Shown: positions 1 through 64,000 of the stretch, in pieces
Numbering within the stretch: position 1 is the first letter of the stretch
Layout of the letters: each line of letters begins with the position of its first letter
NCBI GenBank assembly: GCA_900766555.1
Contig: CAAFVR010000008.1
Span: 1-64,000 of the forward strand
Direction of reading: 5' to 3'
Length of the DNA: 64,000 nucleotides
Source: Helicobacteraceae bacterium
GTDB taxonomy: Bacteria > Campylobacterota > Campylobacteria > Campylobacterales > Helicobacteraceae
Translations under genes and position numbers: made by a program
Notes under the pieces: generated by a model
Seen by the model: the letters and a program-made list of their open reading frames with translations, nothing else
Databases searched by the model: none
Told to the model about the DNA's origin: nothing

Positions 1-108
1 AAAAAACCCCCCCCCCCCCCCCCCCCGGACAACAAACAACAGAAAAGAAGACGGCAAAAAGAGATATTGGTAAAAGAGGTATTGACGGAAGAGCTTAAAT
101 AAAATCAT
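1..108 (-). CDS. 5' end of a truncated minus-strand ORF that contains a poly-G run (poly-Gly), candidate phase-variable gene
   Basis: ATG at 108..106 on the minus strand gives MILFKLFRQYLFYQYLFLPSSFLLFVVRGGGGGGG... and runs off the window edge. It overlaps the pseI stop by a few codons. Not in the ORF track because there is no stop inside the window. Confidence 0.3.
   Translation of the reverse strand, partial: MILFKLFRQYLFYQYLFLPSSFLLFVVRGGGGGGFF
7..26. repeat. homopolymeric C20 tract (G20 on the minus strand)
   Basis: 20 consecutive C at positions 7–26. Campylobacter G/C homopolymers of 8 nt or more are hypermutable contingency tracts (established knowledge). Confidence 0.9.
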
Positions 109-1123
109 CCCTAAAAAGTGGCTTTCCAAAGTCTAGATCCTTTGTGGCTCTTTTGCCGATTGCTTCTTTTAGAAAACGCGGGTGCAATCCGGCATTTGGG
201 CGAAAACTCCCGATATTTTCGCGCGTTAGAAATTCACCCTTTTTGATCGGCGCTTTTATAAAAAGTGAACGTCCAAAATTCCTGCCCTTTATTTTTATAT
301 CTTCGCTTTCTTGCAGAGCGCTTTCTCCAAGCGCCAAAGTGGCATTTTTGATATCAAGTGCTAGTTGTTTAAATTCAATCGGATCTAGGCTAAAGCTAGC
401 ATCAAGTCCGCCCAAAGATTTATCCAAAATAAAATGCTTTTCTATCATTTGCGCGCCCAATGTTGTGGCCATAATCGCGCACAAATTGCTAGTCGTATGA
501 TCGCTAAGGCCAACTTTTATGTTCACATTTTTATTTTTATTTTTGCCTAGATCAGACAGTGATTTTAAGCGATTTATATTTGCCAATTTTATTGGAGCTG
601 GATAACTGCTTGTGCAAAGCAACAGCGTAATATCTTTGCATCCAGCACTTATGCAAGCATCAAGGGCTTCTTCTATTTCACTTTTTATAGCTATGCCAGT
701 TGATAAAATCATTGGCTTTTTTGTACTCGCAACGCTATAAATAAATTCGCAATCTAGTATTTCAAAACTAGCAATTTTATACATCGGGCAATCTAGACTC
801 TCAAGCAGATCTAGAGCATTAAGAGAAAAAGGCGAACTAAAAAGCACGATATCAATATCCCTTGCGGCATTAAATAAATCTCTATGCCAAGCAAATGGTA
901 GCGCGCCCTCTTTGTATATATCATGCAAATATCGCTCATCCCAAAGCTCTGTATTTTTGATCTTAAATATCTCAGATCTAACAGGCAGAGTTAGGCAATC
1001 TGGGGTATATGTCTGGATCTTAACTGAATTTGCCAATGCCTCTTTTGCGGCCTTTATGGTCTTTATGGCGATTTCTAAACTATTGTTATGATTGGCGCTA
1101 ATTTCAGCTACTAAATTTTTCAT
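95..1123 (-). CDS. pseI: pseudaminic acid synthase (NeuB family)
   Basis: 342 aa with a NeuB/PseI-type fold. Sits in a cluster with pseH, pseG and pseF. Confidence 0.8.
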   Translation of the reverse strand: MKNLVAEISANHNNSLEIAIKTIKAAKEALANSVKIQTYTPDCLTLPVRSEIFKIKNTELWDERYLHDIYKEGALPFAWHRDLFNAARDIDIVLFSSPFSLNALDLLESLDCPMYKIASFEILDCEFIYSVASTKKPMILSTGIAIKSEIEEALDACISAGCKDITLLLCTSSYPAPIKLANINRLKSLSDLGKNKNKNVNIKVGLSDHTTSNLCAIMATTLGAQMIEKHFILDKSLGGLDASFSLDPIEFKQLALDIKNATLALGESALQESEDIKIKGRNFGRSLFIKAPIKKGEFLTRENIGSFRPNAGLHPRFLKEAIGKRATKDLDFGKPLFRDDFI

Positions 1124-1613
1124 AAACCATTATCTCTTTTGTCAAATTTGGCATTTTTTTAAAGCCGCGCTTTGCATAAAGCGCTATTGCTCTAGTATTT
1201 TTGGCATAAACTTCAAGGCGCAATTTTTGCATATTAAAAATGCTAAATGTTATAAATTCTAGCGATTCTAAAATGACTTCGCCCAAGCTTTTATTTGGCA
1301 TTTTAATTTTAGAAAAGGGATTTTTATACAGCCCGCCGATGGCGCAATCTGATGGATATTTCAGCTCAAAACTACATACGCCAAGTAAATTTTGCGAAAT
1401 ATATGCGCCATAAAAACAGACTCTTTTGTATTGCTCCAAACGCTCTATGAAATCAAAATGTTGCTCTGTTGAAATCAGATCTTTATTGTACATTTGCAAG
1501 CGCACAGAATCGTGATTTCTGCAGGCTAGAATTTCTAACAGTTCAATCTTGCTAAGTGCCGTAAAATTGCGCAAAATAACTTTGCCAAATGTAATTTCAG
1601 ATGGGAAAATCAT
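1104..1613 (-). CDS. pseH: GNAT N-acetyltransferase, PseH-like
   Basis: 169 aa GNAT-like protein between pseG and pseI, overlapping the pseI start. Confidence 0.7.
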   Translation of the reverse strand: MIFPSEITFGKVILRNFTALSKIELLEILACRNHDSVRLQMYNKDLISTEQHFDFIERLEQYKRVCFYGAYISQNLLGVCSFELKYPSDCAIGGLYKNPFSKIKMPNKSLGEVILESLEFITFSIFNMQKLRLEVYAKNTRAIALYAKRGFKKMPNLTKEIMVYEKFSS

Positions 1614-2524
1614 ATTAAATCCCTCAAAAATCCATCCAAATTGCTGCCAAAATCTAGATCTGATGCTATTTTTTTCATCCTAGTTATATCGCAATTATAA
1701 AGCAGTTCTAGATCGCTAATTTTTTGCATTTTAATAATTGCACCTAATTTATGAAATTCATTTATCTGAAAAGCCTGATTTGGCGCCATCTCAAATACTA
1801 ATGCTGGCAAGGCGCAACTTAGCGCTTCATTTAATATTACTCCGCCGCCTAAAATGCCAAGACTAGAATGTAAAAATAGCTCTAAAAGTTGCTCTTTTGG
1901 GATATTTCTAAGCACTTTGAACTTAGTTTTAAGATCATGATTATAATATTTGCCAAGTATTATTGTGACGCTAAAATCTAGCTTCAAAATCTCAAGAAAA
2001 TTTGCAATTTCTTGCGTTACATTAAACTCATCTCCTCCGCCTGTGCAAACTACAATATTTTTTGAGACCTCTTTTATACTCTTTTGTTTTTTGCAAAAAT
2101 TAAAGCCTAGCCCCGCATATACATTTGAGCGCCCGCTGTAGATCTTATGTGAATTGATAGCTGGATTTAAAATAAGAGCTTCTTTTGGATAATCTAGCCT
2201 GTTGAAATCATCAATTATCGCAAGCTTTTTTGCATATTTCAAAGCTATTTTATAATGATAATCTAGCGCTAAATAACTATCAATTACTATTAAATGTATC
2301 GCCTCATAACTCTTTAAAATGTCTTCTAAAATACCCTCGCTTAACCAACTTTCTTTCAAGGTCCCCTGATAATGTTGTGGGCAATTTTCGTCGCTACTTT
2401 TTTCAAAAATAAACATTTTGATCTCAAAGCCGATGAGAGATAAGCGCTTTTTTAACTCAAGCATGCGGCTCTTGTGCCCAGATCCGATCTGAAATCCCGT
2501 TTCAGTGAAAATTAAGCCAAGCAA
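1610..2524 (-). CDS. pseG: UDP-2,4-diacetamido-2,4,6-trideoxy-beta-L-altropyranose hydrolase, PseG-like
   Basis: 304 aa with a MurG-like C-terminal fold (CTGGGDEF motif). Position within the pse cluster. Confidence 0.7.
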   Translation of the reverse strand: MLGLIFTETGFQIGSGHKSRMLELKKRLSLIGFEIKMFIFEKSSDENCPQHYQGTLKESWLSEGILEDILKSYEAIHLIVIDSYLALDYHYKIALKYAKKLAIIDDFNRLDYPKEALILNPAINSHKIYSGRSNVYAGLGFNFCKKQKSIKEVSKNIVVCTGGGDEFNVTQEIANFLEILKLDFSVTIILGKYYNHDLKTKFKVLRNIPKEQLLELFLHSSLGILGGGVILNEALSCALPALVFEMAPNQAFQINEFHKLGAIIKMQKISDLELLYNCDITRMKKIASDLDFGSNLDGFLRDLI

Positions 2525-3185
2525 ATTTCGCCCTTGCTTCTTCTAAATCTTCTTTGGTATTTATGTCGCATGCTTCAAAATCATTTAAAAGATAGCAGAG
2601 GCTCTTATGCGCAAAAATGGCCTCTTCTTTTAAAAAACTCTCCCCCCAACCGAAATAAAATGCGCCAGCATCATAAAATAAATCTCCCAAATCCTGACTT
2701 CTTGCATCAATAAAGCCATCAATTAGCATTTGTGAAAAAATATTATCTTTAAGTGAGAATGACCTAAATGGGCTATGTCTAAATTTAACGCAAGAAAATA
2801 CATAATTTTTAGTCGCATTTTGCTCTAATAATTCTAGAGCGTCCTGCAAACTTTTGGATTTTAAAAGTGGCGTTGCAGGATACAAACAACAAACTATATC
2901 GCGCGCCTTAATGCCAAGTTTTAAGCAAGCGTCTTTCATAACGCTAAGCGTGGTGGCAAAATCATTTGCTAAATGTTCTTGTCGTAATAGAACCTTTGCG
3001 CCGGCATTTTGCGCGAGATCTAGTATTTTTGCACTATCACTTGAGACATATATTTCATCAAATATTTTTGACCCTTTAGCCAATTCAATTGCGCGCACTA
3101 AAAATGGCTTGCCAAAAAAATCTAAGATATTTTTATCTTTTATTCTTTTTGAGTTGCCGCGAGCTGGGATTATGGCTATTTTCAT
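2502..3185 (-). CDS. pseF: CMP-pseudaminic acid synthetase (acylneuraminate cytidylyltransferase family)
   Basis: N-terminus MKIAIIPARGNSKRIKDKNI is typical of CMP-sugar cytidylyltransferases. Confidence 0.8.
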   Translation of the reverse strand: MKIAIIPARGNSKRIKDKNILDFFGKPFLVRAIELAKGSKIFDEIYVSSDSAKILDLAQNAGAKVLLRQEHLANDFATTLSVMKDACLKLGIKARDIVCCLYPATPLLKSKSLQDALELLEQNATKNYVFSCVKFRHSPFRSFSLKDNIFSQMLIDGFIDARSQDLGDLFYDAGAFYFGWGESFLKEEAIFAHKSLCYLLNDFEACDINTKEDLEEARAKFAWLNFH

Positions 3186-3188
3186 ATG

Positions 3189-3887
3189 TTAATAAGGAAA
3201 TTCGCTTTCAACTGCATCGGCTGCAAATTTCTTTTTATTCGTATTGCTTAGGTCGCCTATATTTGCATATTGGATCTTAGCATCGGCTAGATATTTTGAC
3301 TCAACCGTATTATTTCGCGCCACATCATATGGTCTAACAACGCCGGATACGCGGATCATCTGTTTTTCGCCATCGACTAGAATTTCTTTTGTGCCAAGTA
3401 CAAAATAATTGCCATTTTCAAGCACTTTTAATATGCGAGCTGTAATTGTTAATACTAGATCTTCGCTTTTTTTCTGAGATCCGCCGCCTTTGAAATTCGT
3501 ATTTGTAGTCGGATTTACAAGAGTGTAATTTGTTTGATTATTTAACTCATTTGTCCTAGCTAGCGCTTGCTCATTTGTGCCATTATATTGGAGTTGCGGA
3601 GATGTACGATTGCCCGCTGAATTATTATTATATGTTTTGGAAGTGGAATAATTCGCACTTGATTTTTCATCAACTAAAATTGTTATTAAATCATCTGGCT
3701 TCATTGCGCGCCTATCCGAAAATAGCGGCTTATCGCCCTGGCCAAATAAACTTCCGGGCTTGCTAAATTCCGGTATAAAATCGCGCCCTGGAGATTCTTC
3801 AACATAATCTGGCGGGTTTAAATCAATTTCTGGCTGATAAGCAAATGCATAAGGCAAAAGTAGCATCAAATAAAAATAGCGCTTCAT
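3189..3887 (-). CDS. flgH: flagellar L-ring lipoprotein FlgH
   Basis: 232 aa. Conserved FlgH blocks present: LITILVDE, NGNYFVLGTKEILVDGEKQ, RVSGVVRPYD. Confidence 0.85.
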   Translation of the reverse strand: MKRYFYLMLLLPYAFAYQPEIDLNPPDYVEESPGRDFIPEFSKPGSLFGQGDKPLFSDRRAMKPDDLITILVDEKSSANYSTSKTYNNNSAGNRTSPQLQYNGTNEQALARTNELNNQTNYTLVNPTTNTNFKGGGSQKKSEDLVLTITARILKVLENGNYFVLGTKEILVDGEKQMIRVSGVVRPYDVARNNTVESKYLADAKIQYANIGDLSNTNKKKFAADAVESEFPY

Positions 3888-3912
3888 AAAATATCCTATT
3901 TTTGCCTTAAAA

Positions 3913-3929
3913 AAGCAAAAGATATTCCT
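3913..3929 (-). promoter_or_regulatory. candidate sigma54 (-24/-12) promoter upstream of flgH
   Basis: Minus strand reads aGGAATatcttTTGCTt, with GG and GC separated by 10 nt, which fits TGGCAC-N5-TTGCW. It lies about 25 nt upstream of the flgH ATG. Confidence 0.45.
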
Positions 3930-3944
3930 ATCGCTTAACTGAGA

Positions 3945-4469
3945 TCAGTAAGGTTTGCAGGCGCGCCACATTTCACGAAAGCTTGAATTAATTTTGCTAG
4001 CTAGCTTTGCATTATCCGTAAAATATAAGATCTCATAATTATTTGTAAAAGCATTTTTGCTCCAATTTGCAGATCCAAAGGCTATTTTTGAGCCATCAAT
4101 TATTAAAAGCTTTTGATGCATAATTCCAGAAATATTGCCAGATCCGATCCCCCTTAATACACAAGTATTGATATTTCTAATTGCGCTTAAATTCCCGATA
4201 GTTGAGAATTTGCTATCAAGCTGGCTTTTGTCATATATTATGCGCACTTTTACGCCCTGTTTTGCGGCCTCACGAATCGACTTTGCGATATCTTTATGAG
4301 TGAAACTATATATTGCAATATCTACGCTATTTTTGGCATTTTTTATGGAACTTTTAAGTTCTTTTAATGCCTGTTTATTATCATATGGGAGTACAAAAAC
4401 GGCCTCTTTTGCAAAAATTTGCGATGCTAAAAAGATGCCAAAAAGCGCGCCCTTCAAAAATGTTGCCAA
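3945..4469 (-). CDS. nucT: phospholipase-D family nuclease (Nuc/NucT-like), secreted
   Basis: 174 aa with a signal peptide and the HKD motif HQKLLIIDGSKIAFGSANWS. Synteny with the poly-E protein and gmk matches H. pylori HP0323–HP0321. Confidence 0.7.
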   Translation of the reverse strand: MATFLKGALFGIFLASQIFAKEAVFVLPYDNKQALKELKSSIKNAKNSVDIAIYSFTHKDIAKSIREAAKQGVKVRIIYDKSQLDSKFSTIGNLSAIRNINTCVLRGIGSGNISGIMHQKLLIIDGSKIAFGSANWSKNAFTNNYEILYFTDNAKLASKINSSFREMWRACKPY

Positions 4470-4521
4470 TAAATTACCTCAGATATTTTGGATATTATAA
4501 CCGCAAAAGTTTGGGCGCGTT

Positions 4522-5718
4522 TTGGAAATATACCTTTTTAGCAAAGATGCAATGATTGTCAAAATAATTGAAAATAGCGTCAAAAGTTTGGATCTGAGCT
4601 TACAAATGTTTAGCAATTTTGATGATAGCTTTATCAGATCTGACAGCAAGAGCGTAATTGCATTTTTTGATGATTCCATTTTGAATGTCACAAATCTCCC
4701 CCAAACGAGCTATCAAAAAGTGCTAATTCATCGCAAAGATATAAAAGAACTGCCCGGCTTTGATGCCTATATCAAAAAGCCATTTTTGCCAAAAGACATT
4801 ATAAATTTCATAAAACAAAAGCAAGATGAGCTAAAAGAAATTGTCCCTCAATATAACGATGATATGCCGCCTAGTTCGGATCTAGAAAATCCAGAAATAC
4901 TTGATATAAAAGATGAGCTTTTTACCTTAGGTGATGAATGCGAAAATGGCCCCAATGAAATGGATGATATCCACGACATTGAGCTACCAATATTTGAATT
5001 GCCAGATGAATTTAAAGATATCTCAATCAAAGAAGAAAAAGAAGAAGCCCAAGAAGAAATCGAAGAAATCGAAAAAATCAAAGAAGAGCTAAAAAAAGAG
5101 ATTAGAGAAGAGACTAGACAAAGCAACCTAAGTGCCGAGCAAGAAAAACTAGATTTAGAGATGGCCCTATTAGATACGCCAAAAAATATTAAGCCAGAAT
5201 CAGAATTAGAAATAGAAAAAACAATAGAGCCAGATCCGCTTGAAGACATAAAAATCGCAGATGAACCCGCCCCAGCCACCGTTTCTACTCCTACTCCCGT
5301 TTCTGTTTCTGCGTCGGCATCAGAATCTATACTTGAACCAAGAGATATAAGCCGCATAAAAGAGCTATTAAATGCCACAAAAATACAGCCCCAAAGACCC
5401 CAAAATATAGATAATGATTTCAAGGTTCCAGATCCGATGCCGATGTCCTCTACATCAGATCTAGCAAAAGAAGAGGACTTAGAGACGAAGGCCCAAATAA
5501 TTGCCAAAATCGACAAAGAAATTAACGATATTGATATCGATGAAGAAGGTATTTTGGAGGCGCTAAATCGCCCTCTTTTAAATAATTCCCCAAGAAGCTT
5601 AAATGCTAGGGGGTCTGATTTTATATCATTTATCAAAAATACGCCAGAACCTGAGCTAAAGCGCCTTTTAAGCGGGGGGAAGATTTCTATTTTTATAAAT
5701 TTTGAAGACTATAAATGA
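4522..5718 (+). CDS. poly-E-rich acidic protein with an N-terminal receiver-like domain
   Basis: 398 aa. The N-terminal ~105 aa is CheY-like (..AFFDDS.., KPFLPKDIINFI). The rest is Glu/Lys-rich repeats (EEIEEIEKIKEELKKEI) and a PVSVSASASES tract. It is coupled to gmk as in the H. pylori HP0322 locus. Confidence 0.6.
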   Translation: MEIYLFSKDAMIVKIIENSVKSLDLSLQMFSNFDDSFIRSDSKSVIAFFDDSILNVTNLPQTSYQKVLIHRKDIKELPGFDAYIKKPFLPKDIINFIKQKQDELKEIVPQYNDDMPPSSDLENPEILDIKDELFTLGDECENGPNEMDDIHDIELPIFELPDEFKDISIKEEKEEAQEEIEEIEKIKEELKKEIREETRQSNLSAEQEKLDLEMALLDTPKNIKPESELEIEKTIEPDPLEDIKIADEPAPATVSTPTPVSVSASASESILEPRDISRIKELLNATKIQPQRPQNIDNDFKVPDPMPMSSTSDLAKEEDLETKAQIIAKIDKEINDIDIDEEGILEALNRPLLNNSPRSLNARGSDFISFIKNTPEPELKRLLSGGKISIFINFEDYK

Positions 5719-6329
5719 ATAACGGTTGCATCTTAATAATTTCTGGCCCAAGCGGTAGTGGCAAATCAACGCTACTAAAAATATTGCACGAAAAAATACC
5801 AAATTTTTATTTCTCCGTTTCAGCCACAACGCGCGCGCCAAGGGAATTTGAACGTCATGGAAGGGAATATTTTTTTGAACCAAAAGAGATGTTTTTAAAT
5901 CAAATCGAAAATGACGAATTTTTAGAATGGGAAAAAGTGCATGACAATTATTATGGCACGCTAAAAGCTCCGATTGATCAGGCACTAAGCGAGGGTAAGA
6001 TGGTCGTTTTTGACGTTGATGTTAAAGGTCATCGCAATATCAAGCGACATTATGCTAGCCTCTCTAGATCCGTTTTTATAACCACACCAAGCGATTTGGT
6101 CTTAAAACAACGCTTAATGGAGCGTTTGACAGAAAATAAAGAAGATATTTTAAAACGTTTAAAAAATGCCTATGATGAAATAAATTGCGTCGGAGAATTT
6201 GACTTTTTAATAATTAATGATGACATTACAAAAGCTCAAAATGAGATTTTGAATATCGCAAAAATATTGCCAAATGCTATATTTAACGCGCAGGATCTAA
6301 CAAAGATCTGGCGCAATCAAATTAGTTAA
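5715..6329 (+). CDS. gmk: guanylate kinase
   Basis: P-loop GPSGSGKSTLLK. 204 aa. Confidence 0.9.
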   Translation: MNNGCILIISGPSGSGKSTLLKILHEKIPNFYFSVSATTRAPREFERHGREYFFEPKEMFLNQIENDEFLEWEKVHDNYYGTLKAPIDQALSEGKMVVFDVDVKGHRNIKRHYASLSRSVFITTPSDLVLKQRLMERLTENKEDILKRLKNAYDEINCVGEFDFLIINDDITKAQNEILNIAKILPNAIFNAQDLTKIWRNQIS

Positions 6330-7101
6330 GCGTCTCATATATAAAAGGCACTCCGCGAACAATGCCCACATCGCCAATTTCTTTGGTCACATTGCCAACT
6401 AAATTTCTATTATCATCTGATACTTTTTTAGGACGAAAAGAAGGATTATAAGCCTCGCGAATTATTTTGAGCTTTGCATCATTTGTGCTTTTGCCCTTTA
6501 TGTTGTCCAAAATATAGCCAGCTTTTGATTTTGAATTCTCACCCAAAAAGCTAACCAAAACCATAGTCACATTGCCCTCTTTTAACCGATCATCTATATT
6601 TCTAAGCTCAGCTTGGCAATGCGGGCAGCTCGGATCTGAGACGATATAAATTGTTTTGTCTGCTGGAGTTTTAGACGTTGAATTTAGCGTTATTTTATAC
6701 TCGCTTGGCACTTTTGCAAACATTTCATCAAGCTGTTTTGCATTCTTTGCATTCGCATTAATGCCCTGCACATCACTTAACACTTTGGCAATAGTTTTTG
6801 CATCATCATCATTTTTTGCAAAATACACATTATTTAATAAAAACAGCGTATTTCCAGTTGAATCTACGATAACGGGCACCAAAGTCCTAGCATTTTTGTC
6901 CTGCAAAATGGCAATATTTAACCCCTTTTCGCTCAGGCCATGGATACTTTTAACAACAAAATCTTGATTAGTGCGCAGCTTTATCAGATCTGTTATATTT
7001 GAGTTAACATCCGCGTATCCAAACGATAGAGCGATGGAAATAAGCGCACAAAACGAGCCCTTTTTAATCAATCCCTTTGTCATAAAAACTCCGTTTCTCA
7101 T
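6322..7101 (-). CDS. periplasmic thiol:disulfide interchange protein, DsbC/DsbG family
   Basis: Signal peptide and CPHC thioredoxin-fold motif. Confidence 0.7.
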   Translation of the reverse strand: MRNGVFMTKGLIKKGSFCALISIALSFGYADVNSNITDLIKLRTNQDFVVKSIHGLSEKGLNIAILQDKNARTLVPVIVDSTGNTLFLLNNVYFAKNDDDAKTIAKVLSDVQGINANAKNAKQLDEMFAKVPSEYKITLNSTSKTPADKTIYIVSDPSCPHCQAELRNIDDRLKEGNVTMVLVSFLGENSKSKAGYILDNIKGKSTNDAKLKIIREAYNPSFRPKKVSDDNRNLVGNVTKEIGDVGIVRGVPFIYETLN

Positions 7102-7149
7102 TTAAATGTTTTGAAAAGCTATTATAAACCTATTTTTTGAAAGAAAGCA

Positions 7150-7737
7150 ATGAAAATAAACACCCTCCCAAAACAGATACTCTTTTATTTTATAACCACG
7201 ATCTTAGCGCTACTTCCGCTTGTATATTTGACCTTCAAAATACTAAATCACACTGGCGGCGAATTTTTTAAGCCGATTTTGCATTTTTTAGGCGATTGGA
7301 GTATGTATTTTTTAGTTTTAGCCATATTTTTTGGCTTTTTTAGCGCGATTAAAAAGCAATTAATTTATCGTCAAATCTTGCGACTTTTTGGGCTTTGGTC
7401 TTTAATTTATGCCATTTTGCATATTTTTATATATCTAGTCTCAGAAGTTGACATAACAAAACCTCTAAATGTCCTTTTGGAGCTAAGACGCGCATATCTA
7501 TTTTATGGACTTGTGGCATTTTTGCTCATTTTGTTTTTAGTAGTTTTAAGCTTTACTAAAAAATTTAATAAAGTTGCCAGCCTAGCTTATATTGCTGGTA
7601 TTTTAGGCGCAGTTCATTACATGTTATCTACAAAATTGCCTGAAAATTTGAGCTATGCTTTTTTTATTTTAATAGGCGTGCTTTTGGGCATCCGTTTGCT
7701 GTATAGTAAAAAATCCTTTAAAAAAGGCAAGCAATGA
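7150..7737 (+). CDS. MsrQ/YedZ-like heme-binding membrane protein (ferric-reductase-like TM domain)
   Basis: 195 aa with about 5–6 TM helices and conserved His residues in a YedZ-like pattern (HTGG..DP.K..HF.G; LFGLWSLIYAILHI; AVHYMLS). Stop overlaps the kdsB start. Confidence 0.5.
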   Translation: MKINTLPKQILFYFITTILALLPLVYLTFKILNHTGGEFFKPILHFLGDWSMYFLVLAIFFGFFSAIKKQLIYRQILRLFGLWSLIYAILHIFIYLVSEVDITKPLNVLLELRRAYLFYGLVAFLLILFLVVLSFTKKFNKVASLAYIAGILGAVHYMLSTKLPENLSYAFFILIGVLLGIRLLYSKKSFKKGKQ

Positions 7738-8462
7738 TAATTATCCCAGCGCGACTGAACTCTACGCGCTATCCTAAAAAAATGCTAGATCTGCTTGATG
7801 ATGTGCCATTAATTGTTAAAACTGCGCAAAATGCCGCGCTAGCCAATGTTGCGCCAGTTGTCGTAGCCTGCGATGATGAATTAATCTTAAAAGCTTGCAA
7901 AGATCATAAAATAGATGCGATCATGACTTCAAAAGAACATCAAAGCGGCACAGATAGATGCGCTGAAGCGGCTAGAATATTAGGGCTAGATCTTAATGAT
8001 GTGGTATTAAATATCCAAGGTGATGAGCCATTTTTGGAAAAAAGCGTCATACAAAAGCTTTTTCATATCACTAAGAAATGTGATTTTATGTCAAGTCTAG
8101 CCAAAGAAATAAGCGCAAAAGAGCCCGAATGCAATAATCCAAATGTCGTAAAATTGGTTTTAAATACAAATGACGAAGCAATATATTTTAGCCGCAGCCA
8201 GATCCCATTTGTGCGCGATAATGATAAAAATATCAAATATCTTTGTCATCTGGGCGTTTATGGCTTTAAAAATAAAACATTACAGGAATTTACAAAGCTG
8301 TCAAAATCCCCCATTGAAGATCTAGAAAAGCTTGAACAATTGCGCGCAATCTATCATGCTAAAAAAATTAACATTGCCGTGGTAGAAACTAATACATTTG
8401 GTATCGATACAAAAGAAGATATGCTAAAAGCAAGAAATTTAGTGGCAAAAAACTTTCGCTAG
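7734..8462 (+). CDS. kdsB: 3-deoxy-manno-octulosonate cytidylyltransferase
   Basis: MIIIPARLNSTRYPKKML N-terminus. 242 aa. Confidence 0.85.
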   Translation: MIIIPARLNSTRYPKKMLDLLDDVPLIVKTAQNAALANVAPVVVACDDELILKACKDHKIDAIMTSKEHQSGTDRCAEAARILGLDLNDVVLNIQGDEPFLEKSVIQKLFHITKKCDFMSSLAKEISAKEPECNNPNVVKLVLNTNDEAIYFSRSQIPFVRDNDKNIKYLCHLGVYGFKNKTLQEFTKLSKSPIEDLEKLEQLRAIYHAKKINIAVVETNTFGIDTKEDMLKARNLVAKNFR

Positions 8463-9836
8463 CCCGCCAAGGCTTGTTTCTCGATATTTTGAATGCATAT
8501 CTTTGCCCGTTTCAAACATTGCCAAAATAACATCATCTAATCTAACAAGTCCCTCGTCATTTCGCAAAAGCGCCATTTTTGCCGCATTTATAGCCTTTGT
8601 AGAAGCTATTGCATTGCGCTCAATGCATGGTATTTGCACAAGTCCCGCTATCGGATCGCAAGTTAGCCCCAAATTATGCTCCATTGCAATTTCGGCTGCT
8701 GTGCAAACTTGAGCTGCGCTACCGCCTAATATTTGCGCCAAGCCAGCTGCGGCCATTGAGCAAGCCACGCCAACTTCGCCCTGACAGCCGACTTCAGCGC
8801 CAGAAATAGAGGCATTCATTTTGTATAAAGATCCGATAGCTCCAGAAGCTAGGAAAAAATCGCCCAAAATTTCATCCAAATTAGCATTTATATCAATAAG
8901 AAAATTCAAAGCATAATTTAATACCGCTGGGATTATCCCGCAAGCCCCATTTGTTGGCGCCGTCACTACGCGATAGCCCGCGGCATTTTCTTCACTCACA
9001 GCAAAAGCATAAATATTTATCCAGCTAAGCATCGCTAATGAACTTGATTTATCAGATCTGATGGCCTCATACATTTGCTTTGCGCGCCTTTTTACCCTAA
9101 GTCCGCCTTTTAAAATACCATCTGTTCTAAGTCCGCGATAAATGCATTCTTGCATAACGGTAAAAATATCTTTGATATGTTTTTTAAGTATTTTTTCATC
9201 ATGCAAAGCTAGCTCATTTTGCCTCATGAATTCTGCAATTGATAGCTCATTTTTAGAGCAATGATTTAATATATCTTGAGCATTTTTATAGGGCATTGGA
9301 ATTTGTGGGGTTAGCTTATTTTGAGTGTCAAATTCGCTATCTTCAAGCACAAATCCGCCCCCAATTGAATAATATGTTTGTGAAATAAAAGAGCCCTTAA
9401 AATGCGCAGTTAGCGTCATTGCATTTTCATGTTTTGGTAAAAAATGCGAATTAAAAATGAAATCTTTTGCATAATCAAAATCTATTATTTTTAGCGCTTT
9501 TATTTCATCTATTTTGTGATTTTGTATTTGCGGATCTAATATGCCAAAGGGCAATTTTTTGGATGATTTTATAGAGCTATAGAGCGGCTCCATCAGATCT
9601 AGCGGGATACTTTTTGCCTCAAAACCGCAAAGTCCAAGCAAAATCGCAATATCTGTGCCATGCCCGCGACCAGTTAGCGAAAGAGAGCCAAAAACTTGGA
9701 CTTCAAGGCGCGTTAGATCCGATAAATCGCGCCCTTTTAGCAGCTCTACAAAACGATTTGCAGCATTCATAGGGCCCGTGGTGTGCGAGCTCGAGGGGCC
9801 AAGTGCGATTTTAAAAACATCCAAAATTGAGATCAC
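8439..9836 (-). CDS. sdaA: L-serine dehydratase (iron-sulfur, single chain)
   Basis: [24 protein letters not shown]-terminus. 465 aa. Confidence 0.9.
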
Positions 9837-11047
9837 GAAAATAATCCATAAATAATTGCAGAAATTGTCACAAAGCCAAAAAATGTAACAAAAGTATTGC
9901 TGTAGATGCGATTTTTATATCTAGCCATGGCTGGCACTTTGACTATCGCAAACATCGGCATGAGAAATAAAATTCCAGCAATTATTGGCCCACCAAAACT
10001 TTCGATTATTCCTAAAATGCTTGGATTTTTAATGGCCACAAGCCATATCACGATGATAAAAAATATAGCGCTATTTGCCTTAGCTTTTTTACTAAGCGGG
10101 CTGCGTTTTGTCCTAAAAATACCGACTAATCCTTCTCTAGCGCCCAAATAATGTCCAATAAAACTTGAAGCGATGGCCAAAAATGCAATAAGCGGCCCAA
10201 GATATGAAATCCAAGGATTACTAAATTTATTTGCAAGATATGAAAGTATTGATATATTTTGACTTTTAGCCAGCGCTAGATCCGATGGACTAAGCGATAA
10301 CACGCAGCTAAATACAAAAAACATGATAAAAAATACCAAAATAGTAGATGTCTGTTTTGTGATTTTCTCCAAATTTGCCTCAGCTTTTTGAAAATCTCCA
10401 TATTTCGCGCGAAGCGAGAGTACAAGCGAAGAAATAGCTGGCAAATGATTGAATGAAAAAACAAGCACTGGAATGCTAATCCAAAGTGTTACAAAAAAAT
10501 CGCCAGCACTTGGGAATTCCGAAATGATCGATAAGTTCCAATGTGGTATCAAAAAAAGCGACATTCCAAATAAGATAACAGCCAACGGATATGTCAAAAA
10601 GCTCATGATTTTAAACATAAATGATTCGTTTAAAAGCATTATCCCAACTAGCAAAAGCACTAAAATTAGGCTTAAAATTACGCGATTTGGCTGCTCAAAA
10701 CCGAGCTGATTTATGATAAATGAATCTGCCGTATTTGTGATTCCATTGCCATAAATAAGCAAGATTGGAAAAATAGAGAAAAAATACAAAATCGTTATAA
10801 CTCTCCCCGCGCCAGATCCGAAGTGTTCATCAACAACATGCGTAATGTCAGAAAATTTCTGCTTTGATGACAATATAAAAAAGCCAAATCCACGATGCGC
10901 AAAATACGTCATAGGGCCAATTATCACAGCCATAACCACAAGTGGCCAAAAGCCAGCCAACCCCGCATTAATGGGCAAAAACAAAATGCCAGCGCCAACT
11001 GCCGTGCCAAAAAGGCTAACAATCCAAAGGAGATTAAATCTACTCAT
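9833..11047 (-). CDS. sdaC: serine transporter (HAAAP family)
   Basis: 404 aa polytopic membrane protein coupled to sdaA. Confidence 0.8.
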
Positions 11048-11107
11048 ACTTACCTTTAATGTTAATGTAGAATGTCACATTTTATTAAAAAACTGAGGTG
11101 TTGGGGC

Positions 11108-11821
11108 ATGAAGCTGTGCATTGCGTTGAATTCTGCGTCTAGATCCGATGATTTGGTAATTTTAAAAGCCCTAGCTAGCAATTTAAGCCAAGATGATATA
11201 TCGCAACTCTACATCAAAATTGGCTTGCAGGGTTTTATACGCGATGGCAAAGATGCACTTTTGGATGTGAGAAAATATTTGCCAAATGCCAAAATATTTT
11301 TAGATCTAAAGCTTTATGACATACCAAATACGATGAGCGAGGCGCTAGGCTTTTGCGCAGATTTAGGCGTAGATTTGCTGACTTTGCACGCAAGTGCTGG
11401 GAGAGTGGCGCTTGAGGCCTGCGCTAATGCTGCTAGTAAAATGCAAATTCGGCCGCTTATTTTTGGCGTTAGCGCTCTAACATCTTTTGATGATGCCGCT
11501 TTTTATGAAATTTATAATGATTCTATTTCGAATTCTGCCTCAAAATTGGCTAGCCTTTGCTTTAGATCCGGACTAGATGGCGCTGTTTGTTCAAGTTTTG
11601 AAAGCAAGCAAATTAAAGATATCACAAGTCCTAATTTTTTAACATTATGTCCTGGGATCCGCCCCTTTGGAGAAAGTGCAAATGACCAAAAACGCGTTGC
11701 TAATCTTGAATTTTGCGCACAAAATGACGTAGATTTTGTAGTAATTGGTAGGCCCATTTATGAAAGCAAAGATCCATCCAAAACAACGCAAAAAATCCTA
11801 GATAAGATGCGTCAATTATGA
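11108..11821 (+). CDS. pyrF: orotidine-5'-phosphate decarboxylase
   Basis: DLKLYDIPNT and VIGRPIY motifs. Start set at the internal MKLCIALN; the ORF track begins at 11072. Confidence 0.8.
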   Translation: MKLCIALNSASRSDDLVILKALASNLSQDDISQLYIKIGLQGFIRDGKDALLDVRKYLPNAKIFLDLKLYDIPNTMSEALGFCADLGVDLLTLHASAGRVALEACANAASKMQIRPLIFGVSALTSFDDAAFYEIYNDSISNSASKLASLCFRSGLDGAVCSSFESKQIKDITSPNFLTLCPGIRPFGESANDQKRVANLEFCAQNDVDFVVIGRPIYESKDPSKTTQKILDKMRQL

Positions 11822-12648
11822 TAATACTGCGCACTAGAAATGAGCTGAAAGAATTTTGCAAAAAAAATTCTGACATTGGTTTTGTACCAACTATGGGCGC
11901 GCTGCACGCGGGACATGAGGCATTAATTAAAAGATCTGTGAGCGAAAATAACATAACAATTGTGAGCATTTTTGTAAATCCCACACAGTTTTTGCCGCAT
12001 GAAGATTTTAATAAATATCCTAGATCGCTTGAACTTGATGCAAAAATTTGCGAGCAAAATAAAGTGGACGCAATATTTGCTCCGGAAATAGATCAAATGT
12101 ATGAAAATACAGAATCTTTTAAAATCATTCCGCCATCATTTCTGACATCTGTTTTTGAGGGCGCGCTTAGGCCTTCGCATTTTGATGGCGTATGTCTAAT
12201 AATAATAAAGCTTTTAAATCTAATAAGGCCCAAAAAAGCGTATTTTGGTAAAAAAGATGCGCAACAATTGCTAATTTTGCAGCACATGGCCAAAGAATTT
12301 TTTATAGATACACAAATTATTCCTTGTGAAATAGTGCGAGATAGCAATAATTTAGCGCTAAGCTCAAGAAATATATATCTAAGCGAAAAGTCAAAAATAA
12401 AGGCCCTTCAATTATCGCGCGCTTTATTTGCTCTAAAAAATACCTATATTTCAGGCGAAAAAGATACAAAAAAGCTCCTAGAAATTGGTAAAAATGAGCT
12501 AAAAAATATTGATTTAGATTATTTTGAATTAATAGATATGGATCTACAAAAAGTGTTAGTTGCTTCAAAAAATACGATCGCAATAATTGCTGGGAAAATA
12601 AAAGATGATCCCAAATCTCCTAGATTGTTAGACAATATATGGCTGTAA
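11818..12648 (+). CDS. panC: pantoate--beta-alanine ligase
   Basis: GFVPTMGALHAGHEALI motif. Confidence 0.9.
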   Translation: MIILRTRNELKEFCKKNSDIGFVPTMGALHAGHEALIKRSVSENNITIVSIFVNPTQFLPHEDFNKYPRSLELDAKICEQNKVDAIFAPEIDQMYENTESFKIIPPSFLTSVFEGALRPSHFDGVCLIIIKLLNLIRPKKAYFGKKDAQQLLILQHMAKEFFIDTQIIPCEIVRDSNNLALSSRNIYLSEKSKIKALQLSRALFALKNTYISGEKDTKKLLEIGKNELKNIDLDYFELIDMDLQKVLVASKNTIAIIAGKIKDDPKSPRLLDNIWL

Positions 12649-13811
12649 TTAAAAAAGCTCTCTTAGTTCTATTATTTGGAATCTCATTTAGTTATGACTA
12701 CATCGATGAGGCATTAAAAAATGGCGAAAATAGTGGTGATTTAATGATTTATGGCGATTTTTTACGCTCCAAATCAAGACTCAATATAACGCCAAATAAA
12801 TTAGCGACATATTCATATCTAGATGACACAAGCTATTTGGTTGGACAAACCAGACTGGAATATATAAGCGGATTTTACAAGCTATTGCGCCTTAAGATCG
12901 GATTTGGCTTTATGTTTCCGCTATATAACGGACATAATAATTTGCAATCAAGCTTTGGAAAACTCGATTATCAAAAAGATTTTTTCAATCGCAACGAAGC
13001 GCAGCTAAGCGAAAGCTTTTTAGAATATTTTGATGGCGATACAAATATAAAAATCGGCAGATTAGATCTAAAAGATAACTTTAATAATGGCCTAATAGAT
13101 GGAATTGCTATAAAAAATAAAAGCCTAAAAGATTTGCTTTTAGAAGCGCAATATATGCGTAATTTTGGGAGATCTAGCTATTTTGAGATGAGCAATTTTG
13201 CAAGATTAGATCCGCTAAATATCGGGCTTTTTAAATTGATCGCCACATATGATTTGAAACCAAAGTTACTAGATTTGAGCGCATATATTAGTGCGATGTA
13301 TAAAAGTTTTATAAGTATTGGTGCAAAATCAAGCGCTAGCTTAGATATTGATAATTTCAAATTGCAAGGTGAGCTAGGCGCACTTGGGCTAATAAATATT
13401 AGAGAGCAAGATTCATCTTTAATACATGCCAAAATAACGCTCAAATATAAAAATTTAGCGGATCTAACGCTAGCTGGCGCAAATTCTAGCAAAGCTGGCT
13501 TGGGCAATATAAATATATTGGGCGATATGCTTTTGCCTGTATTTGACTGGGGCGCTAAGGCCTTTCGCACGCAATCAAATGCAAGTGCAATATTTCTCCA
13601 AAGTGGCTTTAATATGCGCGATTTCACACTTAGCATAGCCTATGGTTTTACATTTTTTAATCAAAAAGAGCTCGTAAATGAGCTTAATATAAATTCAAAT
13701 GTGTATTTAACAAACAATGTTTCACTTGTTATAAACTTAGCAAATACGCATATACAAAGTAGCTTTCCCACTTATACGCAATTAAATGGCGGGGTTAGAT
13801 TTAAATTTTAA
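12639..13811 (+). CDS. putative outer-membrane beta-barrel protein
   Basis: 390 aa with a signal-like N-terminus, alternating amphipathic segments and a C-terminal ...GGVRFKF with terminal Phe. Confidence 0.5.
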   Translation: MAVIKKALLVLLFGISFSYDYIDEALKNGENSGDLMIYGDFLRSKSRLNITPNKLATYSYLDDTSYLVGQTRLEYISGFYKLLRLKIGFGFMFPLYNGHNNLQSSFGKLDYQKDFFNRNEAQLSESFLEYFDGDTNIKIGRLDLKDNFNNGLIDGIAIKNKSLKDLLLEAQYMRNFGRSSYFEMSNFARLDPLNIGLFKLIATYDLKPKLLDLSAYISAMYKSFISIGAKSSASLDIDNFKLQGELGALGLINIREQDSSLIHAKITLKYKNLADLTLAGANSSKAGLGNINILGDMLLPVFDWGAKAFRTQSNASAIFLQSGFNMRDFTLSIAYGFTFFNQKELVNELNINSNVYLTNNVSLVINLANTHIQSSFPTYTQLNGGVRFKF

Positions 13812-13819
13812 GGATTGTT

Positions 13820-14659
13820 ATGAGAGTGAAATATTTTTTAGCGCTGGCATTATTTGCAAGTTTAAGCGCGGAGCCAAAAATAATTGATGGGATCGCTCTA
13901 ACGGTTAATGGCCTGCCAATTACAATTTCAGAAATTAAAGATCTAGGCTCAAAAGCTCAATTGCCAAAAGATGAGGCGATAAATGAGCTGATTTCTCAAA
14001 AGCTGCGTCAAAGTGAGATAAAGCGGCTTAATATCGTGATATCTAATGCGGATCTAGACAATCAAGTTGAGCAAATAGCCGCGCAAAATAACATAAGCTC
14101 AGAGGCCATGTTTGCGCAATTAGCGCGCGAGGGCGAGAGCAAAAAAGATTATCTAGAAAAGCTAAAAAATCATATGCAAACTCAAGCTTTGATTAGATCT
14201 ATCATATTAACCCAGGGTTCAAATATCGGGCTAGATGAAATGCAAGATTATTACAATAGACATCAAGATGAGTTCAAAATCCCAAAAACAATATTGGCCA
14301 CAAGATATGCAAGCTCAAAAAGAGATAGACTTGAAAAAAGTATCTCAAATCCTAATGAGGCTATAGCCGGCGTTGAGCGCGTGAATGAAAAAATAGAGCT
14401 AGATGCTATTCCAGTGCAGATCTCACAAATGTTTTTGTCCACAAAAGAGGGCGATTTCACACCAATTTTAAATAGCCCAAATAATGGCTTTATCTCCTTT
14501 AAAATACGCGAAAAGCAAGATGTGAAATTGCTATCTTTTGATGATGCCAAAAATTTAATAGCGCAAAAATTGTCCGAAGATAGGAGCAATAAAATACTCC
14601 AAGATTACTTTGCAAAGATCCGTCAAAAGGCAATAATTAAAAAAATTCGCGACATTTAG
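13820..14659 (+). CDS. SurA-N-domain-like periplasmic chaperone
   Basis: Signal peptide followed by a SurA N-terminal-like region (IIDGIALTVNGLPITISEI). Confidence 0.5.
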   Translation: MRVKYFLALALFASLSAEPKIIDGIALTVNGLPITISEIKDLGSKAQLPKDEAINELISQKLRQSEIKRLNIVISNADLDNQVEQIAAQNNISSEAMFAQLAREGESKKDYLEKLKNHMQTQALIRSIILTQGSNIGLDEMQDYYNRHQDEFKIPKTILATRYASSKRDRLEKSISNPNEAIAGVERVNEKIELDAIPVQISQMFLSTKEGDFTPILNSPNNGFISFKIREKQDVKLLSFDDAKNLIAQKLSEDRSNKILQDYFAKIRQKAIIKKIRDI

Positions 14660-14725
14660 ACATTTAACTTGATTTCAAACCAAAAATGCTTTAAAATGCA
14701 TCTCTAGCTTTGCTAGATCGGATCT

Positions 14726-14816
14726 GGACCGGTGGGTGAGTTGGCTTAAACCACGTCCCTGCTAAGGACGCGTAGTCGCAAGATTACCGAGGGTTCGAAT
14801 CCCTCCCTGTCCGCCA
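14726..14816 (+). tRNA. tRNA-Ser (anticodon GCT)
   Basis: 91 nt ending in CCA. Anticodon arm CGTCC-CTGCTAA-GGACG, long variable arm, T-arm GAGGG-TTCGAAT-CCCTC. One C·U mismatch in the acceptor stem (5/68). Confidence 0.8.
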
Positions 14817-14890
14817 TTTACTTTCATTTATTTTATAAACTATTTTTTACCGATATTTGTTACAATCAGTAACTTTATTCATAAGGAAAT

Positions 14891-15637
14891 GTGATGAAAA
14901 AATTATCTACTCTTATATCCATAGCTTTAGCTAGCTCTAGCTTTGCTTTTGCTCTGCCAAGTGGCGTTTTTGTAGGCGCTAATGTTGGCGCGCATTTGGG
15001 CGCAGTAGGCAGCGAATCTGGAGAAAGAAAAGGCAATATCCAAGTATCTCAAACTAGCAATTCGCAAACATTTAAATCTACTTTATATCAAGCCGTATCT
15101 CAGGGCAAAGATTTATATATAGATCCGACCGTTGGCTTTCGAAGTGGGGTTATTTATTCGCTAAATTCTTATAATGCATTTCGTGCTAATGCGACATTTG
15201 ATTTCACGCCTTTTACGCTAAAAGATAGCGGGCCTAAAACGACTAAAAATCTATTTCAAGCCGGCGTTGGGCTAGATTATTTGCTCTCATTTGATAATTA
15301 TGATGATGCTTTTGGGCTCTCAGTTGGTGGCGGATTTGATTTTGCCTTTGGTGATTTTGCAAATTATTTTAAATCGCAACAAAATCCAGCCGTTAAAAAA
15401 AGTTTGCATCTGCCGTACTTGCAAGTTGGTTTTTATAAAGGCATAGGCGGCGGATCTCAAGTACTAGATTTTGGTGTAAAAGTGCCTTTTGGTGAATATG
15501 TGCGCTATCCTGGCGATGCAAATAATTCTCTGACTGTACTTGGAACTACGATAACTGGAGCTTATAGTGCTGGGACTTCTTTTGTAGCATATTTGCGCTA
15601 TGCATATAATTTCAAATTGCCTATTTCTGAATATTAA
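14891..15637 (+). CDS. putative outer-membrane beta-barrel protein (OmpW/OmpA-like small OMP)
   Basis: 248 aa, signal peptide, Gly/aromatic-rich amphipathic strands, C-terminal aromatic residue. Confidence 0.5.
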   Translation: MMKKLSTLISIALASSSFAFALPSGVFVGANVGAHLGAVGSESGERKGNIQVSQTSNSQTFKSTLYQAVSQGKDLYIDPTVGFRSGVIYSLNSYNAFRANATFDFTPFTLKDSGPKTTKNLFQAGVGLDYLLSFDNYDDAFGLSVGGGFDFAFGDFANYFKSQQNPAVKKSLHLPYLQVGFYKGIGGGSQVLDFGVKVPFGEYVRYPGDANNSLTVLGTTITGAYSAGTSFVAYLRYAYNFKLPISEY

Positions 15638-15668
15638 TATTTCAAAGGCTAGTCAATAGGGCCCAGCA

Positions 15669-15708
15669 GGCCTAGAGAAGTAGAGCTAGGCGGCTAGGAT
15701 TTATTTTT
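15669..15708 (+). terminator. candidate intrinsic terminator (hairpin plus T-run)
   Basis: ggcctag-N10-ctaggc stem followed by ggatttattttta. Lies between the convergent OMP and fur genes. Confidence 0.35.
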
Positions 15709-16152
15709 AGCCCGACATTTTTTGCATATTACAAAAAGTCTTGTGTCATGACTTATTAGCGTGGATTCGTTCAGATCCGCTATGAGCTTTTGTTTTTGCT
15801 CAATTTCTTTATCCACAAATTCCGTTATTTCGCCACATTCAAGACAAATTATATGATCATGATGCCCTTTGGCTGCTATTTCATAACGCTTACCGCTTTT
15901 ATCGGATTCAAGCGTGGTTATAAAGCGCTCTTTCTCAAGAAAATTTAAAATCCGATATGTCGAGCTTATACTCGTATTTTTATTTTTAACGCGGAGCTTT
16001 TGTGTAATTTCCTCTGGCGTTAAATGCTTTTTATTTTTATACAAAGTACTTAGCACTTCTTCGCGTTGTTTGGAATTTTTCAAATTATTTTTTTTTAATG
16101 TTTCACGGAGACGTTCTAATATCGACTCCAAGGTTTCAATACGATTTAACAC
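15694..16152 (-). CDS. fur: Fur-family metalloregulator (Fur/PerR)
   Basis: HHDHIICLECG...CKKC metal-binding motifs. 152 aa, similar to C. jejuni Fur. Confidence 0.8.
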   Translation of the reverse strand: MLNRIETLESILERLRETLKKNNLKNSKQREEVLSTLYKNKKHLTPEEITQKLRVKNKNTSISSTYRILNFLEKERFITTLESDKSGKRYEIAAKGHHDHIICLECGEITEFVDKEIEQKQKLIADLNESTLISHDTRLFVICKKCRAKNKS

Positions 16153-16177
16153 AATAAATCCTAACTATTTTAAAAAA

Positions 16178-16192
16178 TATTATCATTTTCAT
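16178..16192 (-). promoter_or_regulatory. Fur-box-like AT-rich site upstream of fur
   Basis: Minus strand reads ATGAAAATGATAATA, which contains AATGATAAT, the core of the GATAATGATAATCATTATC box. Confidence 0.3.
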
Positions 16193-16246
16193 ATGTATTT
16201 TAATAATATTTTTCTCATTTTTGTTTTAAATTGATAAATGTTTAGA

Positions 16247-16711
16247 TTAACAGAATCTCGAATGAGTTAAAGCAATCGCAATTGCATCGGTTACATCAAG
16301 TGGTTTAATGTCTTGATTGATCTTTAATATTCTTTTGACCATGAAAGCTACTTGAGCTTTTGTGGCTTTGCCATTGCCAGTTATTGCTTTTTTGATCTGA
16401 AGTGGCGTGTATTCTGCGAAATTTCCAAAATCTTGCAGTATTTTTAGACTCAAAGCGCCTCTAAATTGCGCTAATTTGATAACGCTTTTTGGATTGTAGG
16501 CAAAAAATATATCCTCAATAGCCACGGAATCAATTTTATGCCCCTTTAATATCAGATCTATGGCCTCGATAAATTCCACAATTTGATGCTGTAATATCCT
16601 AGATTTAATATCTATAAAGCCATAATCTAATAATTTAAGTAAAGATTGCTGCTTTTGTAATACCGCATATCCGCAATATCTTGTGCCAGGATCGATTCCT
16701 AAAATGTTCAT
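16247..16711 (-). CDS. ruvC: Holliday junction resolvase RuvC
   Basis: [19 protein letters not shown]-terminus. Confidence 0.9.
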
Positions 16712-16763
16712 TTTTTATGCTTTATGGTAATTTAATATCATTACAATAAAATTTGGCTAGCAG

Positions 16764-18053
16764 ATGGCATATATAGAACTCGAAAAAATCTTTAAAGATG
16801 AATTTAGCAATGCTGATTTTACCAACTATATTTCGAAGTTGAAATATAGTGAGGGCACTATCAAATCGGATCTAGCAACCTTTATAGCTCCAAATATTTT
16901 TATAGAAAATTGGATTAAAACTAAATTTCACAAAAAAATTGCCCTGATATTACAAACGCATCTAAATATCACACCAGAAATTAAAATAATCTCTGAAATA
17001 AATAAAAAGGGCGTTAAAAGTATCAAACAAATTGTGCATAAGGCCGGATCTAGCCTAAATCCTAGCTTTATTTTCAGCTCTTTTGTGGTGGGTAAATCAA
17101 ATGAATTTGCTTATAAAATCGCTCAAGCGGTGGCTAGTGATCAAAGCATTGCTTATAATCCTGTACTTTTCTATGGAAAAACTGGGCTTGGTAAAACTCA
17201 TCTATTAAATGCTATAGGTAATGTCGCTAAAAATAATGATAAAAATATAATTTATATAACTTCTGAGCAATTTTTAAATGACTTTATCTTGCATTTGCAA
17301 AACAATAGCACGCAAAAATTCCGTGAAAAATACAGATCTTGTGATTATTTGCTAATTGATGACATACAATTTTTTGGTGGAAAACAACAGGTTCAAGAAG
17401 AATTTTTTCACACATTTAATGAATTAGTCTCAAAAAATAAACAAATAATATTAACTTCTGATAAAAATGTAAGTCAAATCGCAGGGCTTGAAATGCGACT
17501 TAAATCTCGTTTCAACGGCGGGTTAAATGTTGATATAAAACCACCAGAACTTGATACAAAAATTAAGATAATAAAGCAAAAATGCGTATTAAATCACATA
17601 CAAATAGATGCTGAAATTATTGAATTTATAGCTACAAATGTGGGCGAAAATATACGAGAAATTGAGGGTTTAATAATAAAATTAAATGCTCAAAGTTCGA
17701 TACTTGGCACTCCAATTACAAAAAGCATGGCAGAAAATGCAATTAGAGATGACAAAAGAGCTGTGACTAAAAATATAAGCGTTGAGAAAATAATTGCACT
17801 TGTAGCTCATGAATTAAATGTAAAACCAAGTGAAATAGCCTCAAAAAATAAAAATAAAGATTTAACAAAAGCAAGATACATTGCCATATATCTATGTCGG
17901 ATCTTAATACCAAATTCAATGTCAATGATAGCCGCGCAATTTAATATGAAAAATCACAGCTCAATTAGCAAAGCTTTTAAAACAATAAATGAAAAAATAA
18001 TCCAAGATAGAAGCTTGAAATTAATAATAGATGAACTCAAAAATAAAATATAG
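16764..18053 (+). CDS. dnaA: chromosomal replication initiator DnaA
   Basis: AAA+ motifs (GKTGLGKTHLL, LLIDDIQF) and a C-terminal DnaA-box-binding domain. Confidence 0.95.
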   Translation: MAYIELEKIFKDEFSNADFTNYISKLKYSEGTIKSDLATFIAPNIFIENWIKTKFHKKIALILQTHLNITPEIKIISEINKKGVKSIKQIVHKAGSSLNPSFIFSSFVVGKSNEFAYKIAQAVASDQSIAYNPVLFYGKTGLGKTHLLNAIGNVAKNNDKNIIYITSEQFLNDFILHLQNNSTQKFREKYRSCDYLLIDDIQFFGGKQQVQEEFFHTFNELVSKNKQIILTSDKNVSQIAGLEMRLKSRFNGGLNVDIKPPELDTKIKIIKQKCVLNHIQIDAEIIEFIATNVGENIREIEGLIIKLNAQSSILGTPITKSMAENAIRDDKRAVTKNISVEKIIALVAHELNVKPSEIASKNKNKDLTKARYIAIYLCRILIPNSMSMIAAQFNMKNHSSISKAFKTINEKIIQDRSLKLIIDELKNKI

Positions 18054-18221
18054 TAACGATATATTCACAATTATTGTGAATTATAAAAATGCAAAAATGC
18101 CAAAAAATAGAGCTTTATAAGGCATAAAAATCTAATTTCACAAAAGCACAGTCCATACTAATACTTATAAGATTAAAACTATCAATTTGTTATAATAAAA
18201 GTTCGCAAAACAAGGAACATT
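18054..18221. promoter_or_regulatory. candidate oriC (DnaA boxes plus an AT-rich DNA-unwinding element) in the dnaA–dnaN intergenic region
   Basis: Inverted pair of ATTCACA boxes at 18062–18082 (atATTCACAattatTGTGAATta) and a third box TTTCACA at about 18135. Followed by a very AT-rich 18160–18210 stretch. Epsilonproteobacterial DnaA boxes are TCATTCACA-like. Confidence 0.55.
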
Positions 18222-19313
18222 ATGAAATTCACAATCAAGAAAATTGACTTTGAAATTGCTCTCAATAATCTTCAATCTTTTCTAGATAAAAAAGATCATC
18301 AAATAACTTCAAATGTACATTTTGAGATAAATGATGAAATATTAAATCTAAAAGCAACAGATGGTGAAATAGGAATTGAAACAAAAATAAAAATATCAAA
18401 TGTTGAATCTGATATAAAAGAAATAACAGTAAATGGTAGAGAAATATTAAAAACTATAAGAGTTTTAAGGGATGAAAATATACAAATTGAAATAGAAGAT
18501 AAAAATTTAAAAATTTCTCAAGGTTCTTTTATTTCAAAAATGCAAATTTTTAATCCAGATGAATATCCGATAAATGAATATCCTAAAAATATAAATGAAA
18601 ATAGCGAGATAAAATCATTAAATATTGATAGTAAAAATTTCATAAAAAATATTAAAAAAATAATACCAGCTATAAAAATAGATAATCAAAAAATGTCTCT
18701 AAATGGTGCTCTTTTAGAAATACGCGATTACAATTTCAACTTTGTATCAACAGATACAAAAAGACTAGCAATAATTAGAGAAAAAATACAAACAACAGAA
18801 ACTCTTTATATGATAATACATAAGAGAGCATTAAGTGAAATAATAAAATTATTTAATAATAAACCTGATACAAAAATTTATAAATCAGAATCCAAATTAA
18901 TAATAGTAAGTGAAGAAACAACATTTTTTACAAAAATAATTACTGAAAAATTCCCAGAATTTGAAAGAATAATCCCAAAAGAATTTAAAATCTCACTAAA
19001 TTTACCTAAAACAAAATTATTAGAAATAATAAATAGGATTAGATCCGCATCAGAAATAATAAAATTGACATTTAAAAAAGAAAAAATCGAATTTGAAAGC
19101 GTGGTTCAAAATTCAAGTCGTAAATCAAAAGAAGAATTAGCTTTTGATACAAAATTAGAAGAAGATTTTGAAATTTGCTTTAATTCAAATTTTATAATCG
19201 ATTATATTAATCATACAAATACTGATGTAATTGAATTTTTATCTAATGATCCAAATAAACCTTTTTTACTTAAAAGTGACAATTTTCAAACAATAATTCT
19301 TCCCGTAATCTAA
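18222..19313 (+). CDS. dnaN: DNA polymerase III beta sliding clamp
   Basis: 363 aa directly after dnaA. Confidence 0.85.
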   Translation: MKFTIKKIDFEIALNNLQSFLDKKDHQITSNVHFEINDEILNLKATDGEIGIETKIKISNVESDIKEITVNGREILKTIRVLRDENIQIEIEDKNLKISQGSFISKMQIFNPDEYPINEYPKNINENSEIKSLNIDSKNFIKNIKKIIPAIKIDNQKMSLNGALLEIRDYNFNFVSTDTKRLAIIREKIQTTETLYMIIHKRALSEIIKLFNNKPDTKIYKSESKLIIVSEETTFFTKIITEKFPEFERIIPKEFKISLNLPKTKLLEIINRIRSASEIIKLTFKKEKIEFESVVQNSSRKSKEELAFDTKLEEDFEICFNSNFIIDYINHTNTDVIEFLSNDPNKPFLLKSDNFQTIILPVI

Positions 19314-19321
19314 GGACTTAA

Positions 19322-21634
19322 ATGAACAAATACAATGCCAGTAATATAAAAGTATTAAAAGGTCTAGAGGCCGTTAGAAAACGCCCTGGCATGTATATAG
19401 GTGATACAAATATACATGGCTTACATCATATGATATATGAAGTTGTAGATAACTCAATTGATGAAGCTATGGCAGGTTTTTGTAACAAAATAAATATCAA
19501 AATTACAAAAAATAACAGTGTAATAATCACAGATAATGGAAGAGGTATACCAGTAGATATACATGAGACAGAAAATTTACCAGCTGCAACAGTAGTTTTA
19601 ACAACATTACATGCTGGAGGTAAATTTGATAAAGATACCTATAAAGTCTCAGGCGGATTACATGGAGTTGGCGTATCTGTCGTAAATGCTCTTAGTAAAA
19701 AATTGATTATGACTATCAAAAAAAATGGAAATATCTATACTCAAGAATTTCAAAAAGGCATACCGCAAAATAATCTTGAAATAATTGGTAAAACAAAAGA
19801 AAGCGGCACTCAAATTGAGTTCATCCCAGATGATGAAATAATGGAAGTTATAGATTTTGAATTTGACACACTTTCAAAAAGATTTAAAGAGATGGCTTAT
19901 TTAAATCCAAAAATAACAATCTTTTTTGAGGATGAACGAAATTTAAAAAATGAAACATATCATTTTGATAATGGAATATCGCAATTTGTAAATGACATTA
20001 ATAAAAAAGAAAAAATCACAAAAATAATAAATTTTAAAGCCAATGATGAAGATACAGAAGTTGAAATAGCTCTGCTTTATAACACAGGATATGATGAAAA
20101 ACTCTTAAGCTTTGTAAATAATATCAATACAAAAGATGGTGGAACTCACGAAACAGGCTTTAGATCCGGTCTGAGTCGCGCTATTTTAAATTACATTGAG
20201 CAAAATGCAAATGCTAGAGAAAAAGATGCAAAAATAATTGGTGATGATGTAAGAGAAGGTCTTTGTGCCATCGTATCGATTAAAATTATGGAACCACAAT
20301 TTGAGGGTCAAACAAAAGCAAAGCTTGGAAGCTCATTTGTAAAACCAATAATTCAGCGTCTAACATATGAAAAAATATCTAAATTTTTAGAAGAAAATCC
20401 AATTGATGCCCGCGCAATAATTACAAAAGTATTGCAAGCCTCAAAAGGCAGAGAAGCTGCTAAAAAAGCAAGAGAATTAGTGCGTAAAAATGACAAAATG
20501 TTTGTCGGCACATTGCCAGGTAAATTAGCAGATTGTCAAAGTAAAAATCCTGAAGAATCAGAAATATACCTAGTTGAGGGTGACTCAGCTGGTGGATCCG
20601 CTAAACAAGGACGTGACAGAGCCTTTCAAGCGATATTGCCACTAAGAGGTAAAATTTTAAATGTTGAAAAATCAAATATCAATAAAATTTTAAAATCTGA
20701 TGAAATAAAAAATATGATCACTGCCTTTGGTTGCGGCATCGGTAATGAATTTAATATTGATAGATTGCGATATCACAAAATAATTATTATGACGGATGCT
20801 GATGTTGATGGTAGTCATATACAAACACTTTTGATGACATTTTTTTATAGATATTTGAAACCACTTGTCACAAATGGGCATGTTTATATTGCTCAACCAC
20901 CTTTATATCGTTTCAAAAAAGGTAAAAAGGAAATATATTTAAAAGATGACAAAATTTTAAATGAATATCTAATATTAAATGGAATTGAAAATTTCGAAAT
21001 TAACGGCATTGGTAATAATGAATTAATTGAAATTTTAAAATATATTTCTCATTACAGAAATTTATTAAAAGAATTGCAAAAAAAATATCCATTAATAGAA
21101 TTAATAGATTTTCTAGTTAAAAATCAACATCTTTTATCTCTTAATTTTGAAGATATTTTTAATAATATGAAAGATTATTTGATTTCAAAAGATTTAAATA
21201 TTTTAAGTCAAAATAAAGGCTCAGATTATATTTCTTTTTATATCCAGACTAAAACGGGATTAATGCAAGCCTCAATTGATAAAGATTTATTTGAAAATAA
21301 TTTCTTCAAAGAAGCCTGCATTACTTATAACAAAATTTTAGAACGAGATTTAGATATTTTAAATCAAAAAGATCCAATAAATTTTTTAGAAGAAGTCGAA
21401 GAATCTGCAAAAAAAGGCGCTTATATTCAGCGTTATAAAGGTCTTGGTGAAATGAATGCGGACCAACTTTGGGAAACAACTATGAATATATCAAATAGAA
21501 CATTACTCAAAGTCAAAATGGAAGATGAAGAAGATGCGGATTCAATTTTTACGCTTTTTATGGGTGATGAAGTTGAGCCAAGGCGAGCTTATATACAAGA
21601 AAATGCTAAAAATGTAAAAAATCTAGATGTTTAG
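19322..21634 (+). CDS. gyrB: DNA gyrase subunit B
   Basis: GHKL ATPase and TOPRIM motifs (LHAGGKFD, EGDSAGGSAKQGRDR). Confidence 0.95.
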   Translation: MNKYNASNIKVLKGLEAVRKRPGMYIGDTNIHGLHHMIYEVVDNSIDEAMAGFCNKINIKITKNNSVIITDNGRGIPVDIHETENLPAATVVLTTLHAGGKFDKDTYKVSGGLHGVGVSVVNALSKKLIMTIKKNGNIYTQEFQKGIPQNNLEIIGKTKESGTQIEFIPDDEIMEVIDFEFDTLSKRFKEMAYLNPKITIFFEDERNLKNETYHFDNGISQFVNDINKKEKITKIINFKANDEDTEVEIALLYNTGYDEKLLSFVNNINTKDGGTHETGFRSGLSRAILNYIEQNANAREKDAKIIGDDVREGLCAIVSIKIMEPQFEGQTKAKLGSSFVKPIIQRLTYEKISKFLEENPIDARAIITKVLQASKGREAAKKARELVRKNDKMFVGTLPGKLADCQSKNPEESEIYLVEGDSAGGSAKQGRDRAFQAILPLRGKILNVEKSNINKILKSDEIKNMITAFGCGIGNEFNIDRLRYHKIIIMTDADVDGSHIQTLLMTFFYRYLKPLVTNGHVYIAQPPLYRFKKGKKEIYLKDDKILNEYLILNGIENFEINGIGNNELIEILKYISHYRNLLKELQKKYPLIELIDFLVKNQHLLSLNFEDIFNNMKDYLISKDLNILSQNKGSDYISFYIQTKTGLMQASIDKDLFENNFFKEACITYNKILERDLDILNQKDPINFLEEVEESAKKGAYIQRYKGLGEMNADQLWETTMNISNRTLLKVKMEDEEDADSIFTLFMGDEVEPRRAYIQENAKNVKNLDV

Positions 21635-22386
21635 CGTATAAATGCATAATTTACTCTAACTCGAATTAATGTTGTAACTTTTGGATATGGATAATCTTTA
21701 TAAGCGATTTTGATTGTCTCAAGACTTTGATTATCTAGACTATTTAATCCTGAGCTTGTAATTATCTTTAAATCGCTTATATCTCCATTTGGATGCAAAT
21801 TAAATTCAACTACATTAATACCGCTTTGCTCAAAATATATTGCCAATTTTGGATATGTGAGATAGCTTTGTGTTATCCTGCCTATATTTCTTAAATTATT
21901 TGTTATATAGTCTTTTTCTTCCGTGCCAAAATCGCCAAATTTTTCACCATACAGATCTGATATTTCATTATAAATTTTGTTATTTTGGAGCGAATTTTTA
22001 TATTGTGGATTATTATTAATTTGATTTTCAAAAACTAAATTATCAAAATTTAAATTACTTGGAAGAAATTTTTCACTTTCATTTTTTGAATTATCTACTT
22101 TTTTAGATTTTTCAAGAATTTTATTTGTTTCAATATTTTTTGATATTGTTTTTTTAGGTATAGATAATGAATTTTTCGCCAGATCCGATATGGGTATAGA
22201 TCCATCTGTATTTTTTGTTATATCTTGGCTTGTACCCTTTTTTAGCTTTAATATTTTTACTTTTGCTACATTATTTTTAGATTGATCTTTTAAATTTTTT
22301 ATGAGAAAAAATATGCCAAAAATTAAAAAGATATGAACGCAAATTGATATTGCAAATGATATTGCAAATCTTTTATTTGACTTCAT
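21631..22386 (-). CDS. TonB C-terminal-domain protein (TonB family)
   Basis: N-terminal TM helix, a low-complexity linker, and a C-terminus INVVEFNLHPNGDISDLKIITSSGLNSLDNQSLETIKIAY..YPKVTTLIRVRVNYAF that fits the TonB CTD pattern. Confidence 0.55.
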   Translation of the reverse strand: MKSNKRFAISFAISICVHIFLIFGIFFLIKNLKDQSKNNVAKVKILKLKKGTSQDITKNTDGSIPISDLAKNSLSIPKKTISKNIETNKILEKSKKVDNSKNESEKFLPSNLNFDNLVFENQINNNPQYKNSLQNNKIYNEISDLYGEKFGDFGTEEKDYITNNLRNIGRITQSYLTYPKLAIYFEQSGINVVEFNLHPNGDISDLKIITSSGLNSLDNQSLETIKIAYKDYPYPKVTTLIRVRVNYAFIR

Positions 22387-23074
22387 CTTTAGTTTCTTTT
22401 TTAGCTCTCACTCGCCTTTTTTTAGGCTTTTCTATTGATTTTTCAATCGGATCTGGAGCGGGAGGAGGTATTAAAATATCGCTTTGTTTTGTTTCACTTA
22501 ATATTAAATTGCCATTTGGATGAATTAATATTTCATAGACTTTATTTTTCATATTAACTACTAGGATTGAGCTTTTATTATCAATTGGATATTTTTTTAC
22601 AGTTAAATTATTTTTATTTTTAAAGGTTGATTTTTTCAAAAGAATAAGCGCGATAATTAGCGCTATAAAAACAAATATGATCGCAAAATATGTGTAATTA
22701 TCTAGATCTAGATTGAATTTTTTAACCAAGCTAATTTCTATATTTTTATCATTAACTTTTGGCAAAATATTAAAAGGGCCTTCATTAAATTTGATATATA
22801 AATTCCCCGCATTTGTAAAAATTAGCAAATTTTGGAGTAATGTATTTGGCTCAAATTGTCTTTTGATATTGCGTATTGAATTTACATCATCAATTTGCAA
22901 AAGCTTTATATTTTTGTCATTTAGATCTACTATTTTTATATCATTTTCGCTTATTTTTTCATCAAAAACGAGGGTAATTTTTGCAATCTCACTATTATTT
23001 GTGACCTTTAAATCCACTAATTTTTTGGCAAAAATTGGAGATAAAAATATAGCGATAATCCAAAAAAATCTCAT
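22373..23074 (-). CDS. hypothetical bitopic membrane protein (signal peptide, internal TM, basic C-tail)
   Basis: 233 aa. Overlaps the fliN-like stop and the TonB-like start. Confidence 0.4.
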   Translation of the reverse strand: MRFFWIIAIFLSPIFAKKLVDLKVTNNSEIAKITLVFDEKISENDIKIVDLNDKNIKLLQIDDVNSIRNIKRQFEPNTLLQNLLIFTNAGNLYIKFNEGPFNILPKVNDKNIEISLVKKFNLDLDNYTYFAIIFVFIALIIALILLKKSTFKNKNNLTVKKYPIDNKSSILVVNMKNKVYEILIHPNGNLILSETKQSDILIPPPAPDPIEKSIEKPKKRRVRAKKETKDEVK

Positions 23075-23391
23075 GAATTTTCTTTTGTTAAATAATAAAT
23101 TATTGCATTTGAATCTAATATTTCATTAAGTCTAATGGCCAAGTTTTTTTCATATACAATGACTTCACCTTTACCAATTGTGCGTTCATTTATATTTATA
23201 TCAACGCTTTCTCCAGCTGGCTTATTTAGATTTATAACAGACCCTATTTTGAGATTTAAAATGTCTTTTAAAAGCAAATTTGTATTACCTAAATTGGCGC
23301 TAAAAGATACTTCAACATCTAATAAATTTTGATATTTATTAGTCATTTGCTTTAAATATTCGGTGATATTTGGCTCTATTTTCTCACTCAT
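23071..23391 (-). CDS. fliN: SpoA-domain protein, FliN-like flagellar switch component
   Basis: 106 aa. LLLKDILNLKIGSVINLNKPAGESVDININERTIGKGEVIV matches the FliN/SpoA C-ring fold. Confidence 0.65.
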   Translation of the reverse strand: MSEKIEPNITEYLKQMTNKYQNLLDVEVSFSANLGNTNLLLKDILNLKIGSVINLNKPAGESVDININERTIGKGEVIVYEKNLAIRLNEILDSNAIIYYLTKENS

Positions 23392-23399
23392 TAAAATCC

Positions 23400-24776
23400 T
23401 TATCTCAATCTATCGAGCTTTAAGATATTGCGCAATTCAAAATTTATTTTAGGTGAATTGATTTTACCACTTAAATTAAATTTAATTTCGCTAGATCCGA
23501 TACCAAGAATTAATGGCAGAGATATATTTTGATTTTCCATGCTATATGTCGCATTTGATGTTTTGATATTGAAATTATCATTTCTAATAACAGTGCTAAA
23601 AGTTACATTATCTTTATTGAAATGCATTTCTAGTGGATTTTTAGGGAAATTTTCCTTTGTCACATCAAAGTCACTATATTGATTTATGAGATTAAAAAAC
23701 TCATTTTTTTTCATTTTAAAATCTAAGATTTCGCCGCTAAAATTACCAGTTTTATTTTGTAAAAAATAGTTCAAATTACCATCAATTTGCCCGCTAAAAT
23801 TATCTGGGAATTTTAAAAAATTTGCAAGTTTTATTAAATTATTTTGCTGAAAATTGATTTTTAAATTATCATTATCTAGTGAAATTTCATTAAGTCCATC
23901 AAAGCTAATTGTCGCAAAATCAAGCAGTTTTTTATCTTTAAAATTTGTACTAAATTTCCCTGATCCAAAGATTAGAAAATCATTTTTTGCAAGATTATTT
24001 AAAGCCTTAACGCTAGGTATTGTAATTTCATAATCTAAGCTTAGATTTTCTAAATCTCCATGAATTTTTGATAAAACAAGTTCGTATAAAGGACTTTTAA
24101 GTACTCCATTTGCAACTAATTTGGAATTAATAATTGGTCCAGAAATTTCGCCTTTTATATTTGATTGGGCTATTTCTTTAAAGATTTTTGATGACTTTAA
24201 ATTGCCCTTAAAAATTTTTATAAATAAATTTCCATTGATTACAGAATTAGTTTGTTTGATATCCAAATCAATGTTCAAATCTCCATTTATAAACGGATCT
24301 AGCGGCAAAATATTTGCAAATGAATTTGTTTTAATACGCCTAGATTTTAGGGATAAATCCATGAGGTCAAAATTAACTATATTTGACAAAATTATTGTCT
24401 CGCCCTCGCCAAAATTTGTTCTAAGATCTAGTTTAAAATCTTTAAATTTGCCTCTTATTAGAGCTAGTCCATTAATTTTATTGCGAAAACTTATGCTTTT
24501 GAAAAATACTTTTAAATCTAATTCTTGATTTAGCAGACTAAAATTTCCTTTGATATCAAATTGCATTAAATCTTTGTAAATTAATGTGGCATTTATCTTG
24601 TCATTATTTAGCTTGAAATCTTTAAGAACTAGATCTTTAGAATAATTTTCTTGAATATATTTTTCAATTATTGGGCGACTAATTTCATTTCCAGCTGATG
24701 TAAAAGCAAGTGCGTAAGTTAGTGTAAAAAGTAAGATTATGATTATTGCAATAAATGCTATTAATTTTTTAAACAT
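23400..24776 (-). CDS. hypothetical N-terminally anchored periplasmic protein
   Basis: 458 aa with a single N-terminal TM helix and an N/K-rich beta-like body. Overlaps the ccsBA stop. Confidence 0.4.
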   Translation of the reverse strand: MFKKLIAFIAIIIILLFTLTYALAFTSAGNEISRPIIEKYIQENYSKDLVLKDFKLNNDKINATLIYKDLMQFDIKGNFSLLNQELDLKVFFKSISFRNKINGLALIRGKFKDFKLDLRTNFGEGETIILSNIVNFDLMDLSLKSRRIKTNSFANILPLDPFINGDLNIDLDIKQTNSVINGNLFIKIFKGNLKSSKIFKEIAQSNIKGEISGPIINSKLVANGVLKSPLYELVLSKIHGDLENLSLDYEITIPSVKALNNLAKNDFLIFGSGKFSTNFKDKKLLDFATISFDGLNEISLDNDNLKINFQQNNLIKLANFLKFPDNFSGQIDGNLNYFLQNKTGNFSGEILDFKMKKNEFFNLINQYSDFDVTKENFPKNPLEMHFNKDNVTFSTVIRNDNFNIKTSNATYSMENQNISLPLILGIGSSEIKFNLSGKINSPKINFELRNILKLDRLR

Positions 24777-27667
24777 GTTAAATTTGGCGAAAGAAGCTTT
24801 CTTTTTGGGAATGAAAGAGCTATCAATAAAATGATAAAGCCGACAAAATAATAGAAAAATACAGGTATAGGTATCGGATCTCCTGCGGCATAGCTATGTA
24901 GTCCGGTCAAATAATAATTCACTCCAAAATATGTCATAAGAATTGAGAAAAATCCAAGTATGCTAGATACGCTAAAAATATATGGCATATTTTTAATCCC
25001 AGCTAAGCGCAAATGTAATATCAATGCATATACGCCAATTGATGCTAGTGCCCATGTTTCTTTTGGATCCCAGCTCCAATATCTACCCCAAGATTCATTT
25101 GCCCAAATGCCGCCTAAAAAGTTACCAACGCTTAGCATCAAAATGCCAAAAATCATGCTTAATTCATTTAGTGCATAAATGGCTTGTATAGATTTATCAA
25201 TTTGTGGTTTTGAATCTTTGCGTAGTAAAAATAGCAATAATGAAAAAAATCCAAGAATAAAACTAAGTCCTAAAAAGCCGTAACTAGCCGTTATGATTGA
25301 GACATGTATATTTAGCCAATATGATTTGAGCACTGGCACAAGTGGCGAAATTTGCGGATCCATAAAGCCAAGATTTGCTACAAAAAGTGATATCCCAGCT
25401 AAAAATACAGCAGCACTTAATGCAAAAGTATATTTGCGCAAAAATACGACTCCACTTACTGCGCTAGCCCACGCGATATAAACCATCGATTCATACGCAT
25501 TACTAAAAGGAGAATGATTGCTCACATACCAGCGTAAAATAAGTCCAATTGTATGTATCAAAACAAGCGCAACCATCACTATATAAATGCCATAAAATAG
25601 CTGTTTTGGCATAGCTCTATCGCGCGCTAAGTAGTATAAAATAATTCCAAAAAATAGCAATCCAAGTAAAATATATGGCAGCACTAAATATTGGAAAAAA
25701 TTATTATCTATTAGGAAAATTTCAGCTTTTATTTTGCTTGAATCAAGATATAGAGATTTGCCATTTTGCTCTTGAAAATTTTGCAATCTATTAACAGCGC
25801 TATTAAATTCTGTAAAATTATTTGTTTTAAGCCCCTCTTCAAGAGATCTGTTTAGATCATTTAAAAAGTTTGAAACCATATCCACAGTTTCTACATTTTG
25901 CGTTTTATAAATTACTGGTGGACTTAGCCAATTTAAATCATTATTAATTGGGAATATTTTTAAAATAAGACCTGAAAATACGCTATAGGCTAAATTTATG
26001 CGCTCATCAACTTTAATTATATTTTTTTGAAATTCATTGCGTTTTTTCGGATCTAGGCGATTTGCCTCTTGTATAAAATTATTTAATTTATAACCGCGCT
26101 TATTGCTATTAAAAAAGTCCGAAAAAGATGCATATTTGTCATCTTTTTTGAGCCCTAAAATCTTGTTAATTTTATTATCATTTATATAAATAATTTTAAG
26201 CTCGCTAAAAATATCTGGGAAAAACATCATTCCTAAAAAAAGCTGATTACCATCCATTCCTAGGATGCTTTGTTTATGAGATAGCTTTTTAATCAAGTTA
26301 TCTGCTGTTGAATTTATAGGTTCAATTCGCCCGAGATAATTTTGAATCTGGATTTTTGAGAAGATTTTTGAACTTTGTTTGCTTCTTTGAGCAAAGATTT
26401 TTAGAAATTCAATTTGTTTTTTAACCGTTTGTATCGAGCTTAGATCCGCACTTTCATTTGATTGACCCAGAGTTGATTGATCTAAAGTAAGACCATTGCC
26501 TAGCGAGGGTACATCATCATTTGGTGTTGATTTAAAAATACTTTCATCTGCGTGAGCAAAACTTAGCAAGAAAGGCATAAAAAGCCCTAAAAATACTTTG
26601 CTAATTTTGGTAATTTGATTTTGCTTTTTTTGCTTATCTTGTTTATTTTTAGCAATCCCACTATTGCTTTGTAAAAATTTTGACAATTTTATGACGCGCC
26701 CATTTTTGTTAAAAAGCATCCAAATAGAGCCTAAAATCAGCAGCGCATAACCCGTATAAGTCACATTTTTACCTGGATCTTTATTGACACTTAGTATCGT
26801 GCCTTTTTCATCTTCATCATAAGAACTTTGATAAAAACGATAGCCCCTGTAGTCCAAAACATTATTCATAAATATTTGTGTCTCAAAAAGGGATTTACCA
26901 TCTAGATCTACCACTTCTACATCTGATAAATACGCACTTGGTGAGAGCGAGCCAGGATATCGCTCAAGCTGAAAGTCATTTAGCTTGAGTCCAAAAGGTA
27001 GGATTACTTGCCTATTGCCATACCCGATGAAAAATTGTATGCCATTAAAATCTTGCTTTGTAAATTGAAGTTTTGCATCTCTTGAGCCCTTTATTTTATA
27101 GCTCTTAGTAATGCCATCATATGTGGCATCAAAAGTTATTTCGAGGCTATCGTCTTTTTTGAACTCGCTATGTTTTATCTTAAAATTTGTTAGATCTAGC
27201 GGTTTATTGAAGAAATCTATGCTTTCATTGTTCATTTTGCCGCGGATTGGGACTTTTAGATAATAATTTTCAGATTTTTTATCATCAAAAATGAAGCCCA
27301 CTATATTTAATGTCGGATCGCTAGCTGTCATTTGATAGCTAGATTCGCCCTCTTTTATATGCATTATCCCCTCTTGCGAGAAAAAACGCGTTATCCCAGC
27401 CCCCAAGATCATTATGCAAAAAGATAGGTGAAAAACTAGGCTTGAATAATTCCTTTTTGGCAGCGTTTTAACCATGCTAAAAATGATTGCGAAGAAAAAA
27501 TAGACATGCAGCGCATTAAACCAGGCACTTCTATAAATTAACTCATTTGCAACTGGAGTTCCAAAATCATTTTCTATAAAAGTTGCAACCCCAATTGATG
27601 CTACATATACAAAAATGAGCGGCAATATGACATAGAAATTTGCAAATATTTTGTCAAAAATCTTCAT
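24761..27667 (-). CDS. ccsBA: cytochrome c biogenesis system II fusion protein CcsBA (ResB-CcsA)
   Basis: 968 aa. C-terminal WWD motif WANESWGRYWSWDPKETWAL with His-containing TM helices; N-terminal ResB-like periplasmic domain. Confidence 0.8.
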   Translation of the reverse strand: MKIFDKIFANFYVILPLIFVYVASIGVATFIENDFGTPVANELIYRSAWFNALHVYFFFAIIFSMVKTLPKRNYSSLVFHLSFCIMILGAGITRFFSQEGIMHIKEGESSYQMTASDPTLNIVGFIFDDKKSENYYLKVPIRGKMNNESIDFFNKPLDLTNFKIKHSEFKKDDSLEITFDATYDGITKSYKIKGSRDAKLQFTKQDFNGIQFFIGYGNRQVILPFGLKLNDFQLERYPGSLSPSAYLSDVEVVDLDGKSLFETQIFMNNVLDYRGYRFYQSSYDEDEKGTILSVNKDPGKNVTYTGYALLILGSIWMLFNKNGRVIKLSKFLQSNSGIAKNKQDKQKKQNQITKISKVFLGLFMPFLLSFAHADESIFKSTPNDDVPSLGNGLTLDQSTLGQSNESADLSSIQTVKKQIEFLKIFAQRSKQSSKIFSKIQIQNYLGRIEPINSTADNLIKKLSHKQSILGMDGNQLFLGMMFFPDIFSELKIIYINDNKINKILGLKKDDKYASFSDFFNSNKRGYKLNNFIQEANRLDPKKRNEFQKNIIKVDERINLAYSVFSGLILKIFPINNDLNWLSPPVIYKTQNVETVDMVSNFLNDLNRSLEEGLKTNNFTEFNSAVNRLQNFQEQNGKSLYLDSSKIKAEIFLIDNNFFQYLVLPYILLGLLFFGIILYYLARDRAMPKQLFYGIYIVMVALVLIHTIGLILRWYVSNHSPFSNAYESMVYIAWASAVSGVVFLRKYTFALSAAVFLAGISLFVANLGFMDPQISPLVPVLKSYWLNIHVSIITASYGFLGLSFILGFFSLLLFLLRKDSKPQIDKSIQAIYALNELSMIFGILMLSVGNFLGGIWANESWGRYWSWDPKETWALASIGVYALILHLRLAGIKNMPYIFSVSSILGFFSILMTYFGVNYYLTGLHSYAAGDPIPIPVFFYYFVGFIILLIALSFPKRKLLSPNLTCLKN

Positions 27668-27673
27668 CAGTTT

Positions 27674-28303
27674 TTAATTTTTAATATATTCAAATAGAAG
27701 TTTCATGCGATCTTTTTGTGTCTCGCCAGCGCTCCAATTTCCGCCATTTACAAATGCTAGCACTTTCATAAATACATCACTTGGCACATAGCCTGGGATT
27801 TCAAAAATTGTTTTGCCAGTTTTATCGCTAAAAATTAGCGTTGGCGTGCCATAGATCGTATATAGATTTTGGCTTAGCTCGCGAGTTGAAATATCAGCTG
27901 ATTGCAAATCATTTTGCTCGCCAAAAACAACATGATGCATCTTGTCATAACTTATATTGATGTAATAATTGCTAAAGTTTTTTTTCAAATAATCTCTAGC
28001 CTCAGTATTTGATTTCAGATCTCTTTTTAGCTTCTCGCAATATGGGCAATTATTTTTACCAAAAACCATGAAAAGATATTTATTTTTCGTGGATATCTCA
28101 CTTGAATTTTGGAAAACATCTTCTAGTCCATGATAACTTTTAACGTCTATATTTTGGCTCGCATGTATTACTTCTACGGGTTCGTCTGTGCCTTTTGAAA
28201 AATTGCTTTCATTTATCTCAACGGACTCGCTTTTGCACCCAATAAAAGCTATTGCAAACATTGTGAAAAATAATTTAAATTTGATACTTTTTATTAATTG
28301 CAT
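27674..28303 (-). CDS. thioredoxin-fold lipoprotein (CxxC thiol:disulfide oxidoreductase)
   Basis: Lipobox FIGC and a CPYC motif. Sits directly upstream of ccsBA. Confidence 0.6.
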   Translation of the reverse strand: MQLIKSIKFKLFFTMFAIAFIGCKSESVEINESNFSKGTDEPVEVIHASQNIDVKSYHGLEDVFQNSSEISTKNKYLFMVFGKNNCPYCEKLKRDLKSNTEARDYLKKNFSNYYINISYDKMHHVVFGEQNDLQSADISTRELSQNLYTIYGTPTLIFSDKTGKTIFEIPGYVPSDVFMKVLAFVNGGNWSAGETQKDRMKLLFEYIKN

Positions 28304-28311
28304 ATAAAACC

Positions 28312-29247
28312 TTATCTAGTCAGATCTAATATCATATCCACAAATTCTTCCTTGTCATTTAGGCATGGACATGGCGTAAAGCTTAGCGCGCCGCTTTTTT
28401 CGGCGACATCTTTGTATTGCTGATTTATTTCATAAATCGTTTCAGAATTATCAATTGTAAAACCAAGCGGATAGATAATTATATTTTTACCAATGCTTTG
28501 AGAGATAATTTTTTGCGTACTCGGCTCAAGCCATTTTGTGGGCCCCACTTTGGATTGATAGCTAAGTATTATTTCTTGAAATTCCATGCCCTGCTCTTTT
28601 AGTAGATCCGTTAATAAAGCCACATTTTTTTGAACTTCATTTTGGTAAGGATCGCCAGCATCAATTATGCTTTTTGGCAATGAATGTGCGGAGAAAATGA
28701 GCGTGAAATTATTTGCACAATTGCCATTAAGCGCTTTTTTGATGTCATTTGCAATGATTTGTAAATATGCTTTATTGTCAAAATATCGCTCAGTTAGCTG
28801 TATCTCTGGCGAATAATCAAGACTTTTTAGACCATCATAAATATCTTTAAAAGATGACATCGTAGTTGTGCTCGAATAATGCGGATACATACTAAAAAGA
28901 TGCAACTTTTCTACACCTTTTTGCTTTAGATCTGCTAGAACTGGCGCCGCAAAAGGCGGCGTATAGCGCATAGCATATGTATATATTTTTGAGGGATCCC
29001 TTTGTTGCAATTTCTGCGTTAGTGAATAAGTGATTTCAACCATTGGAGATTTGTTATTTATCTGCCTGTAAATATCTTTTGATTTATTTAATCTTGATTT
29101 TACGATGATGGATCCGATGATTTTGCGCATCAAATCGCTTTTTGTAGTCAAAATGAACGGATCTGCGAACATATTTTTCAAAAATACTTCCACTTCATCT
29201 AGATTATTTGGGCCACCCATGTTGAGCAATAAAACTGCCTCTTTCAA
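28312..29247 (-). CDS. hemH: ferrochelatase
   Basis: MKEAVLLLNMGGPNNLDEVEVFLKNMF N-terminus. Confidence 0.85.
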   Translation of the reverse strand: MKEAVLLLNMGGPNNLDEVEVFLKNMFADPFILTTKSDLMRKIIGSIIVKSRLNKSKDIYRQINNKSPMVEITYSLTQKLQQRDPSKIYTYAMRYTPPFAAPVLADLKQKGVEKLHLFSMYPHYSSTTTMSSFKDIYDGLKSLDYSPEIQLTERYFDNKAYLQIIANDIKKALNGNCANNFTLIFSAHSLPKSIIDAGDPYQNEVQKNVALLTDLLKEQGMEFQEIILSYQSKVGPTKWLEPSTQKIISQSIGKNIIIYPLGFTIDNSETIYEINQQYKDVAEKSGALSFTPCPCLNDKEEFVDMILDLTR

Positions 29248-29337
29248 GATAGATCCTTTTGTTAAAGTTATAGTTTATCTTAAAAATTTTAGTAAATATT
29301 GTAAGTAAAATTGCATTTTATATAAATTGGAGTAAGC

Positions 29338-29739
29338 ATGGATATCGCCCTAGAGCAGATGATTTTTTATCACGCGATGTTTTCAGCGATTTATCCACTA
29401 CTTTTTGGTATAAATCTTGGAATTTTATTTCTAAGCCGCAGTTATGGGCGCCTAAATTTCCGGATCTATCTTGTAATGCCAGCTATTTTTTTAAGCTTGG
29501 CTATTTCATTTTTTAGCGGGATTACTTTGATGTTTTTTACGCTTGATTTTTGGAGTTATCGCATTATTTTAATGCTAATTCTTTTAATCATTATTTTAAT
29601 AGCTGAGATTTATCACAACAAACGCTTAAAATTTGCCAGAACTAGTGCAGATCTGATGAAAAAATATGTCCGTTTTTGCAAGCTTTTGTATATATTATTG
29701 ATAGCCTTTTGGGCCATTGTATTTTTTAGCTTGTCATGA
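29338..29739 (+). CDS. small polytopic membrane protein, hypothetical
   Basis: 133 aa with about 4 TM helices. Confidence 0.35.
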   Translation: MDIALEQMIFYHAMFSAIYPLLFGINLGILFLSRSYGRLNFRIYLVMPAIFLSLAISFFSGITLMFFTLDFWSYRIILMLILLIIILIAEIYHNKRLKFARTSADLMKKYVRFCKLLYILLIAFWAIVFFSLS

Positions 29740-30421
29740 AGATAAAATCATGAAGTTTTGCTTCCATGAGCTTGCCTCAGATGCGCATTTAGAGCTTAGG
29801 GGCGAAGCTTTTAATCATATTTTTAATGCCAGGCGCGCTAAGAAATTTAAAGAACTAGCCCTCTGTAATTTAAAAGATAATTATTTGCATTTTTATACAA
29901 TTTCAGAACTAAGCAGATCTAGCGCAAAACTCATATTAAAAAATAGTCAAAAAATAGTCCAAAATCTAGTTCCAAAGCACATAATATGGGCCTTAGTCGA
30001 ATCAAAAGTAATTGAAAAAACGCTACCTTTTTTAAATGAATTAGGCATAACAAAGCTAACATTTTTTAGATCCCAAAGAAGCCAAAATATAGAGCTAGAT
30101 TTCAACAGGCTTAATAAAATATTGATCCAATCTTGCGAACAATGCGGCAGATTAGACCTAATGAATGTTGAGCTTTTAGAAAATTTAGAGCAAGTATTTT
30201 TGCATTACAAAAATTGCATTTTGCTAGATTTTAGCGGGGATTTGAACGCAGATTTTAGCGATATAAAAAGCATAATAATTGGTCCTGAGGGCGGATTTAG
30301 CGGATCTGAGCTTGAGTTAGCGCAAACAAAAGCTAAGATTATGCGACTAGATAATCCACTCATTTTAAAGAGTCAAACGGCTGTTATTTTTGCATCAACA
30401 TTATTTCCTAGATCTAATTAG
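29717..30421 (+). CDS. rsmE: 16S rRNA (uracil1498-N3)-methyltransferase RsmE
   Basis: C-terminal IIGPEGGFSGSELELA...ILRTETA-like SPOUT motif. Confidence 0.7.
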   Translation: MYFLACHEDKIMKFCFHELASDAHLELRGEAFNHIFNARRAKKFKELALCNLKDNYLHFYTISELSRSSAKLILKNSQKIVQNLVPKHIIWALVESKVIEKTLPFLNELGITKLTFFRSQRSQNIELDFNRLNKILIQSCEQCGRLDLMNVELLENLEQVFLHYKNCILLDFSGDLNADFSDIKSIIIGPEGGFSGSELELAQTKAKIMRLDNPLILKSQTAVIFASTLFPRSN

Positions 30422-30894
30422 CCGACACAATTTAATGTGATTTTAAAGCCATTTTGTGGATTAAAAGTATCTTTATCAAAGAGTTTTAAGACATGCATAT
30501 TTATAGCTTCGCCCTTTAAAACTAGATTAATTTTATGAAGCGGTTTTATAAAATCTTTGACTTGATTTATAAGTCCAGATCCTCTTGGTTGATGAATTGA
30601 AATCAAGCAAAATCTAGGCTCGCTAAGCCCGACATTTCTAAACTTCAGATCTAGCAAAAATGCATTGCTATAGCTCAAAATTTTGGAATTATTTTGGATT
30701 ATTTGCGTCTTATAAAATAGCTCTTTTTCAGATTTCATTATCACAAATGGAGTCGCTATAAAAATGCCAAAACTAATGACAAAAAATATTATTGCAACCC
30801 AGCGTTTTTTATAGAATATGACGCCTAGGATTATGAAAATTGCAGCGATAAAAAAGCAAACTAGAAAAACTAGTATTGCGATTTTTGGTATCAA
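30418..30894 (-). CDS. membrane protein, possible NfeD-like partner of the SPFH protein
   Basis: 158 aa with 2 N-terminal TM helices. Immediately downstream of the band-7 gene. Confidence 0.3.
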   Translation of the reverse strand: MIPKIAILVFLVCFFIAAIFIILGVIFYKKRWVAIIFFVISFGIFIATPFVIMKSEKELFYKTQIIQNNSKILSYSNAFLLDLKFRNVGLSEPRFCLISIHQPRGSGLINQVKDFIKPLHKINLVLKGEAINMHVLKLFDKDTFNPQNGFKITLNCVG

Positions 30895-31965
30895 TTATTT
30901 TGAATCTGCGCTAAGCGCCTTTTTCTTGCTATCAACCCATAGATTTGGCACTGCGCCTCCAGGCAAAAGGAAGATTTGAGCATCTTTATTTTCTTTCAAA
31001 GCGTCATTAAAGCGCCCTTGAACTTCGATTTCGCGCAATTTTAATAATCTCTCATTTAGACTTTCTCCCAAAAGACGGTTTGCGCTAGCATTTGCCCTAG
31101 CCTCAATTAATATTGCATCAGCTGAACCTTGTGCGCGTATACGATTTGCCTCCGCATCACCTTTTGCAAGAGCTGCTACTTTTTCGGCTTCTTGTTTGGA
31201 TCTGTCAACTTCATAGCGCACTCGCTCGGCTTCTTGTCTTGCAATTTGCACTTTTTCTATTTGGTCGCGTATATTTGGCGGGAGAACTATTTCGCGCAAT
31301 TGCACAGAGCTTAGATCTACAGGTTGATTTGCGCGCCTATCTACATTTTCCCTTATGCCCTGCTCTATTAGCGTTGCAATTTCATTACGCTTTATTGGTA
31401 GTTCTTCAGCGGGATAACGTCCGATTACATTACGCACAACATCGCGCACGATTGGATTTATTATTATTTGCTCCCAGCCTAGGCCATAAGTTGCAAGTGT
31501 TAAAGAAGCATTTTGCGGATTTAGATTATATTGCACGGTTAGCTCGATACTTACGGTCAAACCGCGTGAATCCATAACATTTATCGCATCATTACGAAAG
31601 ATCCCCTCATTTCGCCCTAACACACCCAAATTTTCCGTTTGGCTAAAATTTATTGCTCTAACTTTTGTATCAACTACGATTATGCGCTGAATTACTGGGA
31701 TAAAAAAGCGTATGCCAGGCTGAAGTGGCGTTTTGTCATATTCACCAGCTGTAACTTTTACGCCAACTTCACCAGAATTTATAACGACAAATGGACGAAA
31801 GGCAATTAAAATCAAAACGATAATAATTGCTATTACAAGCAAGGCGATGCTTTTTGTCGAGAAATTTGGATTGTATTTTTTAGGCGATGGGCTAAATCTA
31901 TCGCCTCCGCCGCCGTTTGAATCAGATCTGCGCTTTTTTAGATGTTCATTTAGATCTATTGGCAT
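30895..31965 (-). CDS. SPFH/band-7 family protein (HflC/HflK/stomatin-like)
   Basis: N-terminal TM helix, SPFH core and a coiled-coil tail (QIARQEAERVRYEVDRSKQEAEKVAALAKGDAEANRIRAQG). Confidence 0.75.
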   Translation of the reverse strand: MPIDLNEHLKKRRSDSNGGGGDRFSPSPKKYNPNFSTKSIALLVIAIIIVLILIAFRPFVVINSGEVGVKVTAGEYDKTPLQPGIRFFIPVIQRIIVVDTKVRAINFSQTENLGVLGRNEGIFRNDAINVMDSRGLTVSIELTVQYNLNPQNASLTLATYGLGWEQIIINPIVRDVVRNVIGRYPAEELPIKRNEIATLIEQGIRENVDRRANQPVDLSSVQLREIVLPPNIRDQIEKVQIARQEAERVRYEVDRSKQEAEKVAALAKGDAEANRIRAQGSADAILIEARANASANRLLGESLNERLLKLREIEVQGRFNDALKENKDAQIFLLPGGAVPNLWVDSKKKALSADSK

Positions 31966-31974
31966 TAATTTCCT

Positions 31975-32904
31975 TTAAATGATTGTGAGATAGTGCGCGT
32001 ATTTTGCGTTTTTGTTATTTACGACGTCAAAATAGGCTTCTTGGATTGCTTTTGTGATTTTACCAACTTTGCCAGATCCGATGATTCTAGAATCCAAGCT
32101 ATTAATTGGCGTGATTTCAACCGCCGTGCCGGTGAAAAATGCCTCATCAGATATATAAATTTCATCTCGCGTGACTTGCCTTTGCGTTATTTTAAAGCCC
32201 AAGTCTTTTGCGATTTCAATTGTGGTTTTTTGCGTTATTGACTCAAGAGAACTTGTATGAGTTGGCGTAATCAGTTCATTGTCGCGCACGATAAAAATGC
32301 ATTCGCCGCTACCCTCAGCCACGAGTCCCGTATCATCTAGCAAAAGTGCCTCTTCATATCCGCATTCGAGCGCTTCGTATTTTGCAAGTTGTGAATTTAG
32401 ATAATTTGCAACGAGCTTTGCTTTGTTCATATTTGATTTTATTGAATTGCGCGTAATTGAGCTTGTTTTTACACGTACGCCATTTTTTAGCGCTTCTTCG
32501 CCCAAATATGCGCCCCATTCCCAAGCTGCGATACCAACTTGCACTGGCGCATTAATATGCGTAAGACCCATAGTGCCATAGCCTAAAAAGACCAAAGGTC
32601 GCAGATAGATCCCAGAACTAAAGCTTTTTTTGTTAGATCTGATTAGTTCTATTTGCGCATTTATTAATTCATCATAATTATAAGGGCATTTGATAGCGGC
32701 AATTTTGCAAGATTCCAAAAGGCGTTTTGTGTGATCTTGCAAGCGGAAAATCGCAATATCTTTGCCATCATTTACCAAATATCCGCGCAGTCCCTCAAAA
32801 GCGCCATTTCCATAATGCAGCGTATGCGTTAAAAAATGCACTTTCGCCTCATCCCACGGGAGTAATTTGCCATCTAGCCATATAAAATCAAGTTTTTTCA
32901 TCAT
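31975..32904 (-). CDS. ilvE: branched-chain amino acid aminotransferase
   Basis: MKKLDFIWLDGKLLPWDEAKVHFLTHTLHYGNGAFEGLR N-terminus. The ORF-track start at 33090 is probably an upstream artefact. Confidence 0.85.
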   Translation of the reverse strand: MMKKLDFIWLDGKLLPWDEAKVHFLTHTLHYGNGAFEGLRGYLVNDGKDIAIFRLQDHTKRLLESCKIAAIKCPYNYDELINAQIELIRSNKKSFSSGIYLRPLVFLGYGTMGLTHINAPVQVGIAAWEWGAYLGEEALKNGVRVKTSSITRNSIKSNMNKAKLVANYLNSQLAKYEALECGYEEALLLDDTGLVAEGSGECIFIVRDNELITPTHTSSLESITQKTTIEIAKDLGFKITQRQVTRDEIYISDEAFFTGTAVEITPINSLDSRIIGSGKVGKITKAIQEAYFDVVNNKNAKYAHYLTII

Positions 32905-33109
32905 TGCACCTAAAGCAAATGCGTCAATATACCAAATTAGCAATTTATAAAGATATGAGCGCCTTAAAATGGCGCATTTTGTTTCATTTTTGCACATTTT
33001 TTTGGCAAATTTTGGATATTTGCTAAGAAATGCAAAGCACATCGGATCTAGCCTAAAAAAAGCGCTATTTTGAAACATGCAATTATCCAAATTGCATGAA
33101 GGAGATTTT

Positions 33110-34144
33110 ATGAAAGCAGCAAGATGGTTTGGTCAAAAAGATATTAGAGTTGTAGATGTCCCAGCTCCGAGCGTTGGGGATAATCAAGTTAAAATCGAAG
33201 TTAAAAATACGGGAATATGCGGTAGCGATTTGCACGAATATTTAGGTGGGCCGATTTTTATCCCAGCAAAAGAGCCGCATTTTTATTCCAAGCAAAAAGC
33301 ACCAATAACGCTAGGACATGAATTTTCAGGTCAGATCTGCGAGGTGGGTAAAAATGTGACAAATGTAAAAGTCGGAGATCGCGTAACTGTGGAACCAATA
33401 TTGGCTAAAAATGGCCTAGTCGGTAAATATAATCTAGATCCGCATCTAGGCTTTGTAGGGCTATCTGGCGATGGCGCTTTTGCAGAATTTGTAGTTGTAG
33501 ACGCAGGGCTTGTGTATAAACTCCCAGAAAATGTGGATTTTGAGCAAGGCGCGCTCGTAGAGCCATCAGCTGTGGCACTTTATGCGGTTAGAAAAAGCGG
33601 CATCCAAGCTGGCGATAGCGCAGCTGTTTTTGGGTGCGGACCAATTGGACTTTTGGTAATTGAAGCACTAAGAGCAAGTGGCGCAAATACGATTTATGCT
33701 GTTGAAGTGGCCAAAGAGCGCCAAGATAAAGCGCGCGAAATTGGCGCAATAGTGGTAGATCCGACCAAAGTAAATGCAGTTGATTTCATCCGCAAAGAAA
33801 GCGGCGGCGGCGTAGATTACAGCTTTGAAGTTACAGGCGTACCGCCAGTTTTGCAACAATCAATTGAAAGCGTGCATCATGATGGAACTTGCGTAATCGT
33901 AAGTATTTGGGAAAAGGAAGCGCAAATCCATCCAAATGAAATAGTCATCAAAGAAAAAACAGTAAAAGGCATAATCGCTTATAGAGATGTTTTCCCGCTC
34001 GTACTGCAATTAATGGAGAAGGGTTATTTTGCCAAAGAAAAATTCGTAACAAAGCGCATCAAGCTTGATAACATCGTACAAGAAGGCTTTGAAGCTCTCG
34101 TAAAAGAGAAAAATCAAGTAAAAATACTAGTCTCACCAAAATAG
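33110..34144 (+). CDS. Zn-dependent medium-chain dehydrogenase (2,3-butanediol/sorbitol dehydrogenase-like)
   Basis: GICGSDLHEY catalytic-zinc motif and a GCGPIGL Rossmann motif. Start set at MKAARW. Confidence 0.75.
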   Translation: MKAARWFGQKDIRVVDVPAPSVGDNQVKIEVKNTGICGSDLHEYLGGPIFIPAKEPHFYSKQKAPITLGHEFSGQICEVGKNVTNVKVGDRVTVEPILAKNGLVGKYNLDPHLGFVGLSGDGAFAEFVVVDAGLVYKLPENVDFEQGALVEPSAVALYAVRKSGIQAGDSAAVFGCGPIGLLVIEALRASGANTIYAVEVAKERQDKAREIGAIVVDPTKVNAVDFIRKESGGGVDYSFEVTGVPPVLQQSIESVHHDGTCVIVSIWEKEAQIHPNEIVIKEKTVKGIIAYRDVFPLVLQLMEKGYFAKEKFVTKRIKLDNIVQEGFEALVKEKNQVKILVSPK

Positions 34145-34255
34145 GGGTACTAGATCTGATCTAGTGAACAGATTTGGCAAACAAATTTGGGGGGTGGCAG
34201 ATATCAGATCGGATCTAGCAGAAGGTCTAAGAAGCGAATTTGGAAGTGAGGCTGA

Positions 34256-34960
34256 TTATAAAAACCAGCTTTCGCTGCCGGGTATCATGATGAAAATACC
34301 AACTAAAATTAGCAAGATTCCAGATACAACCTCTATTTTTCGAAAATGCTTTTTGATGAAATTTAAGAATTTAAATGCGCGAGATAAAAGTAATGATAAA
34401 AGTAAAAATGGCACGCCAAATCCGAGCACATAAACGCCAAGTAGCACTAGTGCGGTATTGGCTTGAAAACTGCCTAATAAAATTATGCTTGTAAAAATTG
34501 GCCCAATGCATGGGCTCCAGCCCAAAGATAGGCTCATGCCAAGTAAAATTGGACTTAGGAATTTGTTAAATTTCTTTTGATTTTGAGCAAGGTCTAAATT
34601 TTTAGTTTTGTATAAAAAGCTGAATTTGAAAAGTCCCAAAAAATGCAAACCAAATAGAATTACAACGCCGCCTGATACATATCTTAGCCATTGCGTTTGG
34701 AAGTTATCGATAATTTTTGCGATGCTTGCGCCAATTAGCACAAAAATAATGCCAAATCCGATGATAAAAAGTATGCTTTGTAGCAAAATCATTAATGTTG
34801 GTTTTTTGCTTTTTAGCTCACCTAGACTTTGGCCTGAAATATAAGAAATATAAGCTGGCAAAAGTGGCAGCACGCAAGGGCTAACAAAGCTTAAAATCCC
34901 AGCGATAAAAGCCGTAATAAGTGGCGCTTGTAAAAAGAAATCTTGTAAAAATGCATCCAT
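34256..34960 (-). CDS. ccdA: cytochrome c biogenesis / thiol-disulfide transporter CcdA (DsbD family)
   Basis: SFVSPCVLPLLPAYISYISG motif with 6 or more TM helices. Start set at MDAFLQ. Confidence 0.8.
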   Translation of the reverse strand: MDAFLQDFFLQAPLITAFIAGILSFVSPCVLPLLPAYISYISGQSLGELKSKKPTLMILLQSILFIIGFGIIFVLIGASIAKIIDNFQTQWLRYVSGGVVILFGLHFLGLFKFSFLYKTKNLDLAQNQKKFNKFLSPILLGMSLSLGWSPCIGPIFTSIILLGSFQANTALVLLGVYVLGFGVPFLLLSLLLSRAFKFLNFIKKHFRKIEVVSGILLILVGIFIMIPGSESWFL

Positions 34961-35018
34961 AAAAATCCTTTGTATAAATTGCTCATTAAAAGTTATAATC
35001 ATTTTCTTAAGGAAAATC

Positions 35019-36596
35019 ATGCAACTTTACAAAAATAAATCTCAAAATACACAAGATGCTCAAATGGACCCTCAAAAAAATGAGGATGAAAATAGCATTA
35101 CAGAATCTAATTTAGATGAAGTGACTTTTGAATCAATGGATTTGAGCAATCCAATCAAGCGCGCAATAAGCGATGCTGGCTTTAAAGCTCCAAGTGCGAT
35201 ACAAAAAGAGGCGATCCCAGTAATTTTAAAAGGTCGCGATATCATAGCTCAGGCTCAAACGGGAACTGGCAAGACGGCAGCTTTTGCGCTCCCAATTTTG
35301 GAAAAAATTAAGAAAAATGAGGGCATACAAGCTCTTGTGGTAACGCCAACTCGCGAGCTTGCGATGCAAATAAATGATGAGGTATTTAAACTCGGCAAAT
35401 ATATAAATGCTAAAACAATTTGCATTTATGGCGGACAAAGTATCAAAAAGCAATGTGATTTATTGCAGAAAAATCCGCATTTCATGATAGCCACGCCAGG
35501 GCGATTATTAGATCATTTAAAAAATGATAGGCTCAAGAATTTTGCCCCAAAATATATCGTGTTGGACGAATCAGATGAGATGCTTGATATGGGCTTTTTG
35601 GATGATATCGAAGAGATTTTTAATTATTTATCAGATGATATTCAAGTTATGCTTTTTTCAGCCACGATGCCAAAAGCAATTGCAAATCTAGCTAGCAAGA
35701 TATTAAATAATCCCGTTTCAATAAAAATAACTCCAACTACAAATATGACAAATGCCGATATAGAGCAGCGCTATTACATGATAAATGATAGAGAACGTAG
35801 CGATGCGATTATGCGACTTTTGGATACTGAGCTTGTGAGCAAGGCAATTGTGTTTACTCGCACAAAAAAGGAGGCATCAGATCTGAACATACTTCTGGAG
35901 TCCCGCGATTATAATTCACGCACATTGCATGGGGATATGGATCAGCGAGATAGAAGATCTGCAATTTTGGATTTTAAAAGTGGCAATTGTGATGTATTAG
36001 TGGCCACAGATGTGGCAAGTCGCGGGCTTGATATAAGCGATGTTAGCCATGTTTTTAATTATCATATGCCGCTAAATTCTGAAGTATATGTACATCGTAT
36101 CGGCCGAACTGGGCGCGCGGGTCGCAAAGGTATCGCGATAACGCTTGTAACGCCGCTAGAATATAAAGATTTAAAAAAGATCCAAAGTGATGTCGGATCT
36201 AAGCTTGAGCTTTATGAGATCCCGCAAACGCAAATATCTAGTAAAAAGATAATTCAAGAGATTTTGCAAACTCGCGTGGAAGATTGCGTTATTGAAATCT
36301 ATGAAGAGCTTAAAAATAATCTTGATAGCTCACAAATAATTTTAAAGCTCTTATCTATGCAAGTTGATGCTAAAGAAATTGGTATCAAGAATTTTAAAGA
36401 GATCGAAAAGCCCGCTAGATCGGATCTGAAGCATAAAGGCAATAGAGGCTCTAGAAATCAAAGAGGCAGAGGGCCTTTAAATGCCAGAAATAGCAGAGAT
36501 AGAAATGACAGAGAAAGTAGAAATAATAGAGATAGGCGTAATGATCGCGGCGGAGAGAAAAAGAGCACCAGAGGCAGAAGCAGCAGATCTAGATAA
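35019..36596 (+). CDS. DEAD-box ATP-dependent RNA helicase with an Arg-rich C-terminal tail
   Basis: AQTGTGKT, DEAD- and SAT-like motifs, HRIGRTGRAG. C-terminal RGNRGSRNQRGRG...RSSRSR tail. Confidence 0.9.
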   Translation: MQLYKNKSQNTQDAQMDPQKNEDENSITESNLDEVTFESMDLSNPIKRAISDAGFKAPSAIQKEAIPVILKGRDIIAQAQTGTGKTAAFALPILEKIKKNEGIQALVVTPTRELAMQINDEVFKLGKYINAKTICIYGGQSIKKQCDLLQKNPHFMIATPGRLLDHLKNDRLKNFAPKYIVLDESDEMLDMGFLDDIEEIFNYLSDDIQVMLFSATMPKAIANLASKILNNPVSIKITPTTNMTNADIEQRYYMINDRERSDAIMRLLDTELVSKAIVFTRTKKEASDLNILLESRDYNSRTLHGDMDQRDRRSAILDFKSGNCDVLVATDVASRGLDISDVSHVFNYHMPLNSEVYVHRIGRTGRAGRKGIAITLVTPLEYKDLKKIQSDVGSKLELYEIPQTQISSKKIIQEILQTRVEDCVIEIYEELKNNLDSSQIILKLLSMQVDAKEIGIKNFKEIEKPARSDLKHKGNRGSRNQRGRGPLNARNSRDRNDRESRNNRDRRNDRGGEKKSTRGRSSRSR

Positions 36597-36597
36597 T

Positions 36598-37059
36598 TTA
36601 GATTTCGCAAGCCTTGCTAATTGTATTTTTACTAAAATCAATTCGTTTTATAGCATTTTGCCATCTGCGTTTTTCGCATTCAGTCTCCGGTAGAAAGCTA
36701 TTTTTAATCTCAATTTTTTTGCCATTTTCGTATGCTAGCATTGTGAAATAAGCTGAATTTGTGTGTTGTTTTTCACCCGTTTTTGGATCTTCCGCTATGG
36801 CTTTAATGCCGATTTCTAGGCTCGTTTTGCCAACATAATTTACATTTGCTAATAAGTGCAAAATCTTGCCAATTTGGATTGGAGCGATGAAGCTTGCATT
36901 ATTTATAGCCATTGTTATTGTGCCAACTCCGCAAAATTTAGTAGCGCATGCATAAGCTACTTGATCCAAAATTTGCACGAGCGCACCGCCGTGCATCACG
37001 CCGCTAAAATTTGCGTAATTTGGTGTCACCAGAATTGAAGTTATGAATTCTCTACTCAT
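36598..37059 (-). CDS. hot-dog fold acyl-CoA thioesterase (YciA-like)
   Basis: 153 aa with a GGALVQILDQVAYACA motif. Confidence 0.7.
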   Translation of the reverse strand: MSREFITSILVTPNYANFSGVMHGGALVQILDQVAYACATKFCGVGTITMAINNASFIAPIQIGKILHLLANVNYVGKTSLEIGIKAIAEDPKTGEKQHTNSAYFTMLAYENGKKIEIKNSFLPETECEKRRWQNAIKRIDFSKNTISKACEI

Positions 37060-37150
37060 TTTTTATCCTTATGTAGCGATTTTATATTTTTTTACAAATC
37101 TTTGAGATATTTTTGTCACTTTTCATAAAGTTATGCGCATTTTTGTAACA

Positions 37151-38932
37151 TCATTCCACCGTCACGCTTTTTGCTAAATTTCTTGGCATATCAATGTCAT
37201 TTCCAATTTTTCTAGCGATTTCAAGACTTAGTAATTGCAGCGCAACCATCATCGCAAAAAATTCGCTCATATAATTTGAAAAGCTAGGGATTTTTATTAA
37301 ATCATCAGCGATATTACATTCTGCTGAGCTTATCACGCATATTGTGGCATCGCGCGCTGAGAGCTCTTGAATATTATTTAGCATTTTGTCAAATAATTTG
37401 TGGCGCGGCAAAAGAGCTATCGTAAAAAGATTTGAATCCACAAGCGCAATTGGCCCATGTTTCATTTCTCCACTTGCATAACCTTCCGCATGCAAATAAC
37501 TAAGCTCTTTTAGCTTTAGCGCGCCCTCAAGTGCCAATGGATAAAAAATATCCCTTCCGATAAAAAAGAAGCCATGCCCATGCAAATATCGCTTGGATAG
37601 TCTTTTGATGCGCTCATGCAGATCTAGCGAAACTTCTGTCGCATTTATGGCCTCAAAGATATTTTTAATTTCTTGTTGTTTATTTATATTGCGCCCAAAT
37701 TTTAACCCCAGATCAAGGGCAAAAATCCAGAGTACTAATACTTGCGTCGCAAAGGCTTTCGTGGAGGCTACACCCTTTTCAATACCAGCACGAGTTAGTA
37801 TATAAGAATCGCTAAGTCTTGTAAGTGAGCTTTCATCGACATTGCAAATTGATAGCGTTTTTGCGCCATTTGCTTTGGCTATTTTCATAGCTTCTAGCGT
37901 ATCGGCCGTTTCACCACTTTGGCTAATGCCTATAAAAAGTTCATCCGCATTTGTGACAAATTCGCCATATCGATATTCGCTTGCAATTATGACCTCCGTT
38001 TTAATCCCAGCTATGCGCTCTAGCAAATATTTTCCAACCAATCCTGCATGATAGCTAGTCCCGCAAGCGCAAATCGTAATAGATCTGATATCTGGGATAT
38101 TTATATCCAAGCTTATTTTATTGCTATCTAGATTTATGCGTCCCAAAATGGAGTTCATAAGCACATCTTTTTGCTCATAAATTTCTTTTTCCATGAAAAA
38201 TTCAAAGCCGTCTTTTTGTGCGCTTTCTTGCGTCAGATCCAATGTTTTTTTATTTTTGAATTCTCCAAAATTTGACTTATCTATGAAGCCAAATCTGCCA
38301 TCTTCAAGATATACAACTTCGCTAGATAGACCAATTAATGGCGCATTTGAGCTAGCAATATGTATTTCGCCGCTATTACTTTTACCAATTATTAGCGGTG
38401 CGCCATGCTTTGCATAAAAGATCCCAGATGGCTTTTTTGTAGTGATTAGCAATATAGCAAAAGCACCTTTTAGCGAATTTATAGTTTTTGCAAATGCGCT
38501 ATCTGGATCTAGTCCTTGCTTTAGATAATCTTCAAAAAGATGCACGATTATTTCACTATCAGTTTGGCTTGTAAAAACGCAACCCTTGGCCTCAAGTTCA
38601 CATTTTATTTCTGCATAATTTTCGATTATTCCATTGTGCACGATTGTAGTGTGCGCGCCAGCATGCGGATGCGCATTAATTTCTGTGGGCTTGCCATGAG
38701 TTGCCCACCTTGTATGCGCGATACCAAGGCCAGATTTTGGCGATTTGTATGAGCTTGTTTTGGTCTCCAAATTTACTAATTTGCCAGCGGATTTAAAAAT
38801 AGCTAGATCTAATTTTTCATCCAAAATAGCTAGCCCAGCTGAGTCATAACCTCTATATTCAAGCTCTTTTAATCCAGAAAGCAGAGTATTTTTAATGTCG
38901 TTTTCGCCGATATAGCCTATAATTCCACACAT
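37151..38932 (-). CDS. glmS: glutamine--fructose-6-phosphate aminotransferase
   Basis: MCGIIGYIG N-terminal nucleophile and two SIS domains. Confidence 0.95.
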   Translation of the reverse strand: MCGIIGYIGENDIKNTLLSGLKELEYRGYDSAGLAILDEKLDLAIFKSAGKLVNLETKTSSYKSPKSGLGIAHTRWATHGKPTEINAHPHAGAHTTIVHNGIIENYAEIKCELEAKGCVFTSQTDSEIIVHLFEDYLKQGLDPDSAFAKTINSLKGAFAILLITTKKPSGIFYAKHGAPLIIGKSNSGEIHIASSNAPLIGLSSEVVYLEDGRFGFIDKSNFGEFKNKKTLDLTQESAQKDGFEFFMEKEIYEQKDVLMNSILGRINLDSNKISLDINIPDIRSITICACGTSYHAGLVGKYLLERIAGIKTEVIIASEYRYGEFVTNADELFIGISQSGETADTLEAMKIAKANGAKTLSICNVDESSLTRLSDSYILTRAGIEKGVASTKAFATQVLVLWIFALDLGLKFGRNINKQQEIKNIFEAINATEVSLDLHERIKRLSKRYLHGHGFFFIGRDIFYPLALEGALKLKELSYLHAEGYASGEMKHGPIALVDSNLFTIALLPRHKLFDKMLNNIQELSARDATICVISSAECNIADDLIKIPSFSNYMSEFFAMMVALQLLSLEIARKIGNDIDMPRNLAKSVTVE

Positions 38933-38971
38933 GTTAATCCTTTGGATAATTTTACAAAAGTGAGGTAACTT

Positions 38972-39640
38972 ATGGAGTTTCAGCTCACACCATCTTGGCG
39001 CGAATTCTTAGGCTCAAAAATGCAAGATCCTAGGATTTTGAAATTGCAAGAAAATTATTTTCGCGCATTGCAAAAAGAGGTGGTTTATCCGCCAAAACAT
39101 TTGCTTTTTAACGCGCTAGATCTGATCTCTCCAGACAAAATTAAAATAATAATCCTAGGTCAGGATCCCTACATCGGATCTGAGCGCATAAATGGCATCA
39201 AAACCCCGCAAGCTATGGGGCTTAGCTTTTCTGTGGCGCGCAATTTCAAAGTGCCAGCTAGCCTTGCAAATATTTATGAAGAACTAAGGCGCACAAGAAA
39301 TTTTACAATCCCAAATCATGGAGATCTGAGCGCTTGGGCGCAAAGGGGCGCGCTTCTTTTGAATAGTATTTTGAGCGTGAAAGAGGGAGAGTCTAGATCG
39401 CACGCTAGCTTTGGTTGGGAATTTTTGAGCGACTTTATAATCTCTAAAATTTCACAAGAATTTAGCGGCTTATATTTTTTACTTTTTGGTAATTTCGCGC
39501 GCAAAAAACAGAGTCTAATAAATCCCAAAAAACATATTATTTTGCAAGCGCCCCACCCTAGCCCGCTTGCAGCTAGATCCGGCTTTAGTTTTATCGGATC
39601 TGGCGTGTTTAAAGATGTGGATTTTGATTTTAGGCTTTAG
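38972..39640 (+). CDS. ung: uracil-DNA glycosylase
   Basis: ILGQDPY and HPSPLAA motifs. Confidence 0.85.
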   Translation: MEFQLTPSWREFLGSKMQDPRILKLQENYFRALQKEVVYPPKHLLFNALDLISPDKIKIIILGQDPYIGSERINGIKTPQAMGLSFSVARNFKVPASLANIYEELRRTRNFTIPNHGDLSAWAQRGALLLNSILSVKEGESRSHASFGWEFLSDFIISKISQEFSGLYFLLFGNFARKKQSLINPKKHIILQAPHPSPLAARSGFSFIGSGVFKDVDFDFRL

Positions 39641-39679
39641 GGGCAGCTTTTGATATGATAGACATTTTTAGGATTTTTA

Positions 39680-40351
39680 ATGCTTGAAGGCTTTTTGAGT
39701 TTTTTTACAAATATTAATGGATTTTTCTACATTTTGGGATATTTGATTGGGGGTATTCCATTTGGATATTTGTTAGTTTTTAGCTTCTATAAAGTTAGAT
39801 TAACGCAAGTTGGCAGCAAGTCAGTTGGCGCCACAAATGTATATCGCGTGTTAAAAGATATAGCTCCAAATCGGGCAAAAAAGTTCATGATTGCTACCAT
39901 TTTTTTAGATTCCACAAAGGGCCTTTTTGTAATTTTGGCAGCCAAGCTTATGGGCGTTGGTTATGATGTGCAATGGCTTATAGCTATTTTTGTAGTGCTT
40001 GGGCATTGCTATAGTATTTTTTTATTTTTTCTTGGCGGGAAGGGCGTAACAACTGCGATTGGAACTACGATTTTGCTAATGCCAATTGAGGGAATAATCG
40101 GATTAATTATTTGGGGATTAGTTGGTAAATATTTAAAGATCTCAAGCCTATCTTCGCTTTTTGGCGTCTTGGGCGCTATTATTTGCACCTTTTTCATACC
40201 GGATCTATTGCATTTGCCAGAAGCTATAAATATTACAAAACAGATTGGTTCGCATACTCCGGTTGTGATAATTGGCGTTATTGTGCTTTGGACGCATTTG
40301 CCAAATATATATCGCTTAATTTTTGGCATGGAGCAAAAAATTATTGGCTAG
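39680..40351 (+). CDS. plsY: glycerol-3-phosphate acyltransferase PlsY
   Basis: GSKSVGATNVYRV motif in a polytopic membrane protein. Confidence 0.85.
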   Translation: MLEGFLSFFTNINGFFYILGYLIGGIPFGYLLVFSFYKVRLTQVGSKSVGATNVYRVLKDIAPNRAKKFMIATIFLDSTKGLFVILAAKLMGVGYDVQWLIAIFVVLGHCYSIFLFFLGGKGVTTAIGTTILLMPIEGIIGLIIWGLVGKYLKISSLSSLFGVLGAIICTFFIPDLLHLPEAINITKQIGSHTPVVIIGVIVLWTHLPNIYRLIFGMEQKIIG

Positions 40352-40712
40352 ATATAGTATCTCGCTTAAAAATCTAATATTAGATGCGCGCGTTGGCATA
40401 TTAGAATCTGAAAAAAATGCGCAAAAAATAGAGATAAATTTAAGCTGCGCCTACGAAATATATGAAGCAAAAGATGATGTTTTTTTAGATTACACAAAGC
40501 TTATTTCTGAGATCAAGCGCGTTGTTAAATCATCTCATTTTGGATTATTAGAGCAACTTTGTGATGCATTAATAGAGGCGCTAAAAATATTTAATAATGA
40601 AAATTTAAGCATTAAAGAAGCCTCAGTTGAGATTACAAAATTAGAGTTATTTAAGATTTGTGATATTGATAAGGGAGCTAAAATTAGCGTACAAAAAAGT
40701 TCTATATTTTAA
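40323..40712 (+). CDS. folB: dihydroneopterin aldolase-like
   Basis: 129 aa. LDARVGILESEK..QKIEINL pattern; follows plsY as in related genomes. Confidence 0.55.
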   Translation: MAWSKKLLARYSISLKNLILDARVGILESEKNAQKIEINLSCAYEIYEAKDDVFLDYTKLISEIKRVVKSSHFGLLEQLCDALIEALKIFNNENLSIKEASVEITKLELFKICDIDKGAKISVQKSSIF

Positions 40713-40765
40713 TATCTCTCATATTTCTAGTTTTCGCGACCAGCGCTGTTATATCGTTGGCCACC

Positions 40766-40784
40766 CCCCTCGGGGCTTTTGGGA
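40766..40784 (+). terminator. weak candidate terminator after folB
   Basis: CCCC-cctc-GGGG hairpin followed by cttttggg. Short stem, low confidence. Confidence 0.25.
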
Positions 40785-40789
40785 TTCCG

Positions 40790-41287
40790 TTATTTTGTAG
40801 CTTTTTCTTGCAATTCTTTGGCTAGATCCGCTTGGAGGGCGCTTATTTTATTAACCACATCGCTTTTGACTCTGTATTGTCTTGCTATATGCTTGATATC
40901 TTCATAGGCTACTTCAGTTTTGCCATTTTTGCTATGGATTAGAAAGCGTAGCGGGAGTTCATATGCGATCTGGGGATTAATTTGCATTAATAGCGTGCCA
41001 ACTTTTGGATTTCCATAAACTACCACTTCTGTATCTGGGATTTTTAGCCCGGCTTCTTCGGCTAATTCTGAATGTTCAAAAACATCAAAAATCTTGATAT
41101 TTTTTTCTTTCAAAATGGATTCTAGGATTTCGCGAGTTTCTTCAACGCTTTTTGATACCGAAATTGTAGTTAGATTATCCACGCGCTTCTCCGTTTTATG
41201 AGATCTTTTATTATTATGTGAGTTTGCACTAATTGGCGCTAAGCAAAGCGCGCTAACAGCTATGATTGAAAGCAATTTATACTTCAT
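40790..41287 (-). CDS. secreted DUF302-like protein
   Basis: Signal peptide followed by a DUF302-like alpha/beta core. Confidence 0.45.
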   Translation of the reverse strand: MKYKLLSIIAVSALCLAPISANSHNNKRSHKTEKRVDNLTTISVSKSVEETREILESILKEKNIKIFDVFEHSELAEEAGLKIPDTEVVVYGNPKVGTLLMQINPQIAYELPLRFLIHSKNGKTEVAYEDIKHIARQYRVKSDVVNKISALQADLAKELQEKATK

Positions 41288-41323
41288 GTTTATCCTTTAA
41301 AAAATGTCATTTTATACAAAATA

Positions 41324-42607
41324 TCACTCCAAATAGCTTTTTTTAGGCGTTAGTGCGGTAGATAAAATAACCAAAAGCATTATCACAGCGATATAGATAA
41401 AAAAGCCATCTTCAAAGCCATAATTTTTGAATTTGAGCGCAATGTAATTTGCACTTCCGCCAAAAATCGCATTTGGAATTGCATGCGCTAATCCAATACC
41501 CATTGCGCGCACATGCGTTGGAAAGAACTTACTTTTAAAAATCCCACCAATTGAAGTATAAAAACTAAGTATCACAAAAAGGCCCAAAATCACTATAAAA
41601 GCACCCAAGGAGCTAGCGCTTTGACTCATAAATTTAAGGGCCAAAAATAGCGGATAAATAAATAAAAGTGATCCAATGCCAAAACCTAGCATAAGTCTTT
41701 TATGTCCGATTTTGTCACTCAAAATGCCAAAAATGGGCTGCATAACAATTAGTGCAACAAGTGCAAAAAGCATAATCAAATTTGACGTTTTTGCATCAAA
41801 GCCATTATTTATCATAAATATTTTTGTATATGTTGTGATGGTATAAAAAGCCAAGCTCCCGCCACTTGAGATACCGCCTATTAATAAAAGCATTTTCCAT
41901 TGTTTGAAAAGCTCTTTTGCTTGGCCTCTTTTTTCATGCTTGTGTAGATCTGATGTAGAATCCTCCATTAAGCGCCTAGAAAGCAGCGATAACAGGGCTA
42001 AAACGCCGCCAGCAAAAAATAAGATCCGCCAAGCAAAATCTCGCATTTCTTGCTCATTAAAAAATAAAAGCAAGATCGAGATACTAGCCACCGCGGCTAG
42101 CTGACCGCCAATTAACGTGGCTGGCTGAAAGCTCGCATAAAAGCCCCTTTTGCCTCGCTTGCCAATCTCGCTTAGATATGTTGCAGCGATACCATATTCT
42201 CCACCAACGCTAAGACCCTGTATCAAGCGCGCAAGCAGCAAGCCAAGTGCTGAATATTCGCCCAAAGTATCTTTTGTGGGCAATCCAGCGATTAAAAAAC
42301 TCCCAAAAGCCATTAATATAATTGACAAAATCATGGATGCTTTTCGGCCTGTTTTATCCGCAATTTGTCCAAAAATGTAACTTCCAAGTGGCCTCATCAA
42401 AAAACCAAGCGCAAAAATCCCAAAAGATTGGATCTGTTGAAGCATAAAATTATTTGAAATCGAAAAATGATGCGCAAAATATACGCTCAAAAATGCATAA
42501 ATATAAAAATCAAACCATTCAACCAAGTTCCCAGAACTCGCGGCAATGATTGAGCCTAGGCGCTTACGCTCATTTATTGGCCCATTTATCGTAGAAATAT
42601 GTTTCAT
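41324..42607 (-). CDS. MFS metabolite:H+ symporter (KgtP/ProP family)
   Basis: 12 TM helices and the signature GNLVEWFDFYIYAF. Start set at MKHIST. Confidence 0.8.
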   Translation of the reverse strand: MKHISTINGPINERKRLGSIIAASSGNLVEWFDFYIYAFLSVYFAHHFSISNNFMLQQIQSFGIFALGFLMRPLGSYIFGQIADKTGRKASMILSIILMAFGSFLIAGLPTKDTLGEYSALGLLLARLIQGLSVGGEYGIAATYLSEIGKRGKRGFYASFQPATLIGGQLAAVASISILLLFFNEQEMRDFAWRILFFAGGVLALLSLLSRRLMEDSTSDLHKHEKRGQAKELFKQWKMLLLIGGISSGGSLAFYTITTYTKIFMINNGFDAKTSNLIMLFALVALIVMQPIFGILSDKIGHKRLMLGFGIGSLLFIYPLFLALKFMSQSASSLGAFIVILGLFVILSFYTSIGGIFKSKFFPTHVRAMGIGLAHAIPNAIFGGSANYIALKFKNYGFEDGFFIYIAVIMLLVILSTALTPKKSYLE

Positions 42608-42787
42608 TTTGTAACCCCATCTGTAATAATTAACAATGTTGATAAAAGTTATCATTTTTATGCTTAAAGCGTTACGATTTTATACGCAAGTGGGATGAAA
42701 ATTATAAAAAATCTTCAAAATCTTGCACATTTTCTAAAAATATTTAGTTTTTCAATACGCTATTTGCAATAAATTAAAAGGAAAAGT

Positions 42788-43594
42788 ATGAGTGAGTATA
42801 AAAAAGTAGCAGTTGTAACAGGCGGCGGTGACGGTCTAGGCAAAGGCATTGCGCTGAAATATTTACAAAATGGGCTAAAAGTTGTGATTTCAGATATTAA
42901 TAAAAGCGTGCTTGAGGCCACAAAAGATGAATTTGCAAAAAAGGGCTTTGAAGTTACAACTTTTGTAGGCGATGTTAGTAAAAAAGCAGATCAAAAAGCG
43001 CTTGTGGATTTGGCTGTTAAAACATATGGACATTTGGATGTTTTTGTAAATAATGCCGGTATTGAGGGCGTAAAATGGCTAGCAGATGAGACAGACGAAA
43101 GCATTGATAGATTATTTGGCATTAATGTTAAAGGTGTGATTTTTGGCATCCAAGCAGCTTGCGAACAATATAAAAAACAATATGAAGAAGATAAAAAGGC
43201 TGGAACTAAGCGGATCTACAAAGTGATAAATGCTTGCTCAATCGCAGGTCATGAGACTTTTGAGCTGCTTGGGATATATTGCGCTAGCAAATACGCGGTG
43301 CGCAGTCTGACTCAGGGTGCGGCAAAGGAATATTCGCGCTTTAATATCATTGTGAATTCATATTGCCCAGGCGTAGCTGGCACGAAAATGTGGGATCGCA
43401 TAGATCCGGCACTTTCTGAAGCTTATGGTTGGAAAAAGGGCGAGGCTTTCAAAAAATTTACAGACCAGATCTTACTTGGCCGTCCGCAAGTTCCAGAAGA
43501 TGTAGCAGAGCTCGCATATTTTTTAGCAAGCGATGCATCAAATTACATAACAGGTCAAAGCATCATTACAGATGGCGGGATTGTCTATCGCTAG
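42788..43594 (+). CDS. short-chain dehydrogenase, acetoin reductase/diacetyl reductase-like
   Basis: VAVVTGGGDGLGKGIA cofactor motif and YCASKYAV catalytic YxxxK. Confidence 0.75.
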   Translation: MSEYKKVAVVTGGGDGLGKGIALKYLQNGLKVVISDINKSVLEATKDEFAKKGFEVTTFVGDVSKKADQKALVDLAVKTYGHLDVFVNNAGIEGVKWLADETDESIDRLFGINVKGVIFGIQAACEQYKKQYEEDKKAGTKRIYKVINACSIAGHETFELLGIYCASKYAVRSLTQGAAKEYSRFNIIVNSYCPGVAGTKMWDRIDPALSEAYGWKKGEAFKKFTDQILLGRPQVPEDVAELAYFLASDASNYITGQSIITDGGIVYR

Positions 43595-44387
43595 GTTTTA
43601 GAAACTCGTGTAATTTTTTGTACTCGAGTTTATTTAAAAAGCGGCTTTTGCTAGTTGGAAGCGCATTTAGGCTGATAAATCCAAATGAAATGCGCTTTAA
43701 ATCGAGCACTTCCGCGTTAAAATGCGCAAAAAAGCGTCTTATCTCGCGATTTTGGCCCTCTGAAATTGAGATTTTAAGCTTTGAAAAATTACCACTTTTT
43801 AGCACTTCAAAGCTCAAGAATGGCGCAAAAGTCATCTTTTCTATTTTACTTAGAGGGTGCGCGCCCTTTTTGGCATCTTCTAAAACAAGGCCATTTTCCA
43901 TTGCAAAAGTCATTTCTTTTGTGATTGGCGAATCTATTTTGACTAGATATGTTCTAGGCATTTTTGATTTCTCAAGTGCGCTTGCAATGCTTTTATCATC
44001 ACTTAAAATTAATAAACCCTCGCTGCTATAATCAAGTCGCCCAATGCTCGTAAAATGCGCAAATTTAGCATCAAGACTGTCAAAAATACGCCTGCGATTA
44101 AAGCTATCTTTTTTAGTTACAAGCTCGCCTTTTGGCTTGTTGTAGACTATTAATGTTGGGATTTTGGCGCGCTTTGATATCATTTTGCCATCTAAAAAAA
44201 CCTTATCTTTGGATGTTATTTTGTCGCCATTTTGGGCTATCTTGAAATTTATTTTGACGCGCTTTTCTTGGACGGCTAGATCCGCTTCTCTGCGCGATAG
44301 ATTTGAATAATGCGCGATAAATTGATTTATGCGCATGGCTTTTTCATTTTTATTTTGTTTATTTTGTGGCTTCATGCGCTTATGCAC
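43566..44387 (-). CDS. rRNA pseudouridine synthase (RsuA/RluB family) with an S4 domain
   Basis: S4 region MRINQFIAHYSNLSRREAD and catalytic GRLDYSSEGLLILSDD. The true start may be the internal M at about 44336. Confidence 0.75.
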   Translation of the reverse strand: MHKRMKPQNKQNKNEKAMRINQFIAHYSNLSRREADLAVQEKRVKINFKIAQNGDKITSKDKVFLDGKMISKRAKIPTLIVYNKPKGELVTKKDSFNRRRIFDSLDAKFAHFTSIGRLDYSSEGLLILSDDKSIASALEKSKMPRTYLVKIDSPITKEMTFAMENGLVLEDAKKGAHPLSKIEKMTFAPFLSFEVLKSGNFSKLKISISEGQNREIRRFFAHFNAEVLDLKRISFGFISLNALPTSKSRFLNKLEYKKLHEFLKPSDRQSRHL

Positions 44388-47300
44388 TCAATTTCATTAA
44401 TGTTATCTAGATTTTGTTGAAGTATTTTTAAGAGTGATTCTTCAAAATTTTGTGATACTTTTAATTTCGTTTTAAATAAATATTGCTCTTTTTTATCTTT
44501 TATAACGATTTTGAAATTGCAATTTCCCGCATTTTTGCTGGCCTCATCTTTTATTAGCGCAAAAATATGCTTTGGTATGTTGCTTGGTATTTTTAATATT
44601 ATTGAAATTGGTGCTTGTATTTTTTTATGTATTTGCGTGGCTTCTGTTCTTGCATTTTCTAGCGACATAATTTTTAAGAGGCGTAAATTCATCTCGCCTC
44701 GGTCATTTTCTAGTTCGCATTTTAGAGCCAAGGGTTTTTTTAGATCTAGATTTTCTATTTCATTTAAATGTTTTTCAAAAAGCATTATGTTAGCTTTGCC
44801 ATGCATATCTAGGATGTCGGCATTTGCGTATGGGCGGCCGGATTTGGCGATTTTGCGCTTTATTTCTATGATTTTAACAGCCATTATAAATTGTGATTTT
44901 TGCTCCATTGAGTCTAGATCTGAAGTATATGCAATGCCTCTAATTTTATTAATCTCAGATTTATATTGATCTAGCGGATGGCCTGAGACATATACGCCAA
45001 TTGATTTAAATTCATAATCTAGCAATTGCTCAAGTGGCGATTCTTCTATTTTGTTAAAAGAAAAGCTAATTGTTGATGTGAATTTTTCATCTCCTGCAAA
45101 AAGGCCATTATCTGAACTTTTAAGCTTATTTAGAGCGCGGCCTTTCTCACATATTGTGTCAATATTTTCTAGCATGCACGCTCTTGAATAGCCAAGATTA
45201 TCAAGTCCGCCCGCTTTAATTAGGGGCTCTAGGCTTCGTTTTGTTATTTTAGAAAAGTTAGATCTGCTTATAAAATCTTCTAAATCTTCGAACTTTCCGC
45301 CGCTTTCTCTTGATTGCAAAATATCATTTATAGGCTCACTTCCCATGCCATTTATTGCGCTAAGCCCAAATACAATTTTTTTATCTCCATTTTCTGTATC
45401 CATAACGCTAAAGTCAATATCAGAAATATTTACATGCGGAGCTACAACAGAAATGCCAAGAGCGCGCACTTCTGCTATGTATTTTGCGATGGATTCAATC
45501 TTTTCGCTTTCACTTGATAAAAGTGCTGCCATAAATTCATGTTTGTAATATGCTTTTAAATATGCCGTTTGAAACGTTATCATCGCATAGGCTGCGCTAT
45601 GACTTTTATTAAATCCATAGCCTGCAAATTTTACGATTAGCTCCCAGAGTTCGCCCGCTTTTTGCGTATCAAAGCCATTTTTATCTGCGCCATTTACAAA
45701 AGAAGATTTTAGCCTGTCCATTTCTTCTTTTACTTTTTTGCCCATCGCGCGACGTACTAGATCTGCTTCTCCAAGGCTGAACCCGCCAATTGTTTGCACA
45801 ATTTGAATGACTTGCTCTTGATATACGATTGAGCCATAAGTTGGGCTCAAAATTGGCTTTAATTCATCAAACATATAGCTTACTTTTTCAAGCCCATGCT
45901 TGCGATTTATGAAATCATCTACCATGCCAGATTCCATAGGACCGGGGCGACCAAGTGCTATTGTGGCCACTATGTCCTCAAATTTACTAGGTTTTAGGCG
46001 TTTATTTAGCGATTGAAACATGCTAGATTCGATCTGAAATATGCCTAGCGTGTCGCCACTTTGTATTACGTCATAAACCTTTTTGTCATTTACATCAACG
46101 CTTAAGAAATCGATATCTTTGTTGTAGCGCTTTTTTATTAGTAAGAGCGCATCATTTATCATTGTTAGCGTTTTAAGACCTAGAAAGTCAAATTTTATGA
46201 GGTCCACTTCTTCTAGATATTTCATTGAATATTGCGTAATCATTGTTTTGTCGCCATCTTTTTCGCTTGCGCAATAAATTGGCGTTTTATTCCAAAGCGG
46301 CGCTTCGCCATCAATTACAATTGCAGCGGCATGCTTGCCAGTTTGGCGTTTTAGTCCCTCGAGTTCTAGCGCATGATCCCAAACTTCGCGCGCTTTTGGG
46401 TTAGATCCGATGATTTCGCGTATCTTTGGTTCAATTTCATAGGCATCTTTTAATGTGACCATGCCTTTATTTTTATCAGGATTTCTATCTGGTATTAATT
46501 TGGCTAATGTGTCACTTTCATTTAGCGGCATTTCAAGCACGCGCGCAACGTCGCGAATAACGCTTCTTGCTAGCATTGAGTTAAAAGTTATTACTTGAGC
46601 TACATGTAACCAGCCATATTTTTTAACCACATATTCCACGACTTTTTCGCGTTTGCGCTGGCAAAAATCTGTATCAATATCTGGCATGCTAACCCGTTCT
46701 GGGTTCAAAAAGCGCTCAAAAAGTAAGTCATGTTTAATAGGGTCTATATCTGTGATTTTTAGACTAAAAGCCACGAGCGAACCGGCGGCAGATCCGCGTC
46801 CAGGGCCAACTGGGATACCCTCATTTTTAGCATAATTTATAAAGTCCCAAACAATTAGCATATATCCGCCAAACTTCATTTTATTTATGATGTCAATTTC
46901 GTATTCGAGCCTATTTTTATATATCTCATGCTTGCTTTCATCAATTATTTTAAGCCGAATTTCTAGCCCATCTCTGGCTTTTTTGGCAAAATAATCTGCA
47001 TCGCTAATGTTCGGATCTAGCCCATCTTTTTGCGCATATTCTTGCGTGAAAACAAAGCGAGGAGGGGTTGGCGGGTTGGCTTCATTTTTTAAATTGATTT
47101 CCAAGTTGCATTTGGCATCAATTTCTTGCGTATTTGCAAGCGCTTCTGGGATATCACTAAAAAGTCGGAGCATTTCATCATGAGATTTGACATAAAATTC
47201 TTCAATAACTTGCCCTAGCGAGCTACCCATGCGGATCTGCATCGCTAGATCTCGAGTTTTGGCATCTTTTTTGAGCGTGTAATGCGCATCATTTGTGGCT

Positions 47301-47920
47301 ATTAATTTTATGCCCGTTTCTTTTGAAATGCGGATCAAATTATCATCGATAAATTCTTGATCTTTTATGCCATGACGCATTATTTCAATATAAAAATCAT
47401 CGCCAAAAATGTCTTGATATTCGCGCGCGACATCTTTTGCAAAATCAAAGCCTCTTGCGCCGTATTTTTGATTTTTAGGATTTTGCGTATTTAGATGCCA
47501 GGGTATTTCGCCTTGCAAACAGGCGCCGGTGCAAACAAGACCATTTGAATGTTCTTTTAAGAGTTTTTTATTAATTCTTGGATAGTAATAAAAGCCATCA
47601 ATAAAACTAATTGAGCTTAGTTTCATCAGATTTTTATAACCTTCTTCATTTTTGGCAAAAAGGCAGAGATGAAAGCGCTGTTTTGATTCGCGAGATGAAA
47701 TAAGATCTTCATTATGTAAATAGGCTTCCATACCGATTATTGGCTTTATGCCCTCTTTTTTCATCGTTTTGTAGAATTCGATTGCGCCAAACATATTTCC
47801 ATGATCGCTCATTGAAACAGATTTCATGCCTAGATTTTTGACATGATTACATAGCGTTTTGATGCGATTTGCGCCATCAAGTAGCGAATATTCGGTGTGT
47901 AGATGCAGATGTGTATACAA
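44372..47920 (-). CDS. dnaE: DNA polymerase III alpha subunit
   Basis: 1182 aa. PHP domain N-terminus MYTHLHLHTEYSLLDGA. Confidence 0.95.
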   Translation of the reverse strand: MYTHLHLHTEYSLLDGANRIKTLCNHVKNLGMKSVSMSDHGNMFGAIEFYKTMKKEGIKPIIGMEAYLHNEDLISSRESKQRFHLCLFAKNEEGYKNLMKLSSISFIDGFYYYPRINKKLLKEHSNGLVCTGACLQGEIPWHLNTQNPKNQKYGARGFDFAKDVAREYQDIFGDDFYIEIMRHGIKDQEFIDDNLIRISKETGIKLIATNDAHYTLKKDAKTRDLAMQIRMGSSLGQVIEEFYVKSHDEMLRLFSDIPEALANTQEIDAKCNLEINLKNEANPPTPPRFVFTQEYAQKDGLDPNISDADYFAKKARDGLEIRLKIIDESKHEIYKNRLEYEIDIINKMKFGGYMLIVWDFINYAKNEGIPVGPGRGSAAGSLVAFSLKITDIDPIKHDLLFERFLNPERVSMPDIDTDFCQRKREKVVEYVVKKYGWLHVAQVITFNSMLARSVIRDVARVLEMPLNESDTLAKLIPDRNPDKNKGMVTLKDAYEIEPKIREIIGSNPKAREVWDHALELEGLKRQTGKHAAAIVIDGEAPLWNKTPIYCASEKDGDKTMITQYSMKYLEEVDLIKFDFLGLKTLTMINDALLLIKKRYNKDIDFLSVDVNDKKVYDVIQSGDTLGIFQIESSMFQSLNKRLKPSKFEDIVATIALGRPGPMESGMVDDFINRKHGLEKVSYMFDELKPILSPTYGSIVYQEQVIQIVQTIGGFSLGEADLVRRAMGKKVKEEMDRLKSSFVNGADKNGFDTQKAGELWELIVKFAGYGFNKSHSAAYAMITFQTAYLKAYYKHEFMAALLSSESEKIESIAKYIAEVRALGISVVAPHVNISDIDFSVMDTENGDKKIVFGLSAINGMGSEPINDILQSRESGGKFEDLEDFISRSNFSKITKRSLEPLIKAGGLDNLGYSRACMLENIDTICEKGRALNKLKSSDNGLFAGDEKFTSTISFSFNKIEESPLEQLLDYEFKSIGVYVSGHPLDQYKSEINKIRGIAYTSDLDSMEQKSQFIMAVKIIEIKRKIAKSGRPYANADILDMHGKANIMLFEKHLNEIENLDLKKPLALKCELENDRGEMNLRLLKIMSLENARTEATQIHKKIQAPISIILKIPSNIPKHIFALIKDEASKNAGNCNFKIVIKDKKEQYLFKTKLKVSQNFEESLLKILQQNLDNINEIECISA

Positions 47921-47937
47921 GATCTAGCCTTTAAGAT

Positions 47938-49293
47938 TCAAAGTATTCTAGGTGCTTTTTGCCACGAATTGGTATTAAAAAACCAGCGGAAAATAAATGC
48001 GCGCAAAAATGTCTCGATGCAAATAATGGCATAAAGTGTCCATAATGGCGCATTAATATAAACTAGTGCGCCCATTGGCAAAATGCGTAAAAACCAGATG
48101 CTGCCAACATTTAAAAATAGCGCAGTTTTAGTCATGCCAGCGCCACGCAATGCGCCATCATAAACGAAAATCCAAGCTAGCGGTATTTGACTAAGACCCA
48201 CGGCTATTAAATAGGCATATGAACTTTTGATAACTTCAGGATCAGAGGAAAAAATTTCTGAAAAAGCATTGCCAAATACAATTAGCAAGATCCCGCTTAT
48301 GCCCATAATAACGGATGAAAAAATGATGATCGTTTGTGTGTAGATCCGAGCTAGTTTTAGCTTGCCAGATCCGATGCTTTGGCCCATAAGCACCATTGCT
48401 GCGACCATGAAGCCAAATGTTGGCATAAATGAAAATGCCTCAATGCGCGCACCTACTTGCGATCCAGCCAATGCCAAATCACCATAATTTGAATAAAGCT
48501 TTGAGATAAATACGATTGCAAAAAGTATCAAGAAGCGCTCAACGCCAGTTGGCACGCCAATTTTTAGGCCCTTTGCAAAATAGCTCCAGTCAAATTTGGA
48601 TATTTTAAAAAGCAGCTTGGACCTAAACCAAAATGCTAAAAAAAGTATTAATTCTAAATATGCGCCAACTAATAAAGCCACGCCAGCGCCAATAATGCCA
48701 AGTGGTGGGATGCCTAAAAAATCTATACCAAAAACTAAGCCATAGCATAGGATTGTGACAACAATTGCTGAGATTATGCGGATTATGAGCGGATAAATCG
48801 TATTGCCAATGGCCGCAAAGGAGGCGATTATTATTGTCTTAAGCATTGTGGAGGGGAAGCTAAGCATTAAAATGCTCATAAATGTTGTGGCCAGATCATT
48901 TGCTTCGGCTGAGAGATCAAGCCATTGGAAATAATAAAATGAGCTCAAAAGGCCAAGTAACGTTATAGGAAGTGCGGAAATAAAGCCGCCAACTGCCATT
49001 GTTTGGGTCACTTTTGGGATATTACTAAGTATTTTTGCGCCAAAAAGTCGCGCAATTTGAGCATTTGTACCAACATAAAAAATGGTAGTAAAAGCATAAG
49101 CTAGCGTAAAAAAATTCAGCGAAATACTAACGGCTAGCACATGATTATCATCAATTCTGCCCATAAAAAATAGACAAATACCAATAACTAATATGTCAAA
49201 AAATGAGTTAAGTCCGCTAGGGATGGCCAAATTTACAACAACTCTTAGGCGCTTTTTGCCCTGCTTGGATCTAATGGATTTTAAAATTTTCAT
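47938..49293 (-). CDS. MATE family efflux transporter
   Basis: 451 aa with 12 TM helices and MATE-type topology. Confidence 0.75.
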   Translation of the reverse strand: MKILKSIRSKQGKKRLRVVVNLAIPSGLNSFFDILVIGICLFFMGRIDDNHVLAVSISLNFFTLAYAFTTIFYVGTNAQIARLFGAKILSNIPKVTQTMAVGGFISALPITLLGLLSSFYYFQWLDLSAEANDLATTFMSILMLSFPSTMLKTIIIASFAAIGNTIYPLIIRIISAIVVTILCYGLVFGIDFLGIPPLGIIGAGVALLVGAYLELILFLAFWFRSKLLFKISKFDWSYFAKGLKIGVPTGVERFLILFAIVFISKLYSNYGDLALAGSQVGARIEAFSFMPTFGFMVAAMVLMGQSIGSGKLKLARIYTQTIIIFSSVIMGISGILLIVFGNAFSEIFSSDPEVIKSSYAYLIAVGLSQIPLAWIFVYDGALRGAGMTKTALFLNVGSIWFLRILPMGALVYINAPLWTLYAIICIETFLRAFIFRWFFNTNSWQKAPRIL

Positions 49294-49337
49294 ATGGGAT
49301 TATATGATAATTGCAAAATCTTATATTTTAAGGTAGA

Positions 49338-49369
49338 AATGATAATGAATTGCGATATTATTATTAACA
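49338..49369 (+). promoter_or_regulatory. Fur-box-like site upstream of the efeO-efeB-FTR1 operon
   Basis: aaATGATAATGAATTGCGATATTATTATTaac contains TGATAATGA, which matches the Fur-box core. About 25 nt upstream of the efeO ATG. Confidence 0.4.
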
Positions 49370-49393
49370 TTTCATTTAATTTAAGGAGTTTTT

Positions 49394-50224
49394 ATGCAAA
49401 AGAGTGGTTTCATAAAATTGGCCCTAGGCGCTTGTTTGGCTCTTGGTCTGGCATTTGGTGCGGACTATGAGAAAGAAACAGATGCTTATAAAAATTTTGT
49501 GCTAGATCAGATTGATAATCTCGAATCTCAGACGCAAAAATTCGTAGATGCACTAAATTCTGGCAATTTGGCCGGAGCTAAGCAGATCTATCCACTAGCT
49601 CGCATGTATTATGAGAGATCTGAGCCAATTGCTGAAAGCTTTGGCGATTTGGATGGACGCATAGATTCTCGTTTAGCAGATCTGCAAGAGGAAGCTAAAA
49701 GTACCGATAAATCTATCGAAGAGGGTTGGGTTGGCTTTCATAAAATTGAGAAAATACTTTGGACGCAAAATACCACAAAGGGCACAAAAGAGCTCGCCCA
49801 AAATCTGATAAATGACATTAAAGAGCTTCGCGCGAAAGTCCCAACAATTGAAGTTACACCAGATCTTATGATAAATGGCGCGATAGATCTGCTAAATGAA
49901 GTTTCAACTAGCAAAATAACAGGTGAAGAAAATATCTTTGCTAAAACGGATCTGTACGATTTCCAAGCCAATATCGAGGGCGCGCAAAAAATATTTGAAA
50001 TCCTAAAACCAGCGATTGCAAATAAAAATGCAAAATTGGCAAAAGACATCCAAAAGCGCTTTGATGCCGTAAATAAAGAGCTAAAAAAATATAACAAATC
50101 TAAAAAAGGCTATGACTTTATAAGTTATGACAAATTAACACCTAAGCAGACGCGAGCATTGGCCGAGGTTGTAAGTAAACTTGGCGAGCCACTAGCACAA
50201 ATGGGTCAAATATTGGATAAATAG
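49394..50224 (+). CDS. efeO: EfeO/imelysin-like periplasmic iron-uptake lipoprotein
   Basis: Lipobox LGAC and an imelysin-like helical domain. Coupled to efeB and FTR1. Confidence 0.6.
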   Translation: MQKSGFIKLALGACLALGLAFGADYEKETDAYKNFVLDQIDNLESQTQKFVDALNSGNLAGAKQIYPLARMYYERSEPIAESFGDLDGRIDSRLADLQEEAKSTDKSIEEGWVGFHKIEKILWTQNTTKGTKELAQNLINDIKELRAKVPTIEVTPDLMINGAIDLLNEVSTSKITGEENIFAKTDLYDFQANIEGAQKIFEILKPAIANKNAKLAKDIQKRFDAVNKELKKYNKSKKGYDFISYDKLTPKQTRALAEVVSKLGEPLAQMGQILDK

Positions 50225-50233
50225 GAGTGGGTC

Positions 50234-51397
50234 ATGGAATTAAACAGAAGGAGCTTTCTTAAAGCTTCGGGTTTAGCTGGAGTTGCCGTATCTTCTGGAC
50301 TTTTGCCTCTGCCATCTTTTGGCGCAGAATCACAAACTAAAAAAAGCGAAATAATACCTTTCTTTGGCGTGCATCAAGCCGGCATTACAACGCCTCAACA
50401 AAAAGCAGTATATTTTATATCGCTAGATCTAGATACAGATGACATTAATGAAGTAAAGCAGATTTTTAAAACTTGGACGAAATATGGGCTTAATTTAACG
50501 CAGGGTAAATTTGTAGCGCCATATGGCAGCAATCCGCATGTTCCAGCGCGCGATACAGGAGAGGCGCAAGATTTGGATGCATCAGATTTAACGCTCACTT
50601 TTGGGGTTTCAAAAAGCTTTTTTAAAAAGCTAAAAATTGAGAAATTAATACCAGATGATTTTACAGATTTGCCGCATTTCCCAGGCGATCAATTAAAGCC
50701 AGATTGGACTGGTGGCGATATTTGCATCCAAGCTTGCGCAAATGACTTGCAAGTTGCATTTCATGCCGTGCGAAATTTAGTGCGCGCAGTTAGGCCATAT
50801 ATTAATATGCGCTGGAGTCAATCTGGTTTTAACACGCATAGTGGCAATACTCCGCGCAATCTTTTTGGTTTCCGCGATGGCACGGCAAATCGTGAAGAAA
50901 AAAATGTAAAAGAAGTGATCTGGCAAGACAGCAATAATTGGCTAAAAGATGGAACATATCTAGTCGTTAGGCGCATCCAAATGTTTTTAGAAACATGGGA
51001 TAGAACGAGCCTAGGCGAGCAGGAAAATACTTTTGGGCGTCATAAAAGCAGTGGCGCTCCATTTGGCAAAAAAAAGGAATTTGATAAGTTAAATCCAGAT
51101 GCCATGCCTGAAGATTCGCATGTTTTTCTAGCACATAGTGCGGGCGTTGAGATGCTTCGAAGGTCATTTTCATATGCTAGCGGGATTGATCATAAAACGG
51201 GTTATTTTGATACGGGACTTTTATTTATTTCATTTCAAAAAGATCCAGTGCAATTTATTGCCGTGCAAGAATCTCTAGGTAGCATTGACAAAATGAATGA
51301 GTATATAAAGCATGTTGGCAGCGGACTTTTCGCCTGTTTTGGCGGGATTAAAAATTCCAAAGATTATATCGGCAGCGCACTTTTTAGGCAGATCTAA
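50234..51397 (+). CDS. efeB: Tat-secreted Dyp-type peroxidase/deferrochelatase
   Basis: Twin-arginine signal NRRSFLKASGLAG followed by a Dyp fold. Confidence 0.75.
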   Translation: MELNRRSFLKASGLAGVAVSSGLLPLPSFGAESQTKKSEIIPFFGVHQAGITTPQQKAVYFISLDLDTDDINEVKQIFKTWTKYGLNLTQGKFVAPYGSNPHVPARDTGEAQDLDASDLTLTFGVSKSFFKKLKIEKLIPDDFTDLPHFPGDQLKPDWTGGDICIQACANDLQVAFHAVRNLVRAVRPYINMRWSQSGFNTHSGNTPRNLFGFRDGTANREEKNVKEVIWQDSNNWLKDGTYLVVRRIQMFLETWDRTSLGEQENTFGRHKSSGAPFGKKKEFDKLNPDAMPEDSHVFLAHSAGVEMLRRSFSYASGIDHKTGYFDTGLLFISFQKDPVQFIAVQESLGSIDKMNEYIKHVGSGLFACFGGIKNSKDYIGSALFRQI

Positions 51398-53082
51398 TGA
51401 ATCTGACAAATTGGAACTTTGCTAAAGTTTTTTGCTTTTTATTAATTTTTGGCCTTTTTAGCTCTTTTTTGGGCGCTAAAGAACAATTGAAATTGAGTCC
51501 ATTTTTTATTGAGATTTCAAATTCAATGAGTCTTATAAAAGAAAATAAGCCACAAGATGTTGCGCCAAAATTAGCTCAATTTGAACTTGATTTTAAAGCT
51601 CTTAGCGCGTCAAATTCGCCAAAGGGCAAGCTAGTTTTGATAGCATTAACAAATGCTAAGGCTACACCGGATCTAGACAATTTAAAGGAGCTTTCAAGGG
51701 CATTAATTGCATTTGAAAATGAGCAAAATCCGCCAGATTACACAGCTAAGATCAACAAATTTATAAAGCAAGTAAATCCGCTATTAAATGACTTAGAAAA
51801 TGATTTAAAGCTGAAAAATAAAGCATCGGTGCAGACAAATTATGCGCGATTGAATGTCATTTGGAAGGGCGGCGAAACCGCAGTTCGCGCGGTAAATTCT
51901 AGCGGTTATGGTAAGTTTGAGCTAGGCTTGGCGCTGTTTAGATCCGCAATGATTTTAGATGATTTTAATTCCATGCAAATGCAAGTTGATGCGCTAAAAA
52001 ATGTTGTATCAAATATAGCAAATCCGACTAAAACGACAGAAAAACAACTTTCATTAAAAGATGGCATAACTTTGCTTGAAAATGCGCTAGATAATCTAGA
52101 GTCAAATCCAGCGAAAGCAAAGGCAGATATCATAAATTTTATTTCCGCATGGAGTTCATTTGAGGGCGAAGTGAGTACGCGGGATAGCTCATTGTATAAA
52201 AAAGTTGAGAGCGATTTGCCACTGATTTTGGCCAAAGGGACTAGCGCAAAAAATGACTTGAGCAGCCTTATAAGCTCGCTAAAGCAAATTGACATTAGCC
52301 AAAGTTATGGCGTATTAGATGCGATGATTGTGCTATTGCGCGAGGGGATAGAGGCGCTATTAATAATATTAGCTCTAATTAGTGCGTTAAATGCCTCAGG
52401 TCAAAATAGGGCAAAAAGTCTTGTCTACATCGGATCTGGCATTGGCGTGTTGGCTAGTATTGGCGTGACTTTTGCGCTGCAGGGAGTTTATGCGGCTTTC
52501 AATGGCAATAATCGCGAGATTTTAGAGGGGATTGTTGGCGTTATTGCCGTAATTACGATGCTTTTTGTGGGCGCATGGCTACATAGCAAATCTTCGCTAA
52601 AAGGCTGGCAGGCATTTTTGAATCGTCAATTTGGCAAAGCGCTAGGTGGCGGCGGAATTATAGGGCTCGTATTTTTGGCATTTTTGGCGGTTTTTCGAGA
52701 GGGCGGGGAGACCATTTTATTTTATGCTGGGATGCTGCCGCTAATTTCTATAAGAGATTTTTTGCTAGGGATCGCGCTTGCTGTAATAATACTTTTTATA
52801 ATTTCAGTAGTGATTATAAAAAGTTCCAAAAATTTACCCGTGCATCATGTTTTTAAATTTATGAGCTTTTTAATTTATATTCTTGGATTTAAGATTTTGG
52901 GCGTTAGTATTCATTCACTCCAGCTCACAAATATATTGCCTAGCAAGATTTTTGTAAATATATGGACTGTGGATTTTATAGGCTTTTATCCGAGTTTGGA
53001 GGGCATGTTGGCGCAACTTGCATATGTCATTTTGATACCTATTGTGGCAATGTTGTTCAAAGCCAAAGAAACTAGAAACTAA
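51397..53082 (+). CDS. FTR1-family high-affinity iron permease with a ~300-aa N-terminal periplasmic extension
   Basis: Two REGxE motifs (REGIEALLI, REGGETILFY) in the C-terminal half. N-terminal half has a signal peptide and a helical domain. TAATG overlap with efeB. Confidence 0.75.
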   Translation: MNLTNWNFAKVFCFLLIFGLFSSFLGAKEQLKLSPFFIEISNSMSLIKENKPQDVAPKLAQFELDFKALSASNSPKGKLVLIALTNAKATPDLDNLKELSRALIAFENEQNPPDYTAKINKFIKQVNPLLNDLENDLKLKNKASVQTNYARLNVIWKGGETAVRAVNSSGYGKFELGLALFRSAMILDDFNSMQMQVDALKNVVSNIANPTKTTEKQLSLKDGITLLENALDNLESNPAKAKADIINFISAWSSFEGEVSTRDSSLYKKVESDLPLILAKGTSAKNDLSSLISSLKQIDISQSYGVLDAMIVLLREGIEALLIILALISALNASGQNRAKSLVYIGSGIGVLASIGVTFALQGVYAAFNGNNREILEGIVGVIAVITMLFVGAWLHSKSSLKGWQAFLNRQFGKALGGGGIIGLVFLAFLAVFREGGETILFYAGMLPLISIRDFLLGIALAVIILFIISVVIIKSSKNLPVHHVFKFMSFLIYILGFKILGVSIHSLQLTNILPSKIFVNIWTVDFIGFYPSLEGMLAQLAYVILIPIVAMLFKAKETRN

Positions 53083-53113
53083 ATGTTAAAATGCTAAAAA
53101 TTAAGGCCCAGAT

Positions 53114-53623
53114 ATGCCAGATCCTTTTACAAGTCTTTTTGCCAAGATTGGGGATGATCCAAATCGCGAGGACTTGAAACGCACACCAAAGCGGCTTTTT
53201 GCACTTTGGGAGGGGCTATTATCTGGCTATCAATCGGATCTAAGCTTGGAATTGGGCAATTTAATTGAGGCGCCAAGTCAGGATTTGATACGTTTGTCTA
53301 AAATACCTTTTCATTCAATATGCGAACATCATTTGATGCCATTTTTTGGCAGGGTTAAGATATGTTATTTGCCAAAAAATCACATCGCCGGCATTGCTGG
53401 GATAACGCGAGTTGTAAAGGCGCTTTCATTGCGATTACAGATACAAGAACGCTTGAGTAATGAGCTAGCGGATTTTCTTTTTGAGGCGCTAGATCCGATC
53501 TTTTTGCAAGTTGACATAAGTGCAACGCATTTATGTTTAATGATGCAGGGCGGCGTGATGCAAGATATCAGATCTGGCACTAAGCTCAAAACGCGCGCCT
53601 TGCGTGGAGATGCAAAAAAATGA
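53114..53623 (+). CDS. folE: GTP cyclohydrolase I
   Basis: ICEHHLMPFFG active-site motif. Confidence 0.85.
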   Translation: MPDPFTSLFAKIGDDPNREDLKRTPKRLFALWEGLLSGYQSDLSLELGNLIEAPSQDLIRLSKIPFHSICEHHLMPFFGRVKICYLPKNHIAGIAGITRVVKALSLRLQIQERLSNELADFLFEALDPIFLQVDISATHLCLMMQGGVMQDIRSGTKLKTRALRGDAKK

Positions 53624-54717
53624 CCCAAATATATGGCCTAACAACAAAAGAGCTTGAGCAATTTTGCGTGCAAAATGGCTTTAAATCTTTTTGTTCAAAG
53701 CAGATTTTTGGCTGGCTATATTGCAAATATGCAGATACTTTTGCGCAAATGAGCAATATTTCAAAAGCGTTGCAAAATATGCTTGAGCTAGAATTTACGC
53801 TAAGTAATTTAGAACTTGCAAAAGTTGAGCGCTCCAAAGATGGCACAAAAAAGTATCTTTTTAAAACCGTAGATAATTTCACATTTGAAGCTGTATTTTT
53901 AAAAATGAAAGATGCCAAATTTAATGATGATGGCAAAAAAATTGCGGGCGAAAAATATACATTTTGCATTTCTTCCCAGATCGGATGTAGGGTTGGATGC
54001 ACATTTTGTTTGACTGCAAAGGGCGGTTTTGTGCGCAATCTAAGTGCCGCAGAAATAGTAGAGCAGGTTGTATTTTTGAAAAAAGATAATGATATTGATG
54101 CTAAAAAGAGCGTAAATATCGTATTTATGGGGATGGGCGAGCCGCTACTTAATTTAGAAAATGTATCAAAAGCCATTAAAATTATGAGCGATAAAAATGG
54201 GCTTGATATCGCGCCAAGGCGCCAAACTATTTCGACATCTGGCATCGCTCCAAAGATACATAAGCTTGGGACATTGGATTTGGGCGTTCAATTGGCGATA
54301 TCTTTGCACGCGCCAGAAGATGATTTGCGCTCAAAAATTATGCCGATAAATAAACGTTATAACTTAAAAAGCCTGATGGATGCGGTTTTGAGCTTTCCGT
54401 TAGAATCTAGAAAAAGAGTGATGTTTGAATATCTTTTGCTAGATGGAGTAAATGATTCTATTACGCATGCTAAGGGGCTTTTGCGACTGCTAAATGGCAT
54501 TAAAGTGAAGGTGAATTTGATACTTTTTAATCCATATCCAGATAGCTTGTATAATCGTCCAAGTGATGCAAATGCCACAAAATTTGCGGATTATTTAAAT
54601 GGACATGGGCTTTTGGCTACAATCCGCGAGTCAAAAGGCATTGATATTTCCGCGGCCTGCGGGCAATTGATAGAAAAGCAATTAGATAATAATTGTTCCA
54701 CATGGAACATAAAATGA
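53620..54717 (+). CDS. rlmN: 23S rRNA/tRNA m2A methyltransferase (radical SAM)
   Basis: CISSQIGCRVGCTFC radical-SAM cluster motif. Confidence 0.9.
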   Translation: MTQIYGLTTKELEQFCVQNGFKSFCSKQIFGWLYCKYADTFAQMSNISKALQNMLELEFTLSNLELAKVERSKDGTKKYLFKTVDNFTFEAVFLKMKDAKFNDDGKKIAGEKYTFCISSQIGCRVGCTFCLTAKGGFVRNLSAAEIVEQVVFLKKDNDIDAKKSVNIVFMGMGEPLLNLENVSKAIKIMSDKNGLDIAPRRQTISTSGIAPKIHKLGTLDLGVQLAISLHAPEDDLRSKIMPINKRYNLKSLMDAVLSFPLESRKRVMFEYLLLDGVNDSITHAKGLLRLLNGIKVKVNLILFNPYPDSLYNRPSDANATKFADYLNGHGLLATIRESKGIDISAACGQLIEKQLDNNCSTWNIK

Positions 54718-54806
54718 GCGCGCTAGAGCTATTTTTGCTAATTTTTCTGTTATTTGTGCTTGGTTTTGGGCTTGCGTTTTTCATAATTGCCGCATTTAAA
54801 AAATAA
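54714..54806 (+). CDS. 30-aa hydrophobic micro-ORF (MSALELFLLIFLLFVLGFGLAFFIIAAFKK)
   Basis: ATGA overlap with the rlmN stop. Single TM helix with a KK tail. Below the ORF-track size cutoff. Confidence 0.3.
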   Translation: MSALELFLLIFLLFVLGFGLAFFIIAAFKK

Positions 54807-54815
54807 AGGATTAAC

Positions 54816-56015
54816 ATGCTTGTGCATATTTGCTGCTCTGTGGATAGCCACTATTTTTTGAGCGAGCTTAAAAAGGAGCTGCCAGATACGGATTTTGTAG
54901 GCTTTTTTTACAATCCAAATATTCATCCAAAAGAAGAACATGATTTGCGTTATTTGGATGTGAAACGAAGTTGTGAAATGTTAAATATTCCGCTAATTTT
55001 GGGCGAATATGACACGGAGCCATTTTTTGAGCAAACAATCGGACTTGAAGATGAGCCAGAAAAGGGCGATAGATGCGTCAAATGTTTTGATATACGCCTT
55101 GTTAGATCCGCTATAGAAGCACAAAAAATTGGCGAAATAGATTTTACAAGCACGCTTTTGTCAAGTCCGATGAAAGAACAGGAAGTGTTATATCAAAAGG
55201 GTGATGAAATTGCCAAAAATTACGGGCTAAGATTTTTTAAAATAAATGTGCGCAAAAATGGTGGTGTAAATCGCCAAAATGAACTAGCCAAAAAGGACAA
55301 TTTATATCGTCAAAATTATTGTGGCTGCATTTATGCGCTCGAAAAACAGCGAGATAATCAAGGCAAAGTGGCGCTTGAACTTTTGAGTTCAATATCAAGC
55401 TCAAGGGCGCTTGGATCTATAAATGAACGCAAACAGACTTTTTTAAAGCGCAACGAAGTCGAGCAAAGCGCGCCATATATGTTATGCCAGCGCACATTTA
55501 TGATATATCGCGTTTTGCACGGTATTTTAAAAAATAATGATGGCGTGATATACAGCTACATTTTGAGCAATTCGCAAAATAAAAATGCAAAAATAAAAGA
55601 AATAGCCTGGGTAAAGCCAGAGCTTGATTTTACGTTATTGCAAAAGTCTTCTAGCATGCAGGGAATGCAAGGGCAGAATTGCAAAATAGCATTAGATTAT
55701 GAAAATGGGGATTTTGTTTTTGGCTTTTGTAATCGCGATGACAGCATATTTGTAGAGCTTAGCTTTATAAATATGTGCCTTCAAACAAATTTCAAAAATA
55801 TACTTGAGCTTTGCAAAAATGGCTTAGATTTAGAAAGTGAATTTTTATTGCGTTCGTTAATATGCAATGTCGGCAGTATAAACCCAATCGTAATTATAGA
55901 TAGGGCTTTTAGCGCGCCATGTGAACTGTCTATTAAGTCGATTTTCCAAGAGGAAAAGATTTTTCGCGTTGTGCCGATTGCAGAAGACAAACAAAGCGTT
56001 ACCAAAAAGGCGTGA
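54816..56015 (+). CDS. queH: epoxyqueuosine reductase QueH (DUF208) fused to an uncharacterised ~200-aa C-terminal domain
   Basis: N-terminal HICCSVDS...YCGCIYALEK is the QueH Cys pattern. The following 200 aa have no family I can recognise. Confidence 0.6.
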   Translation: MLVHICCSVDSHYFLSELKKELPDTDFVGFFYNPNIHPKEEHDLRYLDVKRSCEMLNIPLILGEYDTEPFFEQTIGLEDEPEKGDRCVKCFDIRLVRSAIEAQKIGEIDFTSTLLSSPMKEQEVLYQKGDEIAKNYGLRFFKINVRKNGGVNRQNELAKKDNLYRQNYCGCIYALEKQRDNQGKVALELLSSISSSRALGSINERKQTFLKRNEVEQSAPYMLCQRTFMIYRVLHGILKNNDGVIYSYILSNSQNKNAKIKEIAWVKPELDFTLLQKSSSMQGMQGQNCKIALDYENGDFVFGFCNRDDSIFVELSFINMCLQTNFKNILELCKNGLDLESEFLLRSLICNVGSINPIVIIDRAFSAPCELSIKSIFQEEKIFRVVPIAEDKQSVTKKA

Positions 56016-56091
56016 AATAATTTAGCATTTTTTAAAATTAACTCAAGATTAAGCATTTTGCATAACATAAATAAAGGCAAAAAGGCTTGTT

Positions 56092-57087
56092 ATGAGCAGA
56101 GATTTAGCATTTTTGGAAGTATATTCTGATATTGGAGGGCCAAGAGCTGGCGCAAATAGCGGGGTTAGCGCATTATCAAAAAGAAGCGGATCTAGCGGCC
56201 TTAATGAGACTATAAAAGTTATTCAAAATATAGAACCAACAAAAATTCCCAATAAATATGCCAAATATATTGAAATTTTGCACCCATTTTTTACGCAAAA
56301 GCTAGCAAGAGAGGCTTTGGGATTTTTTAATAAATGTGATGAAAAAAAGCAATTCCCAGTTATTATAAGTGGCGATCATTCCAATGCTTTGGGGCTTTTG
56401 GGCGCTTTTATTAAATATCATGCAAAAAATGCGAACTCAAAGATTGCGCTAATTTGGCTAGATGCTCATGCGGATCTACACTCGATATACACTACGCCAT
56501 CTGGTAATTTGCACGGCATGAGTCTTGGCGGCGCGCTTTGGCTTGATAATATGGAATGCAAAGTCAATTCTCCAGATCCGCAAACATTACAATATTGGGA
56601 GGATTTAAAGCGCATTTCAGCAATAAAAGATGAGGGCGCAAAAGATCTGGATGATAAGGCTTTAGTTTTTGAATCTAGGCAAATTAGGCCATTTTTCTTA
56701 GGGCTAAGAAGTTTTGAAAAGCCAGAAGAGTATCTCATAAAAAAGCATAATTTTTATGCAATTTCTAGCACAGAGCATCGTAAAATCGGCCAAGAGGCAC
56801 TTTTGAAGCTAAAAGAAGAGCTAAAAAGCTTTGATAAAATATATCTCAGTTTTGATGTAGATAGCCTTGATTTATCATTAATGCCGCTAACTGGCACGCC
56901 CGTAAAAGATGGTTATACAAAAGAAGAAATCAAAGGCATTTTTGATGTGCTTTTAAATCTACCAAATTTGGGCGCATTTGAGATAACAGAATTTAATCCA
57001 AGCCTTGGGAATAACAAAAATAGTGAAAATATAATCCAAGATATATTTAATTATGCGCTAGATCTACTTAGGAAGCCTTTGAGCTAA
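56092..57087 (+). CDS. arginase/agmatinase/formiminoglutamase-family ureohydrolase
   Basis: Binuclear-Mn motifs GDHS, DAHADLH and SFDVDSLD. Confidence 0.75.
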   Translation: MSRDLAFLEVYSDIGGPRAGANSGVSALSKRSGSSGLNETIKVIQNIEPTKIPNKYAKYIEILHPFFTQKLAREALGFFNKCDEKKQFPVIISGDHSNALGLLGAFIKYHAKNANSKIALIWLDAHADLHSIYTTPSGNLHGMSLGGALWLDNMECKVNSPDPQTLQYWEDLKRISAIKDEGAKDLDDKALVFESRQIRPFFLGLRSFEKPEEYLIKKHNFYAISSTEHRKIGQEALLKLKEELKSFDKIYLSFDVDSLDLSLMPLTGTPVKDGYTKEEIKGIFDVLLNLPNLGAFEITEFNPSLGNNKNSENIIQDIFNYALDLLRKPLS

Positions 57088-57185
57088 GCCTTTATTGCAT
57101 CGCTTTGTTGCATAGGCATCGTTTGGCAATTTGAAATTTATAATTTTGTTAAAATACAAACAATGCCAAATCAAATCGAGGTTTT

Positions 57186-57635
57186 ATGGATATTACAAAA
57201 ATTCAGCAGATTTTGCCCCATCGTTATCCCTTTTTATTAATTGACAGAGTGAGCGAGTTACGCCCAAATGAGAGCATTAAAGCGTATAAAAATGTGACAT
57301 TTAATGAGGGTATTTTCCAGGGCCATTTTCCGGGGCGGCCGATATATCCAGGCGTTATGATAATTGAGGGGATGGCGCAAGCTGGCGGACTTTTGGGCTT
57401 TGTATCAATTTGGGGAGAGGATTTTAAAGAAGCGCAAAATAAAATAGTGTATTTCATGACGATAGATCGGGTTAAATTCCGCGTGCCCGTGACTCCTGGG
57501 GATAAGCTCGTGTATGAGTTAAGTATTATTAAAAATAAGGGTGCAGTGTGGCAATTTGATGGCAAGGCTTTTATAGACGATAAATTAGTAGCAGAAGCTG
57601 AGTTAAAAGCTATGATAGCTGATAAAAAAGAGTGA
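57186..57635 (+). CDS. fabZ: 3-hydroxyacyl-ACP dehydratase
   Basis: ILPHRYPFLLIDRV motif. Confidence 0.9.
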   Translation: MDITKIQQILPHRYPFLLIDRVSELRPNESIKAYKNVTFNEGIFQGHFPGRPIYPGVMIIEGMAQAGGLLGFVSIWGEDFKEAQNKIVYFMTIDRVKFRVPVTPGDKLVYELSIIKNKGAVWQFDGKAFIDDKLVAEAELKAMIADKKE

Positions 57636-58441
57636 ATATGAAAATTGCAAAAACAGCCATAATAGAGCCGGGCGCTCAAATTGATGATGGCGTAGAGATT
57701 GGGCATTTTTGCGTGATCGGATCTGGCGTTAGCATAGCTTCTGGCACAAAAGTCATGAATAATGTAACGATATTAGGCGATACGATAATTGGCAAAAATA
57801 ATGTGATTTTTCCAAATGCGACTCTTGGCACGCAGCCTCAGGATTTGAAATACGAGGGCGAAAAGGTCGAGCTAGTAATTGGTGATAACAACATAATACG
57901 TGAGCATTGCATGTTTAACCCCGGCACAAAGGGCGGCATTTCTCAAACAATTATTGGAAATAGCAATCTTTTTATGACATTTTCGCATGTAGCACATGAT
58001 TGCGTGATCGGAGATAATTGCATCTTTGCAAATAATGCCACCTTGGGCGGGCATGTGGAAGTTGGAAATTATGTAAATTTTGGCGGGCTATCAGCGGCAC
58101 ATCAATTTGTAAAGATCGGATCTGGCGCCATGATCGCAGCTGGCTCAATACTTTTTCAAGATGCGCCACCATATGTTATGTGCGATGGTCAGAGGGCGGC
58201 TATACGGGGATTAAATAGACATCGGATGCGATTGCTTTTTGATAGAGAATGCATAGATCTGATCGCTTCGTTATATAGGCGCATTTTTAGTAAAGATGAC
58301 CTAATGACAAATAATGCTAAAAGGGAGCTTGAGGCATTAAAAGCGCAAGAAAGCAGCAATATTCATTCTGTTTTGAAAGAGATTTGTGAGTTTGTTATAG
58401 CTTCAAAGCGGGGAATCCCCATTAATAAAGGACAAATATGA
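57632..58441 (+). CDS. lpxA: UDP-N-acetylglucosamine acyltransferase
   Basis: Left-handed beta-helix hexapeptide repeats. Position between fabZ and clpX. Confidence 0.85.
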
Positions 58442-59748
58442 GTGAGATAACATGCAATTTTTGCGGCAAAAAGGGCGAGTCAAAGGACTTTATAAATGGT
58501 AATGAAGCTGGATCTGATGCCCATATCTGCGAAAGTTGTATGCGCGTTATGCACAAGCGCTTTGTAAAACGCAGCTTGCTTGAGCGCGATACTCGATATT
58601 TGGAGCGCTACACGAGTAATAGCGAAGATGCCGGAAGTGATTTTGAAATGATACAGCTACCAACTCCAAAGGAGCTAAAGGCTATTTTGGATGATTATGT
58701 GATAGGGCAAGATTATGCAAAAAAGGTCTTTTCTGTCGCGATATATAATCATTATAAACGCATAACAAGCCGCAAAGATCATTTGGATCCAGCATATAAT
58801 GATGAAGTTGAGCTTGAGAAATCAAATATACTTTTTATTGGACCTACCGGATCTGGCAAAACATTGCTAGCTCAAACGATAGCAAAGCATCTAAATTTGC
58901 CAATTGTAATTTCAGATGCGACAAGCCTAACTGAGGCTGGTTATGTTGGCGAAGATGTAGAAAATATACTTACGCGATTATTAGGAGCAGCAAATAATAA
59001 TGTCGAATTAGCGCAAAAGGGCATTGTTTTTATTGATGAGATTGATAAAATTTCGCGCCTATCAGAAAATCGCTCAATCACGCGTGATGTCTCAGGCGAG
59101 GGTGTGCAGCAAGCACTTTTAAAATTAATTGAAGGAAGTGTTGTAAATGTAAGTCCAAGTGGCGGTAGGCGACATCCTGGACAGCAATTTATACCGCTTG
59201 ATACTCGCGATATTTTGTTCATTTGCGGGGGCGCATTTGATGGCATAACAGATATTATAAAGCGGCGTCTTGGCTCAAATGCGCTAGGATTTGGACTAGA
59301 TGATAAAAAGCGTATAGATTTGGAGAATAAATCAGATCTATTGCAAAAAATTGAAGTAGATGATCTAATAAGCTATGGCATGATACCAGAGCTTATGGGG
59401 CGACTGCATGTATTGGCCACATTGGAGGCCATTACCAAAGAGGCGATGGTGCGCATTATGAAAGAGCCGAAAAATTCGGTGATAAAGCAGTTTCAAAAGA
59501 TTTTTGAAATGGATGGGGTGAAGTTGATTTTTGAAGATGGCGCAATTAATGAGATAGCAGATCTAGCTATCAAGCGACAAACGGGCGCGAGAGGATTAAG
59601 GAGCATAATGGAGAATATTTTTGTAGATCTGATGTTTGATATTGAATCTATGCGAGATTATGAAGTTGTGATAACAGCAGATGTAATAGCTAAAAATCAA
59701 AAGCCCATTTTAATTAAAAGAACAAAGGATGTAGATGCTACTAGATAA
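58438..59748 (+). CDS. clpX: ATP-dependent Clp protease ATP-binding subunit ClpX
   Basis: Zn-binding CxxC N-terminus, [12 protein letters not shown]-loop. Confidence 0.95.
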
Positions 59749-60754
59749 GATAATTGGGCTTTTTTCCTACGATATTGCTATAGATCTAGGCACTGCAAAT
59801 ACCGTAATCTCAGTAAAAGGTCAAGGCGTTTTGATAAATGAGCCAAGCATTGTGGCCATAAAAAATGGCGTAGTTTTGGCAGTTGGTACCGAGGCTAAAG
59901 AAATGGTGGGTAAAACGCCTGAGAATATTAAGGCTATAAGGCCAATTAAAGATGGCGTTATAGCAGATTTTGATATCACAGAAAAGATGATCCGTTATTT
60001 TATAGAACGCACACATAAAAGAAAGTCGCTTATGCGCCCGCGAGTGATTGTTTGCGTACCTTATGGCCTAACTGATGTTGAACGCAAGGCTGTGCGCGAA
60101 TCTGCTATGAGTGCTGGGGCTAGAGAAGTGCACTTTATTGAGGAGCCAATGGCCGCTGCAATTGGCGCTGGCTTACCGGTTAATGAGCCACAAGGTAGTT
60201 TGATTTTAGATATCGGAGGCGGCACAACTGAAATTGGCGTAATATCTCTAGGCGGCCTTGTGATATCAAAATCTATCCGAGTAGCTGGTGATAAAATCGA
60301 CATGGCGATAGTTGATTTCATCCGCAAAAAATATAATCTAGTAATAGGTGAGCGAACGGGCGAAGATATTAAAATAAAAATAGGTTGTGCATATCCGCAA
60401 AATCCGCCATTAACAATGCAAGTTAAAGGTAAGGATCAAATAACAGGTCTTTTAAATTCGATTGAATTATCAAGCGAAGATGTAAGAGAGGCTATAAAAT
60501 ATCAGATCCAAGAAATTGGAAATACTCTAAAAAGCATTTTGGAAACTATCCCGCCAGATCTAGCTGGCGATATCGTAGAAAATGGCGTAGTTTTAACCGG
60601 TGGTGGCGCGCTAATACGTGGACTTGATAAATATTTGAGCGACATTGTGAAACTCCCCGTTTCAGTTGGCGAAGAGCCACTTTTGGCTGTATCAAAAGGT
60701 ACTAGTCATGCACTTGAAAATCTAGATTTATTAGCTAAAACTGAGAAAAGCTAG
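59735..60754 (+). CDS. mreB: rod shape-determining protein MreB
   Basis: Actin-fold motifs [17 protein letters not shown]. Confidence 0.95.
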
Positions 60755-61582
60755 ATGCGTTATAAGGGGATTTTTATTTTTCTCCTTGTAATAGCTAGCT
60801 TGGTGCTATTATTTTTTAAACATGATGGTTTTAGATATAAATTTCTGCATTTGAGCGATGGGATCCGATCTAGCTATCATAATTTCACAATCAATGCTAA
60901 ATTTTTGTATGAGCGCTTTTTTATACAAAGCAGAGCGATTGCTAAATATCAAAAAGAAGCGCATTTTATGGAGGAGCTAAGGCTCCAAAATATCAATTTG
61001 CAAAATGCAATACAAAGCATTCATGACATTTATAAAGATTTGCCCCGCTATGTTGAATCTAGCTTTTATCCCGCGCTCGTGTTAGGCTATGCGCAGGTAA
61101 ATTCATTTCATAAAGTGTGGCTTAAAAGTAATAGAAATTATAGCGATGGCAAGATTTTGGGCATTGTTTTAGGCGATGTTGCAATTGGTATCGCCCTGAG
61201 CGATGGCAAAAGGCTTTTGGGTCTATTAAATGGGAGTAAAAATGCTAGCTACAGCGTATTTATCGGATCTAACAAGACGCCAGCAATTATTCGTGAAAAT
61301 ATAGAAGATAGTAGATTTTTATTAGCAGATTTTATACCGCAATATTTTGATGTAAATGTTGGCGATGAGGTCGTAACAAGTGGGCTGGATAATGTTTTTA
61401 TAGAAGGTCTAAAAGTTGGGAGAGTGAGTTATATAACAGATAAAAATGGCTATATAAGTGCGCAAATTACGCCATATGAGTTGCCAACTTTGGGTAAATA
61501 TGTTTTTTTAATCGACAAAAATGATGCAAATAAAAGCAGCGATTTAACAGATAATATTCAAGATATTTTGAGAGACAAATGA
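60755..61582 (+). CDS. mreC: rod shape-determining protein MreC
   Basis: N-terminal TM helix, coiled coil, beta domain. Follows mreB. Confidence 0.7.
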   Translation: MRYKGIFIFLLVIASLVLLFFKHDGFRYKFLHLSDGIRSSYHNFTINAKFLYERFFIQSRAIAKYQKEAHFMEELRLQNINLQNAIQSIHDIYKDLPRYVESSFYPALVLGYAQVNSFHKVWLKSNRNYSDGKILGIVLGDVAIGIALSDGKRLLGLLNGSKNASYSVFIGSNKTPAIIRENIEDSRFLLADFIPQYFDVNVGDEVVTSGLDNVFIEGLKVGRVSYITDKNGYISAQITPYELPTLGKYVFLIDKNDANKSSDLTDNIQDILRDK

Positions 61583-63675
61583 TCAAAACCCTAGAAAATA
61601 TGGTGCAAAAACTTGAGCTTTGTAAATCGCATTTTGAGATCTTAGGTTTCATAAAAACCACAGATTGGGGAGCTATTTTTAAGGTAAATGAGCAAAAAAT
61701 AACTCTAGCATCTCTTTTATGTGAGAAAATATTTACTTGCATTATTTCAAAAGGTAGATTGCCTGAGCGCGAATTTCTTTTAATTTTTGGTGCATTTTAT
61801 GGGGTCAAAATAAGTGATACTAGATTTAGCGCGATAAAAGAATTTGCAAATTCAAATTTCAAAGCTTCAGATAATGATAATGAAAAGATTTTGCTGCTAG
61901 ATCTGATATTTTTATGTGATCTTTTGGAGGGGATTTGCGCCAAAGAGGCGCTAGAACGCTATATCAAGCAGATCTTATTGCTTAATATTAATGCGCTTGA
62001 AGTGCAAAAATCACATGTATTTTTGCTCACTTTTTTTGACATTTTTAAGATTGAATTTTCTATATTTGAGAGCATTTTAAAAAGTATTTATGCTGATTTT
62101 AGCACGCTAGATCCAAAAATTAAGCGCAATGTTTTTAATGTAACTTTGCAAGTATTTTGGAATGTTGCGCATTTTTATAATGATAAAAGATGGCTTAATT
62201 TTTATGACATTTGGCTTAGTATTTTTTATGCGGAATTGTCGCGCGATCTGGATTTAGCAATATTTTTGCACTTTTTTATTTATCATATTTGTGGCAATAG
62301 TTTTGAGACGCAAGAGCAGTGGAAAAAATTTAATATTGATGTGACGCTAAAGGCTAGTTCATTTTATGCGCTAGATAAAATAAGTATAAATGACTTTACA
62401 AAAAGTGCAAAAAATGAAAATGACAAGATAAAAGTTGGCTTTTTGCGCGATAGATTAGTGCTAAATTCGACATTCAAAGTTGAATATAGCTTTTTAAAAA
62501 TGCTGGCTAAAACAAATAAATTTGAGATATCAATATATCTTTTAAGCCTGCTTGAAAAAAGCGATAATGATAAAAAATTGCTCCAAGATTTATTAGAACT
62601 TGGAGTAAGTATTTTTGATGTCGGATCTGGCATGTTGCATAAACAAAATGGCGAGATCAAATTGCATGAGGCGCAAAATAGCTTGTTATATTTTAATTCG
62701 CATTTGCAAAAGGCTAGGATTTTGGTCCAAGAAATTGCAAAAAATGATCTTGATTTATTGATTAGTCCAAATAATGGATATGGGATTTGTGATTATGTGT
62801 TATCACAGCGCGTTTGCAAAAAGCAGGTCTTTTGGAGTCATGGCAATTTTGTCTATGATGCACTTTTTATAGATATGAAAATTACGCATATTTGTGGAAA
62901 TATGCAAAAAATTATCCATCATGGAGTCGAATTTTACGGCATACCGGTCAAAATGGATGATAAGTTTTATAACCCACAAATAAATAAAAATATCATAGAT
63001 AGCATAAGAAATTCGTATAAAGCCACAAAAATAGCAGGCAGTATCGGCAGGCTTATAAAGTTAGATAGTGCAGAATTTTTGCAAGCGTTAGTTTTGATAC
63101 TTGATGCAGATAAAGAATTAATTTTCCTAGCTTGCGGAGGGGGGAATGTCTCAAATTTGAAAGATAAAATTGCAAAAATATGCCAAGAAATGAACCTTCA
63201 GACAAGAGATATTTTATCTCGTATATTTTTCCCAGGTTTTGTAGATAGCGGAATTTATGGTCATGTTATTGATTTTTGGCTTGATAGTTTTCCACTAAAA
63301 CATGGCGAATCGCGCATTGAATTTGTAGCTAAAAATAAGCTTAGCCTAATCAGATCTGATGAGACAAAAGAAAATAGAGAAAATCGCCTAAGCGAGTGGC
63401 TAAAAATTCATGAGGCAGAAATAAAAGTAGCTTTTTATGCAAATGATGCAAAAAATGACGGATTTTTTAGCTCTTTTGAAGAGTTCTGTAATTTTGTGCG
63501 TTTTAATCATGATTTAGTGGCTTTTGATGTGAGCGATTATGTAGTAAAAGCGCAAAATGCTCTAAAATTTGATAAAAGAACAGAGCAAAAGCATCTTTTA
63601 GTAGGTGAGATCATTAAGGCTGTAAACAACTCCATTAGAGAGAATTTAGGATTGCAATTTTTCTTAAAATTATGA
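61579..63675 (+). CDS. large hypothetical protein, C-terminal region possibly GT41-like glycosyltransferase
   Basis: 698 aa. C-terminal ...LIFLACGGGNVSNLKDKI...HVIDFWLDSFPLKHGESRIE loosely resembles the Rossmann half of O-GlcNAc-transferase-like (GT41) enzymes. Weak. Confidence 0.4.
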   Translation: MIKTLENMVQKLELCKSHFEILGFIKTTDWGAIFKVNEQKITLASLLCEKIFTCIISKGRLPEREFLLIFGAFYGVKISDTRFSAIKEFANSNFKASDNDNEKILLLDLIFLCDLLEGICAKEALERYIKQILLLNINALEVQKSHVFLLTFFDIFKIEFSIFESILKSIYADFSTLDPKIKRNVFNVTLQVFWNVAHFYNDKRWLNFYDIWLSIFYAELSRDLDLAIFLHFFIYHICGNSFETQEQWKKFNIDVTLKASSFYALDKISINDFTKSAKNENDKIKVGFLRDRLVLNSTFKVEYSFLKMLAKTNKFEISIYLLSLLEKSDNDKKLLQDLLELGVSIFDVGSGMLHKQNGEIKLHEAQNSLLYFNSHLQKARILVQEIAKNDLDLLISPNNGYGICDYVLSQRVCKKQVFWSHGNFVYDALFIDMKITHICGNMQKIIHHGVEFYGIPVKMDDKFYNPQINKNIIDSIRNSYKATKIAGSIGRLIKLDSAEFLQALVLILDADKELIFLACGGGNVSNLKDKIAKICQEMNLQTRDILSRIFFPGFVDSGIYGHVIDFWLDSFPLKHGESRIEFVAKNKLSLIRSDETKENRENRLSEWLKIHEAEIKVAFYANDAKNDGFFSSFEEFCNFVRFNHDLVAFDVSDYVVKAQNALKFDKRTEQKHLLVGEIIKAVNNSIRENLGLQFFLKL

Positions 63676-64000
63676 GAGTATTAATTCTTTGTGCGGCAAA
63701 TCCAGCGCTAAATCCAAGGCCTTCGCGCTTTATCGATTTTTTTAAAAAAAAGCATCAAGTTAGCGCAATGGGCATTAATTCAAGTGAGATTAACGGCGTT
63801 GAGGTCATAAATTACAGCGCATATAAAAAGAGATCTTTATTTGGCGAGATAGCGCTATATTTCCGTGCTTTTATGGGAAAATATTGGCATATGATTTATA
63901 CGCCAAATCGCTTGGAAATCGCTAGATTTCTAAAAAGGCGCGATTTTGACTTAATAATTTGTCATGATTTAGTGCTTTTGCCAATCGTGCTTGAATTTAA
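63672..64000 (+). CDS. 5' part of an ORF that runs off the window (MRVLILCAANPALNPRPSRF...)
   Basis: ATGA overlap with the preceding gene. No stop before the window end. Confidence 0.3.
   Translation, partial: MRVLILCAANPALNPRPSRFIDFFKKKHQVSAMGINSSEINGVEVINYSAYKKRSLFGEIALYFRAFMGKYWHMIYTPNRLEIARFLKRRDFDLIICHDLVLLPIVLEF

Follow-up and report, generated by a model that had tools for sequence, protein, structure and literature searches.

Among described systems, the closest to the word reported here are HIP1 (GCGATCGC) of cyanobacteria, the uptake sequences DUS (Neisseriaceae) and USS (Pasteurellaceae), the RAATTY tag of Campylobacter jejuni and the BstYI/XhoII-type restriction-modification systems. 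HIP1 is of unexplained origin, with recent work suggesting a methylation-dependent boost of transformation: methylated HIP1 raises cyanobacterial transformation by up to more than 100-fold, and HIP1 co-varies with a DNA-uptake apparatus (bioRxiv 10.1101/2024.09.10.611283; 10.64898/2026.06.24.733823). DUS occurs as dialects among the Neisseriaceae (PMC3630211). C. jejuni imports only DNA with a CtsM-methylated R-AATT-Y site, while for H. pylori indiscriminate uptake of foreign (lambda) DNA is reported (both PMC8468864); dependence of uptake on a tag is therefore no genus-wide feature of Helicobacter. RGATCY-specific m6A methyltransferases exist, and in A. baumannii A118 transformation is influenced by a BstYI-family m6A RGATCY system (PMC10287943).

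The window, that is, the whole 64-kb stretch of DNA analysed here, belongs to an uncultured gut Helicobacter sp. MAG (GCA_032579835.1), and the Campylobacter-like framing of the first-pass annotation was wrong. The core of that annotation, a GATC-core word hyperabundant in the window, proved real, and several of its details were corrected. GATC was counted 311 times rather than the estimated 240 or so, and 207 of these sites (67%, not about 80%) were in RGATCY context. The octamer TCGGATCT (22 copies) and its complement AGATCCGA (17) gave the same total of 39 as before, and TCGGATCTGG with its complement gave 14. The RGATCY core was indeed enriched, but YRGATCYR describes the unit better; GGATCC showed no enrichment (0.9x). 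YRGATCYR has 143 sites in the 64-kb window, a density of 2.2 per kb, and copies lie in 51 of the 62 genes; the preferred asymmetric form is aTCGGATCTrGC. The word family includes CGGATCTA/TAGATCCG (44 copies), CAGATCTA/TAGATCTG (30) and CAGATCCG/CGGATCTG (26), together with the symmetric words TAGATCTA (15), CAGATCTG (11) and CGGATCCG (0), the first two of which were enriched as well. Copies of ATCGGATCTGGC that had been placed at 39591, 52431, 57711 and 58121 start at 39593, 52429, 57716 and 58115, and the one at 62621 reads GTCGGATCTGGC. The sequence flanking the copies was unique; no mobile element is therefore involved. The palindromic core, symmetric Y-R flanks and unique surroundings suit a site bound by a protein rather than a repeat. 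Individual sites are collected in Table 1.

Table 1. Sites of the word in the window and features discussed in the text.
Feature	Position	Strand	Remark
YRGATCYR (RGATCY n=207, GATC n=311)	1..64000	.	143 dispersed copies
YRGATCYR starts, part 1	380,806,973,1655,2479,4070,4139,4589,4635,4877,5231,5429,5456,6065,6631,6985,7786,9053,9531,9594,9714,10277,10813,11140,11301,11563,12539,13063,13207,13459,14049,14194,14719,15120,15772,16553,16867,17045,19040		
YRGATCYR starts, part 2	20161,20593,21952,22180,22197,22448,22703,22922,23492,24294,25355,26048,26441,26903,27191,28321,28603,28927,29109,29158,29461,29648,29914,30301,30409,30646,31197,31312,31923,31951,32073,32634,33043,33332,33435,33756,34151,34210,35878,36194,36421,36584,37619,38080,38234,38504,38804,39117,39175,39574,39595		
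YRGATCYR starts, part 3	40200,40823,41945,42429,43211,43401,44277,44741,44915,45259,45758,46402,46789,47012,47232,48341,48366,49266,49583,49677,49884,49947,50424,51389,51668,51939,52431,53235,53490,53569,55103,55412,56187,56471,56573,57059,57718,58117,58254,58509,58784,58848,59333,59558,59624,59781,60503,60555,61264,61898,62108,62622,63351		
Intergenic double site CTAGATCGGATCTGG (GATCNGATC)	14713..14727	+	overlaps first two bases of tRNA-Ser(GCT)
tRNA-Ser(GCT)	14726-14816		
CGGATCTA in dnaA	16867..16874	+	another dnaA copy starts at 17045
15-bp perfect palindrome CTAGATCTGATCTAG	34150..34164	.	two overlapping words, intergenic, between convergent genes
Intergenic double site CAGATCGGATCTAG	34205..34218	.	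inverted partner of 34150-34164; predicted hairpin between the two, 13-bp stem, z=-2.2
CGGATCTG in LpxA hexapeptide repeat	57718..57725	+	IGSG by amino-acid change; relatives IGAD, IGAG, IGDG, IGEG
LpxA second copy	58117..58124	+	ATC GGA TCT GGC = IGSG; relatives V/IGDG or IGDA
CGGATCTG in ClpX Walker A motif (TGSGK)	58848..58855	+	codons rewritten, protein same
CAGATCTA in clpX	59558..59565	+	synonymous Leu codon choice: GAT CTA; relatives GAT TTG, GAC TTA or GAG CTT

Enrichment was measured against two nulls, an order-3 Markov model and a synonymous-codon shuffle that keeps the amino-acid sequence and the per-gene codon usage. Against the Markov model TCGGATCT was enriched 18x and CCAGATCCGA 119x. 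Against the shuffle, enrichment was 2.2x for RGATCY (z=16), 4.3x for YRGATCYR (z=24), 7.8x for CGGATCT, 8.8x for TCGGATCT and 11x for TCGGATCTGG, well above the two-fold ceiling that the first-pass annotation had set for a spurious signal in such a shuffle. It was still 4.1x in the low-GC block that holds the dnaA copy at 16867. Furthermore, codon choice depended on context. The Gly-Ser dipeptide was encoded GGA-TCT in 28 of 86 cases (about 3% expected), and Asp-Pro pairs were written GAT-CCG in 54%, the share of CCG after other codons being 16%. After GAT, Leu was CTG in 19% of cases versus 3% after other T-ending codons; genome-wide, CTA or CTG made up 50% versus 17%. The first-pass argument from GGC as a rare Gly codon failed, because GGC is the commonest (47% of Gly codons), and the conclusion that the force acts on DNA and not on protein rests on other grounds: the shuffle, the context-dependent codons, the occurrence of copies on either strand as well as between genes, and the lack of the word in the orthologues of relatives. 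Favoured dipeptides (DL, GS, RS) or a codon-pair bias might yield such a word as a protein-level or translational artefact. Two of the three reading frames do hold most of the sites, and the outer GGC of the 12-mer is that commonest codon. The signal was nevertheless lost on synonymous shuffling, the word lay on coding and template strands (46 vs 29), intergenic copies reached about seven times expectation, and orthologues with the same dipeptides use other codons. We give this reading next to no credence, and the shuffle and the orthologue codon comparison refute it.

The word was then set against relatives, each sampled at one 21-kb locus. Synonymously permitted YRGATCYR positions were filled in 139 of 242 cases (57%) here and in 0-12% in nine other Helicobacter, and such positions numbered 3.9 per kb of coding sequence here versus 1.2-2.7 in those nine. 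A sister word, YRGAWTCYR, occurs in H. cinaedi, H. bilis, H. fennelliae and Helicobacter sp. CLO-3. It keeps the half-sites of YRGATCYR, adds one central base, and was 1.9-3.0x enriched and 48-72% occupied. This sister dialect is new here. Its signal was weak in the four closest relatives, and H. mustelae and 15 other Campylobacterota loci lacked both words; AAATTT was modestly over-represented (1.4-1.6x) in Campylobacter-like loci. The recovered strains of the window organism were all at least 99.8% identical, most of them at least 99.97%. YRGATCYR is a real, DNA-level, lineage-specific word near saturation, with a sister dialect. The dialects were reciprocally depleted: GAWTC stood at 0.65x in the window and GATC at 0.23-0.78x in the sister-word lineages, where RGATCY in H. 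cinaedi was found 0 times against 15 expected. Depletion of GATC and RGATCY in relatives is what restriction targets would show, and RGATCY is the BstYI/XhoII recognition site. The word might be a by-product of restriction-modification conflict, a methylated decoy or a cleavage site shaping import length in a BstYI/BglII-type system, a possibility consistent with the A. baumannii example and with the selective shortage of the BamHI site GGATCC in the enriched set (9 vs 20 expected; CGGATCCG 0 vs 9). We regard it as very unlikely. Restriction targets are usually avoided, not enriched four-fold to 57% occupancy; in H. pylori, strong under-representation affects 22% of type II targets and modest over-representation a single one (PMC10423294); and the outer Y-R positions lie outside every known RGATCY enzyme site.

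Within the window the density of YRGATCYR was even, and the word carries on beyond it (2.1 and 1.2 per kb in the 10 kb at each end). Copies were present on both strands, in dnaA, gyrB, dnaE and clpX, and in intergenic DNA (3 sites in 2 kb vs 0.41 expected, P=0.008), all as first described, while the claim of every reading frame was overstated, the G of GATC being at codon position 1 in 82 cases, 2 in 49 and 3 in only 9. The commonest form, CGGATCT, is asymmetric. It was in weak excess on the presumed leading strand (47 vs 30, P about 0.05-0.07), and its orientation tended to flip around dnaA (forward and reverse copies: 8 and 16 on the left, 31 and 22 on the right; P=0.05). A strand-polarised architecture word (Chi-, KOPS- or AIMS-like) guiding recombination or chromosome segregation, which the first-pass annotation had raised, is nevertheless unsupported and highly improbable: core and flanks are palindromic, the symmetric forms are enriched too, and a 61:39 skew is weak beside known polar words and confounded by gene orientation. 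YRGATCYR was also spaced more evenly than random draws from permitted positions (CV 0.82 vs 0.96, P=0.006). Even spacing, Y-R steps at both flanks and the slight leading-strand excess would suit a chromosome-organising or replication site, bound by a nucleoid-associated or SeqA-like protein with help from flexible Y-R steps and selected for regular spacing, and a structural role has been proposed for HIP1 (PMC5861425). We consider this rather improbable, as appreciable selection would be required at each of thousands of sites costly in codons or amino acids, the sister word is clustered in relatives (CV 0.93-1.41), and the model does not account for each lineage depleting the other's word.

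Sites have arisen through synonymous as well as amino-acid changes. When codons spanning the core were aligned with those of relatives, the amino acid differed in 56 of 137 comparisons. Examples of changed protein sequence are LpxA IGDG to IGSG, ClpX EDV to SDL and ClpX TDV to VDL. The ClpX Walker A motif reads ACC GGA TCT GGC in the window and ACA/ACT GGT/GGC AGT/AGC GGx in four relatives, so that its Ser codon switched family from AGY to TCT, which takes at least two substitutions via a non-Ser intermediate. These changes suggest that the force accumulating the word overrides protein sequence. They also bear on methylation-directed biased repair, Elhai's HIP1 model, whereby a methyltransferase would mark the core and mismatch or short-patch repair would favour the word, leaving a functionless mutational by-product. 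The palindromic core looks like a methyltransferase site, altered methyltransferase specificity would readily explain a dialect switch, and the same model was put forward to explain HIP1 and the alternate HIPs, among them the degenerate rCCGGy (PMC4390886). Many sites, however, needed several substitutions, such as the Ser switch. One-step neighbours were undepleted in the window (RGATTY/RAATCY 1.1x, AGATTC/GAATCT 0.9x), with no transition neighbour as a sink and no simple very-short-patch repair signature, which would be RGATTY/RAATCY depletion. H. pylori and Campylobacter are not known to possess mismatch repair of the MutS1/MutL/MutH type. Conservation of HIP1 between genomes likewise spoke against replenishment by neutral repair (PMC5861425). 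We consider biased repair unlikely.

The explanation we prefer, though only tentatively, is a recognition word of a dimeric protein, most likely a methylation-linked self-tag in transformation, accumulated by a DNA-level drive in the manner of HIP1, DUS or CtsM. In its favour stand the enrichment over codon shuffles, the near saturation, the altered protein sequences, the palindromic core on unique flanks, the sister dialect with identical half-sites, the even spacing, and the published precedents of HIP1, CtsM, RGATCY methyltransferases and DUS dialects. YRGATCYR would be a lineage-specific, genome-wide recognition word, a degenerate palindrome of two YRGA half-sites read by a dimeric sequence-specific protein, which most likely is, or cooperates with, an RGATCY-type DNA methyltransferase. 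Once methylated, the word could mark 'self' in natural transformation or recombination. Tagged DNA would be preferentially imported or recombined, so that biased gene conversion (molecular drive) would carry new copies to every position tolerated by protein function. Related enterohepatic Helicobacter would use the same system with half-sites one base wider apart, and the window organism would have switched dialect. We infer the protein reading, the methylation and the transformation bias as the accumulating force. Several observations count against a self-tag: methyltransferase, restriction, competence or uptake genes were absent from the 64-kb window and the 20 kb around it; H. pylori is reported to take up DNA indiscriminately; YRGATCYR is degenerate, unlike the asymmetric, specific uptake sequences of the classical kind; and its even spacing is not mirrored by the sister word. 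High occupancy here and the sister word in related species point, if tentatively, to an undescribed DNA self-tagging system in Helicobacter.

The resemblance to DUS and USS first noted for density and genome-wide spread holds. These too occur at about 1 or more per kb on both strands (PMC3630211, PMC2397512, PMC3458573), within genes at protein-tolerated positions, sometimes altering amino acids, with spacing evener than random and variant dialects in related lineages; one inverted pair here forms a predicted hairpin between convergent genes. DUS and USS are, however, single asymmetric 9-12-mers with a pilus-associated receptor, and the word here is a degenerate palindrome, typical of a dimeric enzyme. 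Helicobacter takes up DNA via the ComB type IV secretion system. BstYI/XhoII-type systems share the specificity of the hexamer, but avoidance is expected of their targets, and the word here is strongly enriched, with an enrichment that takes in the outer Y and R and leaves out GGATCC. The CtsM tag comes from the same bacterial order and likewise sets a 4 bp palindrome between R and Y (R-AATT-Y vs R-GATC-Y); RAATTY is frequent mainly through an AT-rich genome, with a small excess, whereas the word here reaches 2.2x as hexamer, 4.3x as octamer and 57% occupancy. HIP1 is likewise an octameric GATC-core palindrome, dispersed both within and outside coding sequence at densities of 0.3-2.7 per kb (here 2.2). 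It too is lineage-specific, and in related genomes alternate words take its place, some of them degenerate R...Y types (PMC4390886, PMC5861425). Unlike HIP1, the word here belongs to Campylobacterota, is AT-richer and degenerate (Y-R-GATC-Y-R) and excludes GGATCC; its 8-mers reach 4-18x observed/expected versus 15-300x, and its dialects are set apart by the gap between half-sites (0 or 1 nt) rather than by base identity. In form, the word is closer to HIP1 and to the methylated RAATTY of C. jejuni than to classical DUS/USS.

When the k-mers of the window were ranked against an order-3 Markov model, we found that the top-ranked 7- to 12-mers, one poly-C tract aside, were all forms of a single word, with enrichments of 8x for CGGATCT, 18x for TCGGATCT, 119x for CCAGATCCGA and 359x for GCCAGATCCGAT. 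The core of this word is GATC, for which 311 sites were counted, not the ~240 of the first-pass annotation. The excess of RGATCY described there was confirmed, at 207 sites or 67% of all GATC sites instead of the claimed ~80%, and its figure of 39 for the octamer TCGGATCT (n=22) together with the complement AGATCCGA (n=17) was reproduced exactly; TCGGATCTGG and its complement occur 14 times. A logo of all GATC sites in the window carried symmetric information to about ±6 nt and background beyond, with A or G at position -1, C or T at position -2 and the mirror image on the opposite side. Because the logo is symmetric with mirrored R/Y flanks, we defined the unit as YRGATCYR, that is, two YRGA half-sites without a spacer. 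This octamer is present in 143 copies, 46% of all GATC sites in the window, and its half-sites are TAGA, CAGA and CGGA, with TGGA being rare. The word families are CGGATCTA/TAGATCCG (44 copies), CAGATCTA/TAGATCTG (30), CAGATCCG/CGGATCTG (26), TAGATCTA (15) and CAGATCTG (11), and the extension to a 10-12-mer is a minority form (14 of the 143 sites).

A null was generated by permuting synonymous codons within each gene, keeping amino-acid sequence and codon usage. The annotation had staked the motif on an excess of more than 2-fold over such shuffling, and this was found for both RGATCY (2.2x, z=16) and YRGATCYR (4.3x, z=24), with 7.8x, 8.8x and 11x for CGGATCT, TCGGATCT and TCGGATCTGG, respectively. 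YRGATCYR occurs at 2.2 per kb, is spread evenly along the window on both strands and in 51 of 62 genes, and persists for 10 kb past either window end (2.1 and 1.2 per kb), while the negative controls, unrelated low-GC Firmicutes-like MAGs, had 0-0.07 per kb. The proteins permit the word by synonymous codon choice at 242 positions in the window, and 139 of these (57%) are filled.

Two of the three codon phases hold most of the sites, the G of GATC falling on codon position 1 in 82 sites, 2 in 49 and 3 in 9, and of the CGGATCT copies 46 are on the coding and 29 on the template strand. Intergenic DNA holds three YRGATCYR sites where 0.41 would be expected (P=0.008). Gly-Ser is written GGA-TCT in 28 of 86 cases versus ~3% expected from codon usage, and Arg-Ser as AGA-TCT or AGA-TCC in 31 of 68. 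Asp-Pro takes GAT-CCG in 54% of cases, the share of CCG elsewhere being 16%; Leu following GAT is CTA or CTG in 50%, compared with 17% after other T-ending codons; and ATC is strongly over-used for Ile before GGA relative to expectation. The word acts at the DNA level and not at the protein level, and the explanation that it is an artefact of the proteins or of codon pairs is effectively refuted. One argument that the annotation had made for selection on DNA, the repeated use of GGC as a rare Gly codon, was mistaken. GGC is the commonest Gly codon (47%), so the outer GGC of the 12-mer is simply what codon usage gives for IGSG and TGSGK peptides.

We then considered how the copies are arranged. 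Outside the word, the sequences around the copies show no relation to one another; for this reason, and because copies lie inside conserved housekeeping genes, a mobile or repeated element (REP, MITE or tandem repeat) was rejected. Overlapping double sites, GATCNGATC, number 12 in the window compared with ~4 in shuffles (see table). The inverted pair at 34150-34218 recalls the terminator DUS pairs of Neisseria, but has no T-tract. A terminator role for the intergenic copies was rejected, as this pair gives one hairpin with neither a T-tract nor a consensus terminator there. The 143 sites are spaced more evenly than chance (CV 0.82 versus 0.99 for Poisson, P=0.006) and more evenly than random draws from the permitted positions (CV 0.96, P=0.006); even spacing was looked for in the sister word of relatives, described below, and was not found. 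Set beside these two results, a role as a binding site that structures the chromosome appears improbable. Around dnaA, CGGATCT showed a weak orientation bias, with a leading to lagging ratio of 47:30 (Fisher P=0.05), in a single 64-kb window that is small for such a question; the core is palindromic. We give a polar element of chromosome architecture a very low probability.

GGATCC was the sole RGATCY form without enrichment (0.9x against the shuffle null). It was observed 9 times versus 20 expected under half-site independence (P=0.005), and the family CGGATCCG had 0 copies versus 9 expected. An intrinsic rule requiring at least one A half-site was rejected, since GGAWTCC in relatives stood at 14 versus 14.6 expected, and the deficit suggests a separate BamHI-like avoidance. 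A restriction target of the BstYI type would be avoided or at most neutral, whereas RGATCY is enriched and only GGATCC looks avoided; that the word is a by-product of restriction-modification is, in our judgement, very unlikely.

Features of the window and their coordinates. The compositional island comprises dnaA, dnaN and gyrB to the ccs genes.
Feature	Position	Strand	Remark
Poly-C tract, 20 bases	7-26		~11020-12200 in metagenome copies L010/L011/L012; adjoins CST-I-type sialyltransferase gene
PLD-family (PLDc_2) small protein	3945-4469	-	
Compositional island	16764-27667		GC 22-33%
Double site GATCNGATC	2481		
Double site GATCNGATC	4141		
Double site GATCNGATC	14716		
Double site GATCNGATC	34153		
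Double site GATCNGATC	34207		
Double site GATCNGATC	36418		
Double site GATCNGATC	39119		
Double site GATCNGATC	53492		
Double site GATCNGATC	57715		
Double site GATCNGATC	58114		
Double site GATCNGATC	58256		
Double site GATCNGATC	60862		
Double site, full extent	14713-14727		overlaps tRNA start
Double-site pair, full extent	34150-34164 + 34205-34218		inverted, between convergent genes; predicted 13-bp hairpin stem, z=-2.2

An exact-sequence look-up revealed that the window sequence is also contig JAWFSV010000001 of the uncultured 'Helicobacter sp.' MAG GCA_032579835.1 (proteins MDU7692xxx), and it is present in ~20 independent metagenome assemblies (ENA, Logan). Metagenome copies (L001-L006 and L010-L014) were 99.8-100% identical to the window, most of them 99.97-100%, over at most 21 kb, and the recovered population of this organism is nearly clonal. 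Among 5.8 billion sequences the nearest protein to its ClpX was 65% identical, with the best matches all from Helicobacter, indicating a deep lineage of which no other member has been sampled. Coding sequence makes up 97% of the window, which carries housekeeping genes including neuB, flgH, ruvC, fur, dnaA, dnaN, gyrB, ccsBA, hemH, glmS, dnaE, rlmN, queH, fabZ, lpxA, clpX and mreBC, together with one tRNA-Ser, Rfam matching no other RNA gene. DNA methyltransferase, restriction and competence genes were looked for in the 84 kb of window and flanks, and none was found. Only one gene of the window might be connected with DNA uptake, that for the PLDc_2 protein, which resembles the NucT-type nuclease linked to Helicobacter transformation. 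The compositional island has a GC3 down to 0.10 (dnaN), the rest of the window having a GC of 34-43% and a GC3 of ~0.30-0.36. Its origin as a recent foreign, word-free import was rejected, as word enrichment is still 4.1x there. The sialyltransferase gene beside the poly-C tract varies in called length by assembly (328, 392 and 378 aa) in otherwise near-identical strains, and the tract looks like a phase-variable homopolymer switch.

To see how the sites arose, we turned to the rlmN-queH-fabZ-lpxA-clpX-mreB-mreC block, whose synteny is kept in other Helicobacter. YRGATCYR stands at 0.05-0.09 per kb in the four nearest genomes that could be obtained, versus 2.3 in the same block of the window. 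Codon alignment revealed synonymous origins, such as GAT TTA/TTG to GAT CTA in MreB and ClpX. In the Walker A motif of ClpX, ACA GGT AGT GGC has become ACC GGA TCT GGC, a switch of Ser codon family that no single step can make while the residue stays serine. At other sites the amino acid itself was replaced: IGDG/IGAG to IGSG (two occurrences) and VDE to IDL in LpxA, EDV to SDL and TDV to VDL in ClpX, and QLQ to QIQ in MreB. In codons spanning the core, 137 comparisons could be aligned to relatives and 56 of them showed a different amino acid, and permitted positions amount to 3.9 per kb of coding sequence in the window versus 1.2-2.7 in nine other Helicobacter. The word is near saturation and overrides amino-acid sequence, and the force behind it is strong enough to reshape proteins. 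Depletion of the one-step neighbours RGATTY/RAATCY was looked for in the window and not found (1.1x), on which ground a signature of very-short-patch repair was rejected. The undepleted neighbours also count against methyl-directed biased repair as the source of the word, as do the multi-step changes that sites needed and the fact that, to our knowledge, H. pylori and Campylobacter have no MutS1/MutL/MutH-type mismatch repair; we regard this explanation as unlikely.

Relatives were represented by one 21-kb locus each, with crude ORF-based gene calls. Unbiased k-mer ranking of their loci yielded a different word, AGAATCTA/TAGATTCT, with AGAATCTA at 2.4 per kb in Helicobacter sp. CLO-3, 1.6 in H. 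fennelliae, 0.7 in comparison locus L016, 0.06 in the window and 0 in H. mustelae. The GAWTC logo in relatives displayed R at -1 (95% in CLO-3) and Y at -2. Because these flanks match those of the window, we conclude that the sister word is YRGAWTCYR, the same half-sites plus one central base. Against shuffles it was enriched 2.5x in CLO-3 (occupancy of permitted positions 72%), 2.4x in H. fennelliae (48%), 3.0x in H. cinaedi (53%) and 1.9x in H. bilis (49%), and was not enriched in the window (1.3x, z=0.9; 7%). Its density in these four loci (L018, L019, L022 and L023) was 1.8-4 per kb, and it was even denser in the non-coding stretches of relatives. The signal was weak in the four closest relatives, GCA_004368235, ERZ16268248, H. 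anatolicus and GCA_900199585 (RGAWTCY 1.7-2.7x, occupancy 13-24%). Neither word was found in the locus of H. mustelae, a gastric species, and both were absent from 15 other Campylobacterota loci (at least 9 kb; DnaE 35-55% identical), at 0-0.23 per kb. A metagenome scan found no closer relative sharing the window dialect (DnaE at most 55% identity).

Where one word is used, the other is under-represented. GAWTC was depleted in the window (0.65x, z=-4.3), and GATC stood at 0.23-0.78x in GAWTC-dialect lineages, with 16 GATC versus 70 expected and 0 RGATCY versus 15 in H. cinaedi, and 3 RGATCY versus 14 in H. bilis. Collectively, these data showed that the window word is palindromic and lineage-specific, that the two dialects have identical half-sites and differ solely in spacing, and that they avoid each other reciprocally. 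The sister dialect is an addition beyond the finding of the first-pass annotation. In metagenome loci L031-L034 and L036 (GC 29-36%, DnaE ~50% identical, tentatively Campylobacter-like), AAATTT was at 1.4-1.6x over synonymous shuffles (z 7-12) and AAATTTCA/TGAAATTT was enriched 1.6-2.5x, with RGATCY and RGAWTCY depleted; AAATTT is here a form of RAATTY, the CtsM site of C. jejuni.

Half-sites with a set spacing are what dimeric sequence-specific proteins read, and a protein of this kind may therefore read the two half-sites. Spacing shifts of GATC versus GANTC/GAWTC are of a kind that also separates methyltransferase and restriction-enzyme specificities. Biased uptake and recombination would spread the word as a molecular drive, which is the accepted account of USS and DUS and which we favour because thousands of sites of tiny effect are hard to keep by ordinary selection. 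We tentatively propose, as the likeliest of the explanations considered, that the word may be a self-tag linked to methylation, serving transformation or recombination and accumulated by drive; its methylation, its reader and any bias in uptake are all presumptive. This proposal draws on precedents. Methylation of HIP1, a palindromic octamer with a GATC core, raises natural transformation up to >100-fold (10.1101/2024.09.10.611283), and HIP1 co-varies with DNA-uptake genes (10.64898/2026.06.24.733823). C. jejuni, of the same order, takes only DNA with CtsM-methylated R-AATT-Y sites (PMC8468864), and m6A methyltransferases specific for RGATCY are known (PMC10287943). H. pylori imports lambda DNA indiscriminately (PMC8468864), which counts against the generality of a tag and is consistent with neither word occurring in H. 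mustelae. More doubtful is the wider reading that enterohepatic Helicobacter might possess a hitherto unrecognised tag system for self DNA in natural transformation, with a dimeric reader of two YRGA half-sites and probably a methyltransferase. Its dialects, set by half-site spacing (RGAWTCY in H. cinaedi, H. bilis and H. fennelliae, RGATCY in the human-associated lineage of the window), would act as exchange barriers, and through biased uptake or recombination it would have rewritten more than half of the permissible codon contexts and many amino acids genome-wide.

Hyperabundant short words such as DUS, USS and HIP1 are rare, and each has informed the recognition of self versus foreign DNA. 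The genus Helicobacter, a standard example of natural competence, is said to be without an uptake sequence. The finding is unexpected for this genus, and occupancies of 57% in the window and 48-72% in sister-dialect relatives, the culturable H. cinaedi, H. bilis and H. fennelliae among them, change that picture. The culturable relatives make the mechanism directly testable. With genetic tools at hand in a second phylum, the question posed by HIP1 (repair bias, chromosome structure or uptake tag) can now be addressed by experiment, and the switch in spacing that occurred in nature indicates which protein to seek. Gene-flow barriers between gut Helicobacter species are predicted. The word also provides a sequence signature for metagenome binning of these Helicobacter and hints at better transformation. 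We found no mention of RGAWTCY, YRGATCYR or AGAATCTA in the literature searched, an absence that is not proof of novelty, and on over-represented words in Helicobacter that literature offered nothing beyond surveys of overall compositional bias in H. pylori. For a hyperabundant, putative recognition word of an otherwise known kind, the novelty appears to lie in the phylum and in the dialect pair that switches spacing.

The first-pass guess of an uptake-sequence-like system held in part. The window word resembles DUS/USS in its density of 2.2 per kb, its 4-11x excess over codon shuffles, its occurrence on both strands, within and between genes, and its dialects, YRGAWTCYR in H. cinaedi, H. bilis, H. 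fennelliae and CLO-3 versus YRGATCYR in the window. However, DUS/USS have a single asymmetric 9-12-nt consensus, whereas the window word is an eight-letter palindrome, degenerate and with five common variants. With the HIPs it shares a palindromic form of ~8 nucleotides, the rank of top over-represented word and dispersal on unique flanks, and with the CtsM site the R-NNNN-Y palindromic core, 67% of GATC sites being RGATCY. In summary, HIP1 and the alternate HIPs are closest to the window word in form, and the DUS/USS dialects and the CtsM tag would be closest to it in proposed function.
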